A stretch of DNA of 64,000 nucleotides from an uncultured virus (IMG/VR IMGVR_UViG_3300000553_000007) (IMGVR_UViG_3300000553_000007); one strand, 5' to 3'; counted from the first letter of the stretch, positions 1 to 64,000 are shown. Numbers and translations: made by a program. Notes: a model not told the origin generated them from the letters alone.

Positions 1-520
1 AAGTAGGAGTTTGTTGTGGCGCAGCCGTAGTCTGTGGTTGGGCAGGCGCCGTTGGTGTTCCAGTCGTAGGGTCTGCGGCCGGTTCAGTTGTAGCCTGTGA
101 AATTGGAAGACTCGTCTTTGGTTGTGTGGCGGCCGCTGGAGTCGGTTCTTTCTTATCTCCGTCGCCTGCAACCGGCATAGCATTAGGTGTAGCTCCCGGC
201 TTGGCATTAAATAAATTTGACTGCCCCCTCGTTGGGTCTTTTTCGAAATGGGTTCCACGTTTGATAGCATCCGCCTTATATTCTGGCGTAGGGAATGTCA
301 CTAAAATGCCTTTTGCATTAAATGCCTGTCTTTCAGGATATTTACCCTCTAAAATCTTATTAGAAAATGTACGTACAGTGTCCTCGTCCATTCCTTTTTT
401 GGAAAGATAGTCACGAAGAGCTTCCATATGGACGGATTCTTCAATATTAAACATTCCATCGTTAACACGTTCGTCCAATGAAACATCGTTTACAATTTTA
501 TTAATCAGCTTTTTATTCAT
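1..520 (-). CDS. Hypothetical protein with Pro/Ala/Thr-rich region, partial (runs off the left edge)
   Basis: Read manually: ATG at 520 gives MNKKLINKIVNDVSLDERVNDG..., open to position 1; TATTTATA motif 13 nt upstream. Absent from the ORF track because it has no stop in the window. Confidence 0.75.
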   Translation of the reverse strand, partial: MNKKLINKIVNDVSLDERVNDGMFNIEESVHMEALRDYLSKKGMDEDTVRTFSNKILEGKYPERQAFNAKGILVTFPTPEYKADAIKRGTHFEKDPTRGQSNLFNAKPGATPNAMPVAGDGDKKEPTPAAATQPKTSLPISQATTEPAADPTTGTPTAPAQPQTTAAPQQTPT

Positions 521-559
521 ACTATTACTTATGTATAAATATTAAGAAAATCTCGAAAG

Positions 560-1912
560 TCAAGGATAGATTTGAATAAGTGACGCGTAAGAGCTTCCCA
601 TGTAAACTTTTATAGGGAATTTATTACCCATTTTCATTATATACATCAACATATCCAATGTCTCTTTTCCGTCGCCTTTATGAAAATCGAACAATAATGC
701 ATCGTAGGTGTACAATACCGCTTTAGTTTTCTTATCTCTTAAATATCGATTAACCATTTTTATGGCGCTCATAGATATCTCAGTCTCAGTAGCTTGGAGG
801 ATATAATTAAACAATTTGTTCGGATTTGCGTCCTTTAAGTGTTGATTGGTTATAATTCTGTTGAATACCGGAGTGTGGATGAAACCATTCCGTTTAAACG
901 ACTCCCAATAAAAATTTATAAACTCTTTAAGAATACTAAAATATTTTATATGTTCGTATTTCTCTTCTACGCCGCCGTATAACTGTCTCATTGTTATACT
1001 CTTAATTTCTTCCATATCATACTCTATGACGTTTCTATTAAAATACAGCTCGCCCAAATATTTATAAATGTCTTCTTCTATAGACATCTTAAAATTGACA
1101 AGATTACAAATAATTCTAGGGTGGAATGCTGAATAATCTATCATCACCATGACTCCATCGTCACCATATCTTGAAGAGAAACAATCTCGTACACCGTTAT
1201 CTTTATTCAAAGCCGCGTAATTTACATTATCAAAGTGATTACTTGGGCGTCCTGTACTTGTGTGGATATTATATCGACTGTAAACTAATCCATTTGGTTG
1301 AATCTTTGCATCAAAATGTTTCTTAAAACATTCAGAATTGACATAAATTCCGTTTGATTCTAATTCTATGAGAGTATCAAGAATGGTTTCATTTTCCCGT
1401 TCATATCCGATGTGTAAAATACTAGTATCTGCTTCAAAGAATGTCTCGCACATTTTTTCAAATACTTCTTTGTGTTTTAATAACGGAATTGTTTTATTTA
1501 AATCTCCACAATCACGTTTAGTTCTATAGATGAATTTATGGGCGGTGGTTTCCAATGATTGTACATCAATCGTCTCATTTTTTTGAAGATGATTGAATAA
1601 ATCAAAATCCAATAAGTTTAAATTTAAAGATGGATTTATTTTTAATAAATGTTTGAATGACTGTTTATTAAATACCCACGTCTTATTTTCACGGGAAATT
1701 AAGTCATCAATGAAAGTAGTTTTATCTACAATCGAAACCAAATCTGGATGATTAAAAGAAAAACAATACGTCTCTTTACTTCTGACGAGTTTTATAAAAA
1801 CCAAAGAAACGTCCGTCGCACACGGATGTAAAAATTTGTCAGAAGGGATTGCCCACATTACTATTGGGACATACTTCGACGATTTTATAAAATTCTCATA
1901 ACTGACATTCAT
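560..1912 (-). CDS. polA: Short, divergent family-A DNA polymerase
   Basis: TSTGRPS motif, motif A (VMIDYSAFHPRII), motif B (KSITMRQLYG), NYILQATE, motif C (LYTYDALLFDF). Start moved from 1933 to ATG 1912 because of the upstream promoter. Confidence 0.85.
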   Translation of the reverse strand: MNVSYENFIKSSKYVPIVMWAIPSDKFLHPCATDVSLVFIKLVRSKETYCFSFNHPDLVSIVDKTTFIDDLISRENKTWVFNKQSFKHLLKINPSLNLNLLDFDLFNHLQKNETIDVQSLETTAHKFIYRTKRDCGDLNKTIPLLKHKEVFEKMCETFFEADTSILHIGYERENETILDTLIELESNGIYVNSECFKKHFDAKIQPNGLVYSRYNIHTSTGRPSNHFDNVNYAALNKDNGVRDCFSSRYGDDGVMVMIDYSAFHPRIICNLVNFKMSIEEDIYKYLGELYFNRNVIEYDMEEIKSITMRQLYGGVEEKYEHIKYFSILKEFINFYWESFKRNGFIHTPVFNRIITNQHLKDANPNKLFNYILQATETEISMSAIKMVNRYLRDKKTKAVLYTYDALLFDFHKGDGKETLDMLMYIMKMGNKFPIKVYMGSSYASLIQIYP

Positions 1913-1919
1913 CGTAGAC

Positions 1920-1948
1920 AGTATAAGTGTCAATGACTAAAATGTCAA
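1920..1948 (-). promoter_or_regulatory. Sigma70-type promoter for polA
   Basis: Minus strand TTGACA-17 nt-TATACT, 7 nt before ATG 1912. Confidence 0.75.
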
Positions 1949-1954
1949 TCCGTT

Positions 1955-4678
1955 TTAAATTGTGGAATTATCTGGCAACCAACCAGTCGGTTGGTCTTCA
2001 TATGGACCCTTAACTCTAGTTTTAATATAACCTGTGAGTGGATGTAATTGCGCCCTTATGGTGGTTTCCCATGTTCCCGCCTCAAGAGTCTGATGTACAT
2101 CTGTTATACGAAATATAATATTCCTATCACTATATGGTTCTGGTAGATTCTTTACAAGGAAATATTGGAACGTCCTTAATCCGCCGATTCCCTGTAAAGT
2201 TATTTCGAGTGTGATACCAGGTTGTACTGCGCAATATCTTGGATTATTATCATAATCAGAATCATTCAGTAATAATCTTAAAAGTTGTTGCCCACCGGCG
2301 CCACCCATGACCAATTTAACATACTCCTTCATATCAGGTTTAGACCCGTCCGGAGCAGATACTCCTTGTCTATTTGGATTCAATGCCATCTGCAATGTAC
2401 CGTCGTCTCCCGCAGAATTAATTTTTTGAAATGTTCGTATTAAATCTTCCTGTTCTTGTAATGCGGTGGTTCTCCTATCTAATCCATTAGGGTCGCCTTG
2501 AGATTTATCTTCCGGAGTTCCTATTACAGAATCTCTAAATTTATAATCTAATAAATCGTTTTTATCAACGTATTGATATTTAGAATTCTTATTATTAGCT
2601 GACCCATAAATAGCTCTGGTGGCTTGTGCGTCTGACATAACAGGTCTAAATTTTAATGATTTTATAATACTATCGGCATCTGAATAATCGAATGAATACA
2701 CTCTATCAGTCTGTTCATCCATTGCATATTTACTTATATACTTTTTATCGGTTATCGTTAATACTCCATCGACTTCTATAAGAACTAAATCCCAAAATCC
2801 ATCTACCGCATCCATCAACACTTGTAATATTGCCTTATAAATGTCCGGATATGAGGCATTGGAATCGTCTTCGACGGCAGATTTAAATGCCGAAAATGAA
2901 ATGTATATATTCGAAAGAAGTCCAGAATAATCTTTTTGAAGTTTATCACCACCTAGATTCCTAGAACTAACAGGTAACGGTTCATCAGAATTAAATTGAG
3001 ATGGAAAACTAAATGAACTTAACAGTTGTGAGAAATTACCAACCGAAGTAATATCTGCATATCTATATCGATTGTAATTAATTATAGAATCTAAATCATC
3101 ACGATAACATTTGCCTTGTTGATAACATATCGTTGATAATTTTTTATTTTGTAATGAACTTCCGATTGGTATAGGTCTTAATATTTGATATGAATAAGGT
3201 TCTTTTGGATTCCCCTCGCCTGTATTAATATTTTTAAGTGTGATATTATCAGTCGTACCTACACTACCATATAAAAATTTTGGAGCCTGATAATTTGGTA
3301 CTAATACTCTCGAATCACAAGAAACTAAATTTGGGTGGCCGCCAATAATACTATTCTGAACATCTACTTCGAATGCCTTATTTCCATTTTTGGCTCCACT
3401 GGGTATTGCAGAAAAATGATTTAATATGGCTACTACCATACCCATGTTAATCCAAAAATTATTTGGGTCATTCTCTTGAATCTTTTGGTCAAAATCACCA
3501 GCCTTCGGAGTTCCGAAATTTTCTTTTTGTGTATACGCGTCCTTTGGTCTACCAGAAAATATACCAAATACGTGCGGTAATCTCATACCGATTTGGTCTG
3601 CAGCCAATTCTGGATTTCCGGTATTTGTGGATGGAGTCAATAATGGATTTAATATATCATACCAAATGTCTTGTTTTGGATTTGTTTTTACTAATTTGAT
3701 TGTAGTCCCCGATACTACAGGAGAGTTAGTAACTAAATTCCTCAAATTCTGTATAGTCTGGTCTACATTTAAAAAATCTTTGAGGGACTTGAACGTACCA
3801 TTTTTACTGGCATCATCCTTATTAACCACCGATAGTCCATAATCTTTAGCTATACCAGCATACAATCTATCCTTGGATGTGATTTCAGTAGTACATATAA
3901 TTTTATTTCCTTCTATACTCCAATTGAAATTAGTAATAATACCATATACTACATCATAATTACCATTAGATTTTAAAATATTATTGGTATATAACGGATA
4001 CGAATTATCCCACAGACTTCTCATCTGTCCTATATTACTTAAATCTACTAACGACTTTACGTTGTAATGATTCCAACCCCACTCGAGCATACAAGTTATA
4101 CCAGGAACTAAAAAATATGGAGTCATGTATTGTAATTGTTTAAAAGAAAAACATACCCATTCTATTTGTACTCGTCGTATTAATTCCTTTTGTACGGTTA
4201 CTTCCATCCTAGAAATCTCAGGAGAAGGAACGTGAATTGGGTAATTACTTCTCTCATCAACAGGAGCGGTCAAAGAATTTTCAATAATATGTGGGTCTCC
4301 TGGCGCACCATTTATAAATGTTCCTGGAGTATATCCTATTATTTGTTGTTTTGCGCCGCCAACATTTTTGGGCGGAGTGAACCCATAAGTATCATAAAAT
4401 CCCTTACCACTATATAAGACAAATCTCTGTTTATCACATATAGGATTCCCATAATTATCGAGTTGAGTAGGAACCACAGGATGACCTGCGCTATTAGAAC
4501 ATAATCTAATCCAAGAAACCATTGGACCTCTATATGCATTAAAATCACCATCTTTACCCCATGTGACAGACGCATTACTTTTGAAATTAAAAGACCTATT
4601 TATTTTTCTTCGGTCTAATTCCCTTGTAATTTCTATAGGCACATTCGACGGCTGCCACGGACATATTGGAGCAGGCAT
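1955..4678 (-). CDS. Large baseplate/hub-region virion protein
   Basis: 907 aa, lies downstream of tape measure and LysM-like genes; C-terminal 'LEITLQGIGG...FRITDVHQTL...WETTIRAQ' resembles hub/late-control-D-type beta-barrel ends. Confidence 0.6.
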   Translation of the reverse strand: MPAPICPWQPSNVPIEITRELDRRKINRSFNFKSNASVTWGKDGDFNAYRGPMVSWIRLCSNSAGHPVVPTQLDNYGNPICDKQRFVLYSGKGFYDTYGFTPPKNVGGAKQQIIGYTPGTFINGAPGDPHIIENSLTAPVDERSNYPIHVPSPEISRMEVTVQKELIRRVQIEWVCFSFKQLQYMTPYFLVPGITCMLEWGWNHYNVKSLVDLSNIGQMRSLWDNSYPLYTNNILKSNGNYDVVYGIITNFNWSIEGNKIICTTEITSKDRLYAGIAKDYGLSVVNKDDASKNGTFKSLKDFLNVDQTIQNLRNLVTNSPVVSGTTIKLVKTNPKQDIWYDILNPLLTPSTNTGNPELAADQIGMRLPHVFGIFSGRPKDAYTQKENFGTPKAGDFDQKIQENDPNNFWINMGMVVAILNHFSAIPSGAKNGNKAFEVDVQNSIIGGHPNLVSCDSRVLVPNYQAPKFLYGSVGTTDNITLKNINTGEGNPKEPYSYQILRPIPIGSSLQNKKLSTICYQQGKCYRDDLDSIINYNRYRYADITSVGNFSQLLSSFSFPSQFNSDEPLPVSSRNLGGDKLQKDYSGLLSNIYISFSAFKSAVEDDSNASYPDIYKAILQVLMDAVDGFWDLVLIEVDGVLTITDKKYISKYAMDEQTDRVYSFDYSDADSIIKSLKFRPVMSDAQATRAIYGSANNKNSKYQYVDKNDLLDYKFRDSVIGTPEDKSQGDPNGLDRRTTALQEQEDLIRTFQKINSAGDDGTLQMALNPNRQGVSAPDGSKPDMKEYVKLVMGGAGGQQLLRLLLNDSDYDNNPRYCAVQPGITLEITLQGIGGLRTFQYFLVKNLPEPYSDRNIIFRITDVHQTLEAGTWETTIRAQLHPLTGYIKTRVKGPYEDQPTGWLPDNSTI

Positions 4679-4679
4679 T

Positions 4680-5411
4680 TTACAAAATCTCCTTTCCAGA
4701 AATTACATCACGAATTATGTTATGTTCCTCATCATACCTAATGAATACATTTGGATTAATTTTTTTAATAATTCGTTCCTCTCTAATCTTGTCTCTTTTT
4801 TTTATACCAATTCCATTATGTTTTGGTTCGTCGTATTCAAATACTACATTCTTTTCTTCATCATATCCATCTAAAGAATATCCAGAAACAACGACTTCTC
4901 CACCATTCATGGCATGTTTAAAATTATACCCATTTCTATTTCCAAATTCTTCAATAAATTTACAAGCCAGTGGATTATAATTATAATTAGTCCCAAATTT
5001 TTTTATTTGATTTAATTTAGCCGTCCTCAATTTTTCTCTAAATTCTTCTGTGAATTTATTTTTATTTTTTTCAGATGATTTTAATGCCCTGCTCATCATT
5101 TTTCTATATAAATTTGTTTTTTGAAATTTCCTATCAATTAATTTTGCGCTTTCTTTTGTTGCGCAACCTCTACATTTAGAATTATTAGTTTTAGACAGAT
5201 TTAAACTCTGCCGACATGTATATTTTAATAATTTTCCACAAGAACATAATTTTTCAAATATACCATTATGTTTTCTATTTTTTATTCCACGACATTTATT
5301 ACATTCAGTATTCTTTTTTGTAGATAATATCAATACACCTTTACAAGAATAATTTTGTTCACATCCACAATTAGGGCAATTTTTTGTCCACTTTCTTGTT
5401 CTGATATCCAT
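4680..5411 (-). CDS. Putative homing endonuclease (CxxC repeats plus C-terminal Vsr/DUF559-like PD-(D/E)xK domain)
   Basis: Several CxxC pairs, Lys-rich, C-terminal YSLDGYDEEKNVVFEYDEPKH; same C-terminal motif in 43507..44373. Confidence 0.7.
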   Translation of the reverse strand: MDIRTRKWTKNCPNCGCEQNYSCKGVLILSTKKNTECNKCRGIKNRKHNGIFEKLCSCGKLLKYTCRQSLNLSKTNNSKCRGCATKESAKLIDRKFQKTNLYRKMMSRALKSSEKNKNKFTEEFREKLRTAKLNQIKKFGTNYNYNPLACKFIEEFGNRNGYNFKHAMNGGEVVVSGYSLDGYDEEKNVVFEYDEPKHNGIGIKKRDKIREERIIKKINPNVFIRYDEEHNIIRDVISGKEIL

Positions 5412-5415
5412 ATTA

Positions 5416-5712
5416 TTAAGTGTTTAAACTATTAAACTGATTTATTATGGAATTTATATTTGTTGGTATCCTCAATTGTATTCCGGCTGGTACAGACAAT
5501 CGACCTTTACCTAAACTGTTTGCCAATGCAATTACCCACCATAATGTAGGGTCGCCATAATACGTATACGCAAGAGTATCTAATTGACTGGTTTCATTTG
5601 ATATAATAACCGCATCACTATCCTGTGGATTTATAACAGGATAACGAGTAGTCGTATATGTTCTCTTACCATCCCATCTTTTAATTACCGGCGTTGTATT
5701 ATATCGTTTCAT
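5416..5712 (-). CDS. LysM-like baseplate protein (tail X / gp53-like)
   Basis: LDTLAYTYYGDPTLWWVIALAN...G.QLRIP signature. Confidence 0.85.
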   Translation of the reverse strand: MKRYNTTPVIKRWDGKRTYTTTRYPVINPQDSDAVIISNETSQLDTLAYTYYGDPTLWWVIALANSLGKGRLSVPAGIQLRIPTNINSIINQFNSLNT

Positions 5713-8198
5713 TTAAATGCAGTTGGATTATTTGTCACAGACCCTCCAAATGGTACTGTGAATGATGAGTCATTCCCAGCAGACGTCGGAACAGACGTTA
5801 ATTGGAATGGAACAGTAGTTGTTGTATTTGCCACTGCCGGAGTAGTAATTTGAACTATCGAATCATTGGTGGCCGCCGTATTTTTTGTTTTCGGATTTGG
5901 TGTTCCTGGCTTATTCCATTCAACAAAGTTTTGATGTAATACGCTAGGAGCCGGTAGATATGACGTATATGGGTCATTAGACGTAACAAATCTATTAGCC
6001 ACATCTAAATGCTCCCAATCGTCAACTCTAGGTTCATGTCCGAAATGAGAACCGCCAACGACGGCCCTTTCTTTTTCTAGTAAATTACACGTCACGGCTA
6101 TCTCAGCCTCTCTTGGAAGTTGACCATAATTTTTACCCAAATTAGGCGACGTAATCATCCCATTTAAATAACTCCATCCCTGCTTTGCATTTTTTTCATT
6201 TAGAGTTTCCCAAGATGCGTCGTCAGGAATATTAACGTTGATAGAAGTAATAACCATAGGTTGATATTTATATAAATCACCAATGGTTAACATAAACATA
6301 GGAGGTACTATAAATCTATTAAATTTTTGATTTACATTTTGTCCCGTTGTGTAGTTGGACGGTTTAACCGCACTAGCCAAATAATTTATTTTCTTCCAAG
6401 AAGGCAATAATTCTTTTACACTATTAATTACCACATTAAATGTAAATGAAAGAGTTCTACTAAATCCATTATACGAATATATTTGGTCAGAACGTCCTAT
6501 GAATCTTAATTCGTCCCAGAATGCTGTGTTACCTTCGGATATACCTTTAACAGTAGCCCTAAACGGTATATACTTTGAATTAACAACATCATAAAAATAA
6601 AATGCAATCAAATCATCGTTATATGGATTATATTCAGTCCAGTTATATTCAGTTAATATGGATTTGTCTGTAATCTGTTGGTTGTTTGGCAACACTCCTA
6701 ATAAATTAATACCATCCGACTTAAATGTGGTAGCCATTCTTAAACTCGTTCCTCCCACAGATTTGAATGTCTCGTCAATCGATTTAGGTACTGTCTCATT
6801 AATTACACCAGGGGAACCATATTTGTATTCCTGTCTGGCGCTATTTGGTCCTGTATTTAGGTTTAAATCTTTGATTGTATTTATTCTATTATATCCCAAT
6901 GCCGAACCTTCTGTCAATAGTCCTGATGGTAATAATCCTGACAATACCGCAGATGTTGCGTTGTATGTGTTACTACTTCCATTTATACCTCTTACGACAC
7001 GGGATAACTGTCTATTCGTGGCTACAACCTGTTCATTTAACGGGTCAGCCAATTTTGTTGTATATTGTTTTGTAGGATTAATATAATCTGCAAAATTAAT
7101 TAAAATGTCAGAATTTGTATATTGTTGATGGTTGGCGGGATATATGGAGTCATAATAAGCATTTCCATTTTCTGCCGTATTATATCCTACCGGCATGTTA
7201 TTGCCCAAATTATCATTTATCGTTTTAGATGGAATGCTATCCATCGTCTGATATTGAAATAGTGGAAATATTATATTATTTATAGAAGACTGTGGTATTG
7301 GTCTTAGTTTCGTGAATACCCCTGGCATTTTTCCTGTATTAGAATCATTATACCAAGGTTGTAACCAATGTAAAGCTACTCTAATATTACCATCTTCACC
7401 AACATAATATTTATTTTTGGTATTATACATCATGTCTGCTGCCTGTTCATCCGCCCGATATGTTCCTGACGACTTAGGCGCCCCTCCAAAAAATGATTTA
7501 AATGATGCTCCAATAGATGATATTAATCCACTTATACCAAGACCACCAGAAGATTGTGATTTTGCCCACTTCGATTGTAATGTCATCAATGCGTTTGCCG
7601 CGTCCCCACCACGAATTAATCCCTTACCTTGGCCAGGGTTAATTGACGGAAGAGCGGCGCTGCCTACCGTACTGGCAGGGGTCTGGAATCCATTAGTTAG
7701 ATTTATACCAACTGTAGATGTTATCGAATTAGCAAATCCCAATAGCCCGCCTTCTACATGTCTAATAGGTAAATCGCCCAAACCAAGAGTCAATGGTTGG
7801 ACGCTAGCTAATAAAGGAGATAACGGATTATATATACGAGTTTCATCGAACGGTGCGCTTCTTTGGATTGCGGCTTGAGTTATTAAGAATTGAACGCCCC
7901 ATGACGAAATTAAAAATTTTGAAACTCGTTTGACATCGTTGATGGAATCGGGTGTTATACCAACAATCGAGCCTAATGATTGTACGGAAGACGGTAAACT
8001 AGGGAACAGTCCCTTCTGGCCGCCGTTTATAGTAGTATATACGAATGGTTGTTTATCTGATAAAATTCCTCCTAAGAGGCCACCTTTATAAGTCGTATAT
8101 GGACTAAATTTACTATACAGGTAATTACTATTATCGTTAAACAATAATTGTATTTTTCCAGGAGTATTGGGTAAATTTGGTGGAATGTTCAGTGGCAT
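5709..8198 (-). CDS. Baseplate/tail-tube initiator-like structural protein
   Basis: Follows the tape measure gene; C-terminal 'IPFRATVKGISE...W...FIGRSDQIYSYNGFSRTLSFTF...PPMFMLTIGDLY' is typical of tube-initiator-like domains. Confidence 0.65.
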   Translation of the reverse strand: MPLNIPPNLPNTPGKIQLLFNDNSNYLYSKFSPYTTYKGGLLGGILSDKQPFVYTTINGGQKGLFPSLPSSVQSLGSIVGITPDSINDVKRVSKFLISSWGVQFLITQAAIQRSAPFDETRIYNPLSPLLASVQPLTLGLGDLPIRHVEGGLLGFANSITSTVGINLTNGFQTPASTVGSAALPSINPGQGKGLIRGGDAANALMTLQSKWAKSQSSGGLGISGLISSIGASFKSFFGGAPKSSGTYRADEQAADMMYNTKNKYYVGEDGNIRVALHWLQPWYNDSNTGKMPGVFTKLRPIPQSSINNIIFPLFQYQTMDSIPSKTINDNLGNNMPVGYNTAENGNAYYDSIYPANHQQYTNSDILINFADYINPTKQYTTKLADPLNEQVVATNRQLSRVVRGINGSSNTYNATSAVLSGLLPSGLLTEGSALGYNRINTIKDLNLNTGPNSARQEYKYGSPGVINETVPKSIDETFKSVGGTSLRMATTFKSDGINLLGVLPNNQQITDKSILTEYNWTEYNPYNDDLIAFYFYDVVNSKYIPFRATVKGISEGNTAFWDELRFIGRSDQIYSYNGFSRTLSFTFNVVINSVKELLPSWKKINYLASAVKPSNYTTGQNVNQKFNRFIVPPMFMLTIGDLYKYQPMVITSINVNIPDDASWETLNEKNAKQGWSYLNGMITSPNLGKNYGQLPREAEIAVTCNLLEKERAVVGGSHFGHEPRVDDWEHLDVANRFVTSNDPYTSYLPAPSVLHQNFVEWNKPGTPNPKTKNTAATNDSIVQITTPAVANTTTTVPFQLTSVPTSAGNDSSFTVPFGGSVTNNPTAFK

Positions 8199-8210
8199 AT
8201 AGTATAAGTA

Positions 8211-10679
8211 TTATGTCAATTGGCCAGTGTAGGCTAATCTTCTGCCCACGGCGGAATCTAATTTTTGTGAATCTATGAATACATTCGATGTTATCATTCC
8301 AGCTTTTAAATCTGCCCTTAAAGAGTTTATAGCGTCCACAACCAAATCCATCTTTTTAGAAATCATATCATTAGATTCTGTTGTACCGACGTTCGTTGGA
8401 GTAGATTGTTTTGAATCCACGTCTACCTTAGATTTATCCATACTAACGTTAGTATTCGGTTGCGGCGTCGATTCTGCGGCAATATTACTACCACCAAAGA
8501 AATGTGATATAATAGGCAATCCTTTTATGAAATCCCATGCCTTTTGAAATGGAGATATCAATGCCTTAATCAACATAGACTCCACTGCCATTATACCATC
8601 AACTATCATTAATCCTAAAGTAGACGGAGAATTTCCTAAAAATAATCCTTTTAACCAATTCCATACATCAACAAATGGTTTTTTTAATGCATCATATATC
8701 ATACCGCCAACCGCTTTAATTCCATCTCCAATTTTAAAAATTACTAACCAAATAGCCTGGGCCGCGTTTTGAACCCATTTAAATTTATTCAATAATGTAC
8801 CAATACCAAATCCAGCAGCAAATGCCGCAATTATCCAACTTATAGGAGACATTACTACGGCCAATAGACCAGTTCCAATAGACGAAAATAAACCAACTAA
8901 CCACGTTCCTATCGATGCAAATGCAGTAGTTATGCCTACAGGAATAGAATCTAAAAAAGTAACCCATACTAATTTTAATGTATTTAAAACTCCTATATTT
9001 CCAAATAACTTTTTAGCTAATATGGAAAATCCAGCAGTGTTCTCTGCTAAAATAGTCTTAGATTTTTTTAATATCATATCTAACCCAAATCCCAATCTAG
9101 TAGTTTCCTTAGAAGTAGCCATCATAATTAATTTATTTGCCAACCAAATCGAACCCAACAAAATACTAATATTTTTAATTGTATTCATATTTTTAGCAAC
9201 GAATGTTAATATGGATGCAATCGTAGGAAAAACAGACGCTCCCAACTTAGCAAATATAGAACTCCATGCCGCGGCTATTGCGGCAGTAGCCTTTTGATTA
9301 CTCATCGATTCTATTTCCTGTCTAGCCTTTTCCGCATAACTTTTAACTTCCGACTTTTGCATACCCATCATTAAATTGTATTGTGTTCTCTGTTGAGAAG
9401 TCATAGCCGCCAATATTTTAGAATGTTCTCTATCAGATTCCAACATACCAGCTATTTCACCGGCAGATTTGCCTAATGCTTTTGCAACTGCGTCTTGTTG
9501 GAATGGGTCTAACTGTTCAAAATTAGATTCTTTGGCCAATTTTAAAATCTCATTGTTCAATCCCTTTATGTCTCTATGGTATGCTAATTCACGAACTTTT
9601 TGTAAATTCATAGATTTACCTAATAAAACACTAGCCTCCATTTCACTTTTAACACTCTCAGTGAAATTCAATAAAGAACTAGATGATTTAACTGCTGATT
9701 GTAGACTCGTTCCCATTTCTTTAGCATTTATCGCGGCTTTTATTAATTCAAGTGGATTTTTTGATAAAAATTGATACGACTCCTTAGCCGAGGCCGCTAC
9801 ATCCTGCATTATTGAATCTAACGGAACTCCCGCGGCGGCCGACATACTCTGAGCTATCAACATCATGTCTCGGGAAGTATCCAAAGTTCCACCACTAATA
9901 ATAGCAATCGATTTTAAAAATTGGGCCGACGATTTAGTCGTTATACCAAATTGAGCAGAAAATAGAGACATATCCTTGACCAATCCAGTAGTGTATGCCA
10001 ATGAAGAGCCCGCTTCTTCTGATATAGATTTAAATGACTCGTATACGTCTTTGGCGGTAACTCCTAGAATAGTATATTGAATTGCAATATCTCTAGCCAC
10101 TTTCTCTATTCCATCGGATTGGCTCCTCATAATCCCCATAGATTTACGAAAATCCGCAGCTGCTGAGTCTAATTGGTCGAATACGCTATAAATTTTTTTG
10201 AAAATGTATAATGCTACACTCAAAGCAATTAACTCAGGTTCCAATTTTAATAACTTGGTAATACTTTTTAGTCTCGAAAAAATACCACCAAAACTTTTAT
10301 CCAAATCTTTCCACGCATCTTTTATATGTTGAGAATCCGACACTAACTCTTCTTGTATTTTCTGTTGTTTGAATAATTCTTGAACTTGTTTGGTCAATGC
10401 TTTCTTCATGTCTTCGCTCGACGTTTTTGAATTGCCCATTATATTTGCAATTTCAGTATGTATTCCTTTAATTTTTATAGAGGTATCTAACGATGACTGT
10501 TCGCTAGCATTTTTTCCCTTCATACTTTTAAGAATTTCAATTTCAACATTATTAATTGACTGAAAAAGATTAAGTCCCGCTCTAGTCATCGTGTTGAGAG
10601 ATTCCATTTCTTTGCCTATATCTCTTATTAAAGATAAATCGGACGCCAATTCTTTATTGTTTATAGTGGATTCTGCCAT
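8211..10679 (-). CDS. Tail tape measure protein
   Basis: 822 aa, helical and Ala/Lys-rich with hydrophobic segments and periodic W/F in the C-terminal half; sits after the chaperone genes. Confidence 0.8.
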   Translation of the reverse strand: MAESTINNKELASDLSLIRDIGKEMESLNTMTRAGLNLFQSINNVEIEILKSMKGKNASEQSSLDTSIKIKGIHTEIANIMGNSKTSSEDMKKALTKQVQELFKQQKIQEELVSDSQHIKDAWKDLDKSFGGIFSRLKSITKLLKLEPELIALSVALYIFKKIYSVFDQLDSAAADFRKSMGIMRSQSDGIEKVARDIAIQYTILGVTAKDVYESFKSISEEAGSSLAYTTGLVKDMSLFSAQFGITTKSSAQFLKSIAIISGGTLDTSRDMMLIAQSMSAAAGVPLDSIMQDVAASAKESYQFLSKNPLELIKAAINAKEMGTSLQSAVKSSSSLLNFTESVKSEMEASVLLGKSMNLQKVRELAYHRDIKGLNNEILKLAKESNFEQLDPFQQDAVAKALGKSAGEIAGMLESDREHSKILAAMTSQQRTQYNLMMGMQKSEVKSYAEKARQEIESMSNQKATAAIAAAWSSIFAKLGASVFPTIASILTFVAKNMNTIKNISILLGSIWLANKLIMMATSKETTRLGFGLDMILKKSKTILAENTAGFSILAKKLFGNIGVLNTLKLVWVTFLDSIPVGITTAFASIGTWLVGLFSSIGTGLLAVVMSPISWIIAAFAAGFGIGTLLNKFKWVQNAAQAIWLVIFKIGDGIKAVGGMIYDALKKPFVDVWNWLKGLFLGNSPSTLGLMIVDGIMAVESMLIKALISPFQKAWDFIKGLPIISHFFGGSNIAAESTPQPNTNVSMDKSKVDVDSKQSTPTNVGTTESNDMISKKMDLVVDAINSLRADLKAGMITSNVFIDSQKLDSAVGRRLAYTGQLT

Positions 10680-10716
10680 ACTGAATATAAATAGTCAAAA
10701 ATAATAAGTTTTTGTA

Positions 10717-10965
10717 TTATTTTCTAACTAAAGGTTGTCTAGCCACAGTATTTGATTTCGGAGAACTCTGATTATCTTGTTTCTTGGACTGTTCATTCTC
10801 CTTTTCTCTCTGTTCAATCAACATTCTTAAATAGAAATATCGCAGAGATATAGGTAGACTGTAAGCCTCGTCGTGGGTGAAACCGCCCTGACTGTTATAA
10901 ATCAGATGGAAGATTTCTTGATGGATTCTAACCTTGTCCTCACCTGTCAAGGTCAGGCCATAGAA
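10717..10965 (-). CDS. gp51-like tail/baseplate assembly protein, probably made as a +1 frameshift extension of the upstream gene
   Basis: 'RIHQEIFHLIYNSQGGFTHDEAYSLPISLRYFYLRMLIEQREKENE' resembles gp51-like proteins. It overlaps the end of the upstream ORF in the +1 frame (ORF track start 11028). Confidence 0.65.
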   Translation of the reverse strand, partial: FYGLTLTGEDKVRIHQEIFHLIYNSQGGFTHDEAYSLPISLRYFYLRMLIEQREKENEQSKKQDNQSSPKSNTVARQPLVRK

Positions 10966-11809
10966 AGGATGCACCAATAGGTACATCAATTCTCCTTTCA
11001 AGTTCGCATTCGGAACATTTAAATTCAAATGTCATATCGACATCAGGATTGTGTTCTTTCATATGTTTTCTTAATGCCAAACTGTCTTTGGCGGAGAGTT
11101 TTTCTTCTACGAATTTTCTAATGGTAAGTTTATCAGGATTGTTATCAATCGACATTAATAGATATTTCAGACGAGTAGTTAACTCTCCTGTGTTTTCTTT
11201 GTTGATTTTCTTGATTTGAGCCAATTCAGCATCAATGGATTGTTCATCTAATTGATTCAACAATTTGTATGTGACTACCACGCCGGAGTTCGGAAGTCTG
11301 AATGAGAATGAATTCTGTCCCGGTGTGTGATTATCGAAATCGAATGGTTTATATGTCAACCCACCTAAATTAATATTGACTTTAGATTGAGAGGAACAAC
11401 CAGGACATGTAATGGATACTGGGTAATCATTACCGTATGAGAATCGTCTAATACCTATGAATATAGCATTCTTGTCAGGAATCAAGATATCTTCAATTCT
11501 AATAGATTTATCTACAATCAAAGATTCCATCAACTTATCCAATACCTTACCACGTTTGATAAGTTCTTGATTTGCAAGTAAATCTTCTTCACGTGCGCTC
11601 ATTTCTTTCAATTCTATCTCACCGGACGAAAGCGGATGCCCAATAGGGTAAAATACTCCCTTAGTCGGTAGTGGGATGATGTTGGTTGGGTATTTAGATT
11701 CCATTTTATGTGAAACGTCGGATTGTTGTTTTAATGCAAATTCCGGAACATTTACCGGACGCCTAATCGGGATTGTTTGATTGTCAGCCATAACTATTTT
11801 ATCTTTCAT
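10940..11809 (-). CDS. gp26-like baseplate hub/tail assembly chaperone
   Basis: LPTKGVFYP, MSAREEDLL, DKNAIFIGIRRFSYG, two CxxC pairs, ends FLWPD; lies upstream of the tape measure gene. Confidence 0.8.
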   Translation of the reverse strand: MKDKIVMADNQTIPIRRPVNVPEFALKQQSDVSHKMESKYPTNIIPLPTKGVFYPIGHPLSSGEIELKEMSAREEDLLANQELIKRGKVLDKLMESLIVDKSIRIEDILIPDKNAIFIGIRRFSYGNDYPVSITCPGCSSQSKVNINLGGLTYKPFDFDNHTPGQNSFSFRLPNSGVVVTYKLLNQLDEQSIDAELAQIKKINKENTGELTTRLKYLLMSIDNNPDKLTIRKFVEEKLSAKDSLALRKHMKEHNPDVDMTFEFKCSECELERRIDVPIGASFLWPDLDR

Positions 11810-11845
11810 GAGAATACATAGATACTTGTTTAAATTTTTAGAGAA

Positions 11846-12145
11846 TTAATCTCTATCAAAAAACATTTCTAATGCAAATTTCTCCTCATCAGTAAGTCCA
11901 TAAGGAACCAAATTCCCACCAGACCTCTTAACCGGAGACTCACTAGTCGATTGAGTATATATACTATCGTGGAGAGTTCTAACACTTCTTTTAATCTTTA
12001 CGTATTCTATCGGTTTAACGACAGGATTTACCTTCATTAGATTTGATTTTGGTTGTGGCATATACTTTTTTATAAAATATACACCACCGACAATACAAAC
12101 CAACTCAGATAAAATACCAAATATAACTAATAAAATCAAAAACAT
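11846..12145 (-). CDS. Small membrane protein
   Basis: N-terminal hydrophobic helix, tightly coupled to the upstream gene. Confidence 0.55.
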   Translation of the reverse strand: MFLILLVIFGILSELVCIVGGVYFIKKYMPQPKSNLMKVNPVVKPIEYVKIKRSVRTLHDSIYTQSTSESPVKRSGGNLVPYGLTDEEKFALEMFFDRD

Positions 12146-13425
12146 TATCCCATTGGGGTTGGTGGTACAGGAGCCGACAACTGTTTATTTACAGAATCCA
12201 AAGCATCTCTATCTTGTTTCTTTTGAATTGAATCGTAATTTTTAACAGTAGTCGAATAACTGTCACGTTGTTGTTTATTCTGTTTAGATTTTGCTTCTAA
12301 TTCTTTTTTCTGCGCAACTAAATCTTGTCTTTGTTTAGCAACATCAGATTTTTGTTGTGCGGGCGATTTTGTCACATCCGTAGAAGTCGACATACTCGTC
12401 ATATTATCACTGGAATCAGGCGTATTAATGTCGGTAGAATAATCTTCATCCATTAATTCTTTCAAAATACCATAAACAATTTCTTGTAATTTTCTATTTG
12501 GATTGTATATCTTAGATTGCGCTTCTGGTTCTTTTTGATGAGTGGCAGGCTGAGGCTGAGTCACATCCATACCACGTCTAGACGAAGATGGCGTTGGTGG
12601 TTCATCGCCGGTACTAATCAACTGTCTAGCATTTCTGAATTTGAATGACATCAGTTGATATAATCCAACATCAAACCAACCAAAGACCCATCTAAAGAAT
12701 TTCTTCTTCTGATTGTCCGTATATTTGTCGGAACCTAATACATTTCTTATATTAGTCGTTGATATAGGGTTGCCTTCGATTTTTGTGTCGTCTACTATGA
12801 CAATGTAAGAATGTTCTTCTAAAGGTCTTAATGCGTGTTCGTTCCCCTTATAAGGTTGAAAATATGATGGTTTACCCTCCGTATTTAACCACACATCTTT
12901 ATGTGGTTCTTCGTGTTGTAAATTTTGTTTGGCAAATGTAAAATCGACATCATCCGGGTCTTCCTCTTCAGGCGATTCTCCTTCTACGGAATGTCTAGCC
13001 AATTCTTCGTAGATTTCTTTTATTTCTTTTTTACTACCAGCCGACATACCATCGGACTTGCCATCAGATTTGCCTTTTCTTTTTGAAAAAAGTGAAGCAT
13101 CTTTTGGATTTAAAGATATTAAAGCTGCGGTGTGTTTTGCAGAAAATTTATGGAAAATTTCCTCAGGTCTCCATTTGTCAACATTCTCAGCATCATCGGT
13201 CGGTAAGGATGTTACTTTAACTATATGACTTGCAGGAACTCCATGTCTGACCCAGATTTGTTCCTTGTCACCAAAATTCAATGGAGCTTCCGGAATAGGT
13301 TCTCTATCAGTGGTTACTACGAATACCTCATCTCCACCAATCATGGCTTTGAATCTCTTATAAACTTCGTAATGAGACCTGGCGGCTGGTTGAAAATTGC
13401 CTGGATAAATTCCTATTTTTTTCAT
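12145..13425 (-). CDS. Cytidylyltransferase-like (HIGH/Rossmann) nucleotidyltransferase, degenerate, with coiled-coil tail
   Basis: KIGIYPGNFQPAARSH (HxGH position reads ARSH), PLNFGDKEQI, ISTTNIR. Confidence 0.65.
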   Translation of the reverse strand: MKKIGIYPGNFQPAARSHYEVYKRFKAMIGGDEVFVVTTDREPIPEAPLNFGDKEQIWVRHGVPASHIVKVTSLPTDDAENVDKWRPEEIFHKFSAKHTAALISLNPKDASLFSKRKGKSDGKSDGMSAGSKKEIKEIYEELARHSVEGESPEEEDPDDVDFTFAKQNLQHEEPHKDVWLNTEGKPSYFQPYKGNEHALRPLEEHSYIVIVDDTKIEGNPISTTNIRNVLGSDKYTDNQKKKFFRWVFGWFDVGLYQLMSFKFRNARQLISTGDEPPTPSSSRRGMDVTQPQPATHQKEPEAQSKIYNPNRKLQEIVYGILKELMDEDYSTDINTPDSSDNMTSMSTSTDVTKSPAQQKSDVAKQRQDLVAQKKELEAKSKQNKQQRDSYSTTVKNYDSIQKKQDRDALDSVNKQLSAPVPPTPMG

Positions 13426-13805
13426 TTTTTATTAGTTTCCTTTGAGTCTCTTTCCGCTCTTATATATTGCCAAACCGAGTTGAATTTTGCGTTTTCATTG
13501 TTTTCCACTTCGATTATATGTCTGTCCGTTCTGTCATCTAAATCTTTAATCAATTGTACACAACGTCTTTCTACGTCTTGAGTATCGGATGACGCCTGTA
13601 GTCTAATAGATGATACTTCGGCTTGATGTTGTTTATCCGCATGCCAAGATTGTAACATGGGAACTACGGAACTTACCAACAATGCGATTATACCAGTCAA
13701 CCCATGTTCTATTACGGTATGTTTACTACCTTCATAAGTTCTACGAAATGCTCGTATGACAAATCCCTCTACAGGCTCGGGAGTTGGTTTTGATTTTTTC
13801 TTCAT
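13422..13805 (-). CDS. Hypothetical single-pass membrane protein
   Basis: Hydrophobic GLTGIIALLVSSVVPML followed by coiled coil; start at MKKKSK (13805), 3 nt after a TATTTATT motif. Confidence 0.55.
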   Translation of the reverse strand: MKKKSKPTPEPVEGFVIRAFRRTYEGSKHTVIEHGLTGIIALLVSSVVPMLQSWHADKQHQAEVSSIRLQASSDTQDVERRCVQLIKDLDDRTDRHIIEVENNENAKFNSVWQYIRAERDSKETNKK

Positions 13806-13816
13806 ATTAATAAATA

Positions 13817-14476
13817 TCAAAAGGATTTTGTTTCTTCGCCGTGACGAAGAGATTTCCATGCTCTGTGTAAAGCTTCGGCTGCATCATTTTTGGTCTTGAA
13901 CGGTTTCTTTGGGTCTTGTTTATAAGCTCTATCACCGTTAGGCCCTTTCACAAGACCGACGAGATACCCATTTTCTTGAGATACTATTACTCCCAAAAGA
14001 ATACTTCCATAATATACGTCCGTTGGAACTCCAAATCCATCACCACGTTTTAAATATGTGTAATCATCGAATCTATATTGTTCGTTTAGTTTGTCGTTTA
14101 ATCTGGGGTCATTTAATTCATCACGAACACACGTATTACTTCTGGGGTCGGTTACCACATTATTAGAATATCCTAAATCTTCACTTACGGGTCTATTAAT
14201 TTGTTCCAGTCTTCGTTTAATCTCAGTTTGAAACATGATATAATCTTGGGTAGCTTGTTTACGCATACCCCAATCGTCGTCTGATGGTTTTACCGATTTA
14301 ATAGTTCTGGCCGCCTTGTTTCTTAGGGCCTTTAAATTATCCAATGTCATCATTTTTAACTTAGGATTCCATTGTGTGTCAAATGAACGTCTACCAGGAA
14401 GCTTGGAGTTGATATCACTTTGAGATACTTCCTTTATAATCTCTCTTATCAATTTTTTTAACGTAGACTTATTCAT
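13817..14476 (-). CDS. Hypothetical protein with 'LKKLIREIIKE' leader (putative head-packaged)
   Basis: MNKSTLKKLIREIIKEV leader, internal VSE/LNE linkers, TATTTATA 7 nt upstream. Confidence 0.65.
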   Translation of the reverse strand: MNKSTLKKLIREIIKEVSQSDINSKLPGRRSFDTQWNPKLKMMTLDNLKALRNKAARTIKSVKPSDDDWGMRKQATQDYIMFQTEIKRRLEQINRPVSEDLGYSNNVVTDPRSNTCVRDELNDPRLNDKLNEQYRFDDYTYLKRGDGFGVPTDVYYGSILLGVIVSQENGYLVGLVKGPNGDRAYKQDPKKPFKTKNDAAEALHRAWKSLRHGEETKSF

Positions 14477-14541
14477 ATACACATATAAATATCAAGTAAA
14501 ATTTAATGATGGGTGTTATTTTAACTATATGCCACATAATA

Positions 14542-14581
14542 ACAATCTCCTTACCATGATGTACACAGTAAGGAGAATTGT
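14542..14581 (-). terminator. Stem-loop after the tail tube gene
   Basis: Imperfect inverted repeat acaatctccttac...gtaaggagaattgt. Confidence 0.55.
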
Positions 14582-14605
14582 CAAATTGCGATTAAGGTTA
14601 TATAA

Positions 14606-15097
14606 TCAGTACTGGAGTATGGCGTAGTCGTAAGAAACGGTTATATTGACACTCAATGGGTCCCCCGTGTTCGTCCAGTCAACCGATTGGAAATCAGCAG
14701 CAGTAACGAATGCACCTATAAGCGTCCACTCTTCTACCTTATCACCGACTGGGCCTAATACGTTTAGAGTAATATTTTTCTTATAGAAATCCATATATCC
14801 ATCACGACCGGTCACAGATTCGTGTGATAGACGAACCCATTCCATCACAGCTTGTGCGCCAGAAGGAACGATTGCGTCATAAAGTTCCATTGCCACAGGT
14901 TCCCAAATAGACTTACCTTTGTAATATCTCTGGAGATTGATGTGGTCAAGAGCTTTACGTTCTTGTGTTAATTTTGGTCTATCCGTCTTTCTTAATAGAA
15001 AAGAAGGGATACCGTCAATATACAAAATGAATCGGTTTTGAACTTTTGGTTCAAAAGCGGTCCAGAATATTTCATTTGAGTTTAGTAGGTCTGCCAT
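14606..15097 (-). CDS. Tail tube protein (T4 gp19-like)
   Basis: 163 aa; FEPKVQNRF, KGKSIWEPV..ELYD, VMEWV, GPVGDKVEEWTLIGAF, SYDYA. Confidence 0.9.
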   Translation of the reverse strand: MADLLNSNEIFWTAFEPKVQNRFILYIDGIPSFLLRKTDRPKLTQERKALDHINLQRYYKGKSIWEPVAMELYDAIVPSGAQAVMEWVRLSHESVTGRDGYMDFYKKNITLNVLGPVGDKVEEWTLIGAFVTAADFQSVDWTNTGDPLSVNITVSYDYAILQY

Positions 15098-15194
15098 AAA
15101 TTTCCTTATTTATAATTGTTGTTATTTTACCCATTACTATAATAAGTATTAAAAAAATTATTTTTATTTACTTTACTATCAATCTTTTGTAATT

Positions 15195-16862
15195 ATGTTG
15201 ACAGTATATGAACCAAAAGAAATAAATATGGGAAGACCAAGAAAAAATCCACTAACAGTTGATAAAATATGTCCTACATGCGGTAAGTCATTTAATGTTT
15301 TTTATAGAAAAAATAAACAGATATTTTGTTCCAAGACGTGCGCACAACACAATCCATCGGTATTGGAAAAAATGAAAAATAGTCAACAAAAAAAGTGGGA
15401 TGAAAAATATGATGGATTACATCCAATGAAAATAAAATCAACCGTTGAAAATTTCAAAAAATCTTTATTTAAAAATAATGGAAATGATTATTTTACAAAT
15501 TATCTAGTTAAAAAAACAAAAGAAACAAAATTGGAAAAATATGGAGATGAAAATTATAATAATAAAGAAAAATTAAAACAAACTTGTTTGGAAAAATATG
15601 GCGTTGATAATTTTGTAAAAACCGAAGAATATAAAGAAAAATCAAAACAAACGTGTTTGAAAAAATATAATGTTGAGTATCCATCACAATGCAATTCATA
15701 TAAAGAAAAATTTAAAAATACCGTTTATGAACGATTTTTACAAACAGGAAGGTTTGATAATTTTACCCCATTATTTGATATAAAAACTTACACTGGAGTT
15801 TTAAGTGGACAAAGATATAAATTTAAATGTGACAGATGTGATGAAACTATAGAATGTAGTCTTGATGATGGAAAATTTCCTATATGTTTTACGTGTGATA
15901 AAAATTGTTCTTCTTTTTATCAAAAAGAAATATATGACTTTTTAAGAAATGAATTAGGAAATGATACGATTATTCTTACAAACGAAAGAACTATCATATA
16001 TCCAAAAGAGTTGGATATTTTTATACCATCATTAAATTTGGCTATAGAATTCAATGGGACGTTTTGGCATAGTGAGATAAGTGGAAATAAAAATAAGGTA
16101 TATCATTTAAATAAAACAAAATCTTGTATATTCAAAGGAATAAAACTAATTCACATCTTTCAATTTGAGTGGGACACCAAAAAAGAAATTATAAAATCCA
16201 TATTAAAAAATATAATTAAAAAAACACCAAATAAAATTTATGCAAGAGAATGTGAAGTGAGAGATATTACTCTTCAATGTTCCATTGATTTTTTAGAAAA
16301 GAATCATTTACAGGGAAAAGACAAAAGTAGTATTAAATTAGGGTTGTATCATAAAAATGAATTAGTATCCGTTATGACATTTTGTAAATCTCGATTTGAC
16401 AAAAAATGTGAATATGAAATGTCTAGATATTGTAACAATTTAAACACTTCTATAATAGGCGGTGGAAACAAATTATTTTCACATTTTATAAATTCATACA
16501 GACCAAATTCTATGGTGAGTTATAGTGATAGGAGATATTTCAATGGAAATATATATCGACAATTGGGGTTTACATTTGTAGATAATACTTCGCCATCTTA
16601 TTTTTATTTAAAAGAATATAAAATCGTATTCAATAGAATAAATTTTCAAAAACACAAATTAAAAAAGGTATTGTCTAATTTCGATGATAAATTATCGGAG
16701 TGGGAAAATATGAAAATTAATGGATTTGATAGAATATGGGATTGTGGTCATTCAAAATGGGTGATAAAATTCAATTATCCAACCAAGGGTTTAAAAAACA
16801 ATTCACTATCTTTAGATTCCATTAAAGACATCAATTCTTCCAATGACTCGTCAATTTTATGA
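15195..16862 (+). CDS. Putative homing endonuclease (CxxC, KYG repeats, PD-(D/E)xK domain), opposite strand to its neighbours
   Basis: 'KETKLEKYG/KQTCLEKYG' repeats, ELDIFIPSLNLAIEFNGTFWHS, C-terminal SYSDRRY...RIWDCG; likely start at MGRPRK (15228). Confidence 0.75.
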   Translation: MLTVYEPKEINMGRPRKNPLTVDKICPTCGKSFNVFYRKNKQIFCSKTCAQHNPSVLEKMKNSQQKKWDEKYDGLHPMKIKSTVENFKKSLFKNNGNDYFTNYLVKKTKETKLEKYGDENYNNKEKLKQTCLEKYGVDNFVKTEEYKEKSKQTCLKKYNVEYPSQCNSYKEKFKNTVYERFLQTGRFDNFTPLFDIKTYTGVLSGQRYKFKCDRCDETIECSLDDGKFPICFTCDKNCSSFYQKEIYDFLRNELGNDTIILTNERTIIYPKELDIFIPSLNLAIEFNGTFWHSEISGNKNKVYHLNKTKSCIFKGIKLIHIFQFEWDTKKEIIKSILKNIIKKTPNKIYARECEVRDITLQCSIDFLEKNHLQGKDKSSIKLGLYHKNELVSVMTFCKSRFDKKCEYEMSRYCNNLNTSIIGGGNKLFSHFINSYRPNSMVSYSDRRYFNGNIYRQLGFTFVDNTSPSYFYLKEYKIVFNRINFQKHKLKKVLSNFDDKLSEWENMKINGFDRIWDCGHSKWVIKFNYPTKGLKNNSLSLDSIKDINSSNDSSIL

Positions 16863-18649
16863 GCGTCCATACGATTGTCATCATCGTCATTACTATCATC
16901 GTCATCGCTGCCTGAGAAATCATCAGAATAATCTTTTTGTCTATAATAATCCATCTTTACATGTTTTGGATATTTTATATTAACATTCTTTTCTAACCAA
17001 TAATCCACGCTTTCTTTTTCTTCTTCGTTTGGTCCATCAAATGTGGCCCACCAATATACCGTGTTTGTACTTCTTTTATATCTCCATAGTAACGACTCCG
17101 TTCCAAATCCCCATCTCTGTTCCGGAGGTAAGGTTCTACTCCATCGTTCGTGGGTCATATCTTCCGAATCTACACTAGTTCCTATTACTTTAAAATTTTC
17201 TCTATTTACGAATCCAAGAAATAGATTAGATTTTTTATCCATTAATTCATCGATTCTATGTCCTGAAAAATCTAGGGTGTGAGTTTGTCTTGGATTTTTG
17301 ATGTTGTATTTTTCTTTAAGATATTCTGCCACCGCAAATCGTTGTTGTTCAGGAGCATCTTCATACCAGTATATTGTATTGTTTTTCGACTTATATCGCC
17401 ATTGTATCAAATTACCCCAATTTCCATCGTTAAATTGTGGATTGTGTTTCATAACAAGGTCATGAGTCACATTACCAAGCCCAACCAAATCTTTTTCAGA
17501 AATAATTTCTAAATCATTATTAATCCAACCAACTACCAAATAATCTTTATTAATATTCTCATCAACGCTATGACCGTGAGTATAATATTTTCCTGATAAA
17601 ATATGTTTTGGATTTTTAACCCCGTATTTTTTATTAATGTGATGGTCAACCAATTCCTTTGATTCTTCACTTCCCATGCCGGCGCCCCAAGTATCCCAGT
17701 AAACCGTATTTTTTATGGAATTATATCTCCATCTCAAATCTCCGGCTCTATATCCAATTAAATCTCTGTGACCTAGATTGTTATTATAATCCTTCATGGA
17801 GAATATATCACCGTCTTTATTTATCGAACCGACTAAAGTGAATGGTTTTTTATCTTTATGTTTTGCAAACATTTTTATCAAATCTTCAACCGAATGGTCA
17901 TTTTCATTTAATGGATTTGTATCCGTAGAAGGTTGCATATTACCATGTTCAGGCAAACTAACCTGTTTATCGTAGACATCGTTAATGGTTTTTTTAATTT
18001 GTTCTAAAACTCCAGTCTTTCTCAACGCTTTAAAAACCAAATTCTCGGTACAAAATTCTCCACCTTTAGCTAAACCTGTGTCACGGTAGTTTCTTATAGA
18101 CTTCATCAACTCTTTCAACTTTTCTATATCACTAGTTTCTACAAGTTTCTTAGCTTTTTGTTGTATCGTTTGGAATTTCTTTCTTATTTTATCACTATCA
18201 AAATCTATTTTTTCATGAGTGGGTTCTTGTAACCATTTACCATCGAATAAAGAATAAATTGCGGCTCCCTCTCGGGACAACTGAGCATTACTATTTGGTT
18301 CTCTGATGTCTTGAATGTATACTTCTACAGGATGACCTTTCATCTCTATGTCGTGTTCGGTATTCCACTTAAATCCCAACGAATCCATGAACTTTCTAGC
18401 GTAGTCTTCATTAATTTTCTCTTCGGCAATGTCTATGACGAGATGTAAATCTATATCACTAGTCGGCGTCCAATTGTAATTGGCTGATGAACCTATGAAT
18501 AATATATCATGAAGTTCGCCGTCCAATTCCGTAGAGTTATAAAAATCCTCGGCAATTTTTAACAATGAATCCCTAACCTCAGATTTGATGGTTTTATCCT
18601 CATTCCAAATATTAGGGTCTAACGTCTTATTGTAGATTCTAAGTTTCAC
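16775..18649 (-). CDS. Pol-beta-family nucleotidyltransferase fused to three copies of an unnamed 'WRY' domain
   Basis: FIGSSANYNWTPTSDIDLHLVID and VEVYIQD; three ~95-aa repeats G.[IV]N...H...WRY....T[VI]YW...L..[KN][YV].[VI]K.P. Confidence 0.8.
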   Translation of the reverse strand: MKLRIYNKTLDPNIWNEDKTIKSEVRDSLLKIAEDFYNSTELDGELHDILFIGSSANYNWTPTSDIDLHLVIDIAEEKINEDYARKFMDSLGFKWNTEHDIEMKGHPVEVYIQDIREPNSNAQLSREGAAIYSLFDGKWLQEPTHEKIDFDSDKIRKKFQTIQQKAKKLVETSDIEKLKELMKSIRNYRDTGLAKGGEFCTENLVFKALRKTGVLEQIKKTINDVYDKQVSLPEHGNMQPSTDTNPLNENDHSVEDLIKMFAKHKDKKPFTLVGSINKDGDIFSMKDYNNNLGHRDLIGYRAGDLRWRYNSIKNTVYWDTWGAGMGSEESKELVDHHINKKYGVKNPKHILSGKYYTHGHSVDENINKDYLVVGWINNDLEIISEKDLVGLGNVTHDLVMKHNPQFNDGNWGNLIQWRYKSKNNTIYWYEDAPEQQRFAVAEYLKEKYNIKNPRQTHTLDFSGHRIDELMDKKSNLFLGFVNRENFKVIGTSVDSEDMTHERWSRTLPPEQRWGFGTESLLWRYKRSTNTVYWWATFDGPNEEEKESVDYWLEKNVNIKYPKHVKMDYYRQKDYSDDFSGSDDDDSNDDDDNRMDAHKIDESLEELMSLMESKDSELFFKPLVG

Positions 18650-19753
18650 TTATTTTCCAAGTCGATTCATTTCATCCGCATGTTTAACCATCACATTACG
18701 AGTATCATTAGCATCATTCAAATCATCGGCGTAATAAGTCTTACCTTCGTCTCGTTTACCGTTGGTCATCCACTTAACAACCCACTCTCCTGTGGATGTA
18801 TCCTTCACTGGCTTCGATATGACGTGTTTATTTGGTCGACTGACCATCTTGGATAAAGAACTATGAACTTTGAATGGGTCTTGTAATACGCCTTCACGAG
18901 TTTCATCTCCTTCTGCGTCATTTTTACTACCATACCACATTTCACTTACGAGTTCTTTTATTATACCTTTTAATTCTCTTTTAGAAACGTTTTCTTCAAA
19001 CTTGACTCTCCATCTTTCTCCGGGAATATGTTTTGGGTCTTTCTTCATGTCTTTATCGTAGACATATCCGACGCCTTCTTGAAAAGGAACATCATCTTCC
19101 GGTGTCGTAGGATTGGATTTCTTTGGTTCCAAATCTTCTGGCCCCATAACCGAAACGTTATAATCTCCGTGACCGGCTTTGTATGCCTTTTGCGCTTCCT
19201 CAGCAGCTTCATCGCGGGTATTGGCAACATGATGAATTGATATATCATTACCAAGACACGCATCTGTGGATTTACAGAAAGTAGGAACTTCCACCAACAC
19301 AACATATTTACCACTCTTAGCTAATCGTTTGGCTTTTTCAGTCGCATTGCGTCTTGGAGTCGTGGCTTGTGAATGGGCAAATGCTCTTTGAGAATCGTTT
19401 GAATATCCATCAGAATCATCATGTTGTCCTGCCGATTGATTTTCTTTGAATCCTTGTGGTGTCTGGGCTTGAGAATTTGAAGTTCTGATGAATTCCTTGA
19501 TTCCACCGTCGAAATTGTTCTGTATGCCCGTTAATAACGTTTGTACGTCAATGCCGTCTACATCAGACTCTTCATCTATATCATCCCACTGACATTCCTT
19601 GACCCACTCACGCATCTGTTTAATTAGGTCTGGATGTTCAGAGGCAAATCTAGAACTTGGAGATTCCGTGTCACCCACAGTCTTATCTGCGACTTGAAGT
19701 TCTTCTTTTACAATCTCTTTAATGATTGCCGCTATATGTGATAATTTCGTCAT
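18650..19753 (-). CDS. Modular hypothetical protein (putative head-packaged)
   Basis: Leader MTKLSHIAAIIKEIVKEEL, an internal second leader-like segment SKRELKGIIKELVSE, FKE/FQE linkers. Confidence 0.65.
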   Translation of the reverse strand: MTKLSHIAAIIKEIVKEELQVADKTVGDTESPSSRFASEHPDLIKQMREWVKECQWDDIDEESDVDGIDVQTLLTGIQNNFDGGIKEFIRTSNSQAQTPQGFKENQSAGQHDDSDGYSNDSQRAFAHSQATTPRRNATEKAKRLAKSGKYVVLVEVPTFCKSTDACLGNDISIHHVANTRDEAAEEAQKAYKAGHGDYNVSVMGPEDLEPKKSNPTTPEDDVPFQEGVGYVYDKDMKKDPKHIPGERWRVKFEENVSKRELKGIIKELVSEMWYGSKNDAEGDETREGVLQDPFKVHSSLSKMVSRPNKHVISKPVKDTSTGEWVVKWMTNGKRDEGKTYYADDLNDANDTRNVMVKHADEMNRLGK

Positions 19754-20247
19754 ACGTATTTTTTTAGTTGATTAATCGTACCTGTAGCCGAAACGTGTAG
19801 GATTCCTATACCGCCTTTTTTAATCCATTCCTGTATTACTACTGGTGTATCGTCTATAATTATATCGCCGGGCCTCGAATAATGACGTTTTCTGTGTTTA
19901 TTCTCTACCAAGATGATATCAGATTCTCGCAAACTTGGAAGGTTGTGTCGCAACCAAGCAGTCTTTCCCTGTGCGGTCTGATTATTCCCTTTGTCAGATT
20001 TACCCAACGCACTTAATATTTTAACTTTTAAAAAATTGTTGGTTATGAAATTCCACATTTCTTTACTACCGGACATCCAAGGCAACTCTGAAAAGAACTT
20101 AGATTTACCATACTCGTTGATTGCATTCCACAATTCTTCTTCGGAAATTGTATCAGGCGACGTTCCCGTTATATTATAGACTCCTTGGTCAAAATCCGCT
20201 AGAACTCCGTCCATATCTACGTAAACGATGCTATTATAGGTTGCCAT
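19750..20247 (-). CDS. HAD-family 5'(3')-deoxyribonucleotidase-like protein
   Basis: VYVDMDGVLADF, ILSA, K..W, IIIDD motifs. Confidence 0.85.
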   Translation of the reverse strand: MATYNSIVYVDMDGVLADFDQGVYNITGTSPDTISEEELWNAINEYGKSKFFSELPWMSGSKEMWNFITNNFLKVKILSALGKSDKGNNQTAQGKTAWLRHNLPSLRESDIILVENKHRKRHYSRPGDIIIDDTPVVIQEWIKKGGIGILHVSATGTINQLKKYV

Positions 20248-20441
20248 ATCAGTATAAATAGTAAAATCAAATTAAAATAAAGATTTCATTTATTTATAAG
20301 TTGACAGGGGATTTATTATACATACTCTGGTATTACCAATTAATAACCAGTGAAGCTAAGTTGTAGATGTACCTTTAAAGTACCTTAAATTGAAGTAGTA
20401 GTAAATTTTTAATAGTGTACTAAGTGTACCTAGTAGTAAGA

Positions 20442-20648
20442 TTAAAGTTTTGTAATTTTTAAGTAGGAAAAGGCGAGAATTTTTTCTTCAATGTCTGAAA
20501 CGTAGTCACTGTATTCTATGGAGTCAATTTCAGACCAGGCGCTGGAACTTTCTGGCTGGCCATAATCTGGGCCCGCTAATACATGCTCTATATTGTTATC
20601 ATCGTAAGGTACGAATACAGAGTTATCATTTGATTCATCACGTCTCAC
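20442..20648 (-). CDS. Small acidic hypothetical protein
   Basis: GTG start 4 nt after a TATTTATT motif. Confidence 0.5.
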   Translation of the reverse strand: MRRDESNDNSVFVPYDDNNIEHVLAGPDYGQPESSSAWSEIDSIEYSDYVSDIEEKILAFSYLKITKL

Positions 20649-20719
20649 GACTAATAAATAGTTTTACTAATTAACGAAATTCAGTAAACGACTTAAATAA
20701 AAATTATTTTATTTTCGAT

Positions 20720-22033
20720 TTATCGAAAAGTTGCCCAAAATTCTTTGAAGCTAGGAATTGTCCCAGTGTAAGTTTTTATATCATGACCTTCTGGCCAATA
20801 AACTAATTGAGATGAATCTATATCCATAGAATGTACTCTCAAATCCTTTGATGGTAAATTACCTTGAATGATAGCTCTGAATTTGCCGCGTGCGTAAGAA
20901 TCTGCGAAATCCCTATCAAATGTTACGAAATCCCCAGGTTTAATTTTATGAGTCGGTGAATTGGTACCTCTCCAAACCCTAACTACTTCAGGGAATCCTT
21001 CAGTTTTCCAACCAGCATAGTGTTGAACAAAAAGCCGTTCAGTAGTATTTTCGTTTGGCTGTTTTAAATCTGCCAACCTTGGAAATTTTTCAACCCAATC
21101 TTTACCATAGGCGGTTTCACCCATGGCGTGTCTGTAGAGACGTTCAAATGCCGTCTGAGCCTCTTCATCCGATATGTTAGTATTCGTATCATGTCCCGCA
21201 AATAGATTTGAATTAAAGAGTTCTTTCTTAGCTGCTTCAAATGTCTTTTTACGTTTCACTACATTTTTTAATAAAAAGAGCGGGTCGGATGTGTTAATTT
21301 TATTAACCAGACGTGCGTATTTTTTCTGTTCTAGATTTTCTAAAGTTGGTTTTATATCCTCTTCAAAAAATTTCTCTTCTGCTTCACCGTCATTTGGATA
21401 CAATTCTTTAGCCATACGTGTTCTCATTCTTGTCAAATAATCATTACTATCCATCCAGAGTGAGAATTGATACGGGCTGAATTTGTCATCGTCTTCCATT
21501 ACTCTCCACACGTTAGATATAAAAAATCTGGCTACCTTTTCATGATTACGGTCGATGGATTCATTTAGTGACTGCGACATGTCTTCCGGATTATAAATGT
21601 GTTCAACTCCCTTGAAATGACCCTCCCCTCCTGGAAGAAATTCTACTATCTTACGATGTTGTCTACCGTGTTCCACCAAAGCTCTTATTTGTTTTGGTGT
21701 CAATCGTTGACGAGGTTGTCCATTTACGTAATAATACTGAAACGCATCTCTCACTCCACGAACCCAACCTCTGTTAAATAATAAAGACTCCGTTTCGGTG
21801 GTAGATGACATCGGATAATTTATACTACTCAATTCTTCTTTTTTTATTTTTCCTTTTGATATTAAATCTCTTACGATTTCTTTGGCGGTAATTTCATGTG
21901 AATACGAAACATCCACCATCGTACCATCTGTTGAAATCCAATGACTATATGAATTACTATTCTCAAGTAATCTATATGCGGATTCATTGATAACATCGTT
22001 AATCAGAGAATTTAACTGTTCTTTCGGTATCAT
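20720..22033 (-). CDS. Modular protein: 'W-H-GWxR' domain plus possible ADP-ribosyltransferase-like C-terminal domain
   Basis: Leader LNSLINDVINE..LLE; HWISTDG..SHE..A..LFNRGWVR; SLNES linker; C-terminal VRVWRG..IKPGDFVTFDRDFADSYA. Confidence 0.55.
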   Translation of the reverse strand: MIPKEQLNSLINDVINESAYRLLENSNSYSHWISTDGTMVDVSYSHEITAKEIVRDLISKGKIKKEELSSINYPMSSTTETESLLFNRGWVRGVRDAFQYYYVNGQPRQRLTPKQIRALVEHGRQHRKIVEFLPGGEGHFKGVEHIYNPEDMSQSLNESIDRNHEKVARFFISNVWRVMEDDDKFSPYQFSLWMDSNDYLTRMRTRMAKELYPNDGEAEEKFFEEDIKPTLENLEQKKYARLVNKINTSDPLFLLKNVVKRKKTFEAAKKELFNSNLFAGHDTNTNISDEEAQTAFERLYRHAMGETAYGKDWVEKFPRLADLKQPNENTTERLFVQHYAGWKTEGFPEVVRVWRGTNSPTHKIKPGDFVTFDRDFADSYARGKFRAIIQGNLPSKDLRVHSMDIDSSQLVYWPEGHDIKTYTGTIPSFKEFWATFR

Positions 22034-22050
22034 ACGTATATAAATACGAT

Positions 22051-23046
22051 TTACTTAATTGAATGTTTAAAATGTTTGTTAGTGTTTTCCCATATTATTT
22101 CAACGTCATAACCATCGGTTTTAAAAGATTGTATTCTTTCTTCATCTCTTTTCCATATTTCACTAGCATTCATATGAACGTATTTATGATAATAGTTAGA
22201 AGGATATATTGATGGATTACAATGCCAAAAATCACCAAAACATTCGACGATTTTCTTTTTAGATGGAATGTATATGTCAACAGATTTTTGAACGTCGGAT
22301 AAATATTCTTCTAATTTAGCATCGGGGTATTCTTTAAGTATTTTTTGATATTCACGTTTTTGAAATTTAGAAATTTGTTTTCCGTTAGTTTTATTCTTTT
22401 TTAAATGAAATATGTTAGGAACTCCATATCGTCCCATACAAGTGTGTTTATTTTTTTCTACATTTACATAATTTTCATTTCCATATCTTTTTAACTTAGT
22501 TAGTTTAGATTTTTCAATATTAACATAATTTTCATCGCCGTGATTTTTTAATTTAGTTTGTTTAACTATATCGCCGAAATTTGGTAATTGAGATGGGTGG
22601 TCAACACCATATTTCTTAATCATAGCAAGTTTAAAATTTTTATTTCTTTTTTTATTTACCTCTGGACTAAAATTTAATCTTAATAAACAGTTATTAGAAC
22701 AAGTCGTCTTTTCTCTATTTTTATATATTCTAAACTCACCATTGCAGATTACACATTTTCTTATTTCATTTGCTTTATCAGATTTTTCTTTGCTTCTACA
22801 TTTATAAGAACAATATATTCTTGGATATCCTTTCCAGTATCCATCAAATTGTGTTTTTTCTTTACAAACTTTACAATATCCAACAGATTCCTTACCGTTA
22901 ATATAAACATATAATTTTTCCGAAAATCTATTAAAGTTGAATGTTTTATTGATTTCATCAAAAGTTTCTTTATGATGTCTTTTAAGTTGTATCGCAAAAT
23001 TATCTTTATTATTTAAACAAAATTGTTTTATTTCTTCCTTATTCAT
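22051..23046 (-). CDS. Putative homing endonuclease (CxxC, KYG repeats, Vsr-like domain)
   Basis: CKVC..YCS..C, KKYGVDHP, VDIYIP..KIVECFGDFWH, IIWE. Confidence 0.7.
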   Translation of the reverse strand: MNKEEIKQFCLNNKDNFAIQLKRHHKETFDEINKTFNFNRFSEKLYVYINGKESVGYCKVCKEKTQFDGYWKGYPRIYCSYKCRSKEKSDKANEIRKCVICNGEFRIYKNREKTTCSNNCLLRLNFSPEVNKKRNKNFKLAMIKKYGVDHPSQLPNFGDIVKQTKLKNHGDENYVNIEKSKLTKLKRYGNENYVNVEKNKHTCMGRYGVPNIFHLKKNKTNGKQISKFQKREYQKILKEYPDAKLEEYLSDVQKSVDIYIPSKKKIVECFGDFWHCNPSIYPSNYYHKYVHMNASEIWKRDEERIQSFKTDGYDVEIIWENTNKHFKHSIK

Positions 23047-23097
23047 ATGGTAAAATTTATTTGTAACCTACAAAGATAACTATAACGTTACAAAAGA

Positions 23098-23128
23098 AAA
23101 ACTCAACTTATTTTAGTAAGTTGAGTTT
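23098..23128 (-). terminator. Intrinsic terminator after the tail sheath gene
   Basis: aaactcaactta-ttttag-taagttgagttt inverted repeat followed by a T-run on the minus strand. Confidence 0.7.
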
Positions 23129-23145
23129 ATCGTGTAAGTCGCTGA

Positions 23146-26100
23146 TTATATGTTATTAAACGCAGCTCCAGTCGGGAGTATATTGAAATCGAGCACAATA
23201 AACTCCGCCGTGCGGGTAGGTTTTAGGTAGATTTGACCGTACAATATGTTCTGGTCGATAACATCTGCCGTGTTATTGGTTTCGTCCATTTTCACATAGA
23301 AAGCGTACAAACCACTTCTCTGTTGAACCGATTCCAAATAAGGATTGACTATGCTCAAGAACTTGTTTCTTGTAGCGGCAACATTTTGTTCGAACACCAA
23401 GAACTTACTGGTTGATGCGAAGAATTTCTTGATATTAATCATCATTCTACGAACATTGATTCTGTTCAAAGCGCCGTCTGCGTTTTGAAGTGTCTTCTGA
23501 CCCCAAACGACTACTCCCTGTCCTGGGAAGGCTGCGATAGGATTGACCTTTCCTTCGTATAGAACGTCACGTTCTTCGTGAGTAGTTCTGTCAGTCACTT
23601 GCGTTGCGATTGGAATACCACCACGGTTGAAACCTGCTGGGGCAAACCACTCTGCGGCCACATTATCATTCGAGGCGAATACTGCTGGTAACACTACCGA
23701 TGGCGGTACAGTTACGATTTTATTATTATTCGTGTCAAGAATCTTGACCCAAGGGTAATATGCTGCGGCATAGTTTGTATCGTATTCTGCGGCATAAGAA
23801 GTAACTTGGTCAATTTGACCAGTCGCTGGATTACCACTATCAACATACAAATCCATGATATAGAATACATCACCACGAGCTTCACACATATCAACAATTA
23901 AGTTGGTAACATATGGGTGTTCTTGATGGATAATTCCAGGAGCCACAATCAGATTAATATCATATTCATCAGCATTTCCAAGGGCGGAAATAGCTTGATT
24001 ATATGCGATTGAACCTGCGGAGGATACCGTCGTACAATCTAATCCTTGTGTATTACCTGCGATGATGTCGCCGCCAACGTTGATTGACGTAGCTGGGCTC
24101 TGACCATCAAATCCGCCTTGGAATCCGAGAACGAAACTTCTCATTTTTACGTAAGTGGTTTCATTAACCGGGTCATACACGGCCGGAACGATGTTACTTC
24201 CTGATAGGAATGAACCAGTTCCAACTCCGTACAATTCATAATCATCATCCAAAGCGAACGTACAATTTCTTCCTACGCTGTTATAAGTTCCACCATTAGA
24301 ATTGAACGATGGGATTGGAGCCAAATATTGAGTATTATCACCAGCCGCACCGACTCCGGTTGTGGTCTGAGGATACAAGGAGAACAATTCAGCATCAGCT
24401 CCCGTAGGTGCGTCGTTGAACGTAATACCGGATGGATATTTTCCAGGAGCCAATCCGTAGACTGATGCCTTTGTATATTTCATCGTAGGAGTCCAAGCTC
24501 CCATCGAACCATTAGTAGGAACAATGAATGCTTCGAATCCGTATGGAACTGCGGTTATTGGGTAATTGTTCGTAGTCATTACAACACGAATATTTTTACT
24601 ATTATTACCGAAATTTCCATATTGAACAACTTTACCGGCAAAGGTAATATAATTGTATCCATCGCCAATTACTCTAGCTATGAAGTTAGCGGAATTTGGG
24701 TCTAGATTCAAATTGTTATACTGTTCAACGATTACTGGACGTTTGTCTGTGTCGCTGAATTTACGTAGAATCAATGAGAAGGAACCATAATCACTACCAG
24801 CGACTGTTCCTGCCAATTTAACGTTACTGATTTCAACTTTGAATTCGGTATTGGTATATGTTCCGTCAGCTAATGTGGCAATTTGAAATAATTCATATCT
24901 CGTTGCCGAACCACTTGCCTGCCAAGGGGCGATTTTCTGAGAAACAATCCAAGGTGTATTTGCATTGGTTATTGCGAACGTACTATCACCTTCGGTTAAA
25001 TTGGTTGAATAGGCATCCGTAAAGTTCATAGGTTGTCCTGTGATTGAACCTGATGGGAGTGCGCTACCAACAATTAACCATTGAGTTTTCTCCGATACCA
25101 CTTCTGAGATGGCATCTTCGTAAATCACATAAGTATATGCTGCTTCGATTTTCTGACCGGCTACTTGAGTTGCCGGATTACCAGCGGTAGGAGAATTTCC
25201 AAACACATTGGTAATGTAATGGGAATTACTGCTATCCAATGAGAATTGGTAAACTCCGTATGGATTTGAGCTATTACTATTTTTGAGAGTTAAGCTGAAA
25301 TCTGTTGGGATGTCACTTACTCCACCTTCGGACGACCAACTTGTGATTGGATTAGTCAAAGAAAGAGTAGAACCATTGAATCCTGGGGCAATCAAATTCT
25401 GAACACCACCAGCCATAGTATCGGCCAACACTGTCAATAATCTGTAATCTGCTCCGGATTGAGTTACCCAAGCCCCGTTTGGTAGAATACATGGATTGAA
25501 CGATGCGGTTCCTGCTGCAGTGAATCCGGTATATTTACCGAACGAACCACTCAACACACCTGCTAATTGAATAACTGGGAATCCACAAACTCCTAGATTT
25601 ACATTCATAGATGCGCTAATCAAGTATAAGGTTTGGAATTGAGTAGCTGCGCCTGGAAAACTAACAGGAATAGGCCCAACGACAGAGGCTGAGAATGTAC
25701 CATTAGCTATTGATGCTGAGAATTGTGATTGTGATACACTCGAACTTGCGATTAATTGAGCGGCATATCCTAAAGATATTGTCTTACCAGAATACAAGAT
25801 ACTACCACTAGTCGAAGTTGGTGATAATAACGAATCATCTGCTGCTACATTGTTGAACGTAACTGTTGTAGACGCTGATGAAATTGTCATCACCTTATTT
25901 GTGAATGAAATACTTTCGCTATATTGATTGGATATACTTCCAGAGAAATACACATAAGAACTTCCGCTATTCAACGCACCGGCAGAATTGGTTCTATTGT
26001 ATTGACCTTTAATAGCCCAAACTCCAAATGGATATTGTTGTTCGTATCCAGTAAGACCACCAACACGACACACGGTTACTAATCCGCTCTCGGCTAGGTA

Positions 26101-26343
26101 TTGACCTGCGGTGTACGGGCCGTAGAATACTCCGTCTGGTACACCAAAACTATTTTGTAGCGTATTCACATCTCTGAACGTGGTCGGTGAGAAAGCAGGC
26201 CCTTTTGCAAAGGGAGCTACCACTACACCGCCGATGTCAGCGATACCATTCGCGACTCCAGATAAATCGTTCTCTCTTGTGAAAACTCCTGGAGACACAA
26301 TTCTTCTGTCCGGACTAAATGTTCCACCTTCTTGTATTGGCAT
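23146..26343 (-). CDS. Contractile tail sheath protein (gp18-like)
   Basis: VSPGVFTRENDLS N-terminus; YYPWV, WFAPAGFNRG, VNPIA.FPGQG.VVWGQKTLQ, RINVRR, PTRTAEFI. Confidence 0.95.
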   Translation of the reverse strand: MPIQEGGTFSPDRRIVSPGVFTRENDLSGVANGIADIGGVVVAPFAKGPAFSPTTFRDVNTLQNSFGVPDGVFYGPYTAGQYLAESGLVTVCRVGGLTGYEQQYPFGVWAIKGQYNRTNSAGALNSGSSYVYFSGSISNQYSESISFTNKVMTISSASTTVTFNNVAADDSLLSPTSTSGSILYSGKTISLGYAAQLIASSSVSQSQFSASIANGTFSASVVGPIPVSFPGAATQFQTLYLISASMNVNLGVCGFPVIQLAGVLSGSFGKYTGFTAAGTASFNPCILPNGAWVTQSGADYRLLTVLADTMAGGVQNLIAPGFNGSTLSLTNPITSWSSEGGVSDIPTDFSLTLKNSNSSNPYGVYQFSLDSSNSHYITNVFGNSPTAGNPATQVAGQKIEAAYTYVIYEDAISEVVSEKTQWLIVGSALPSGSITGQPMNFTDAYSTNLTEGDSTFAITNANTPWIVSQKIAPWQASGSATRYELFQIATLADGTYTNTEFKVEISNVKLAGTVAGSDYGSFSLILRKFSDTDKRPVIVEQYNNLNLDPNSANFIARVIGDGYNYITFAGKVVQYGNFGNNSKNIRVVMTTNNYPITAVPYGFEAFIVPTNGSMGAWTPTMKYTKASVYGLAPGKYPSGITFNDAPTGADAELFSLYPQTTTGVGAAGDNTQYLAPIPSFNSNGGTYNSVGRNCTFALDDDYELYGVGTGSFLSGSNIVPAVYDPVNETTYVKMRSFVLGFQGGFDGQSPATSINVGGDIIAGNTQGLDCTTVSSAGSIAYNQAISALGNADEYDINLIVAPGIIHQEHPYVTNLIVDMCEARGDVFYIMDLYVDSGNPATGQIDQVTSYAAEYDTNYAAAYYPWVKILDTNNNKIVTVPPSVVLPAVFASNDNVAAEWFAPAGFNRGGIPIATQVTDRTTHEERDVLYEGKVNPIAAFPGQGVVVWGQKTLQNADGALNRINVRRMMINIKKFFASTSKFLVFEQNVAATRNKFLSIVNPYLESVQQRSGLYAFYVKMDETNNTADVIDQNILYGQIYLKPTRTAEFIVLDFNILPTGAAFNNI

Positions 26344-26502
26344 GGCGTATATTCCTTTTTATCTATTGTTATCTGTTTGTTTATTTTTGAAAATTGAGAT
26401 TCTCATAATTTAACTAAATATAAATAGAATCAAAATTTTGTAAAAGATAATGAATTATAAAATTATTAATGATTGGAAACGCCATTTGAGTGACGTGTTT
26501 CA

Positions 26503-26784
26503 TTACTTTTTACTATCAACAATAAACATACCGGCCTTCAAATCTAACGTACCTTCGCCGTATTTCTTTAACAAAACCTCAATAAGTTGTCTTTCTTCTT
26601 CTTGTAAACTAATCCAATCTCCCTCACATGTAATTTCTTGGTCTGATAACTGTTTCAACGCCTTTGTTGCCTGTAATTTCTGTAGAGTCAATTGACCCAA
26701 CTGAAAAATCTTTTGTTGAAACTTGTCTTGTAGGGTTCGAACTTCTGAGAGTTCGCCGTCAGTCATTTGTATTTGTTCATTCAT
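26503..26784 (-). CDS. Small coiled-coil hypothetical protein
   Basis: Heptad pattern, ends KKYGEGTLDLKAG.F; lies upstream of the sheath gene. Confidence 0.65.
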   Translation of the reverse strand: MNEQIQMTDGELSEVRTLQDKFQQKIFQLGQLTLQKLQATKALKQLSDQEITCEGDWISLQEEERQLIEVLLKKYGEGTLDLKAGMFIVDSKK

Positions 26785-26824
26785 AACTTTATATATTAAT
26801 ACCGATTACTATAGATTTTTTTTA

Positions 26825-27184
26825 TTATGCCATACTCCAGATACTTGAACCATTGTCCAATCGTTTCCAAGCGGTTCCATTATAACCATAAAAGTGACTA
26901 TCAGTTGAATTAAAGTATATTTGTCCGGCTGCCGGTGATGCTGGCGCACTTAAATAATTTACAACTATCGAAGCTGTACCGTTCGCTCCTGACCCGCCGC
27001 CGCCTGGCGGCGGATATTGTGAATAAAACGAAGCCGATGTGTCAGCATTTAAATAACCATTAGAATCGATGTAAATTATTAAATCCGAACCAGATATATG
27101 AGTCTCGCCGTAATAAGTATTAGTGTCATCTCGTTGCAATATAACGACATCTTTTATATTAGGATTTGTATTGATAATGGCCAT
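26825..27184 (-). CDS. Small tail-fibre-associated protein
   Basis: APASPAAGQIYFNSTDSHFYGYNGTAW fibre-type motif. Confidence 0.65.
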   Translation of the reverse strand: MAIINTNPNIKDVVILQRDDTNTYYGETHISGSDLIIYIDSNGYLNADTSASFYSQYPPPGGGGSGANGTASIVVNYLSAPASPAAGQIYFNSTDSHFYGYNGTAWKRLDNGSSIWSMA

Positions 27185-27223
27185 TTATTAACCTTGTGAT
27201 TACTTAATAACTATGGGTTAGCA

Positions 27224-27682
27224 TCAATATCCGTATAGTTGTATCGTTGAAAATACAATAGTTCCAAACGTAGAGTTCTGTGCGGTTATTCTATAATATT
27301 GATATGCCGTTGAATTTGTTAATGGTATTGTTAAACTTGTATTGTTAATTCCATTAAAAATAGTATTCCAATTAACTCCATCTAAGGAACCTGCAATTAT
27401 AAAATTAGTAGGTGTTGCGCCGTCGTTAGACCGTTGGAACATAGTAATTGTTCTAAGTAACGGAAATTGGAGTTGTATCCAATTTGGACCAGATACATAT
27501 CCCGGCGTCCAATATGTAGATAAGTTAGAGTCAAATGCGTAATAAGCAGTTCCCGAATTTAAATTGGCCGACGCAACATATCCATTGGGGGTAGTATTGT
27601 CGGTCATCGTAGGAATCAATGCGATTGACGGTGTGTTTTTATAATAAAACAATGATGGTTGTAATGTTGGAATAGAAATCAT
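27224..27682 (-). CDS. Discoidin/F5-8 type C-like carbohydrate-binding protein
   Basis: AYYAFD..STYW..WIQLQF..GSLDGVNW..YQYYRI; paralogue of the next gene. Confidence 0.75.
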   Translation of the reverse strand: MISIPTLQPSLFYYKNTPSIALIPTMTDNTTPNGYVASANLNSGTAYYAFDSNLSTYWTPGYVSGPNWIQLQFPLLRTITMFQRSNDGATPTNFIIAGSLDGVNWNTIFNGINNTSLTIPLTNSTAYQYYRITAQNSTFGTIVFSTIQLYGY

Positions 27683-27685
27683 AAA

Positions 27686-28171
27686 TTAATATCCATATGT
27701 TTGTACACTTCCAACCCCCCAAGTTTGGTATCCAACTCCACTAATTGCGACTCGTAAATATTTAGTTGGTGTTGGCGTTATACTAGCAGTGATGGTTAAT
27801 GTACTCGACCCTGGCATGGAATATGTATTCACAGTTGTCCATGTAGTTCCGTTTGATGATATTTGATATAATATCGTGGAACCGAATACCGAACCGTTCA
27901 AAATTTTCGCAGTCACATAATTTATAGTATATGATGTACCTCCCCAATAATATTGTACGTAACAATTTGGTTGATTAACCCCGTTATCCCAAAAATCGGA
28001 CGGATTTCCATCAAATGCTCTCCACGCTTCATGTGTTACTTGGTCTGTATTTGCGCTTGCAACACCAGACGGCAATGTGTAGTTGGTCATCACCGGTATT
28101 AGAGATGAAGATATCGTACCAACGACGTTATAATAAAACAATGATGGTTGTAATATTGGGACAGAAATCAT
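27686..28171 (-). CDS. Discoidin/F5-8 type C-like protein (paralogue)
   Basis: AWRAFDG..FW..SSNGTTWT..KYLRV; shares the N-terminus MIS.P.LQPSLFYY. Confidence 0.75.
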   Translation of the reverse strand: MISVPILQPSLFYYNVVGTISSSLIPVMTNYTLPSGVASANTDQVTHEAWRAFDGNPSDFWDNGVNQPNCYVQYYWGGTSYTINYVTAKILNGSVFGSTILYQISSNGTTWTTVNTYSMPGSSTLTITASITPTPTKYLRVAISGVGYQTWGVGSVQTYGY

Positions 28172-31100
28172 GACATATCACCTTGTAACAAATAGTTTCC
28201 ACTATCAATTTGAACCAATGAAATTACGGAGTATTGACCGTATGAACATGATAACCCCGCCCGATTTCTGATGTTAACACCACTACCAACAACTTTAATT
28301 TGGTTGACTCCGGAACTTGATTGATACATGCTACATGCAAATCCTTGTGGCAATGTAGATGGAACGGTTAATGTCACCTGTGAACCATTGTTCACAATCA
28401 ACAATCTTCCATTTTCAGTTGCCGATAATGACACCGATGCATTTATGGTTTCAGTATAAGACCCCGTTAAGATAAATCCTTGGGAATATACCGACGCAGT
28501 TCCAATCATAGATGCTGCAACCGATGCGTATGATGCGGTTATTGTGTATGAGGACGCTGATGCGTATGAGGCAGTCACAGCATATGACGATGATAATGAG
28601 TATGACGAACTTCCCATCAATGATGCTGTCACGCTTGATGCTGATATTGATGTGAACTGAGATTGTCCAGTCGCTTGATTGTATGATAAATCTGTGGTAT
28701 CAATGTAATCTGGTTGATTGCCCGAGCCCGTTACAACAAGGAAGTAATACTTTCCTCCACCAGATATTGCGGCAACGCTAGAACTTAATGATGTTGACGA
28801 ACTAACAGCATTCAACGCATACGATGCGGTTGTTGAATAACTTGATGAGGTTACTGTTCCACGAACGTTACTTGCAGTAATGTAGGATGAGGTCTGTGAT
28901 AGAGTTACATACGATGCAGTTGACGCCAACGATGCCGTGAATACGTGACCCAAATGATACAAACTTCCCGAGAAATTAATATCTCCATTTACATCTAATG
29001 TGTATGACGGTGTAATGGTATTTATACCAATGAATCCTATGGAAACGCCGGAAGTTCCACCTTTTAAGAATATAGTCGCCGGTATTGCCGGTAGTGGTGA
29101 CGTATCACTGATTGTCGCTCGTATTGTGATATCGCCGCCAGTTGCATCTCCTCCACCACTTATTAAAGTAACCGCTCCACCATTATATTGAGTTGGTTGA
29201 TGTAATGTTAACCTTGCCTCAGTGGCCTGATATGGGATGTTGTTACCCGAAAACCCACCCAAAATCAAATCTGATAAACTGGAAACTACGTTATTTGTTA
29301 ACGTTATTGCATAGTCAGTTCCCGTTGTTATTCCACTATAGAGTTGATATCCATTTGCAAATGCGGATACGAATTGACTTGGTAATGTATCACTTAATAC
29401 TATACCATCATCCAATGAAACTACCATTGATTGAATATTTGCATTTTGTGCGCCACCTCCACCAATTGCAAATGCTCGGTTGGCAGTTGTAGTTGCACCT
29501 GCTCCAATTGCAAAACTCATATCACCACCCGTCACAGCGTCTTCTCCAAACGCAAATGAACTGACGCCAGTACACGATGCCCCGAATCCGGCTGCAAAAC
29601 TCCAATTAGAACCAGATACAATACGTGCATCTTGAATTAATGCAACTGCATTGTTAGCATATGAATATGCCCCTAATCCACTCATTAAGTTTCCACTAAA
29701 TTTTCCATCACCAATGACATCTAATGCGTATTGTGGAGTTGAGTTGTTAATGCCAACATTACCACCATTAATCACCGATTGAGATGCGAAAATATTTAAA
29801 TTACTTCCTGTATCAAAATATAGTTCACCTCCAACAGTCAACGTTGTTGGTGTTGTAACCATTGGGTAAATATTTACATACGGATTTCCAGATATATCAT
29901 CAAACGCAGTTGCAGTCTTTCCGATGTTAAATGATGTAAACGGTGTATCTATATAATCGTTCCCAAATACCCCAACCCAAGGGTCTTGTGCAATTACAAT
30001 TCGATATCCAGAAGCATTAGGAGTGGCGTCCCAAAGTGCCTCCATGTAAAATGCATTGTTGGAATTATCTACCGTTCCGTTGAATATGAGAGGATTTACC
30101 GAATATACTCTATTGTTTGTGTTGTCGTAAGTACCACCCTCAGTATTCCAATATGCGTATACATTAAATTGATATGTATATGTGTTAGCATAATACATTC
30201 CGGTGGTGTATTGAAAATGTAATGTTGGGTCGGATGTTGTTACATCTGCAATAGCATAATTCGTAATATTATTAAAATCGAGTTTACCTCTGGGAGATAA
30301 TGTATTAATGCCAGTATTTCCAACTGGCGCAATATTTACATTTGCATTTGGCGTAATCGTTACGTTACTCCATGCTCCAAGTGTTAAATCGCCTGTACTA
30401 TTACCAATAGTATTATTGACATCCAATGAGAAAAATTGTGGTGTAATTTGGTTAATACCGACCATTTGGTTATTTCCGATTACTATCGTATTCGGAGTCA
30501 CTGGTATAATATTATGACCGAATGATGATGCGGTGATGCTTGGTGATATCGCTATGTAAGTATATCCCCCAATACCAGCATTGAAAAACATGTTTGCATT
30601 GCCATCATCCAATTGGATATAATTCTTGTTACTATATGCGCTGTTACCAATAGAATCGTTAATATCAATTGTATATGCGGGTGTTGGTATATTCACTCCA
30701 ACTGAATTGTTTAATATTATATTACCATTACTTGATAAAATATTTACATCATTGTTAGAATATAGAAACAATCCACCATATGCAAATAGGCGACCATCTA
30801 ATCCATCATTAAAAATATCAAACGCAAGACTAGACGAGTGGTTTAAGATATGAAGAATATTCTGGTCAACTACGTTTGGTATGTTAAAACTATCAAATGT
30901 GAAGAAATCATTCAACGATTGACTAATTTGTAAATGTCCCACCAATAGACTACTTGCCGTCACAAAGTTGGCGTCAACATTGTTATAAACCGTTCCGTCT
31001 ATGCCTATTGCGGGAACATACGAAGAACTTATAGAATTACTAGCCGTTCCATGTGTGTTCACGTAATGTGTTATATCATCGGCGGAATAATTTTCCGATG

Positions 31101-31200
31101 TGAATATACTACCGCTAGTCTTTGATATCTCAAATAAATCGGTATTTATTATCGGTGACGACAAACTGGTCAATTGTGAAATCTTTTTACTCATATACAA
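28168..31200 (-). CDS. Tail fibre protein
   Basis: Repeated VGIN..P.Y.LDV units, a YadA-head-like SFA.G segment, TASY repeats, C-terminal LLQGDM. Confidence 0.8.
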   Translation of the reverse strand: MYMSKKISQLTSLSSPIINTDLFEISKTSGSIFTSENYSADDITHYVNTHGTASNSISSSYVPAIGIDGTVYNNVDANFVTASSLLVGHLQISQSLNDFFTFDSFNIPNVVDQNILHILNHSSSLAFDIFNDGLDGRLFAYGGLFLYSNNDVNILSSNGNIILNNSVGVNIPTPAYTIDINDSIGNSAYSNKNYIQLDDGNANMFFNAGIGGYTYIAISPSITASSFGHNIIPVTPNTIVIGNNQMVGINQITPQFFSLDVNNTIGNSTGDLTLGAWSNVTITPNANVNIAPVGNTGINTLSPRGKLDFNNITNYAIADVTTSDPTLHFQYTTGMYYANTYTYQFNVYAYWNTEGGTYDNTNNRVYSVNPLIFNGTVDNSNNAFYMEALWDATPNASGYRIVIAQDPWVGVFGNDYIDTPFTSFNIGKTATAFDDISGNPYVNIYPMVTTPTTLTVGGELYFDTGSNLNIFASQSVINGGNVGINNSTPQYALDVIGDGKFSGNLMSGLGAYSYANNAVALIQDARIVSGSNWSFAAGFGASCTGVSSFAFGEDAVTGGDMSFAIGAGATTTANRAFAIGGGGAQNANIQSMVVSLDDGIVLSDTLPSQFVSAFANGYQLYSGITTGTDYAITLTNNVVSSLSDLILGGFSGNNIPYQATEARLTLHQPTQYNGGAVTLISGGGDATGGDITIRATISDTSPLPAIPATIFLKGGTSGVSIGFIGINTITPSYTLDVNGDINFSGSLYHLGHVFTASLASTASYVTLSQTSSYITASNVRGTVTSSSYSTTASYALNAVSSSTSLSSSVAAISGGGKYYFLVVTGSGNQPDYIDTTDLSYNQATGQSQFTSISASSVTASLMGSSSYSLSSSYAVTASYASASSYTITASYASVAASMIGTASVYSQGFILTGSYTETINASVSLSATENGRLLIVNNGSQVTLTVPSTLPQGFACSMYQSSSGVNQIKVVGSGVNIRNRAGLSCSYGQYSVISLVQIDSGNYLLQGDMS

Positions 31201-31213
31201 TACATATTAAAAA

Positions 31214-32293
31214 TTAATTCTCAAATATCCTAATATTCCCATCTTCACATAGGAATATATCTCCATCTTCTAACAATACAATATTCTCGATAGGCGGTGG
31301 TGGAATACGTATTGGTGGTGGATTTGGAGAATTCAATAGATTACCAACGACTTCCGGCGGCGGAAGTATGACCACATCCTTTTGTAAATTTGGATAATTT
31401 TGATTACGCCACTTCTCGGTGTTAGGGTCTAACGATTCCATATTGAAATCTGTAGCCACTATTTCTTGTCCAATTATAATCTTTTTTGGAGTAAACCACT
31501 TATTATTCGTAGGTCTATTTCCTGAGAGAGTATGAACCACATCAGGTAGTAGATATCCATTGACTTTCAAATCAAATTCTACCTTCACCATTCTATCTTG
31601 TTCAACTTGTAATTCTACCGCATGGGAAAATGATTCCACATTAGTTCTAAATCTTAATCCTCTGGCTTCGCCCCAATAATCTCCGGTGTTATAATTGAAC
31701 TTCTCAACCAATTCGTTCATTTGTGAAATATATTCAGTCCAAATGATAAAATGATATGTAAATATCATGTGTTTAGGCATGAGAATATCATATACCTCAT
31801 TCACAGGAACATTTTGGCCTACCAAAATATTAAACTTAGTATATCTATTTTTAACCGAATTCCTCTGCATCACAGGATAGGTCAAATAACGATTAAACAT
31901 CGCCATTGACGTATCTCTTTCGGATGTGGTTCTTTCGAGAATTATAGCAGGCAATATCAATTTTCCATTATAATCACGAATAACTCCGTCTTTTTGTATA
32001 GATTTCCACTTTTCAGGAGAGCCAAAATAGAAAGGAACTTTGACTCTACTACCCTCATCGGTAACGGTCATCTGAAAAGCTTCTAGCTGTTTCATTATAG
32101 CGCCATCGATATCAGTCAGTGTGAAGTTTACATCTTTTTGATTGTCAGTGTCCCGTCTCGTCTGATGCGCACGATTTATCTCAATCTTCTTTTCGGTCAG
32201 ATTGGAAGATTCCTGTACCACCGCCTGACTAAAATCAGTAGATACATTTCCGATATTTGGTACCGGATTTTTGACGTCACCTTTCCAGGCCAT
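31214..32293 (-). CDS. Tail terminator/completion protein (gp15-like)
   Basis: DIDGAI, KVP..GSPEKW, LPAIIL.R, YHFIIWTEY..QMNELVE; follows the neck genes. Confidence 0.7.
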   Translation of the reverse strand: MAWKGDVKNPVPNIGNVSTDFSQAVVQESSNLTEKKIEINRAHQTRRDTDNQKDVNFTLTDIDGAIMKQLEAFQMTVTDEGSRVKVPFYFGSPEKWKSIQKDGVIRDYNGKLILPAIILERTTSERDTSMAMFNRYLTYPVMQRNSVKNRYTKFNILVGQNVPVNEVYDILMPKHMIFTYHFIIWTEYISQMNELVEKFNYNTGDYWGEARGLRFRTNVESFSHAVELQVEQDRMVKVEFDLKVNGYLLPDVVHTLSGNRPTNNKWFTPKKIIIGQEIVATDFNMESLDPNTEKWRNQNYPNLQKDVVILPPPEVVGNLLNSPNPPPIRIPPPPIENIVLLEDGDIFLCEDGNIRIFEN

Positions 32294-32294
32294 A

Positions 32295-32768
32295 TTATGT
32301 TTGTCTCTTTACAAGACCCAATTTACTTAGTCTTGCGTAATGGGTATTAACTATTATACTCCAAGATTTATCTGCTTGACCACCTAGAAATTGTTCTTGA
32401 ACCGTATTATCAATTTCATGGTAACGTTGATTAAATTCAACAATATCACCAACTTCTGGATAAATGTTAATAAGTTGTAAGTTGGCTTCTCTGAATTTAA
32501 ATACCACCGCCTGATTTCTGTCTGGACCAAATTGGTCATAAGATGTATCAATATCAGCTCGGTCAATCAAACAAGTACATTCAACTCCAGGATAAAATAC
32601 CTTACCTGTCTTCGAATCGGATTCTCCGTAGATATTAGTCGCCGTTTGGTCAGCGCATATTTTATAAATAAAAACTTGCGTCTGAATAATATCACCCATA
32701 AGCTCAGCATTTATACTGGCTATGAGTCTCATATCCCTTGGACTAAAATATCTACCTAAAGTTCCCAT
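32295..32768 (-). CDS. Neck/head-completion protein (gp14-like)
   Basis: TNIYGES, YPEVGDIV.FN.RYHEID. Confidence 0.7.
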   Translation of the reverse strand: MGTLGRYFSPRDMRLIASINAELMGDIIQTQVFIYKICADQTATNIYGESDSKTGKVFYPGVECTCLIDRADIDTSYDQFGPDRNQAVVFKFREANLQLINIYPEVGDIVEFNQRYHEIDNTVQEQFLGGQADKSWSIIVNTHYARLSKLGLVKRQT

Positions 32769-32769
32769 A

Positions 32770-33255
32770 TTATTTCTTCTGCCCGTGCATTTTAATTAGT
32801 TCGTTGCCTAATTCGGCAACCTTGTTTGGAAACCAATTACTTCTAACTCCAGATGGGCGGCCTGCGCCATTATCAGTAGCTAATTTGACTAATTCTTCGC
32901 CTATTTGCATCTCAGTTCGTTCTTCCGGATTACTCATATCAGTCTCATCATGTTCCTTTTTAAGAGGAAGGGTGTTAGCAGAATCTTTTACAAATTTAGC
33001 ATCTTCTTCATTGTCTTTATACCCAAATTCTTCGGCTAATATTCGAGCTTCTTGTAATGCAGTTCTCTTGGCGGTACTAACATCTTTGATATAACCCATA
33101 CCAACTGCCTCGACGTGGCTATAAGAAATCTTATCACCGGCATTCATGAAAACCTTTTTAAGTCCTGATGCAATGAGCGACTCATTCACGTCTTTACTTT
33201 CTTTCAACAATCTAAAATTGTTGCCGCCTCTATTTTCAAATAATTTTGTTTTCAT
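32770..33255 (-). CDS. Hypothetical protein with LxE leader
   Basis: MKTKLFEN..FRLLKES..VNES; tightly packed in the operon. Confidence 0.6.
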   Translation of the reverse strand: MKTKLFENRGGNNFRLLKESKDVNESLIASGLKKVFMNAGDKISYSHVEAVGMGYIKDVSTAKRTALQEARILAEEFGYKDNEEDAKFVKDSANTLPLKKEHDETDMSNPEERTEMQIGEELVKLATDNGAGRPSGVRSNWFPNKVAELGNELIKMHGQKK

Positions 33256-33258
33256 ATA

Positions 33259-33906
33259 TTATCTATCGGAATCACCGTAATCAGGTTCTATTTTACCTAT
33301 GGAATCCATGATTTGTGATTCTATTTTTTCACCATTGATTTTAATGTAATTGTTTACTGCTTGTTTAATCGACTCGAATTGTTCAGGAGAAAGTTTTTTA
33401 AAGTCGATTTTAGTTGGCTTTCCTTTTTCATGATGAATGTCAACCGAGACAAAATCCCAGTCGATAATATTCAAATCTGCGCCGACGGCGGGTGATGAAT
33501 ATTCCGGTGGGCCGCCCATTCCTGAGGCAGATTCTCCGGGATGTCCTTCATAATCAATATTTATGGTCGCCTCAATCATATCAGTATCAGTCGATAAACC
33601 AGGAATAATCAAACCCTCCAATTCGATTGGATAATTTTCATGTGTTCCCGTACTGGTATGTGATTTTTTATTAAAAAGTTCTTTTAACACCGTTTTAATT
33701 AACGGTTTCAGTTCTGATTTTTTCATATTAATAGATTCATTTAAACCAGGCTTCCACTTATCTTGTGGTTTAAAGTATTGGTTTTGAGCATTTGATGCTA
33801 CCGAACGGATGTATTCCCACATTCTAGGGTCACACAAATCTTCCGCTCGTTTGGTTTTGTTAATGATATCTAAAAGTATTTTTATGTAGTCGGTTGTTGG
33901 TTTCAT
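33259..33906 (-). CDS. Hypothetical protein with internal leader-like motif
   Basis: GLNESINMKKSELKPLIKTVLKE. Confidence 0.6.
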   Translation of the reverse strand: MKPTTDYIKILLDIINKTKRAEDLCDPRMWEYIRSVASNAQNQYFKPQDKWKPGLNESINMKKSELKPLIKTVLKELFNKKSHTSTGTHENYPIELEGLIIPGLSTDTDMIEATINIDYEGHPGESASGMGGPPEYSSPAVGADLNIIDWDFVSVDIHHEKGKPTKIDFKKLSPEQFESIKQAVNNYIKINGEKIESQIMDSIGKIEPDYGDSDR

Positions 33907-33907
33907 A

Positions 33908-35122
33908 TTATCCTATGTATATAAATAACGGGACTCTTTTCAAAGTCTCCTGCATTTGTTCTGATTGTAGAGCTTGATTTTCCATTTGTGATTTTTGACT
34001 GGATGCATCTAATGTCTCTCTTAATTGAGTCACTAAATCCGTCTTTTCCTGTTGGGCTTCATTTCTTAATTCGGCGCCATCCATAGTAACATCTCCACCT
34101 GGAATTGGAAGAGATTGATATTTTTGACGAATTGAACCCAATAATTCCTTACAAATCGCTAAAAAGTATTTACGAACCCATTGTTTACCAACGGAATTGA
34201 TGGTATTATATGTGACATTATTATATGGAATGTTAGATGCATCTGCAACGTAACTTCCCGTATAACCTGGGGTACTACTGGCCAAAGACCCACTTAATCT
34301 GTCATTTTTCAACATATAATTGAAATATACCTTGAATGAGTAGGTTGGAATTGGAAACAATTTTAATTTATTATTAACCAATTCAAATGAATATGCGGAT
34401 TTACGAACCATGTCGTTAAATTGAATAGCTTGACCTCGGAGTAAATCTTCAAAGATTGGAGTCATTAAAAATTGAACTGCTGGTGAATATGCGCCGAATC
34501 CCATTTCATTCATCACATTTGAATAACTCATACCGGTCATGGAAAACGGGTCATAAATACGGGCGAATGCTGGAGGCATATCATGAAAAATCCTCATTAC
34601 CTCAATACGGTTACAGTCTTCAAATTGATTTGCCCAAAGTTCTTGTAAATCATAGGTTTGTTGTAATGGTTGAGCTACCACGAATCCCTTTTTCCAACTA
34701 GCGTAACCACCCACCCCAACCTCAGTTCCATATCCCTTAGCCAATTCAATTATATAAGCCAATGGAGTCCCCGTTACCGCTCTTCCTGTTAGATTACCTA
34801 AATCCGATACTTTTTGTCCTTGGAATACTTGTAAGTAGTTACGTATGTTCCATTGATTGACTTGGGCAGAATACTCGTTCACAGATTCTTCGAACGCTGC
34901 ATAAAAGTTAACATCTAACATTTCTATATCAATTACCGGATATCCGAGTCTATATGCGGCCCATATGGCTGCGTTTTTTGCGTCTGCTTGAAATATAGCA
35001 TCATCATCATAGAATCCGAATGGCGTTCTACCGACCACGGAAGACCCACTACCAGGCCATCTAACTCGGTCTTGGTCGACCAAGGTCGTAGGATTTGTTA
35101 TAGGTTGTGTGATGTCGCTCAT
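33908..35122 (-). CDS. Neck protein (gp13-like head-tail adaptor)
   Basis: RLGYPVIDIEM, WVRKYFLAICKELLG.IR.KY, IPGGDVTMDG.EL..EA. Confidence 0.8.
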   Translation of the reverse strand: MSDITQPITNPTTLVDQDRVRWPGSGSSVVGRTPFGFYDDDAIFQADAKNAAIWAAYRLGYPVIDIEMLDVNFYAAFEESVNEYSAQVNQWNIRNYLQVFQGQKVSDLGNLTGRAVTGTPLAYIIELAKGYGTEVGVGGYASWKKGFVVAQPLQQTYDLQELWANQFEDCNRIEVMRIFHDMPPAFARIYDPFSMTGMSYSNVMNEMGFGAYSPAVQFLMTPIFEDLLRGQAIQFNDMVRKSAYSFELVNNKLKLFPIPTYSFKVYFNYMLKNDRLSGSLASSTPGYTGSYVADASNIPYNNVTYNTINSVGKQWVRKYFLAICKELLGSIRQKYQSLPIPGGDVTMDGAELRNEAQQEKTDLVTQLRETLDASSQKSQMENQALQSEQMQETLKRVPLFIYIG

Positions 35123-35144
35123 AAATTTAATAGGTATCTATTCG

Positions 35145-35182
35145 AATAAATATAGAATCCGAGCTCTTTACGACTATTTATT
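35145..35182. promoter_or_regulatory. Back-to-back TATTTATT motifs at the strand switch (putative divergent late promoters)
   Basis: Minus-strand TATTTATT at 35145-35152 faces the neck gene; plus-strand TATTTATT at 35175-35182 lies 4 nt before ATG 35187. Confidence 0.6.
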
Positions 35183-35186
35183 CCAT

Positions 35187-35744
35187 ATGATTAAACTAGG
35201 AAAACTTCTAAAAGAGATTATGGACGCAGTTCCGGCGACACCACAACAAAATGTTCAACCGGCTGTGACGAGTAATTTGTCGCCAGAATTTGTAAATTAT
35301 ATTAAATTTGTAGAAAATGGTCAAAAAGTTGGATTTGACCGAAATAAGAAATTGTGGTTTCCTCACAAATCATATGAAGGTGGATTGCCGACAATTGGAT
35401 ACGGACATAAAGTAAAAGATAATAATCAATTAACGGCTTTCAAAAAAGGTATAACTGATGATGCTGTGACACGACTTTTAACAAATGATTTGGCCGAAGC
35501 TAATAAAAAGGTTCACGAATATATCAAAAATAAATATAAAGTCAATCTAACTTTAACTCAGCGTCAGAATGAGATGTTGACTGATTTCGCTTTTAATTTA
35601 GGAAGTCTTGAGAAGTTTCCAAAATTTGTAGATGCGTTATTAAGAAATAATAATGAAGTCGTTAAGAAGGAATATAAACGATTCTCCAATGGAAAAGAAT
35701 TGACAGGAAGAAATACTGCATTTTACAATAGATTCTTGAAATAA
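35187..35744 (+). CDS. GH24 (T4-lysozyme-like) muramidase with MIKL leader
   Basis: IKFVEN..PTIGYGH..LL.NDL..A..DFAFNLG..L.KFPKF..AL..GRN; start MIKLGKLLKE at 35187. Confidence 0.85.
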   Translation: MIKLGKLLKEIMDAVPATPQQNVQPAVTSNLSPEFVNYIKFVENGQKVGFDRNKKLWFPHKSYEGGLPTIGYGHKVKDNNQLTAFKKGITDDAVTRLLTNDLAEANKKVHEYIKNKYKVNLTLTQRQNEMLTDFAFNLGSLEKFPKFVDALLRNNNEVVKKEYKRFSNGKELTGRNTAFYNRFLK

Positions 35745-35747
35745 GAA

Positions 35748-35776
35748 TTGATATTTTTTAACTTGTGTAGTATAAT
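35748..35776 (+). promoter_or_regulatory. Sigma70-type promoter of the GIY-YIG gene
   Basis: TTGATA-17 nt-TATAAT, 6 nt before ATG 35783. Confidence 0.7.
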
Positions 35777-35782
35777 AACAGT

Positions 35783-36391
35783 ATGATTGGAATAATTTAT
35801 AAAATAACCAATGTGTTGAATAATAAAATTTATATTGGTATAACCGCCAAGTCTTTAAATAAAAGACGGCAACAACACATTCAATGGAGTAAACATAAAA
35901 AGAGATTATATGTTATTCATAAGGCCATTAACAAATATGGGACGGATAATTTTCTATTTGAATCAATAGATAATTTTAATGGAAATGATGATGGTTGTCA
36001 AAAAGAAATAAAGTATATTTCTTTATATAATTCATTTATTCCTAATGGATATAATATGACTTTGGGTGGTGAAGGTGTATTGGGTCACGTTCATCCGCAC
36101 TCCAAAGAAACAAAAAATAAAATTTCATCAACTATGATGGGAATTAAAAAGAGCGAAGAAACAAAGAAAAATATGATATTGGCCCAAAAAGAAAGAAAAA
36201 CGTGGTTTAAATATAATCACTCTGATGATATTAAGAAAATAATATCTGAAAAAATGAAGCAGATTCCTCACAAAAAGATGTCAGAAGAAACTAAATCTAA
36301 ATTGAGGATAATTAATTTAGGAAAAAAACAGTCAATCGAAACCATTGAAAAGAGAAGATTATCTTTTATAAATAGAAGAAAAAAGTTATGA
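35783..36391 (+). CDS. GIY-YIG homing endonuclease with NUMOD3 motifs
   Basis: GIIYKITN..KIYIG, GYNMTLGGEG, HSKETKNKIS-type repeats. Confidence 0.9.
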   Translation: MIGIIYKITNVLNNKIYIGITAKSLNKRRQQHIQWSKHKKRLYVIHKAINKYGTDNFLFESIDNFNGNDDGCQKEIKYISLYNSFIPNGYNMTLGGEGVLGHVHPHSKETKNKISSTMMGIKKSEETKKNMILAQKERKTWFKYNHSDDIKKIISEKMKQIPHKKMSEETKSKLRIINLGKKQSIETIEKRRLSFINRRKKL

Positions 36392-37827
36392 AAAGTTTTT
36401 TAAAAACTCTTATATTTGAAGAAATTAAAGAAAAGACAGCATTATCATATTTGGAAGAGCTGGTTAAATCCGGCCCATTTAAAGGGAGAGTATTTCTTGC
36501 CGGAGGCGCCGTGAGAGATATGGAAATGGGCCTCACACCCAAAGATTTAGATGTAGTAGTTACCGGTGATATTAATTCAGGAATGGAATTTGCCGTATGG
36601 GCAACAAAAACAATGGGGAATTATAAAGAAGGTTCAAATCCAGTTTTATTTCCTACATATGGAACTGCGAAATTTACTCTAATAGGAATAACATACAAAG
36701 GTGTAGATTTGTCTGATATGGACATAGAATCTGTAGCCACTAGAAAAGAAAAATATACACATGGAAGTAGAAAACCAACAGTGACCGGAGGCGAATTAAA
36801 AGATGACGTCGACCGCCGAGATTTTACTGTGAACAGTCTTTTGAAAGATTTATCGTCAGGAGAAGTTTTAGATTTGACTGGATTAGGTAAAGCCGATATC
36901 AAGGCTGGTATCGTAAGAACCCCATTGAATCCTGATACAATTTTCACAGACGACCCACTTCGTATGTTGAGGGCTATACGATTTACAGTCAAATACGAAT
37001 GGAAACTTCCGATGTTTATGTTGAGAAGTTTGAAAAAAAATGCCGCCCAACTTAAAAACATTTCACAAGAAAGAGTTCGAGATGAATTAAATAAAATGTT
37101 GGTCACCGGACATCCGGATAAGGCAATTAAGATGTTAAAGGTGACGGGATTACTTCCATTTGTAATTCCTGAATTAATTCCTGCGGTAAAGATGTTACAA
37201 AATAAACATCACAAGGCTGATGTATTTCAACATACATTAGACGTATTAAGTAAAACTCAACCGATACTGGTTCAGAGATTAATGGGATTATTTCACGATA
37301 TTGGTAAGACCGTTACTAAAACCGTTGACCCTGATACTGGCGGTGTTCATTTCTATGGTCATGAAATGGCTGGAGAAAATATGGTTGAAACTGTAATGTC
37401 TAGATTAAAATACCCAAAGGAATTAATTGATGCTGTAAAATTAGGCGTTCGTAATCACATGCGTCTAAAACAAGCAGGAGATACCGGCGTCAAGATGAAA
37501 GATTCAACATTGTTAAAGTTTCGTAAAGAAATGGGAGAACAACTGGAGAATATATTAAATTTGATGCATGCAGACAACATCGCACATTCCGAGGCATCTT
37601 CAATGCCAAATCAAATTGCCGGCGTAAGACAGAGATTAGAGAAATTAAAAGATGTTCCTGTTAAACCTATCAAGCCAATATCAGGTTCGGATTTACAACA
37701 ATTGGGATTGAAGCCAGGACCAATATTTACAGAAATTATGAATGCGGTTACCGATGCTTGGTATGAGAATCCTGGCCTAAGTAAAGAAGAGGCTTTAGAA
37801 ATTGCCAAGAAGATAGCCAAATTATGA
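36388..37827 (+). CDS. cca: Class II CCA-adding tRNA nucleotidyltransferase with HD domain
   Basis: LAGGAVRD..PKDLDVVV, RKEKY..GSRKP, DDVDRRDFTVN, DDPLRMLRAIRF, ISQERVRDEL, HH..DVFQHT, LFHDIGK, HFYGHE. Confidence 0.92.
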   Translation: MKSFLKTLIFEEIKEKTALSYLEELVKSGPFKGRVFLAGGAVRDMEMGLTPKDLDVVVTGDINSGMEFAVWATKTMGNYKEGSNPVLFPTYGTAKFTLIGITYKGVDLSDMDIESVATRKEKYTHGSRKPTVTGGELKDDVDRRDFTVNSLLKDLSSGEVLDLTGLGKADIKAGIVRTPLNPDTIFTDDPLRMLRAIRFTVKYEWKLPMFMLRSLKKNAAQLKNISQERVRDELNKMLVTGHPDKAIKMLKVTGLLPFVIPELIPAVKMLQNKHHKADVFQHTLDVLSKTQPILVQRLMGLFHDIGKTVTKTVDPDTGGVHFYGHEMAGENMVETVMSRLKYPKELIDAVKLGVRNHMRLKQAGDTGVKMKDSTLLKFRKEMGEQLENILNLMHADNIAHSEASSMPNQIAGVRQRLEKLKDVPVKPIKPISGSDLQQLGLKPGPIFTEIMNAVTDAWYENPGLSKEEALEIAKKIAKL

Positions 37828-38954
37828 TTAAATTATCGACGTTAATTTTAGAATCCAAACAAGGTATAGTCAATCTTGGTTATCCTGAAATTATTGCGTC
37901 GATACTATATGAGAAATTCGGTAATTTGGCGACTCTTATGGCGAAGTGGTATAGAGAATTTAAAACGTCAAAAATTGATAAAAATTGGTTTCGAGATGTT
38001 CATTATAGAACGTCTAATCATATAGGGTTATTTGATATGGTAAATATGTATTATTACACAGATACTCCTGAACATTATTTTAAAGAACGAAAACGTCTTG
38101 GTCTTGATGTTGGAGATTATACTGTGGATGATATATCTCCTGAATATTTGAGAAAACAAAAAATATTGTGGAAAAATGAAATCACGCAGGATTTTTTAGC
38201 ATCTAATTTTTTCACGCGTGATACTTTAATAACCGATATTATTAATAAAAGTCTTAAAGATATTGCCCCATATAAACATTTGACATTTTGGCAAGCCATT
38301 CTTAAATATGACGAACGTCGAATCTTTAAAGATAAGGTTCCATTAAAAGTCTATGATGATGGGTATAAGTGGATAAATGTCGGTTCTAAATGTCATTTGA
38401 TGGGACACTATATGTCCAACTGTGGAAGTTCAGGCTTAATGAGTGGTGATAAAGATAGAACGTTATTAGGATTATTTGACGTAAATAATAAACCACATGT
38501 CATCGTAACATATTCACCAAATGAGAAACGAATCAGTGGAGATGAGGGGCCAGGATATTCAGAAGTTAAATCCAAATATCATGATTACGTTTTGGATTTA
38601 GCCAAATTATTAGGAGCTAATTTTGATATAGGCAAATCAAAATCAAAATCATTATCATTGAAATATAGATTAAAAGATAAAGGAAGTAATCTTAAAAGAT
38701 TAGACCCGTATTGTACGTCGTTCGATGAATATTTCCGATTTAATATGGGTTCCGACGTATATTACACCAATTGTTATGAGGTTATATCATTGGAAGATAT
38801 GAAAAAAATAAGAGATGCAATAAAAGAGAAAAAAATTAAATTTACACATCATCCTAAGAACATAATTGAAGCGGCGTTCGATTCCTATAATAAACCAGCC
38901 ACCCAATCTATAGGTGTAAAATATCTAAGTTTCTACGATTTACTAAATAAATAA
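37824..38954 (+). CDS. Hypothetical protein with PcfJ-like motif and MIKL leader
   Basis: MIKLSTLILES; DGYKW..MGHYMSNCG..LFD.NNKPHV. Confidence 0.55.
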   Translation: MIKLSTLILESKQGIVNLGYPEIIASILYEKFGNLATLMAKWYREFKTSKIDKNWFRDVHYRTSNHIGLFDMVNMYYYTDTPEHYFKERKRLGLDVGDYTVDDISPEYLRKQKILWKNEITQDFLASNFFTRDTLITDIINKSLKDIAPYKHLTFWQAILKYDERRIFKDKVPLKVYDDGYKWINVGSKCHLMGHYMSNCGSSGLMSGDKDRTLLGLFDVNNKPHVIVTYSPNEKRISGDEGPGYSEVKSKYHDYVLDLAKLLGANFDIGKSKSKSLSLKYRLKDKGSNLKRLDPYCTSFDEYFRFNMGSDVYYTNCYEVISLEDMKKIRDAIKEKKIKFTHHPKNIIEAAFDSYNKPATQSIGVKYLSFYDLLNK

Positions 38955-38957
38955 AGT

Positions 38958-40511
38958 ATGATTAAATTAAAAAACATATTGTTTGAAGGTCATTATCCTG
39001 TCGTCGTTGGTATTATAACGATGGATGGACAAATCAAATCTATGGAGACGGATAGGACGCATGGGGATTTAAATTTTAAACGTGGAATATGTTGGAGATA
39101 TAATCCAAGTAAGAAAACTACGTATTGGCATGGAGATGAAAGTGAACATGATGAGGCCGATGAAATTAATGTCGATTCACATTTACAGAAAAAATATGGA
39201 TACACAGTAAATAGAAATATTACTTTAGGTGGTAGTGAGTCTATGGATAATATGGAATTATATGGAAAACACCACAACGACGCGCATGGAGTTTATAGAT
39301 TAAATGAATCGCACGAAGATACTCCAATTCAAAAAGAATCCGAATCTCTCAGACGACAATTAGAACAAAAATACCCACAACTGGAAGATTTATTTTTTTA
39401 TGTTTCTTGGAATAATGTTCTTAATATTTCAGCATTACGAGTGAAGTCGGAATTTAGAGGTACCGGAATCGGTACATCAGTAATGGGAGAAATAATAAAA
39501 TTTGCAGATAAACATAAATTACCAATCGTTTTATCACCCGGACCGGAACGAGGAAAAAAAGAGAAATTGGATAGATTCTATAAAAAATTAGGATTTGTAA
39601 CCAACAAAGGAAGAAACCGAGATTATAGATTATCGTCGGCATTTGGTAAAACTATGTATAGAAGACCCATGAACGAAGGTTTTGAACTGCCATCTGACAC
39701 CGATACTAAGTCTGAAATTTTGTCTAGATTTATAGCATCATTTTTCTTAAATTATTTTAAAACCAAGATATCCAACACTAAAACAAAATCCGACCAATCG
39801 ATTGTAAAATACAACATGTATTATAGATTGGCAAAACAATATAGAGAAGCTGGTAAACATCTATTCAAAGTAACCAAGGATAATTCTAAAACGTATTGGG
39901 GTAAGGCCGATTATAAACTTACATCAAAAGATGAAAGTATGCCTAATGTTATTGTAAAAATGTATGATGGTAATACCACCGACGTACAAGGATATGTCGA
40001 TGATACCGATATGACCAATATAAAGAATATTTACATTGTGGTATTTAAATCTAAATTCATTAACACGTTTAATAAAGCTACGGAAGAATTAACTGATACC
40101 ATCAAACATGAAGTAAGGCATTGGGTTCAATTTAAAACTCAAACAGGATTACCAAAAGAAAAAATCTTGAATAGAGATACTGACGTTTTGGGAAATTATT
40201 TACATGACATTTCACCAAAGGATATGCCCGGATTAAAATACAAAGCGGGTAGAGAACAACACCATATGAGAGATATTGAATTTAAAACCAATGTTCATAC
40301 ATATGCGTTTTATATAAAACAATATCTTAATAAGAATGTAGAAAAGAATATGTGGGCTAGGAGATTTAAGAGTATTGTAAATGGAGTTCCTGCCTATACC
40401 GGACTTGAACGCATGGATTTTATAATCGATAATCTCGGTAGTATGAAAAAGAAAGATGATACTAGATGGAAACAATTTGTTAAAGAACTTTATAAACTTA
40501 TATTTTTATGA
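38958..40511 (+). CDS. Three-module protein: 'WRY' domain, GNAT acetyltransferase, HExxH metallopeptidase-like domain
   Basis: MIKLKNILFE leader; WRYNP..TTYW; RLNES; LRVKSEFRGTGIGT..LDRFYKKLGF; PMNEG; TIKHEVRHWVQ. Confidence 0.75.
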   Translation: MIKLKNILFEGHYPVVVGIITMDGQIKSMETDRTHGDLNFKRGICWRYNPSKKTTYWHGDESEHDEADEINVDSHLQKKYGYTVNRNITLGGSESMDNMELYGKHHNDAHGVYRLNESHEDTPIQKESESLRRQLEQKYPQLEDLFFYVSWNNVLNISALRVKSEFRGTGIGTSVMGEIIKFADKHKLPIVLSPGPERGKKEKLDRFYKKLGFVTNKGRNRDYRLSSAFGKTMYRRPMNEGFELPSDTDTKSEILSRFIASFFLNYFKTKISNTKTKSDQSIVKYNMYYRLAKQYREAGKHLFKVTKDNSKTYWGKADYKLTSKDESMPNVIVKMYDGNTTDVQGYVDDTDMTNIKNIYIVVFKSKFINTFNKATEELTDTIKHEVRHWVQFKTQTGLPKEKILNRDTDVLGNYLHDISPKDMPGLKYKAGREQHHMRDIEFKTNVHTYAFYIKQYLNKNVEKNMWARRFKSIVNGVPAYTGLERMDFIIDNLGSMKKKDDTRWKQFVKELYKLIFL

Positions 40512-41287
40512 TAAATCTAAAAGAGATGTTAATTGAAAGACAGGTAAACCAATCTGAACGACTTGGATGTTTAATGGCAATGGTCGATGAATCCACCACC
40601 AAAACACTAATGGAATTCAGTAGGAAGTTAATAACGGATGATGATTTATATCATAAAATCGACGATAATGGTGAGGATGAATTTGGTAGAGAAGATGAAT
40701 GTCATATAACTATACGTTATGGATTCACTAAAGATTTAAATGAATTGGATGTTAGACAATTATTGAAAGGTCATAAAGAATGTTTGGTAGAAATAACCGG
40801 ACTAGATATTTTTGACACAAATCCAGAATACGATGTGGTGAAATTTAATATTGATTCTCCGGTTTTAACTCAACTGAACACGATATCAGGAATTTATCCG
40901 AACAAAACTAATTTTCCAGATTATCATCCACATCTTACGTTGGCTTATGTCAAAAAGGGAACATTTCCACACAAGAAAAAATTACAAATGGAAATACCGA
41001 TAACATCCGTATGTTATTCGCCCATATCAGGAGCCAAGAGTTATTTCACATTAGATATGGAGTCGGTAAGTGAGACGGTTGAATCTCCAAAAATTGATGC
41101 TAAAATTGAAGAATTGGAATTAGAGTGGGATAGACTAGATTCTATTGGTACGGGAGTTAAGAGACAACACGACATAACTCAAGAGATTGCACGACTTAAA
41201 AAAATAAAAGAACCAAGAGAAAAATTAGACCCCAATTCACCAAAAGTAAAAGATATGTGGGCATCATTACACAATCAAATAAAATGA
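40508..41287 (+). CDS. 2H phosphoesterase (LigT/Acb1-like)
   Basis: Two HxT motifs, ECHITIRYG and YHPHLTLAY; leader MINLKEMLIE. Confidence 0.85.
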   Translation: MINLKEMLIERQVNQSERLGCLMAMVDESTTKTLMEFSRKLITDDDLYHKIDDNGEDEFGREDECHITIRYGFTKDLNELDVRQLLKGHKECLVEITGLDIFDTNPEYDVVKFNIDSPVLTQLNTISGIYPNKTNFPDYHPHLTLAYVKKGTFPHKKKLQMEIPITSVCYSPISGAKSYFTLDMESVSETVESPKIDAKIEELELEWDRLDSIGTGVKRQHDITQEIARLKKIKEPREKLDPNSPKVKDMWASLHNQIK

Positions 41288-41338
41288 TATCTTGTAGGAA
41301 AAGATACGACTAACATAATATTTTGATATTTATAACCA

Positions 41339-42286
41339 ATGAAACTAAAGACCCTAATTGAGATTAATGAGTGGATTAGTCATGGTATTGCGGTAAATCG
41401 TACTCCTGATTCCAAATTACGAGCCACTCCTGGTGGACAGAATGATGGAGCTCCAGGCTGGAATGAAGGGGTTGGTGATTGGGACGGTATTATAGAGGGT
41501 AAAGACTGGTTTTGTTACTTAGAAGGTAATGATTGGCATAATAAACGTTCGGGGGCATCCATTTACATCACTGAGGATGACAATCCGCATAAGATGTGGA
41601 TTAAGATAAAAACTCATGGATTACGCAAAGCCAACGACACTAATGAGTCGTATAAAGACCGTATTCGTAAACATACCAACAAAGTTGCCCGTTCTTGGAT
41701 GTCGGCCGCTAAAGAAATACATGATGGAGCCGGTTTGAATGAAGTAGGCAATCCCATATCGGTATCATGGAAACATGCGTTTAAAGAGGCTTTAAATGAC
41801 CCAAAAGTAAAGGCCCATCTAGCCGAAACCGGAGAAAATAAACTATCTCCTATTGCCGACCCTGTGAATTTTACTCCTAGAATTGGAGAATCGGATGTGA
41901 AAAAACAATCAATAAGTTACTCAGCGGTGGTATTAACAGAAGAATCTCAGAATAAAATCAAATCTTTATTTAAAGACCAGATGCCAGATGGTTGGACGGT
42001 ATACGCACATCATATGACTATTTGTATGGGTGGACTTCCAGAACAACAGAAATCGGATATTGGAAAACAAGTAACCTTGAATTGTGATGCTATTGGCAAA
42101 TCCGACAAAAGTATAGCATTAAAAGTAAGTGGATATACCACTTCAAATAAAATTCCTCACATTACATTATTTGTAAATGTTGTTGGTGGAGGAAAGCCTG
42201 CAGATTCAAAAAAAATCACAAACTGGAACCCACTCCCACAACCGATTTCAGTTCAGGGTATTGTTAAAGAAATTCCACAAAGATAA
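41339..42286 (+). CDS. Two-domain protein with C-terminal 2H cyclic phosphodiesterase (tRNA-ligase CPD-like)
   Basis: SYSAVVL..AHHMTI..IPHITL..GGKP.DS..I.NW; leader MKLKTLIEINE. Confidence 0.75.
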   Translation: MKLKTLIEINEWISHGIAVNRTPDSKLRATPGGQNDGAPGWNEGVGDWDGIIEGKDWFCYLEGNDWHNKRSGASIYITEDDNPHKMWIKIKTHGLRKANDTNESYKDRIRKHTNKVARSWMSAAKEIHDGAGLNEVGNPISVSWKHAFKEALNDPKVKAHLAETGENKLSPIADPVNFTPRIGESDVKKQSISYSAVVLTEESQNKIKSLFKDQMPDGWTVYAHHMTICMGGLPEQQKSDIGKQVTLNCDAIGKSDKSIALKVSGYTTSNKIPHITLFVNVVGGGKPADSKKITNWNPLPQPISVQGIVKEIPQR

Positions 42287-42296
42287 TAATAGTTTA

Positions 42297-43523
42297 TTAA
42301 CTTTCTTGCCAAGTCCATGCCGTTGTTGCCGATGCTGCATTACCAGCTACACCTGTCCACGCTAAGACTAATATGTCTTGACTTCCTGTTACATCACTTC
42401 CAAGGGCAAACGTCGGGTCAAATGTTATAATATCATTTTGAGTTGTACCAGCATTGATTGCCGAAAACAGTTTGGTTCCTTGATTTGCGACTACGTATGT
42501 GTTCGCAGATGCTGAGGCAATTTGAACGGTACTGTTTGGAACGTCATTCCATACCCACGGCAATGACCCAGATGGATTTGATAACAAACTTACTTCATAT
42601 ACACAGTTTGCAGTTGTCTGAGCTGAAAATATTTGTAAAGGAATTACGGTAGAATCTAAAGAACCACTCTTCAATCTAATAGCTTGCAATCCATAAGTAT
42701 TACCCGCGTTCAATGCCAATGCGGTTAAATTACTAGTTGCCTTAATTGGTCCAGTTTGTTGTACACCACCTTCACTTACAACCGTAGAACAAACGTGAGT
42801 TAGATATTGTTGTGTCACAGAACCAGAATTGATAATCTCATATCGGATTGGTTGGTTTGGGCTTGACATATAGACGGTGGATAATGTATTGATATTTGTT
42901 ATCTGATGAACATATGTTGGGACGCCTCCTTGGAATATACCATAACGAACACGACCGACTCCCAACCACTCAAAATCCATAAAATAAATCTGACTCTTAG
43001 TAATATCAAGAGTATTACCACTCGCACCCGTTCCGTCATAATGGTCTAAGTTCCAGGACGATTGGGAAACGAAAGTATCAATTGGCGTTCCAGTCATATT
43101 ACTACGTAAAAATGTTCCGAATGATGACCCGCTTGATGTGAATCCAATACCATTATTTTGGTCAAAATAACCAATACGTTTGATTACCCCTGCGATTGGA
43201 GTAGTGTTAAAATTTCCAGTACAAATAATCAATTGTGATTTTCCTGGTTGATAATTTATGCGTTTCTTACTTTGACGTGTGATAGAACTTGTGGCAGATG
43301 CCGATAATGCCATACATGCATTATTTGTCATAAATGATGACGTAGCATTGCCCGCTATTAAAGTTGACCATATCAGAGGATTATCACCATACAACTGTTT
43401 ACTATCAAAAATTGTTTGGGGGGTAGACATACGAAGACGTTGAAATGCGTCTGCGTTTGGTCCATCTGAAACTGCGATGGATGTTTTATTAATGTATGAA
43501 ATAAAATTACTCTTCTCCTTCAC
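42297..43523 (-). CDS. Beta-rich virion-associated protein
   Basis: DAFQRLR..P.TIFD, YQPGKS, KRIGYFD..NG, DFEWLGVGRVRYG; last gene of the fibre operon. Confidence 0.6.
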   Translation of the reverse strand: MKEKSNFISYINKTSIAVSDGPNADAFQRLRMSTPQTIFDSKQLYGDNPLIWSTLIAGNATSSFMTNNACMALSASATSSITRQSKKRINYQPGKSQLIICTGNFNTTPIAGVIKRIGYFDQNNGIGFTSSGSSFGTFLRSNMTGTPIDTFVSQSSWNLDHYDGTGASGNTLDITKSQIYFMDFEWLGVGRVRYGIFQGGVPTYVHQITNINTLSTVYMSSPNQPIRYEIINSGSVTQQYLTHVCSTVVSEGGVQQTGPIKATSNLTALALNAGNTYGLQAIRLKSGSLDSTVIPLQIFSAQTTANCVYEVSLLSNPSGSLPWVWNDVPNSTVQIASASANTYVVANQGTKLFSAINAGTTQNDIITFDPTFALGSDVTGSQDILVLAWTGVAGNAASATTAWTWQES

Positions 43524-44373
43524 CTATAACATTTTTAAATGTTTTGTTTATTGAATTATATCGCCAAAATGCTTTAGGTTTGAGCATTTTGATAATTTTA
43601 TACTGTCTTTCTAAATCCTTCTTCTGTTGCGCCGTGGTTTTAAAGTGATACTTACTATCATATTCAAATACCACATTCTTTTCTTTATCGTAACCATCAA
43701 TGTAAAACAAGTCTTCATCGGTATGAATTTGGTAATTTATTTCAAAATTAAATCCCAATCTATTCCATTTTTCCAACAATTCTACCTGACCATCATCAGT
43801 TTTGACTTTTACCCATTCAGACCTCATTAATCCATCAATGTGTTTTTTTCTTACGTCTGGTCTATGCATCGCTTCTTTTACTTGTTTCCCAGTCTTTGTT
43901 CTCTCACCAATATTAGAATATCTCTCAGTTTGAAGTTTACTATGATTTTGTCTCCATTCATCGGTTCGTTTACATCCCATATATCCATAACTCCCAATCC
44001 TACCAGTTTGTCCGATTGATAAATTCTTTTTATGCTCTTCTGAAAATTTTTTACCATAAGCATGATGATTTTTTCCAGATGTTGCGATTGATATTTTCTT
44101 TTTAGTTTCGTCCGATGTAACCCTACCCAAATTGGTAATTGACATACGTTTTTTAGTTTCGTCCGATACCATTTTTCCTTTTCTTGGAGATACTCTCCCA
44201 GTTAAACTAATTGATAATTTTTTTCGAGTTTCTTCAGAATGCGTATAATATTTCTTTTTACATGGTTTACATATAGTATTATCTCGTATAGATGCATTTA
44301 GATGACTTTTACCGGAATTACCAGTATAAATCATTTCGTTATCACATTTAGGACATTTTTTTGAGAAACGCAT
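43507..44373 (-). CDS. Putative homing endonuclease (NUMOD3 repeats plus Vsr/DUF559-like domain)
   Basis: HSEETRKKLS/SDETKKKIS repeats; FYIDGYDKEKNVVFEYDSKYH. Confidence 0.75.
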   Translation of the reverse strand: MRFSKKCPKCDNEMIYTGNSGKSHLNASIRDNTICKPCKKKYYTHSEETRKKLSISLTGRVSPRKGKMVSDETKKRMSITNLGRVTSDETKKKISIATSGKNHHAYGKKFSEEHKKNLSIGQTGRIGSYGYMGCKRTDEWRQNHSKLQTERYSNIGERTKTGKQVKEAMHRPDVRKKHIDGLMRSEWVKVKTDDGQVELLEKWNRLGFNFEINYQIHTDEDLFYIDGYDKEKNVVFEYDSKYHFKTTAQQKKDLERQYKIIKMLKPKAFWRYNSINKTFKNVIGEGEE

Positions 44374-44391
44374 ATTACAGTATATATATCA

Positions 44392-44610
44392 TCAAATTGG
44401 ATTAGAATTCGTTGTTGGCGGTAAATATGGTGTTATATCCAAATTATACGCCGCACATGCTTCTTGCAATGTTGCAAAATAATTCCACCCATCCACAGGA
44501 TATGTGTATGTGGTTTGTTTCTCCACATGTAATTCATAATTTGCATTAATTATATATGTTGGAGCATATAATAATACTCCACCGTCGTTTTTATAGAATC
44601 CTGAATTCAT
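44392..44610 (-). CDS. Small fibre-operon protein
   Basis: MNSGFYK..LLYAP..YTYPVDGWNYF; a start at 44610 gives an ATGA overlap with the upstream gene. Confidence 0.55.
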   Translation of the reverse strand: MNSGFYKNDGGVLLYAPTYIINANYELHVEKQTTYTYPVDGWNYFATLQEACAAYNLDITPYLPPTTNSNPI

Positions 44611-45191
44611 ATATGTTTCCATATTTTTCCTTGTCTAATTCCGATTATGTTGGTTTGAGTTACATTATATTTATCGGATAATATAATATTACTTCTAAAA
44701 TATTTAGGAGTGTTTTTAATTTCACGAACTTGGTCTTCAGTTAATTTATTTAAATGTTGTTGTTCTCCTTTACACTGTCTCATTTTAGATACTTTATCGT
44801 CAATGTTATCTTTAGGTGTTCCCAAAAACAAATGGTCGGGATTGACACATTTGGGGTTATCGCATTTGTGGAGTACGCATAACTTATCTGGAATTTTTCC
44901 ATTATGAAGTTCCCAAGAATACCTATGGGTGCCGATATTTTCATAGTTAATTCTAATAATCCCATATCCATAATTTTTATAACCTGTCCAATTCCAACAT
45001 GAAGCGGTTTTCTCAACTTTACTCCAAAATCGTTGTTCCACCGGAGTTTTAACTCTAATACGGGTTGATTGACTACAACGGCGACATGGTTTATTATTTT
45101 CGACGGAATATGCCAATCCCTTTTTACAGTTGTACGTCATCTCCGAACCACATGCGGGACAATTTTTTATATATTTTATATCGGATTTCAT
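44607..45191 (-). CDS. HNH homing endonuclease
   Basis: RFWSKV..CWNWTG..GYG..HRYSW..VLHKCDNPKCVNPDHLFLGT..DN; start MKSDIK at 45191. Confidence 0.9.
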   Translation of the reverse strand: MKSDIKYIKNCPACGSEMTYNCKKGLAYSVENNKPCRRCSQSTRIRVKTPVEQRFWSKVEKTASCWNWTGYKNYGYGIIRINYENIGTHRYSWELHNGKIPDKLCVLHKCDNPKCVNPDHLFLGTPKDNIDDKVSKMRQCKGEQQHLNKLTEDQVREIKNTPKYFRSNIILSDKYNVTQTNIIGIRQGKIWKHI

Positions 45192-45198
45192 ATTTTGT

Positions 45199-45227
45199 AT
45201 AATAGCATATAATAAACTATGAGTCAA
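45199..45227 (-). promoter_or_regulatory. Sigma70-type promoter of the HNH gene
   Basis: TTGACT-17 nt-TATTAT with extended -10 TG, 7 nt before ATG 45191. Confidence 0.65.
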
Positions 45228-45230
45228 GGG

Positions 45231-47072
45231 TTATCCGGCAATAGTCCATCCTTTTCCATTGGCAATTAATCTATCACCAGCAGTTAACAATGCTGCTCCA
45301 TAGTTTCCGGTGATTGTAATAGTTTGTCCAGATGTTGTTGGTAGATTATTAAAAATATTAACCAATCCAGCTTTACCAAATTTACAATTTGCGTATGATA
45401 CTGAATATAATGAACCACTTAATGAACCACTTGACAGAGAATAACAGTTTTGAAATACGTTGGAGAAATTTGCCGCACTAGTTACACCAGACGCATCTAA
45501 ATTTGGTATTGATTCTAATGTGGTACAACTACCAAATGCTAAATTCATTGTTGTAACTTTACTTGTATTTCCAAGTGAAGGTATTGATTTCAATGTATTA
45601 CAGGTCTGTGCAAATTGTTGCATGTTCGTATTATATGTCATGTCAATGTTGGGAATTCTGCGTAATGCATAACACGATAAAAACACCCCCTGCATCGAAC
45701 TTCCTGATACTATATTTATCGATGGGATGGTCTGTAATGAAAAACATGACCCAAACAAATTTCCACACGCCGACCCAGACGCTATGTAAAGCGGCGGCAC
45801 ACTTATTAATGAATAACAATTATAAAATAAATTTCCACATGCATTTGCACCGGACGCACTTATTACCATCAGTGGAATGGTTTGTAAAGAATAACAGTTT
45901 TGGAACATACTTTGAAACGAACTTCCTGACGCAGTGTTTAATAATGGTATGGTTAATAATGAACCACAATGGTCAAACATACTTACAAAATATGTTCCCA
46001 ACGAAGTGTTGAATGGTGGCACATATTTTAAATTGTAACACTGATAAAACATATTTCCGAAACTGGTTCCTTTTGAGGTATTTAAAAGCGGGACAGACTG
46101 TAATGAGTAACAGTTATAAAACATATTATTAAAATTTGTTCCTTGACTTGTATCTATAAGTGGTATTGAAGTCAAATTATAACAACTATTAAACATACCA
46201 GAAAACGCCGACACTGACCCCGACGATGTATTTAATGGTGGTATGGTAATTAAATTTGTACAATTTGCAAACATTGAGTTAAAATCGATAACTAGCGACG
46301 AACTGTAAAATGGTATAGATTGTAGATTATAACAATTTTGAAACATTGTATTAAATGTGGTAGATTTACTCGTATCAAAATAAGGAACTTGTTGGATATT
46401 ACTACATCCCGCAAACATAGCGGTAAAGTTTGTCACGTTACTAGAACTTAATATGCTACATGTAATCAAAGAGTTACAATATTGAAATAATGACGCATAT
46501 GAAACCAAACTCGAACTAAGCTGTCCAATTGTTGCATTTTCCAAATACGGCATTCTTATCGTATTACCACCAAGACTTAGTGAAGTTAGATTTGGATAAT
46601 TTATACTTACATCAAGAAAATCAATAGAATGTAAAGTATTCAATGTACTTTGGCTATGGTTCTGTTGTAAATTCAACAATGTTAAATTAACACTGCCTGA
46701 TGGATAGATTTGAACAATACATTGTCCCATTATTTGTCCACTACTATGCGTGAAGTAATTAGACGCTGATGCATAAAAATATTGATGATATGACGCTCCG
46801 CTACTTCCTGTCGTCACCGTTCCATCTCCCCAATCGACGATATAAGTTCCAGAGTTTACCGTGGCATTTACCGCAACGTAATTGCCTTCACTATTCAACA
46901 CACCCATCAAACCAACAAATGCTTGTTGGGATGCCGAAAGAACTGGTAATGCCAACCAGTTAGGGTCACGAACCCACGGAGTAACTGATTGAGTTGGTTG
47001 TACAGATGCTAGTGATAACACTGGTGAAGTTCCATAATATAGTGGAGTATAATTCATAACACTAATGTCCAT
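45231..47072 (-). CDS. BspA/DUF285-like leucine-rich-repeat protein, copy 2
   Basis: Many ~24-aa repeats F..MF.NCY.L..IP..NTS; VDWGDG PKD-like N-terminus; likely start MNYTP at 47057. Confidence 0.85.
   Translation of the reverse strand: MDISVMNYTPLYYGTSPVLSLASVQPTQSVTPWVRDPNWLALPVLSASQQAFVGLMGVLNSEGNYVAVNATVNSGTYIVDWGDGTVTTGSSGASYHQYFYASASNYFTHSSGQIMGQCIVQIYPSGSVNLTLLNLQQNHSQSTLNTLHSIDFLDVSINYPNLTSLSLGGNTIRMPYLENATIGQLSSSLVSYASLFQYCNSLITCSILSSSNVTNFTAMFAGCSNIQQVPYFDTSKSTTFNTMFQNCYNLQSIPFYSSSLVIDFNSMFANCTNLITIPPLNTSSGSVSAFSGMFNSCYNLTSIPLIDTSQGTNFNNMFYNCYSLQSVPLLNTSKGTSFGNMFYQCYNLKYVPPFNTSLGTYFVSMFDHCGSLLTIPLLNTASGSSFQSMFQNCYSLQTIPLMVISASGANACGNLFYNCYSLISVPPLYIASGSACGNLFGSCFSLQTIPSINIVSGSSMQGVFLSCYALRRIPNIDMTYNTNMQQFAQTCNTLKSIPSLGNTSKVTTMNLAFGSCTTLESIPNLDASGVTSAANFSNVFQNCYSLSSGSLSGSLYSVSYANCKFGKAGLVNIFNNLPTTSGQTITITGNYGAALLTAGDRLIANGKGWTIAG
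46873..46976. repeat. 104-bp perfect direct repeat, copy A
   Basis: Identical to 48687..48790 by direct comparison. Confidence 0.9.
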
Positions 47073-48871
47073 CCTTTTCCGGTTGCGATTGCTTTTTCTG
47101 CTGTTGTTAACAACGGACTTCCATAATTTCCAGTAACGGTTATGGTTTGACCACTGGCGGTCGGTAAACTATTAAATATATTAACTAAACCCACTTCACC
47201 AAATTTACAACTAGCGTAAGATATAGTATACCGTGAACCAGATAACGACCCACTTGACAATGCGTAGCAATTTGTAATTGGAGATGTAATTGCCGACGTT
47301 GACCCTGATATATTAAAATTTGGCATACTTTCCAATGATGTACACCCATATGCAAATTGTAAAAAGTTACTTCCACTGTTTGTTACATATGATGATGGAA
47401 TTGATTTTAACGCAATACAACCTTGGAATGTCTGTTGAAAGTTTGTTCCTTTACTTGTATCAAGTGCGGGGATTGATGTTAAACTTGAACAATTATAAAA
47501 AAATGATTGAAACGACGTGGCGAAACTCGATGTGAAATATGGTACACTTTTAAGTGAGAAACAGTTGTTAAACAAATATCCCATACCGGAACATGATATG
47601 AAATTTAAAATTGGAACGGAAACTAAAGACGAACAACCTGAAAATAGATAATCCGCAGTAGTAACTTTACTAAAATCTAACTGCGGAACTGATTGTAATG
47701 GATAACAATTATCGAACATTTGCCCAACATTCGTAGCGTTACTCGTGTTAAAAAATGGTACGGATTGCAGGGAGTTACAATTCGACAAAAAAGCATAAAA
47801 TGTAGACCCCGACTGTGTATTCATTGCTGGAATAGAGCGCAAACTATAACAACTGTTAAACATACTACTGAAATCGGTTACTTTAGATGCGTCTAACCAA
47901 GGAACCGTTTGTAATGAATAACAATTATTAAACATCGAACTAAAACTCGTCACTCCTGTTGTGTTTATTTGTGGTATTGCCTTTAAACTACTACATCCAT
48001 TAAACATACCAATGACTTGAGGAGTTCCCGTACCTGCCGTGTTTAATGGTGGTATCGATAACAATTTATTACAACCGTTAAACATATTTGCAAAATCTCC
48101 TGCCGCTGACGAACTATAAAATGGAATCGTTTGTAAATTATAACAACCATTAAACATAGCATTGAATGAGGTATTTTTACTCGTATCAAAATAAGGAACT
48201 TGTTGAATATTTGAACAACCAACAAACATCGCATTGAAATTGTTTACATTACTTGAACTTAATATACTACAGGTTATTAAATTTGTAAACTGACTGAATA
48301 ATCCGGAATAATTAGTTAAACTGGAACTAATCTGCCCCATACTAACATTTTCTACATATGGATATCTAACGGTTGCCCCTCCTAGATTTATCGAAGTTAA
48401 GTTCGGTGAATTGATACTCATATCAAGAAAATCAACCGAATGTCCCGATATTAATCCACTTTGACTGTGGTTAATCTGAAAATTTAATCCTATCAAGTTT
48501 ACACTTCCTGATGGGTAAATTTGAACAATACATTGTCCCATAATTTGACCACTACTATGTGTAAAGTAGTTTGAGGCAGATGCGTAAAAGTATTGATGAT
48601 ATGTTGTTACCGAACTACCAGCAGTATTAATTGTACCATCGCCCCAATCAATTATATAGTTTCCAGAATTAAGACTGGCATTCATGGCAACGTAATTGCC
48701 TTCACTATTCAACACACCCATCAAACCAACAAATGCTTGTTGGGATGCCGAAAGAACTGGTAATGCCAACCAGTTAGGGTCACGAACCCAAGGAATAACT
48801 GATTGGGTAATACTGGAAGACACCATCGTTATGACGGGATTGCTTCCATAATATAACGCATTATAACTCAT
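47054..48871 (-). CDS. BspA/DUF285-like leucine-rich-repeat protein, copy 1
   Basis: Same architecture as the adjacent paralogue; both end A..KGWT. Confidence 0.85.
   Translation of the reverse strand: MSYNALYYGSNPVITMVSSSITQSVIPWVRDPNWLALPVLSASQQAFVGLMGVLNSEGNYVAMNASLNSGNYIIDWGDGTINTAGSSVTTYHQYFYASASNYFTHSSGQIMGQCIVQIYPSGSVNLIGLNFQINHSQSGLISGHSVDFLDMSINSPNLTSINLGGATVRYPYVENVSMGQISSSLTNYSGLFSQFTNLITCSILSSSNVNNFNAMFVGCSNIQQVPYFDTSKNTSFNAMFNGCYNLQTIPFYSSSAAGDFANMFNGCNKLLSIPPLNTAGTGTPQVIGMFNGCSSLKAIPQINTTGVTSFSSMFNNCYSLQTVPWLDASKVTDFSSMFNSCYSLRSIPAMNTQSGSTFYAFLSNCNSLQSVPFFNTSNATNVGQMFDNCYPLQSVPQLDFSKVTTADYLFSGCSSLVSVPILNFISCSGMGYLFNNCFSLKSVPYFTSSFATSFQSFFYNCSSLTSIPALDTSKGTNFQQTFQGCIALKSIPSSYVTNSGSNFLQFAYGCTSLESMPNFNISGSTSAITSPITNCYALSSGSLSGSRYTISYASCKFGEVGLVNIFNSLPTASGQTITVTGNYGSPLLTTAEKAIATGKGWTLVL
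48687..48790. repeat. 104-bp perfect direct repeat, copy B
   Basis: Identical to 46873..46976. Confidence 0.9.
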
Positions 48872-48874
48872 AAT

Positions 48875-49177
48875 TTAGACCACTATGTATAAAGTGTTGG
48901 CATTTGGGGGTGATAATGCTGCATATGCCGATGCTGAGATTGTTTGTATTGTCGCTACACCACCCAACCCCGTAACTGAACCCGACATATAACTTGCGCT
49001 GGTGGCATAACTTGCCGTAATCAACAATGTTGATGCTGAGATTGATGATAGACTTCCAGATGCATCCAAATATAGGATGGTGTTTGGTGAACCACCAATT
49101 AACATTTCGGTATACGCACCCGTAGATGAATCTCTCGAATATACTAACTGACCTTTGGGATATATAATTAATGCCAC
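48875..49177 (-). CDS. Small fibre-associated protein
   Basis: TASYA repeat; C-terminal 'ASAYAALSPPNANTLYIV'. Confidence 0.6.
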   Translation of the reverse strand: MALIIYPKGQLVYSRDSSTGAYTEMLIGGSPNTILYLDASGSLSSISASTLLITASYATSASYMSGSVTGLGGVATIQTISASAYAALSPPNANTLYIVV

Positions 49178-49222
49178 AGTGTTACTTCATCCTTTCAGTG
49201 TTGTAAGTTGTTACCATATGAA

Positions 49223-50500
49223 TGAACTACCCATCCCCTAAAGGAGATGGGTCTCCTCCTTCGTCCCAGATTTCTCCAGTCCAGAGGCTTTAGATTCGGG
49301 TTGTTCCAACCCTATAAATTTAATATTGTTTGCTGCTAAAATGTCCCTATCGTGAGTTATATTACACAATGGACAAGTCCATTCTCTATCTTTCAAAGTC
49401 AGAGAATGATTTACATATCCACACGAACATAACTTGGATGATGGTTCATATCTTCCAATTTTGATGAAATTCTTCCCATACCAATCACATTTATATTTCA
49501 AAATATTTGTGAATGAATTCCATCCTACATCAGCAATCTGTCTTGCCATATAAGATTTTTCCATCATATCCTTTGTGGAAAGTGTTTCCATACAAATTGT
49601 CTTCACTTGGTTATCATGAGTCAACTTATGACTTAATTTGTGGTGAAAATCCTTCCTACAATTGGTTATCTTTTCGTGGATTTTAGCAAGTTTAATTCGC
49701 TGTTTATTTCTATTATTGCTTCCTTTTGTTTTTTTACTTAATTGTCGTTGTTGTTTTTTGAGTTTCTTGAGAAATCTTTTTAATGGTTTTGGATTTTCAA
49801 CTTTAGTTCCATCGGATATAGTAGCAAAATGTTTCAATCCCAAATCAATTCCAATAGTTGTCTTTTCTTTTACTAATGGTTTGATTGGAAGTTCTTTGCC
49901 ATCTTCAACCAAGATGGAGATGAAATATTTACCAGTGGTTGTTTTGGATACATACGAAGAAGAAATTATTCCCTCAAATTGTCTATCGTAAATACATTTA
50001 ATTCCTTCAAGAAACTTTGGAATGATTACTTTCCCCTTTTCAAAATCCACCTTAGTATTTTGTGGAACTCTAAAGCATTGTCTATTCTTTTTGGATTTGA
50101 AATTAGGATACTTATTTTTATGTCTAAAGAACGAAGTGTATGCTTTGTCCAAATCTTCAAGTTTGGATTGAATGGAAAGTGAACCTACTTCTGTTAACCA
50201 AGGTTGTTCACCTTTCTTCATTTTTGGAAGTTCTGCTTGAAGTTCGTATCGTGAAACATTCTTTTTTGTTGTTTGATAAGTTTCCATTTTCTTATTCAAT
50301 GCCCAATTCCATATGAAACGAGTGCATCCAAAGTGTTTTTCTAAAAGAACGGATTGTTCTTTGGTAGGTGTTAATTTATATTTGAATGCTCTTATCACAA
50401 CAATATATATCATTGATTTTTAGAAAACATCAACTTATTTTCTAAATTGTGTCAATTCATCCCACCCGCTAAAGCAAATGGGATTTCTTGCCACTGAGTA
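49223..50500 (-). mobile_element. Non-autonomous IS200/IS605-family (tnpB-only) element
   Basis: tnpB flanked by related subterminal hairpins (acccatc-ccctaaagga-gatgggt at 49229-49252; atccca-cccgctaaagcaaa-tgggat at 50459-50484); right end ...GGGTAGTTCA. The left boundary is approximate. Confidence 0.75.
49238..50413 (-). CDS. tnpB: RNA-guided endonuclease TnpB
   Basis: N-terminal HTH (AFKYKL.PT.EQ...FGCTRFIWN), RuvC D-E-D intact (IGIDLG, ICMETL, DRDILAA.NI), Zn ribbon CSCG..CPLC. Confidence 0.93.
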   Translation of the reverse strand: MIYIVVIRAFKYKLTPTKEQSVLLEKHFGCTRFIWNWALNKKMETYQTTKKNVSRYELQAELPKMKKGEQPWLTEVGSLSIQSKLEDLDKAYTSFFRHKNKYPNFKSKKNRQCFRVPQNTKVDFEKGKVIIPKFLEGIKCIYDRQFEGIISSSYVSKTTTGKYFISILVEDGKELPIKPLVKEKTTIGIDLGLKHFATISDGTKVENPKPLKRFLKKLKKQQRQLSKKTKGSNNRNKQRIKLAKIHEKITNCRKDFHHKLSHKLTHDNQVKTICMETLSTKDMMEKSYMARQIADVGWNSFTNILKYKCDWYGKNFIKIGRYEPSSKLCSCGYVNHSLTLKDREWTCPLCNITHDRDILAANNIKFIGLEQPESKASGLEKSGTKEETHLL

Positions 50501-50501
50501 G

Positions 50502-50801
50502 TTAAATTAATCCCTTCATCTGAGACTGTCGTTGAATTTCTGCAAATATCACACCACAAGTATTTGCTAAAATTGGGTCGGTTTCTGCCAAGGTTAATAC
50601 ATCATCAATAATTAATTTAACGGCATTGTCAGGAAACATTTCTCCGGTTGTTGAATTATATGGAACCAAAGTTGATATTATTTCCGCTTTATCCGTTAAA
50701 CTTGGCGCATTAATGTCTAAATTAGTCATCCAATAGGCGTCTGCTATTTTGGATTCTATTGGTGGTATTATTAACGACCCCGATGTTGGTTGTATTGGCA
50801 T
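50502..50801 (-). CDS. Hypothetical protein in the fibre operon
   Basis: 99 aa, AAAGGA upstream, follows the fibre gene. Confidence 0.55.
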   Translation of the reverse strand: MPIQPTSGSLIIPPIESKIADAYWMTNLDINAPSLTDKAEIISTLVPYNSTTGEMFPDNAVKLIIDDVLTLAETDPILANTCGVIFAEIQRQSQMKGLI

Positions 50802-50816
50802 GGTGTATGTTCCTTT

Positions 50817-53762
50817 TTAAATTATGTAATATTGTGTTGTCCCTGCAATGACGGTCATTGACGAGAACTGGTTTATGTTCCAAGTATACGTATTATCGAC
50901 TAATACAGAACTTGTTAAAGTTAAATTATATGGACTAACATTTTTTACCGTGTATTGTTTACCGGAACTTAATGCTGGTAAACTTACAGATAATGCTGAC
51001 GAACCGCTCATTATTATAATACTATCCGTAGTCAATATATTATAATTATTAGATTGTATACCAACCACGTTTGTTATGTTACCAGCATTGTTAGCATAGG
51101 ATGCAGTGTATAAAGTATTTCCGGCAGCGATTGCAAAATCGGTTCCTGATGCATATGATGCAAATGATGCAGTTCCGTAAAACATGGAAGCAGTAATAAC
51201 CGAACATGATATGTTACCAACCACGTCTAATTTGTTGACGGGAATTTGAGTTCCGATACCTACTTTACCACTGGCACTTATAAACAAACTACTGGTATTA
51301 GTATTAACATTGAAGGTATAACTTGGTAAACTTCCCGTAGAATTATATGTTATACCACCATTACTATTAACAGTATGCTGAACATAATTTGAAGTATTAT
51401 ACCCGAGTCTTAATTGTTCCGTGGTGGATACTGGATTTAACAATCCAGTTGACGGATTGTAGGTTAATCCTGATGCAACATAAACTGGTTGATTACCTGA
51501 TGTTCCTGCGGATAAATCTAAATAATAAGCAGCATTGGTAGTTGTTAATGATACCGAACTACTATTTGATGCATTTGCTATAGTAGCATAACTGGATGAA
51601 ATACTCGAACTTGCCCATGATGAACTTGCTACAGTAGTCACCGGATATAAATTTGGAGCATAACTTGCCGTGGTAGCATAACTGGATGTTCCATTTATAA
51701 CAATAGACGCATATGACGCCGAAGTTAAATGATAGTATTCACCAGAGGCACCACCCTGTAATCCATTCAAATCATTATGATTAGATATTCCAGACGGCGC
51801 AAACATTGTAGTGAATGCCGAATCTATTTCTACAGCAGGAACAGTTGATTTTTGATAAATCACTCTACCAATTAATATAGTGGTATCCAAAAATTCCGAT
51901 GGAACCGCTGGCGGTGACGCTATTTGTGCCGCCGATAATGTGGCATAATCACTACCATAAAAAACAAACATCGTATTCAAATTACCAACCCCACGATAAA
52001 TATAATTGGATGTCCAATGATTTGGTCCACCACCCAAAGCAACCACGTTGGTTCCATTGTCACATTGAGTATTGGTCATCTGCGTAACTATCGACTGTGA
52101 CCACGCACTTGCGGAATGTGCCACCAATACAAATCTATTAACATTGGAATTACAGGCGGGTAATTGAGTATTCTGTGAACCCACCCACACACTTCCCGAA
52201 GTTATTGTAGCATACAATGAACTACTAACACCTAAAATTAAACCGTCTGCCAGTGAAATTCCCATCGTGTCAGCAAATCTATGCAACAATTTGTTCGGTA
52301 ATAAATTTCCCGGCGTATCCCAACCAATGACTGATACTGCTGCTGCCGTAGTTCTATAAACTAAAGTATATACCAACGTAGTTTGAATCTCATCTATCGC
52401 TTGGTCATCCGTCGCCAACGTATATATCGGATTTCCATTATTATAGGAGACAGCAATATACTGAGTATTGAATGGGGATGTATCAATCGTGAAAGATGCT
52501 GATGGAATTTGATAATTTTGAACGGGTCCAACACCACTCGAATTTAATGACAAATTAGCATATGCCGCACCAATATAAACTTGTCCCGCACTCCCCGTAG
52601 TTATCGTCGGTAACGTTGTCATACCAACGAAAGGATAAGTATTCTGTACAATGTTAGTGGTGCTTACTTGAATACTTCCACTTGCAGCATCCACTGCTAA
52701 CACATACCCAACCTCCGTTATGACATATGGATGCGGCGGTATTACCGTAGAAAATGAACCGGAAGATGTATTGGATAAATATAATGCCTGACCGCTGGTA
52801 TATCCCAAAGTATTCAATCCACGAACTTGACCGTTTCCCGTAACTAATCCAATACTTCCACTATTTATAATAGTATTGGAAATACCAACCACGTTTGGTT
52901 TTACACTCCCTGCGGAATAATCCGATATTGCCAGTTTAATAACTGGAATTGAAAATCCAACAGACGAAGTGACATATACAGGACTTCCTGCCGGAATGTA
53001 TTCACCCGCATAACAACGCAGAGTTTGTTGTTGACCAACTTTTGTTGAACTGCCAGAAATATCAGAATAAATTGCATATGTCTTAGCATCATCATCCCAA
53101 TACATTGTAGCAGCAGAAAACGACGGTGAAGTTGCACCAACAACTGACGTTATATACGACTGAGAAAGATAAATATTGGCACCTTTATTAAGGTATGATG
53201 CCGTCAAAGAACTGTTTATTGCGCCGACAACATTCGATGCAGTCACATAACTTGCAGTATTTGCCAAATTAGGAATAAAGTTAATTGCGCCTGCAACTGC
53301 CGCATAACTTGATGAAATACTTGAAGATGCCCACGATGAACTTGGAACTGTCGTTACTGGATATAAATTCGGAACATAAGATGCGCTGGTGGAATTGTTA
53401 CTCCACGACGCTGTTCCAATCAAAGTTCCCGTGTGTGACCCCGTAAATGAGGCAGTAATTCCGTTCACGCTTATTTGACTTGGTAATATCAGCGGAGCAT
53501 ATGATGAACTAAAAGAATATGATGCACTATTGACCGTTCCAACAACGTTACTGGAAGTGACATAAGATGCGGTATTACTTAATAAAGATACGCTGGAACT
53601 CAATGAACTGGATGCCCATGACGAACTTATTGAACTGGAAACTAATGTTGATGGAACATATCCCATTAAATAGGATGCGGTCACCGCAAATGATGCGGTT
53701 CCATACAACGACCCCGTTGCGGTTAAATTACTGATTGATGCTGTATCTGTATAAAGTATCAT
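50817..53762 (-). CDS. Tail fibre-like protein with ASY/ASW repeats
   Basis: Numerous TASY/SSSWAS repeats, GKVGIGTQIP..KLDV.G, HNDL.GLQGG...EYYHLT. Confidence 0.8.
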   Translation of the reverse strand: MILYTDTASISNLTATGSLYGTASFAVTASYLMGYVPSTLVSSSISSSWASSSLSSSVSLLSNTASYVTSSNVVGTVNSASYSFSSSYAPLILPSQISVNGITASFTGSHTGTLIGTASWSNNSTSASYVPNLYPVTTVPSSSWASSSISSSYAAVAGAINFIPNLANTASYVTASNVVGAINSSLTASYLNKGANIYLSQSYITSVVGATSPSFSAATMYWDDDAKTYAIYSDISGSSTKVGQQQTLRCYAGEYIPAGSPVYVTSSVGFSIPVIKLAISDYSAGSVKPNVVGISNTIINSGSIGLVTGNGQVRGLNTLGYTSGQALYLSNTSSGSFSTVIPPHPYVITEVGYVLAVDAASGSIQVSTTNIVQNTYPFVGMTTLPTITTGSAGQVYIGAAYANLSLNSSGVGPVQNYQIPSASFTIDTSPFNTQYIAVSYNNGNPIYTLATDDQAIDEIQTTLVYTLVYRTTAAAVSVIGWDTPGNLLPNKLLHRFADTMGISLADGLILGVSSSLYATITSGSVWVGSQNTQLPACNSNVNRFVLVAHSASAWSQSIVTQMTNTQCDNGTNVVALGGGPNHWTSNYIYRGVGNLNTMFVFYGSDYATLSAAQIASPPAVPSEFLDTTILIGRVIYQKSTVPAVEIDSAFTTMFAPSGISNHNDLNGLQGGASGEYYHLTSASYASIVINGTSSYATTASYAPNLYPVTTVASSSWASSSISSSYATIANASNSSSVSLTTTNAAYYLDLSAGTSGNQPVYVASGLTYNPSTGLLNPVSTTEQLRLGYNTSNYVQHTVNSNGGITYNSTGSLPSYTFNVNTNTSSLFISASGKVGIGTQIPVNKLDVVGNISCSVITASMFYGTASFASYASGTDFAIAAGNTLYTASYANNAGNITNVVGIQSNNYNILTTDSIIIMSGSSALSVSLPALSSGKQYTVKNVSPYNLTLTSSVLVDNTYTWNINQFSSMTVIAGTTQYYII

Positions 53763-53765
53763 AAA

Positions 53766-55910
53766 TTAATTCTTTATTGTCGTCCACGAGGTTTCTCCTG
53801 TCAATGCGGTTGATGAATTACTATTAATCACAAAACTGCTTGATGTTTTTGAACCATATGACCATGCACGACTATCAACTCCAAGTATAAATATACTATA
53901 GTTTGTATTTAAGTATCCCAATCCACTAACCGACGCTGATAATGGAGACCCGCCAAAACTTGAATTGACAATGATTCCTGATTTTATATTAGGAGTGAAA
54001 CTTGCCGTGGCAGCATAACTCGAACTTGCCACTGTTCCACTAACATTACTTCCAAGAATATAGGATGCCGATACAGCATTAGTCGGAATATAAGCAGAAC
54101 CATTCTTTAATAAATTGGTGGTAAAATTAATATCTCCTACCACGTCCAATGTATGACTTGGTGTTGAATTATTAACACCCATATTACCATTTACATCTAG
54201 GTGTAGTAATTCCGTTGACTCATTTACGTTGAACTTAATATTCTTACCTTGGAATAATAAATCTACAGGTGTACTAAGGTTATAATCATATCCATTAAAG
54301 TATGTATAATCACCCGGTTGGTAATAACCAATAGATAGTTTGCTTGCCAATACAAGTGCCTGGTCAATTCTTATATAACCATTAACTTTCAAATCTTTAT
54401 TTACCGTCATTGTTCCATTGAACCCACTGAATGAATCCACACTAAAATTACCGTCATTACTCAAATACATGTAAGACCCATAAGCATCTGCCATGAATCC
54501 TGTTCCTGTTCCTGCCAATGTAAACTGTGCCCCACTGGATGCTTTAAATTGAGCATTGCCATAATCGTCAAACTTCATATATGCACCCATACCATTTGAA
54601 ATGTTACAAGTTTGATTTGATAATATAGTTAAATTATCACTCGTATCAAAATATAATTCACTTCCGCCAGTAATGCTGGTTGGAGTTATAACCATTGGGG
54701 AAAGATAATTGTAATATTGATTACTATAATCTTCATATCCAAGTGATACTTGACCAATGGAAAAATGAGTAAGTGTAGTATCAATATAGTTATCACCATA
54801 TGCTCCATATTGGTCATCTTCCCCAACTACAATTCGATAACCACTTGCATTTGCTACGGGTGACCATCCTGCTGTCATATAATATGCATTAGTACTACTG
54901 TCGTCATATCCACTGAATACTAATGGGTTAGTTGAATATACTCTGCCAGATGGAGAATCCCAATAAGCATACACGTTGAATTGATAATAGTTACCATAGG
55001 CACCATATGCCCCACTACCATAATTGAAGAATAATAATGGTGAAATTGTGGTTGGGTCACCAATGGTATAGATTGTAGTATTATTATAATCCAATTTACC
55101 TCTTGGGGTTGAAGTATTGATACCAACACCAGTACCAACTACATCTGTTATATCGGGTAATTGGACAGTTGACCAAGATGAACTAACGGCGTTTAAAACA
55201 TAGGATGCACTCACAGCATTCTTAACATAGGATGCGCTGGAAACTGTTCCAACAACATTAGAACCAGTTATAAAGGATGCTGATTGAGCATTGGAACTTG
55301 ATTTTGCAAAACTTGCGGTTCCTGATAACGATGCAGTCACACTGGAAGCGGATACTGACGTAAATATTGTTTGTCCCGTCGCTTGATTATAAACTAAATC
55401 GGTGGTATCAATATAATCTGGTTGGTTACCTGAACCAGTAACTACAAGAAAATAATATAATCCACCACCCGATACTGTAGAAACACTTGAACTTAACGAT
55501 GTGGATGAACTAACGGCGTTTAAAACATAGGATGCAGTATCCGAATGACTACTGCTTATGATTATATTTGTTTCATACGATGATGTATAAGAATAAGATG
55601 CTGTATCGGCAAAATGAGCATGTGATGCAGATATCGACTCCACGGAAATAGAAGCAGTATCAGCTAATAACGCGACATCGGCCACTAATGCCAACGACGA
55701 TATATTTGAATATGAAGAACTAACCGAAACCGATGCGGTTTGGTCTTGTGTAAGGATACTTCCACTTAAAGATGATGTTGGAAATCTTAAAATTACATTC
55801 CCGTATCCATCTAAGAAGTATCCGGTATTACCAGAAACGTAATTCTGTACCACGTTCTGATAGGAAGTGGATATGTACTGATTTGTTAAATCTTGTGACG
55901 GAAATTGCAT
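53766..55910 (-). CDS. Tail fibre-like protein
   Basis: ASY repeats, GVGINTSTP and GVNNSTPSHTLDVVG units; shares modules with 28168..31200. Confidence 0.8.
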   Translation of the reverse strand: MQFPSQDLTNQYISTSYQNVVQNYVSGNTGYFLDGYGNVILRFPTSSLSGSILTQDQTASVSVSSSYSNISSLALVADVALLADTASISVESISASHAHFADTASYSYTSSYETNIIISSSHSDTASYVLNAVSSSTSLSSSVSTVSGGGLYYFLVVTGSGNQPDYIDTTDLVYNQATGQTIFTSVSASSVTASLSGTASFAKSSSNAQSASFITGSNVVGTVSSASYVKNAVSASYVLNAVSSSWSTVQLPDITDVVGTGVGINTSTPRGKLDYNNTTIYTIGDPTTISPLLFFNYGSGAYGAYGNYYQFNVYAYWDSPSGRVYSTNPLVFSGYDDSSTNAYYMTAGWSPVANASGYRIVVGEDDQYGAYGDNYIDTTLTHFSIGQVSLGYEDYSNQYYNYLSPMVITPTSITGGSELYFDTSDNLTILSNQTCNISNGMGAYMKFDDYGNAQFKASSGAQFTLAGTGTGFMADAYGSYMYLSNDGNFSVDSFSGFNGTMTVNKDLKVNGYIRIDQALVLASKLSIGYYQPGDYTYFNGYDYNLSTPVDLLFQGKNIKFNVNESTELLHLDVNGNMGVNNSTPSHTLDVVGDINFTTNLLKNGSAYIPTNAVSASYILGSNVSGTVASSSYAATASFTPNIKSGIIVNSSFGGSPLSASVSGLGYLNTNYSIFILGVDSRAWSYGSKTSSSFVINSNSSTALTGETSWTTIKN

Positions 55911-55929
55911 ATTTTATTATAACACATAA

Positions 55930-56514
55930 TTATCTAAGAAAATCCCCAATTCCACTTAAAATAACTCTCATGTGATTTTTATATTCTGGGTTTGAATTAA
56001 AGTATTCTTTTAATATTTGAGTTACATCATTATGTTTCTTCTTTAAATTTGATTTTCTAATACCAAACTTTTCACAAATAGATGCAATTTCCTTCTTAGG
56101 AACAAATGGATTAATAGATTTTAGTTTTTTTGTAGGTGTGGATTTGATTTCTTTTATAGACTTCATAACCGATTTTACCTCTACAATTGGTTTATTATTA
56201 GAATATTTTTGTTCATCTACTCTAACTTTTACCGATGTATGTTCTTCTACTATGAAATTTGATTCCCACGGTTTAAAGTAGGTATCTTCTACAATCACTT
56301 CCAAGTGCATTTTACCTGTGGTATTTTCGTCAAGAAACCCCTTTAATCTTTTAATTGGAACCACACATTTTTGGCCGTCGATTTTTCCATTGAAAACAAA
56401 ATTAACACCTTCCGACTCTATTATAATTCGTGCGATTGAGTTTTTAAGTGTCGCATTCTTCACAGAAATTTCACATTCAAAATCCTCATTTTTGTCAACA
56501 TAAATCTTATACAT
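55930..56514 (-). CDS. Hypothetical protein
   Basis: 194-aa ORF in operon context, beta-rich N-terminus. Confidence 0.6.
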   Translation of the reverse strand: MYKIYVDKNEDFECEISVKNATLKNSIARIIIESEGVNFVFNGKIDGQKCVVPIKRLKGFLDENTTGKMHLEVIVEDTYFKPWESNFIVEEHTSVKVRVDEQKYSNNKPIVEVKSVMKSIKEIKSTPTKKLKSINPFVPKKEIASICEKFGIRKSNLKKKHNDVTQILKEYFNSNPEYKNHMRVILSGIGDFLR

Positions 56515-56550
56515 ATCGTGTCCATCCTTTATTATATATTCCTGATATCA

Positions 56551-56874
56551 TCATTGTTCCTTTAATTTTACATCCAAATTTATATCAACTCCTGCCGCCG
56601 TTTTTACATCATCAATAGAAACCTTCATCGTACCTATCTCTTTTTCTTCTTCATACGTCTGACCTTTTATTTTACAAATTAATTTAATTAATCGTTTCTT
56701 TTTATCACCTTCAACCGTTTTATATGGATTCCAAGGTTGAATGAGTTGTGATGCATCCACACCAACCGGCTGTAAAATCACAGGATTCGGTTGAATTGGA
56801 CAACGGGACCACCAAAAATTTACATCTTTCCAGTATAAATTCTCGGTACCCCATATTGCGCAACTGTTATTCAT
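56551..56874 (-). CDS. Hypothetical protein
   Basis: 107-aa ORF directly after a TATTTATT motif. Confidence 0.55.
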   Translation of the reverse strand: MNNSCAIWGTENLYWKDVNFWWSRCPIQPNPVILQPVGVDASQLIQPWNPYKTVEGDKKKRLIKLICKIKGQTYEEEKEIGTMKVSIDDVKTAAGVDINLDVKLKEQ

Positions 56875-56899
56875 ATAATAAATACAAACGTATTACACT

Positions 56900-58171
56900 T
56901 TAATCGTAATACGTTACATTAAATGCCCCTCGTTTAGCCACATCGCCTATCGCTTCAAATAGGTTACTTTTCTTAGTTGAGGCAATTTTAGTCTTTAAAA
57001 ATTTACCCAATGCCACCAAATGTTTACAAAGTCCTTCGCCATAGTCATATGCGGGTTTAGGCCTCCTATTAAGACACCCATTTAGACTATCAGTTCCGAT
57101 GTGACTAGCTCCCTTAGATGCGTCGTTATACGCAAATCTATACATAAAATCTTCACATTCACAATCTACTTCACACTTCAATTTAGATGCGTCATCATTA
57201 TTTCCAACCGACCCCTTTAAAAATTTGATTGACCCTCTAAATGGTTTATTGGTAGTTGTAGTCTGTGGACTGGATTTATATCTAAAATTCCACTGTTCTT
57301 GATTTCCATCGGTACTAACAGGTAAAGAACGAACCGTCACGTTAGACGACTTTTCTTTCCTTTCCGGCGTGGTGAGTCTTAACAACTCATCGTATGACAT
57401 TTCTTCATTTATACCACATTTCAATACAATTTCTTCCAATAATTGAGTCTCTCGTCCTGTAGTATCATCGACTAAATATTCACACTGTTGTTCTATGGCT
57501 AAGTCATTCAATGCCTTTAATTTCTTTGAATTAATAGAAGTTCCCTTTTCATATGAATAATTTAACGTAGTATCATTACCCCACTTTTGTTTAACGACTC
57601 TGATAAATCCCAATCGATACATCATAGTATAAATGTCAGATAAATCTACATTTACCTTACGTCCAATTTTCTTTAAATATTCTTCCGCCCAATATCTATG
57701 TTGTTCAAATGATACTGGATGTAAATTCATATGAGGGCCCAACCACCAAAATTTCAAACCAACCTGTTCAGTTAATATGGATTCTTGAAGAAAATCGGTT
57801 ATAGTTTTTCCTGTCTCACAATCTTCTAAAAATTTACAATCATGTTCAGTAGCCAAATCTTTTAATGCTTTCATCTGTCGTTGAGTCGGTTCTGGTAACG
57901 GTTCTTTCCATGATGTATTTCTATAATACATCGTATTTCCACTAAAAACCACTCTGATGAATCCCATTTTATATAAAACTGACTGTGCATCTAAACTTAG
58001 ATACCCAGGAATTTTCATTTTACTCAGTAAATGAAGAGCCCAACCACGATGTCCCTCATATCGTACTTCATGAAATTTTAAATTCGGGTCTAACCAACCG
58101 CCATATGGTCTGTCGGATGAATATTCATCGTCGGTATCATATGATATTTCTTTTAACTTAGTCGTATTCAT
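56900..58171 (-). CDS. Two 'W-H-GWxR' domains plus SWIM-type zinc finger
   Basis: GGWLDP..GH.GWA..YKMGFIRV and FWWLGP..QH.YWA..YRLGFIRV; C-terminal CECEDF...CKH. Confidence 0.7.
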   Translation of the reverse strand: MNTTKLKEISYDTDDEYSSDRPYGGWLDPNLKFHEVRYEGHRGWALHLLSKMKIPGYLSLDAQSVLYKMGFIRVVFSGNTMYYRNTSWKEPLPEPTQRQMKALKDLATEHDCKFLEDCETGKTITDFLQESILTEQVGLKFWWLGPHMNLHPVSFEQHRYWAEEYLKKIGRKVNVDLSDIYTMMYRLGFIRVVKQKWGNDTTLNYSYEKGTSINSKKLKALNDLAIEQQCEYLVDDTTGRETQLLEEIVLKCGINEEMSYDELLRLTTPERKEKSSNVTVRSLPVSTDGNQEQWNFRYKSSPQTTTTNKPFRGSIKFLKGSVGNNDDASKLKCEVDCECEDFMYRFAYNDASKGASHIGTDSLNGCLNRRPKPAYDYGEGLCKHLVALGKFLKTKIASTKKSNLFEAIGDVAKRGAFNVTYYD

Positions 58172-59046
58172 TTTCCTAATTTTCTTTTAAAAATATTACT
58201 AACACACAAACTATCATTGTTTCTTATTATACCATCTCCTTTTATATCGAAAATATTATATAAGCATCCTGTGTTTGTTCGATTGTCTATAGAAACCATA
58301 AATATATCAAATCTTTTATTATCTATCATTCTTATTTTACTGAATATATTACCGTTACTATCCCTTATAAATATTCCGGTATTATTACTTATTAACAACA
58401 CATTATCAAAGATATTTGTGGTAAAATTCATATCCAATGATATTCCTGCTGCTAGATTATTGAAAATTAATAGATTTTGAAATAAACAATTGGTTGTTTG
58501 ATAACATGCAATGCCATCAAATTGATTGTTAAATGCTACATAATTACTGACGACTAAATTCAAGACTCCGAACGTGGTGACTAACCCACCTGATATACAA
58601 TTATGAATCGTCACGTCATTGATGAATACATCTTTAGAATTTTGAATTATTACTCCATTATTATACATCGGATATCCGAGTGGTGATAGTTTCCAAAGTT
58701 CCTTTGATTGATTGGTTCTATTACCATCTATCTGTATATTCATCAATACGACGTTAGACACGCATTCCGACCCCTGTATACCAACTACGATAACAGGACA
58801 ATTTACATTACTACTTAATAAGAATATAGTGTTGGTATCACCTACTATAGCGATATTACTCTTATAAATGATAATCGGACTTGTTATGTTTATGGTAGAA
58901 TTTGGTAGAAGTATAATGCCGCCATCGACCGGAATGTCATCCAATAATTTTTTAATATATGATTCGTCAGACATTGTAGCTGAAAAACAAGTGATACACA
59001 TTATTATCAGTATAATACCGGAAGCTAAAATTGTATTAATTCTCAT
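58168..59046 (-). CDS. Right-handed beta-helix (pectate-lyase-like) protein with signal peptide/TM
   Basis: Hydrophobic N-terminus; GGIILLP..., IDGNRTNQ, Asn-ladder repeats (NN.FDGI, NN..AGI). Confidence 0.75.
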   Translation of the reverse strand: MRINTILASGIILIIMCITCFSATMSDESYIKKLLDDIPVDGGIILLPNSTINITSPIIIYKSNIAIVGDTNTIFLLSSNVNCPVIVVGIQGSECVSNVVLMNIQIDGNRTNQSKELWKLSPLGYPMYNNGVIIQNSKDVFINDVTIHNCISGGLVTTFGVLNLVVSNYVAFNNQFDGIACYQTTNCLFQNLLIFNNLAAGISLDMNFTTNIFDNVLLISNNTGIFIRDSNGNIFSKIRMIDNKRFDIFMVSIDNRTNTGCLYNIFDIKGDGIIRNNDSLCVSNIFKRKLGK

Positions 59047-59842
59047 ATGAAGAATTTTCGTCTATTTTAATGACTCGTCTTTCTCTATCACGTTTCATCC
59101 ATTTAATACCCTTTTCTATTGCCAAATCTTTTATCTTCTTCAAAATAAATGGCGGTGGATTTTCTCCTCTTTTATAATCATAATCTATGATGGTTTCTTT
59201 ATCACCATCACCTAACCAATCATCATATAATCCGACTCTGAGCCACCCCATAGCGAGTAGTATGTAATACGGAGAAGACTTTATTTCGTCGGTATTTATC
59301 TCTCCTTGTGAATTGTTCTGAACATCTTTCCATCTATCAATCTGTTCGGGTGACATATGTAAACTATTAATTAAATAATTCCTTGCCCAATTTATATGAG
59401 ATTCATGAGTTACCCCGTAGAACTTACCTTCAGGACTCAACCACCAGAATCTTCCTTCTCTGTTTTCTTTTTCTTTTGGTGGTACAAATTTGGTGGTGGT
59501 GACTGATTCATCAATATCATCATAACGTCTATCTGGAATATCATAATCCTCGTTATCCCAGTATCCTTTATTACATTCTACGTTATATCCCTTTCTAGTA
59601 AGGTAGTTCGATGTTATTGATTTTATTTCTCCGGTAGGTCTATCCGTCCATTCTACTTTTCCATTATTGTATCTAAATCTATTTCTTGACATAGGCAACC
59701 CAGCGGCGCCGTGAGTCATTGTCATCACATAATCTTTTGAAAATTCTTTAAAGTGAACTCCGCCATTGGAATCGACTGTACCTAATCCGAATTTGGCAGT
59801 TTTTGGATAGAGCTCGGATATAAGAGATTTCAACTTAATCAT
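59036..59842 (-). CDS. Modular protein: divergent 'WRY' domain plus 'W-H-GWxR' domain, MIKL leader
   Basis: MIKLKSLISE; GTVDSNG..TH..RFRY..VEW..YL..KGY; DIDES; FWWLSPEG..SH.NWA..LAMGWLRV. Confidence 0.65.
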   Translation of the reverse strand: MIKLKSLISELYPKTAKFGLGTVDSNGGVHFKEFSKDYVMTMTHGAAGLPMSRNRFRYNNGKVEWTDRPTGEIKSITSNYLTRKGYNVECNKGYWDNEDYDIPDRRYDDIDESVTTTKFVPPKEKENREGRFWWLSPEGKFYGVTHESHINWARNYLINSLHMSPEQIDRWKDVQNNSQGEINTDEIKSSPYYILLAMGWLRVGLYDDWLGDGDKETIIDYDYKRGENPPPFILKKIKDLAIEKGIKWMKRDRERRVIKIDENSSYEN

Positions 59843-59868
59843 ATGGATATAAATATCCACCGATTAGG

Positions 59869-60624
59869 TCATTTCATCAGTTTTCTTCGTTCTCTTAGGA
59901 TTGTAGCTTTTGAAGTTCCGTATTTGGATTCTAATTGTGGTATTGTAAATATATCCAATAAAATGTCTTTATGTAAGTTTTTACGAATTTCATTAAGATG
60001 ATGTTTTCTTTCTGAAATTCTTTGTTTGATTTCATCGCTCATAGGACCACGCTTTTTACCTGTCATGCCGTTATCATGTGAATAGTTGATTTTTCTATTT
60101 CTCAACACTTCATTACGTTTTTTGAACTCAATTAAACCTTCTTTTGTCCCATATTTTGTAATAAACCAATCTAAAGTGAACCGGCCTATGGATTTTTGTT
60201 TCATTTCTTTTATAGTGGAATCTTTGTGTTTTTTACCAAACATTCCATTACTTTCGCCGCAGTTTATTATTTTCATTTTTTCTATAAATTGGTCACGATT
60301 TGGATTGTAAGTTATATTATCTCCACCTTCAGCTTTATCGCAAATGTTATATCCCACGTTTCTTTCATATGGTTTTAATGTTGAAAGATAGTAATTTTCA
60401 CGTTCAAAAAGAATTTTTTGGTCTGATTCCGTTTCTTCTATTATTTCAAATAGGAATTTATCGTGACCATATTTGTTCCACGCATTTTGAAGTTTTGGAT
60501 TAATATGATACCCACCAAAAAGATGTTTTTTGTGTTCTTCCAATCTATGTTCTATATCCTTCGAACTCCCAATGTAAAATTTTTTATTAACTATATTTGT
60601 AATTTTATATATCCCACTTTTCAT
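59869..60624 (-). CDS. GIY-YIG homing endonuclease
   Basis: SGIYKITN..KFYIGSS, GYNI...A.GG, NGMFGKKH (NUMOD3). Confidence 0.9.
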   Translation of the reverse strand: MKSGIYKITNIVNKKFYIGSSKDIEHRLEEHKKHLFGGYHINPKLQNAWNKYGHDKFLFEIIEETESDQKILFERENYYLSTLKPYERNVGYNICDKAEGGDNITYNPNRDQFIEKMKIINCGESNGMFGKKHKDSTIKEMKQKSIGRFTLDWFITKYGTKEGLIEFKKRNEVLRNRKINYSHDNGMTGKKRGPMSDEIKQRISERKHHLNEIRKNLHKDILLDIFTIPQLESKYGTSKATILRERRKLMK

Positions 60625-60634
60625 AATATGAATA

Positions 60635-60662
60635 ATTATATAGAATTTTATGGAAAAGTCAA
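60635..60662 (-). promoter_or_regulatory. Sigma70-type promoter of the GIY-YIG gene
   Basis: TTGACT-16 nt-TATAAT, 10 nt before ATG 60624. Confidence 0.6.
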
Positions 60663-60696
60663 GAAAATTTTAAAATTTCATTAGTTAAACAAACGC

Positions 60697-60731
60697 AAAA
60701 GAAAAGAGCCACATTTCTGTGGCTCTTTTTT
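60697..60731 (-). terminator. Intrinsic terminator after the major capsid gene
   Basis: aaaagagccaca-tttc-tgtggctctttt perfect stem with A/T runs on both sides. Confidence 0.85.
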
Positions 60732-60754
60732 GTTATAAGTTGTTTAGACTTAGA

Positions 60755-62536
60755 TTATACCGTATCCAAATCGGCAATAAGTACCTTGCCATAAAACTCA
60801 GGGCGGACTATCTTCTTTGCGTAACGGGTCATAACACCACGTCTTGGCGTGAAGTTCACTGGGTCATACACCAACGGTGTCTGAACGAGCGGGATGTACG
60901 GAGCATAGACTGCGCCGGTTTCGAGGAAGTTATTTCCACGGAAGCCCAATAGAATGACGTTATCGGTCATGTAAGGGTTCTTGTAAACCTGGAAGCGACT
61001 TGCGAAGCTACCAACACGGCTTACGCCCATGGCGAACTTGGCCTGGTCACCGTCAGTGTTGACGACGAATCCTGGGATGGATTCCAAGATAGTTGACACA
61101 GATGGGGAGACAACCATAAAGTTGGCGCCACCACGGAGGGTCAATTGATGAATCTTGTTGGATACCTTCTGAATCTTGTTACCAAGAGTCTGATACCAAG
61201 TTGCCTTGGTGTAGTAACCACCGGTTCCTGCGGTCGTCTGGTCAACGGCGGCATAACCACCTGAACCATTCGGAACGATGTCACGGTTCAACTTCGCACT
61301 CCAACGTTCAGTTGTGTAAGAAGGCGCCGTAGTAATCAACATGTCCAAGATTTCCAAATCAATTTCCATAGAAACGTATTCAGATAGGAGGGCTGTCAAT
61401 TCAGCTTCTGCATCGATGCTGTGATAAGCATTCAAATCTTGAGCGAGTTCTGGAGTCCAGACTGCTTTCAATTTGCGTGTTTTAGCGACGATTGGTTCGC
61501 TCTTGAGTTCCAAGTTAACTTCCGGAATACCGATATCTTTGTTAAGACCGGTATCGGTGTTGGATTTGCCTGATGGACTGTAGAAACCGCTATTTCCAAA
61601 GTTTACGTTGGAATTGTTAGAAGCATCTTCGAAGTCACCACGGTTATTTGGTTGTGGTTGGACGTTATAAATAACACCAGCCGTCAAAGAACCAGTCGTT
61701 GAAGCAGAGGCGGATACCACGAACGTTACTTCACCAGTAGAAGCGTTAAACTTCGTAAAGGATGGGAAATATTGTACGGTTGCCAATGCTACTGCTGAGC
61801 TCGTCACTGCGAACGGAACGAATGAACGAACTGCGGTCGGGTCATAAGGATTGCCAACTGCTGTTGAATTTGCTAAGAAGTTTGTACTAGTAAGAGCAAT
61901 CAACTGTCCGGCTGCCAATGAAGCAGAAATGCTGTTCACCATCGATTGAATCGAGCCTGACTGTGCGACTTGTGTATAATAATTGTTTAACCAATTAACG
62001 TCTTCTGCGACGGCCGTAACACCAGTGAATGATGCGGTAATGTTCTTATTATTAATGGTGTAGGAGAATCGTCCTGCGCCATACAATCCGCCGACTGGGG
62101 CGTCCGTTGAACCGAGCTTAGCGCCCGTTCCACCGAATAATGATTGATAATACGAACCTGATTTGTCTGCTGGTTCACCACGGGTTGCCGAACCATACTT
62201 GAAATCCAAGTAGAATACCAAACCTGATGGTAGATTCATAGGTTGAACTGACACGAATTCCTTCGCGGCAAATTCTGCGAATACACGACGAACTAATGGG
62301 AGCGCTACGCCGGCCCATTGTTCTGAGTTTGCGGAAGTTCCAGTTGCGGTAGCTTCTTCAATCAGCTGTTTAGCCTGATTTTCCAAGAGAACTGCCATGT
62401 TGGATTTCTCGATATCACTCTTAATACCTTCAAGGAGGCCGGTCTTATCCCACTTGGTCACTAGACCACGGGTTTCCTGCATCAAACGGGCTTGAGGATT
62501 TAGAGTATTTGTTAACAATGATTTAATGTTTTCCAT
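60755..62536 (-). CDS. Major capsid protein (T4 gp23-like)
   Basis: KW..TGLLEG, LLENQ, LPLVRR, VQPMNLPSGLVF, AKTRKLKA.WTPELAQDL.AYH.IDAEAEL, YAPYIPL, F.P..G.MTRY. Confidence 0.97.
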   Translation of the reverse strand: MENIKSLLTNTLNPQARLMQETRGLVTKWDKTGLLEGIKSDIEKSNMAVLLENQAKQLIEEATATGTSANSEQWAGVALPLVRRVFAEFAAKEFVSVQPMNLPSGLVFYLDFKYGSATRGEPADKSGSYYQSLFGGTGAKLGSTDAPVGGLYGAGRFSYTINNKNITASFTGVTAVAEDVNWLNNYYTQVAQSGSIQSMVNSISASLAAGQLIALTSTNFLANSTAVGNPYDPTAVRSFVPFAVTSSAVALATVQYFPSFTKFNASTGEVTFVVSASASTTGSLTAGVIYNVQPQPNNRGDFEDASNNSNVNFGNSGFYSPSGKSNTDTGLNKDIGIPEVNLELKSEPIVAKTRKLKAVWTPELAQDLNAYHSIDAEAELTALLSEYVSMEIDLEILDMLITTAPSYTTERWSAKLNRDIVPNGSGGYAAVDQTTAGTGGYYTKATWYQTLGNKIQKVSNKIHQLTLRGGANFMVVSPSVSTILESIPGFVVNTDGDQAKFAMGVSRVGSFASRFQVYKNPYMTDNVILLGFRGNNFLETGAVYAPYIPLVQTPLVYDPVNFTPRRGVMTRYAKKIVRPEFYGKVLIADLDTV

Positions 62537-62580
62537 ACTTTTATTTTTTTCTTTTTTTATTTTTTATTTACTCACTAATA

Positions 62581-64000
62581 TTACTTCTTGTTAGAAGCAT
62601 TTTTCGGCGCATCCTTGATTCCAGCGAGTTTTCTGAATCTTAGAGCCATCTCTCCACCTTCAGTGATTAACTGATTTGGTTTCGTAGATGATACCGGCTT
62701 TGATGCGAATCCTTCGGTAATCTGTTTCACAGAAGTTCTTGTTGCTACAGGTCTTGCGGCCTGAGTTCCACGAGCTCTTGTTACTTGTGTACCGAAATTA
62801 AGAGACTCCGCCAACAGGGCGTAGGCCAGTTTAACTTCACGAACATTCTTGGTTAAGTCAAATGATTCGACGATTTTCATACGATATGGGTCGTCCAAAA
62901 CACCTGCGAATTCTTTAAATAGCTTGTTCGTATAGAGCAATTTAGCATTCAATAGGTTGACTTCATTAATTTGTCCACGGAGGAATTCAATGGTTTTGTA
63001 AGATTCCTTGAGGGCAACCTTATATTGAATAACTTCGGATACCGGTTTGCCGCCGACGGCGCCTGTTCCAATGTTACCATTACCACTGATGTTATGGTTC
63101 TTTCCTTTGAGTTGATTCTTAGAAGCATCTTGTGGAGCAGCTGGATATCCTTTGACTCCGCCGGATTTGTGCGTACCACTCTTGTCGCCTGCAGAATATC
63201 CGGTTTTGACTGATTCATCCATATCTTCTTCAGATTCGTCTTCTTCTTCTTTTTCTTTCTTACCACCCTTTTTCAACCAAGGCGGAAGTTTACCTTCCGA
63301 TACTTTTCCTTCGTCTTCTTCATCTGCTTCTTCATTAAGAGCAGCGAGTAATTCTTCGAGATTGATGTTTTCATCTTCTTCTGGAGTCGTTGGGGCTGCT
63401 GGAGCTGGTTGTTGTCCCATTTCTTCTCCTGGCATTCCACCAGCATTCATGCCTGGTTGAGCTTCGCCGCCTTCTGCGCCTTCTTCTCCACCAACTTCTT
63501 GACCGACTTCTGGGCCGAGGTCAATATTGACTTCTCCGCCTGCGGCTGGGTCTGCGTTGATATCGGTTTCTTGTCCACCGAATTCGTCTCCGTCTGTCGG
63601 AGCTGGAACTTGTTCTCCACCTTCTCTTCCGGCAAAATCTGCTTCAGGAGCCGGTTGTTGTGGTTGTCCTTCTTCTTCATTTCCGACTTCATTTTCCAAT
63701 TCCTGGATAATTTCGTCTAAATCTTCGGAAGTTAATCCTGCTTCGTCCAATTTGGATTCTTCTTCTTCTTCGGCAGTCTCATTGACTTTCTTACCGAGTT
63801 TAGGAACTCCATTCGGGCCTAGTCCTGCTTGGACTGCTTTAAAATCTGTGTCACCTGCTCCACCTTTTGGTGTCTTAGGATTGCCTTTAGATACTGCTTT
63901 GGTCGACGGTCCCTTAGCTTCTCCACCTTTTCCGGAGACTTGATTTGGGGCTTCGACTTCCTGCATCATACCTTCTTCATTCTCTTCGGCTTCCTCTTTT
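62581..64000 (-). CDS. Prohead core/scaffolding protein, partial (5' end beyond window)
   Basis: Very acidic and low-complexity with many LxE motifs; C-terminal INEVNLLNAKLLY.NKLF and RFRKLAGI; directly upstream of the capsid gene; frame open to the window edge. Confidence 0.85.
   Translation of the reverse strand, partial: KEEAEENEEGMMQEVEAPNQVSGKGGEAKGPSTKAVSKGNPKTPKGGAGDTDFKAVQAGLGPNGVPKLGKKVNETAEEEEESKLDEAGLTSEDLDEIIQELENEVGNEEEGQPQQPAPEADFAGREGGEQVPAPTDGDEFGGQETDINADPAAGGEVNIDLGPEVGQEVGGEEGAEGGEAQPGMNAGGMPGEEMGQQPAPAAPTTPEEDENINLEELLAALNEEADEEDEGKVSEGKLPPWLKKGGKKEKEEEDESEEDMDESVKTGYSAGDKSGTHKSGGVKGYPAAPQDASKNQLKGKNHNISGNGNIGTGAVGGKPVSEVIQYKVALKESYKTIEFLRGQINEVNLLNAKLLYTNKLFKEFAGVLDDPYRMKIVESFDLTKNVREVKLAYALLAESLNFGTQVTRARGTQAARPVATRTSVKQITEGFASKPVSSTKPNQLITEGGEMALRFRKLAGIKDAPKNASNKK

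Follow-up and report, generated by a model that had tools for sequence, protein, structure and literature searches.

Leader-tagged module chains with hydrophobic-x-E linkers as probable protease-cut head cargo of a large T4-type phage

The window, a 64,000-nt stretch of DNA, comes from a large, uncultured, freshwater T4-type phage, apparently related to Immutovirus. It is identical to the record G001 across a 4193-bp overlap (100%), and the T4-like head genes were read from that record. Just outside the window, at L132:11126-11758, G001 encodes a gp21-type protease upstream of the scaffold, with matches to Peptidase_S77 (Pfam, E 1.7e-26) and to the T4 gp21 structure 5JBL (E 2.9e-15). The gene adjoins portal and terminase, and an S77 prohead protease was found in all five related genomes (5/5). 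Across 35000-42400, contigs of four runs carried neither letter changes nor indels; one joint, 21 bases long on one side, was discounted as probably matching a repeat. The relevant features, including the two recurrent modules WRY and WLxP, are as follows.

12145..13425, minus strand: cytidylyltransferase-like protein whose residues 312-327 resemble a leader; uncertain member of the leader/linker set
13817..14476, minus strand: long leader; small modules with VSE101 and LNE134
16775..18649, minus strand: leaderless; nucleotidyltransferase, LNE249, WRY, VDE364, WRY, IDE468, WRY, IDE601 tail
18650..19753, minus strand: long leader and internal long-leader copy at residues 258-271; small modules
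20720..22033, minus strand: long leader, WLxP, LNE158, middle module, P-N-E328 (off motif), possible ART-like module
32770..33255, minus strand: minimal leader; hydrophobic-x-E three times within residues 1-25; possibly a core protein
33259..33906, minus strand: long leader inside the protein, starting with Met (residues 61-76) and preceded by LNE57; absent from the original list
35175..35181, plus strand: TATTTAT motif; the leader ATG follows after 5 nt
35187..35744, plus strand: single-domain lysozyme (Phage_lysozyme, Pfam, E 1e-11) with a short 10-aa leader (35187-35216) and upstream TATTTAT
36388..37827, plus strand: CCA-adding/HD enzyme (Pfam PolyA_pol, HD) with a leader by the leader rule; no linker recognised
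37824..38954, plus strand: 376-aa protein with a short leader by the leader rule
38958..40511, plus strand: three-module polyprotein; leader, WRY, LNE117, GNAT, MNE240, HExxH zincin-like module
40508..41287, plus strand: leader, Acb1-like 2H phosphoesterase (Pfam Acb1, E 9e-7; two HxT motifs), VSE189, 70-aa module
41339..42286, plus strand: minimal leader, further module(s), IGE184, 2H-like module (two HxT motifs)
56900..58171, minus strand: minimal leader, WLxP, LQE130/LTE135, WLxP, LLE246/INE256, SWIM-like module, LFE406 tail
59036..59842, minus strand: leader, WRY, IDE, WLxP, IDE tail
60755..62536, minus strand: Gp23-type major capsid protein (Pfam Gp23); E52 and E61 are alternative candidate sites for a propeptide cut
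62581..64000, minus strand: scaffold, rich in hydrophobic-x-E; 5' end beyond the window, full protein 517 aa in G001

Polyproteins of the window and its relatives combine at least two biochemically unrelated domains, whose order is shuffled between relatives. Catalytic motifs are intact in the sequences of the 2H, nucleotidyltransferase and HExxH modules. HExxH occurs in 38958..40511 alone among the window polyproteins, in a module without a Pfam match. The SWIM-like module of 56900..58171 reaches E 0.064 at best, and a search of this protein against cultured phages gave no match. The last module of 20720..22033 is possibly ADP-ribosyltransferase-like, a lead resting on an atlas score of 0.85.

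The original prediction described near-identical leaders on unrelated proteins. All 12 quoted leaders translate as quoted (12/12), but near-identical they are not. They form three classes: short (35187, 36388, 37824, 38958, 40508, 59842), long (14476, 19753, 22033) and minimal (41339, 58171, 33255), and the minimal ones all fail our leader rule, which was fixed on window genes and then applied to three related genomes. The rule called 9 of 56 window genes and no tail, neck, fibre or nuclease gene. In the related genomes it called 84 of 1066 ORFs compared with about 15 in shuffles; some 7 of these 84 are improbable cargo, such as RecA and terminase, and 61 lack a Pfam match. That the carriers are unrelated was confirmed, as in 71 of 78 distinct short-leader genes the tag precedes 49 unrelated first modules. 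The 78 genes have 75 different 30-nt sequences, indicating that the tag is kept as a protein and not as a DNA repeat, and leader codons are freely synonymous. The residue after the first leader Glu is most commonly Ile (19/78), which counts against the explanation favoured here. Internal copies of whole leaders (24 matches against 3-8 per shuffle), together with reshuffled module orders in relatives, support the predicted recruitment of modules by fusion.

The equation of leader-bearing with polyprotein held in part: several leader proteins are multi-module, but the lysozyme at 35187, the CCA enzyme at 36388 and the protein at 37824 show no sign of it. Conversely, the clearest polyprotein, 16775-18649, is leaderless. 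The effector label likewise suits part of the set, since several members are single-domain or uncharacterised and could be degraded core proteins.

Module junctions were predicted to fall at hydrophobic-x-E, and by our own tally 11 of the 12 window junctions do, the exception being P-N-E at residue 328 of 20720..22033. One junction without the motif and one polyprotein without a leader count against the explanation favoured here. The predicted excess at boundaries over interiors was recovered in 143 proteins outside the window, with the motif in 327 of 422 module flanks (a count inflated by tandem module copies that share linkers by descent) against 276 of 729 core windows (p 8e-40), although the latter figure shows that bare hydrophobic-x-E is common. 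For a strict motif the counts were 149/422 and 42/729. Flank enrichment reached z 13 against composition-keeping shuffles, and in the same test the Asp version of the motif was not enriched at module flanks. A small residue follows E at 260 of 535 flank sites compared with 89 of 416 core sites, and many linkers keep the tripeptide and this residue whilst the remainder has diverged. Hydrophobic-x-K is likewise enriched upstream of modules (z 7), so helix periodicity contributes to the E-motif signal.

At mosaic breakpoints in cargo the motif is present in 26 of 45 cases compared with 45 of 210 interior positions, whereas breakpoints outside cargo showed no enrichment (tail 3/24, nucleases 9/44). 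However, [LIVM][ND]E exceeds shuffles in window tail genes as well (15 against 7.7), and the whole-protein motif count of window cargo is in modest excess (32 against 22; 8/300 shuffles).

The same motif class in scaffold and capsid, also part of the original prediction, was found in both. The complete scaffold of G001 begins with its own leader. Hydrophobic-x-E sites in the scaffold number 10 compared with 4.7 expected (5/500 shuffles); across 29 scaffold sequences there are 217 sites against 106 expected. Capsid N-termini carry the motif at the second candidate site in 44/44; the alignment of the capsid protein to T4 is weak.

Another phage group joins the same module by K-x-A linkers, and K-x-A fills its head-cluster proteins too, where it is enriched and the E motif is not. 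Discordant E/K linker pairs inside proteins number 14 against 51 ± 6 expected (0/2000 permutations, in a test inflated by tandem copies). No S77 or S78 match was found in five K-x-A genomes, and a candidate protease of these phages gained no support from Pfam or BLAST.

Virion proteins have been listed by gel band for Atu_ph07, a cultured Agrobacterium jumbo T4-like phage (Table S5, PMC6102473). Its gp43, gp53-63 and gp482-483 resemble the present set in having an LxE-ending leader, LxE-joined modules and a GNAT homologue with the motif after it (PMC6102473). The phage is distant and spells its leader differently; its proteins have been detected in virions. All 12 genes of the leader family gp43 plus gp53-63 were detected (12/12; PMC6102473). 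We calibrated band masses from Table S5 itself, mapping 99 of its 100 rows for gp20-329 to genes (gp286 spans two loci). The 87-kDa gp53 peaks in the band of 19-22 kDa proteins (predicted pieces 27, 23, 14 and 17 kDa), the 41-kDa gp63 among proteins of 25-31 kDa (predicted pieces of 12 and 28 kDa) and the 34-kDa gp483 among proteins of 13-16 kDa (either half being about 17 kDa). The 56-kDa gp54, whose junction lacks hydrophobic-x-E, occurs in bands 1-4 only, i.e. intact. By contrast, gp482 runs low though its junction has no clean motif, and gp109, gp250 and gp305 run low as well. The migration of gp53, gp63, gp483 and gp54 fits linker cutting. The virions were purified by PEG only, and cut-site peptides were not reported; the authors call gp43, gp53-63 and gp482-483 hypothetical virion proteins, and term searches of the main text met no discussion of processing (PMC6102473). 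The window-trained leader rule was not enriched among Atu_ph07 virion proteins (4/10 against 95/333, p 0.48), whilst a looser rule, written after data inspection, was (22/45 against 77/298, p 0.002).

Because a common leader tag goes together with a head-protease motif between swappable modules, tagged chains probably enter the capsid and are then cut into separate proteins by the phage's own head protease. A capsid-targeting leader and linker cleavage by the prohead protease are well supported, if indirectly. Late proteins would dock in the prohead core through a basic, amphipathic peptide at their N-terminus that ends in hydrophobic-x-E, in the manner of the T4 capsid-targeting sequence. A gp21-type serine protease would then cut after Glu, removing leaders, breaking up scaffold and trimming capsid protein, and would also cut the inter-module linkers, freeing domains of ~10-30 kDa inside the head. 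Sequence evidence suggests that fusion or recombination between tagged neighbouring genes takes place at the leader, turning the downstream leader, or the cut site in it, into the linker. In the weakest step, enzyme modules (Acb1-like and other 2H, GNAT, nucleotidyltransferases, lysozyme, ART-like) would be ejected with the DNA and, by analogy with T4 internal proteins and Alt, might act against host defences or in host takeover. We consider packaging of the leader proteins very likely and cutting of their linkers by the head protease likely; ejection of the modules as effectors is slightly favoured. The explanation as a whole, spanning targeting, cutting, fusion origin and ejection, seems reasonably likely.

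It is unlikely that the proteins are packaged and lose their leaders but keep their internal linkers as uncut fusion leftovers, the chains acting whole like the N4 virion RNA polymerase, which is packaged unprocessed (PMC5512222). Whole internal leaders are expected from fusion alone. In SPN3US, moreover, each of the 14 mapped cuts takes off a terminal propeptide, and ~80% of other head proteins are uncut (PMC10052503); internal release is thus without mapped precedent in the literature surveyed. Mere leftovers do not, however, account for the many linkers that keep just the tripeptide and small residue amid divergence, nor for Atu_ph07 gp53, gp63 and gp483 at fragment size with gp54 intact.

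We also think it improbable that the tagged proteins, once packaged and cut, act in the head (core, inner body, DNA packing), or are discarded like T4 gp22, gp67 and gp68, rather than serving as effectors. Intact catalytic motifs and the conflict domains among the cargo families (ART-PolyVal, GNAT, Acb1, ArdC-N) argue against this, and core structure is not expected to shuffle rapidly. The scaffold and core-cluster genes do, however, bear the same leader and sites, and both the leader proteins lacking a Pfam match and the functionally unassigned WLxP and WRY modules are compatible with it.

Cutting in the cytoplasm by an embedded zincin or a host protease is very unlikely: 38958..40511 does end with an HExxH module, and Iyer et al. 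propose embedded metallopeptidases for polyvalent proteins (PMC5512222), but HExxH is confined to that one window polyprotein, the linker motif is that of scaffold and capsid, and linker type changes along with the head-protein motif in K-x-A phages. The notion that AT-rich starts, amphipathic helices and Glu-rich loops produce leader and linkers with no signal, which draws on the common core motif and the hydrophobic-x-K enrichment, is largely refuted by the shuffles, the unenriched tail and nuclease breakpoints, the freely synonymous leader codons and two mutually exclusive dialects.

The system we favour, packaged chains cut by the prohead protease, would be a variant of the T4 capsid-targeting and polyvalent-protein systems. 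T4 gp21 cuts after L/I-X-E (PMC9026906), and T4 IPI-III and Alt likewise share, as unrelated proteins, a short N-terminal peptide ending L/I-X-E (PMC9026906, PMC5694885, PMC12373910). Both systems have a gp21-family protease, a scaffold with many sites, a capsid propeptide and variable anti-defence cargo. In the accounts consulted, however, T4 cargo loses terminal propeptides only, whereas the present phage also has the motif between shuffled folded modules, bears about 15 candidate cargo genes within 64 kb, and varies its leader between a short and a long version. The polyvalent proteins of phages and conjugative elements are likewise conflict proteins with several domains; their packaging and injection have been predicted, and they have been likened to polyproteins (PMC5512222). 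They share domain types with our set: the GNAT of 38958..40511 is related to DarB-like proteins and Atu_ph07 gp63, and in both G001 and relatives ART-PolyVal is preceded by a leader. Their release has been proposed via embedded metallopeptidases, and the word 'linker' is absent from the main text (PMC5512222), whilst the chains here are short (2-4 modules) and leader-tagged, with the prohead protease as candidate cutter. In phiKZ and SPN3US many internal head proteins are cut after Glu, with several sites per propeptide (PMC10052503, PMC5694885), and SPN3US prefers Ser after the cut, in line with our small residue after E; these belong to another phage family, with an S/A/G-X-E or A-X-E motif and, in SPN3US, terminal mapped cuts. 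P1 DarA and DdrB are head-packaged, proteolytically processed anti-restriction proteins (PMC12810830, PMC5512222), but they are fixed proteins with single trimming events, and the accessible accounts describe no common leader across shuffled modules. Our search, which left most subscription journals outside, found no paper on prohead-protease linkers between shuffled cargo modules.

More broadly, the case seems evenly poised for large phages widely using the head-maturation protease for polyprotein processing, with a lineage-matched leader/linker code in which one fusion yields a packaged, cut-free, injected effector, and for unrecognised cut products in the Atu_ph07 data. If true, hydrophobic-x-E here and K-x-A in an unrelated group would be codes matched to each lineage's protease, and the T4 capsid-targeting rule would come to cover shuffled precursors of several modules as well as single small proteins. 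Sequence would suffice to predict mature virion effectors, packaged anti-CBASS and RNA-repair enzymes among them, and the enzyme freeing the domains of some polyvalent proteins would gain a name. Such a rule could find the proteins that uncultured large phages bring at infection, before gene expression, and divide 'hypothetical' ORFs into true mature units.

Profile comparison did not relate WRY to WLxP. Neither had a credible Pfam match (atlas scores <0.9), their profiles gave no convincing match in the searched part of Atu_ph07, and WLxP found nothing in BFVD at E<=0.001. AlphaFold models of both are confident (pLDDT 95.7 and 93.0), with best Z scores of 5.0 and 5.3 in a structure search against 48,161 chains. 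Pairwise figures put the phage's Gp23 at about 51% to Mel-JY01 and immuto and 44% to RM378.

TATTTAT(A) motifs 4-7 nt upstream back shortened starts at 35187, 59842 and 14476, and TATTTAT occurs, besides 35175..35181, at 41327+, 59855-, 22046- and 14491-. In the relatives it lies upstream of 21 of 84 leader genes compared with 72 of 982 other genes, and it is probably a late-gene signal.

The window is from the late part of a T4-like myovirus genome, where genes for sheath, tube, baseplate, neck and fibres occur with many homing nucleases and the capsid gene:

60755-62536, Gp23 capsid protein

The nearest named capsid proteins were those of Microcystis phage Mel-JY01 and Flavobacterium phage immuto (both about 51% identity) and RM378 (44%). 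Related contigs reached 250-370 kb, and the listed holders came from freshwater and freshwater sediment metagenomes. Where contigs from four runs covered 35000-42400, no letter changes were found. The fibre region also contains a tandem pair of DUF285 repeat proteins nearly devoid of Glu (45231-48871) and a TnpB-type (IS605 OrfB) gene inserted between tail-fibre genes (49238-50413).

Further head genes were identified in the related record G001, which was 100% identical to the window across a 4193-bp overlap. These encode the terminase, a T4-like portal, a complete 517-aa scaffold and a protease matching Peptidase_S77 (E 1.7e-26) and the T4 gp21 structure 5JBL (E 2.9e-15). In T4, gp21 cleaves after L/I-X-E, removing targeting peptides of 10-20 residues and fragmenting the core (PMC9026906, PMC5694885). 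The corresponding hydrophobic-x-E motif occurred at 10 sites in the scaffold, compared with 4.7 expected, and at 217 versus 106 across 29 related scaffolds. All 44 capsid N-termini examined carried it at the E61 position, with Ala or Ser as the next residue in 43, and the T4 capsid cut was placed 4-13 residues from E52 and E61, albeit by a weak alignment (E 0.007). The C-terminal tail of the G001 portal (L132:6164-8227) has three such sites, and in the protease (L132:11126-11758) they lie close to both ends; these positions suggest terminal trimming of both proteins.

The original prediction had quoted twelve short N-terminal leaders ending in hydrophobic-x-E, and all twelve were present in the window. 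A leader rule fixed on the window was positive for 9 of its 56 genes, missing three minimal leaders, and scored no tail, neck, fibre or nuclease gene there. In three related genomes, taken as separate regions of 20 kb, it recovered 84 of 1066 ORFs of at least 80 aa, versus around 15 in shuffles. Pfam gave no match for 61 of these 84; matched ORFs included ART-PolyVal (2), Acb1/2H (2), GNAT (3), lysozyme (2), a CCA enzyme, ArdC-N and Mom-like proteins. About 7 of the 84, RecA and terminase among them, were improbable as cargo, a number no higher than expected by chance. Among the leader-negative ORFs of the related genome G002 (94 of 146 of at least 190 aa scanned) were polymerase, ligase, helicase, clamp loader, SSB and ribonucleotide reductase. 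Conservation of the short leader is at the protein level: 78 short-leader genes carried 75 different 30-nt sequences, and 49 unrelated first modules stood behind it in the 71 genes with a called ORF. A plus-strand block (35187-42286) of six leader genes and a homing nuclease is inverted relative to the neighbouring structural genes; the order and direction of similar blocks differ in loci L002 and L004.

Two recurrent modules, which we term WRY and WLxP, occur in five and four copies in the window. In relatives they occur singly after a leader, as tandem copies, or reordered among GNAT, nucleotidyltransferase, ART, SWIM-like and HExxH modules, the last presumably zincin-like. Folds of WLxP (57464-57754) and WRY (17597-17851) were predicted confidently (pLDDT 96 and 93) and each module has an invariant His; neither predicted fold had a clear structural match. 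Modules with intact HxT pairs, which we take to mark 2H phosphoesterases, lie behind leaders at 40508-41287 and 41891-42286, one of them Acb1-like. They are candidate virion-borne anti-CBASS enzymes.

By manual tally, hydrophobic-x-E was present at 11 of the 12 junctions inside window proteins, the exception being P-N-E at residue 328 of 20720-22033. A search with a core-only WLxP profile matched 1479 cluster representatives, of which the best 150 were retrieved. Linkers outside the window were assessed starting from 160 proteins; 8 seed-holding ones were dropped and 143 had a domain. The motif was enriched at domain boundaries in these 143 proteins: 327 of 422 internal 30-aa flanks held the motif versus 276 of 729 core windows (149 and 42 for the strict motif), with z 13 against shuffles. 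An Asp version was not enriched at flanks in the same test, and a Lys version was enriched on the upstream flank only. A small residue followed Glu at 260 of 535 flank sites versus 89 of 416 core sites. Flanks of tandem domains overlap; merging gave 356 linkers, 172 of which had the motif plus a small residue. When window proteins were aligned locally with 1875 relatives, the motif lay at 26 of 45 alignment ends in cargo versus 45 of 210 interior positions, and at 3 of 24 ends in tail and 9 of 44 in nuclease proteins. Against the model, the enrichment across whole window proteins was modest in cargo (32 versus 22), and [LIVM][ND]E was also raised in tail genes (15 versus 7.7). Inside proteins there were 24 matches to whole long leaders, against 3-8 in each shuffle; two of these matches are:

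Residues 258-271 of 18650-19753, internal long leader
Residues 61-76 of 33259-33906, internal long leader

Their occurrence within proteins points to fusion of tagged neighbour genes as the origin of the linkers.

A second phage group, with complete records of about 190 kb (P0018, P0053, P0060, P0081, P0092; L134-L143, L216:1433-3910, L219:5500-8673), carries the same WLxP module with nucleotidyltransferase, 2H and ART modules, joined by K/R-x-A linkers in chains of up to 2,650 aa. At the sequence level, these flanks around WLxP are a natural control for the Glu linker motif. The two linker types were seldom mixed in one protein (14 discordant pairs versus 51 +/- 6 in 108 proteins, a difference inflated by tandem copies). 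In the K-x-A phages, enrichment was for K-x-A, with none for the Glu motif, both in the proteins adjoining terminase and portal and in a large protein encoded upstream of the probable capsid gene. Read by eye, this large protein may be a protease-scaffold fusion; family searches for the protease of these phages gave no match in any library tried.

The window GNAT protein matches gp63 of the cultured Agrobacterium jumbo phage Atu_ph07 (NC_042013). This phage encodes a homolog of gp21, and its virion proteome has been published (PMC6102473). Our comparison covered gp1-346 and gp465-501 of its 714 genes, with counts from gp1-346. Within gp40-95, a tight family of leader genes (gp43, gp53-63) has all 12 members in the virion list (PMC6102473). 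Against the model, the window-trained rule was not enriched among the listed virion proteins (4/10 versus 95/333); a looser rule, written afterwards, was (22/45 versus 77/298). Gel-band masses were calibrated from the published table itself; the table, from PEG-purified virions, lists no cut-site peptides (PMC6102473). On this scale gp53 (87 kDa; predicted pieces 27, 23, 14, 17 and 4.5 kDa) spread across bands 2-13 and peaked with 19-22 kDa proteins. The 41-kDa gp63 peaked with 25-31 kDa proteins, whilst other 41-44 kDa proteins peaked in bands 5-6; its predicted pieces are 12 and 28 kDa, and the larger is a homolog of gp62, a stand-alone protein found in the same band. A tandem pair with an LTE joint at residue 147, gp483 (34 kDa), peaked with 13-16 kDa proteins. 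The two modules of gp54 (56 kDa) meet at a junction lacking hydrophobic-x-E, and this protein was found in bands 1-4 only. The virion table (gp42-63, gp482-483; L220, L226) places multi-module proteins with LxE links at the size of fragments, and the main text of PMC6102473 was not found to discuss this. As counter-evidence, gp109, gp250 and gp305 also ran low, and the junction of gp482 has no clean motif. The window CCA-adding enzyme (36388-37827) has a leader; its Atu_ph07 homolog, gp18, is absent from the virion list. Leader-like genes and proteins with multiple sites are numerous in the cultured phage immuto (L214, NC_055915; 2294-4354, 13188-18931), a test system nearer to the window phage than Atu_ph07.

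Direct observations are the protease gene, the leader, the enrichment at linkers, the shuffling of modules and the motif that linkers share with scaffold and capsid. Leader proteins would dock into the prohead core, leaders and linkers would be cut, and the released modules would be ejected as effectors. We regard this model as probable overall, ejection as effectors being its weakest step. The system would work like that of the T4 internal proteins, whose sequence-level features the window phage shares. There is also overlap between the chains of this phage and polyvalent proteins; release of the latter via embedded peptidases has been proposed (PMC5512222). In the account of SPN3US, all 14 mapped cuts were terminal (PMC10052503). 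Prohead-protease linkers between shuffled cargo modules were not found described in the mostly open-access literature searched.

A TATTTAT motif preceded 21 of 84 leader genes versus 72 of 982 other genes in the three related genomes. Sites in the window were:

35175, plus strand, TATTTAT(A)
41327, plus strand, TATTTAT(A)
59855, minus strand, TATTTAT(A)
22046, minus strand, TATTTAT(A)
20260, minus strand, TATTTAT(A)
14491, minus strand, TATTTAT(A)
10693, minus strand, TATTTAT(A)
56884, minus strand, TATTTAT(A)

At many late genes the motif lies 3-7 nt before the start codon, and three of the shortened starts proposed for the window are backed by it. We take it to be the reverse complement of the T4 late-promoter consensus, and it is possibly a promoter for leaderless messages. 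A 5'(3')-deoxyribonucleotidase among the cargo genes (19750-20247) has the upstream motif and no leader.
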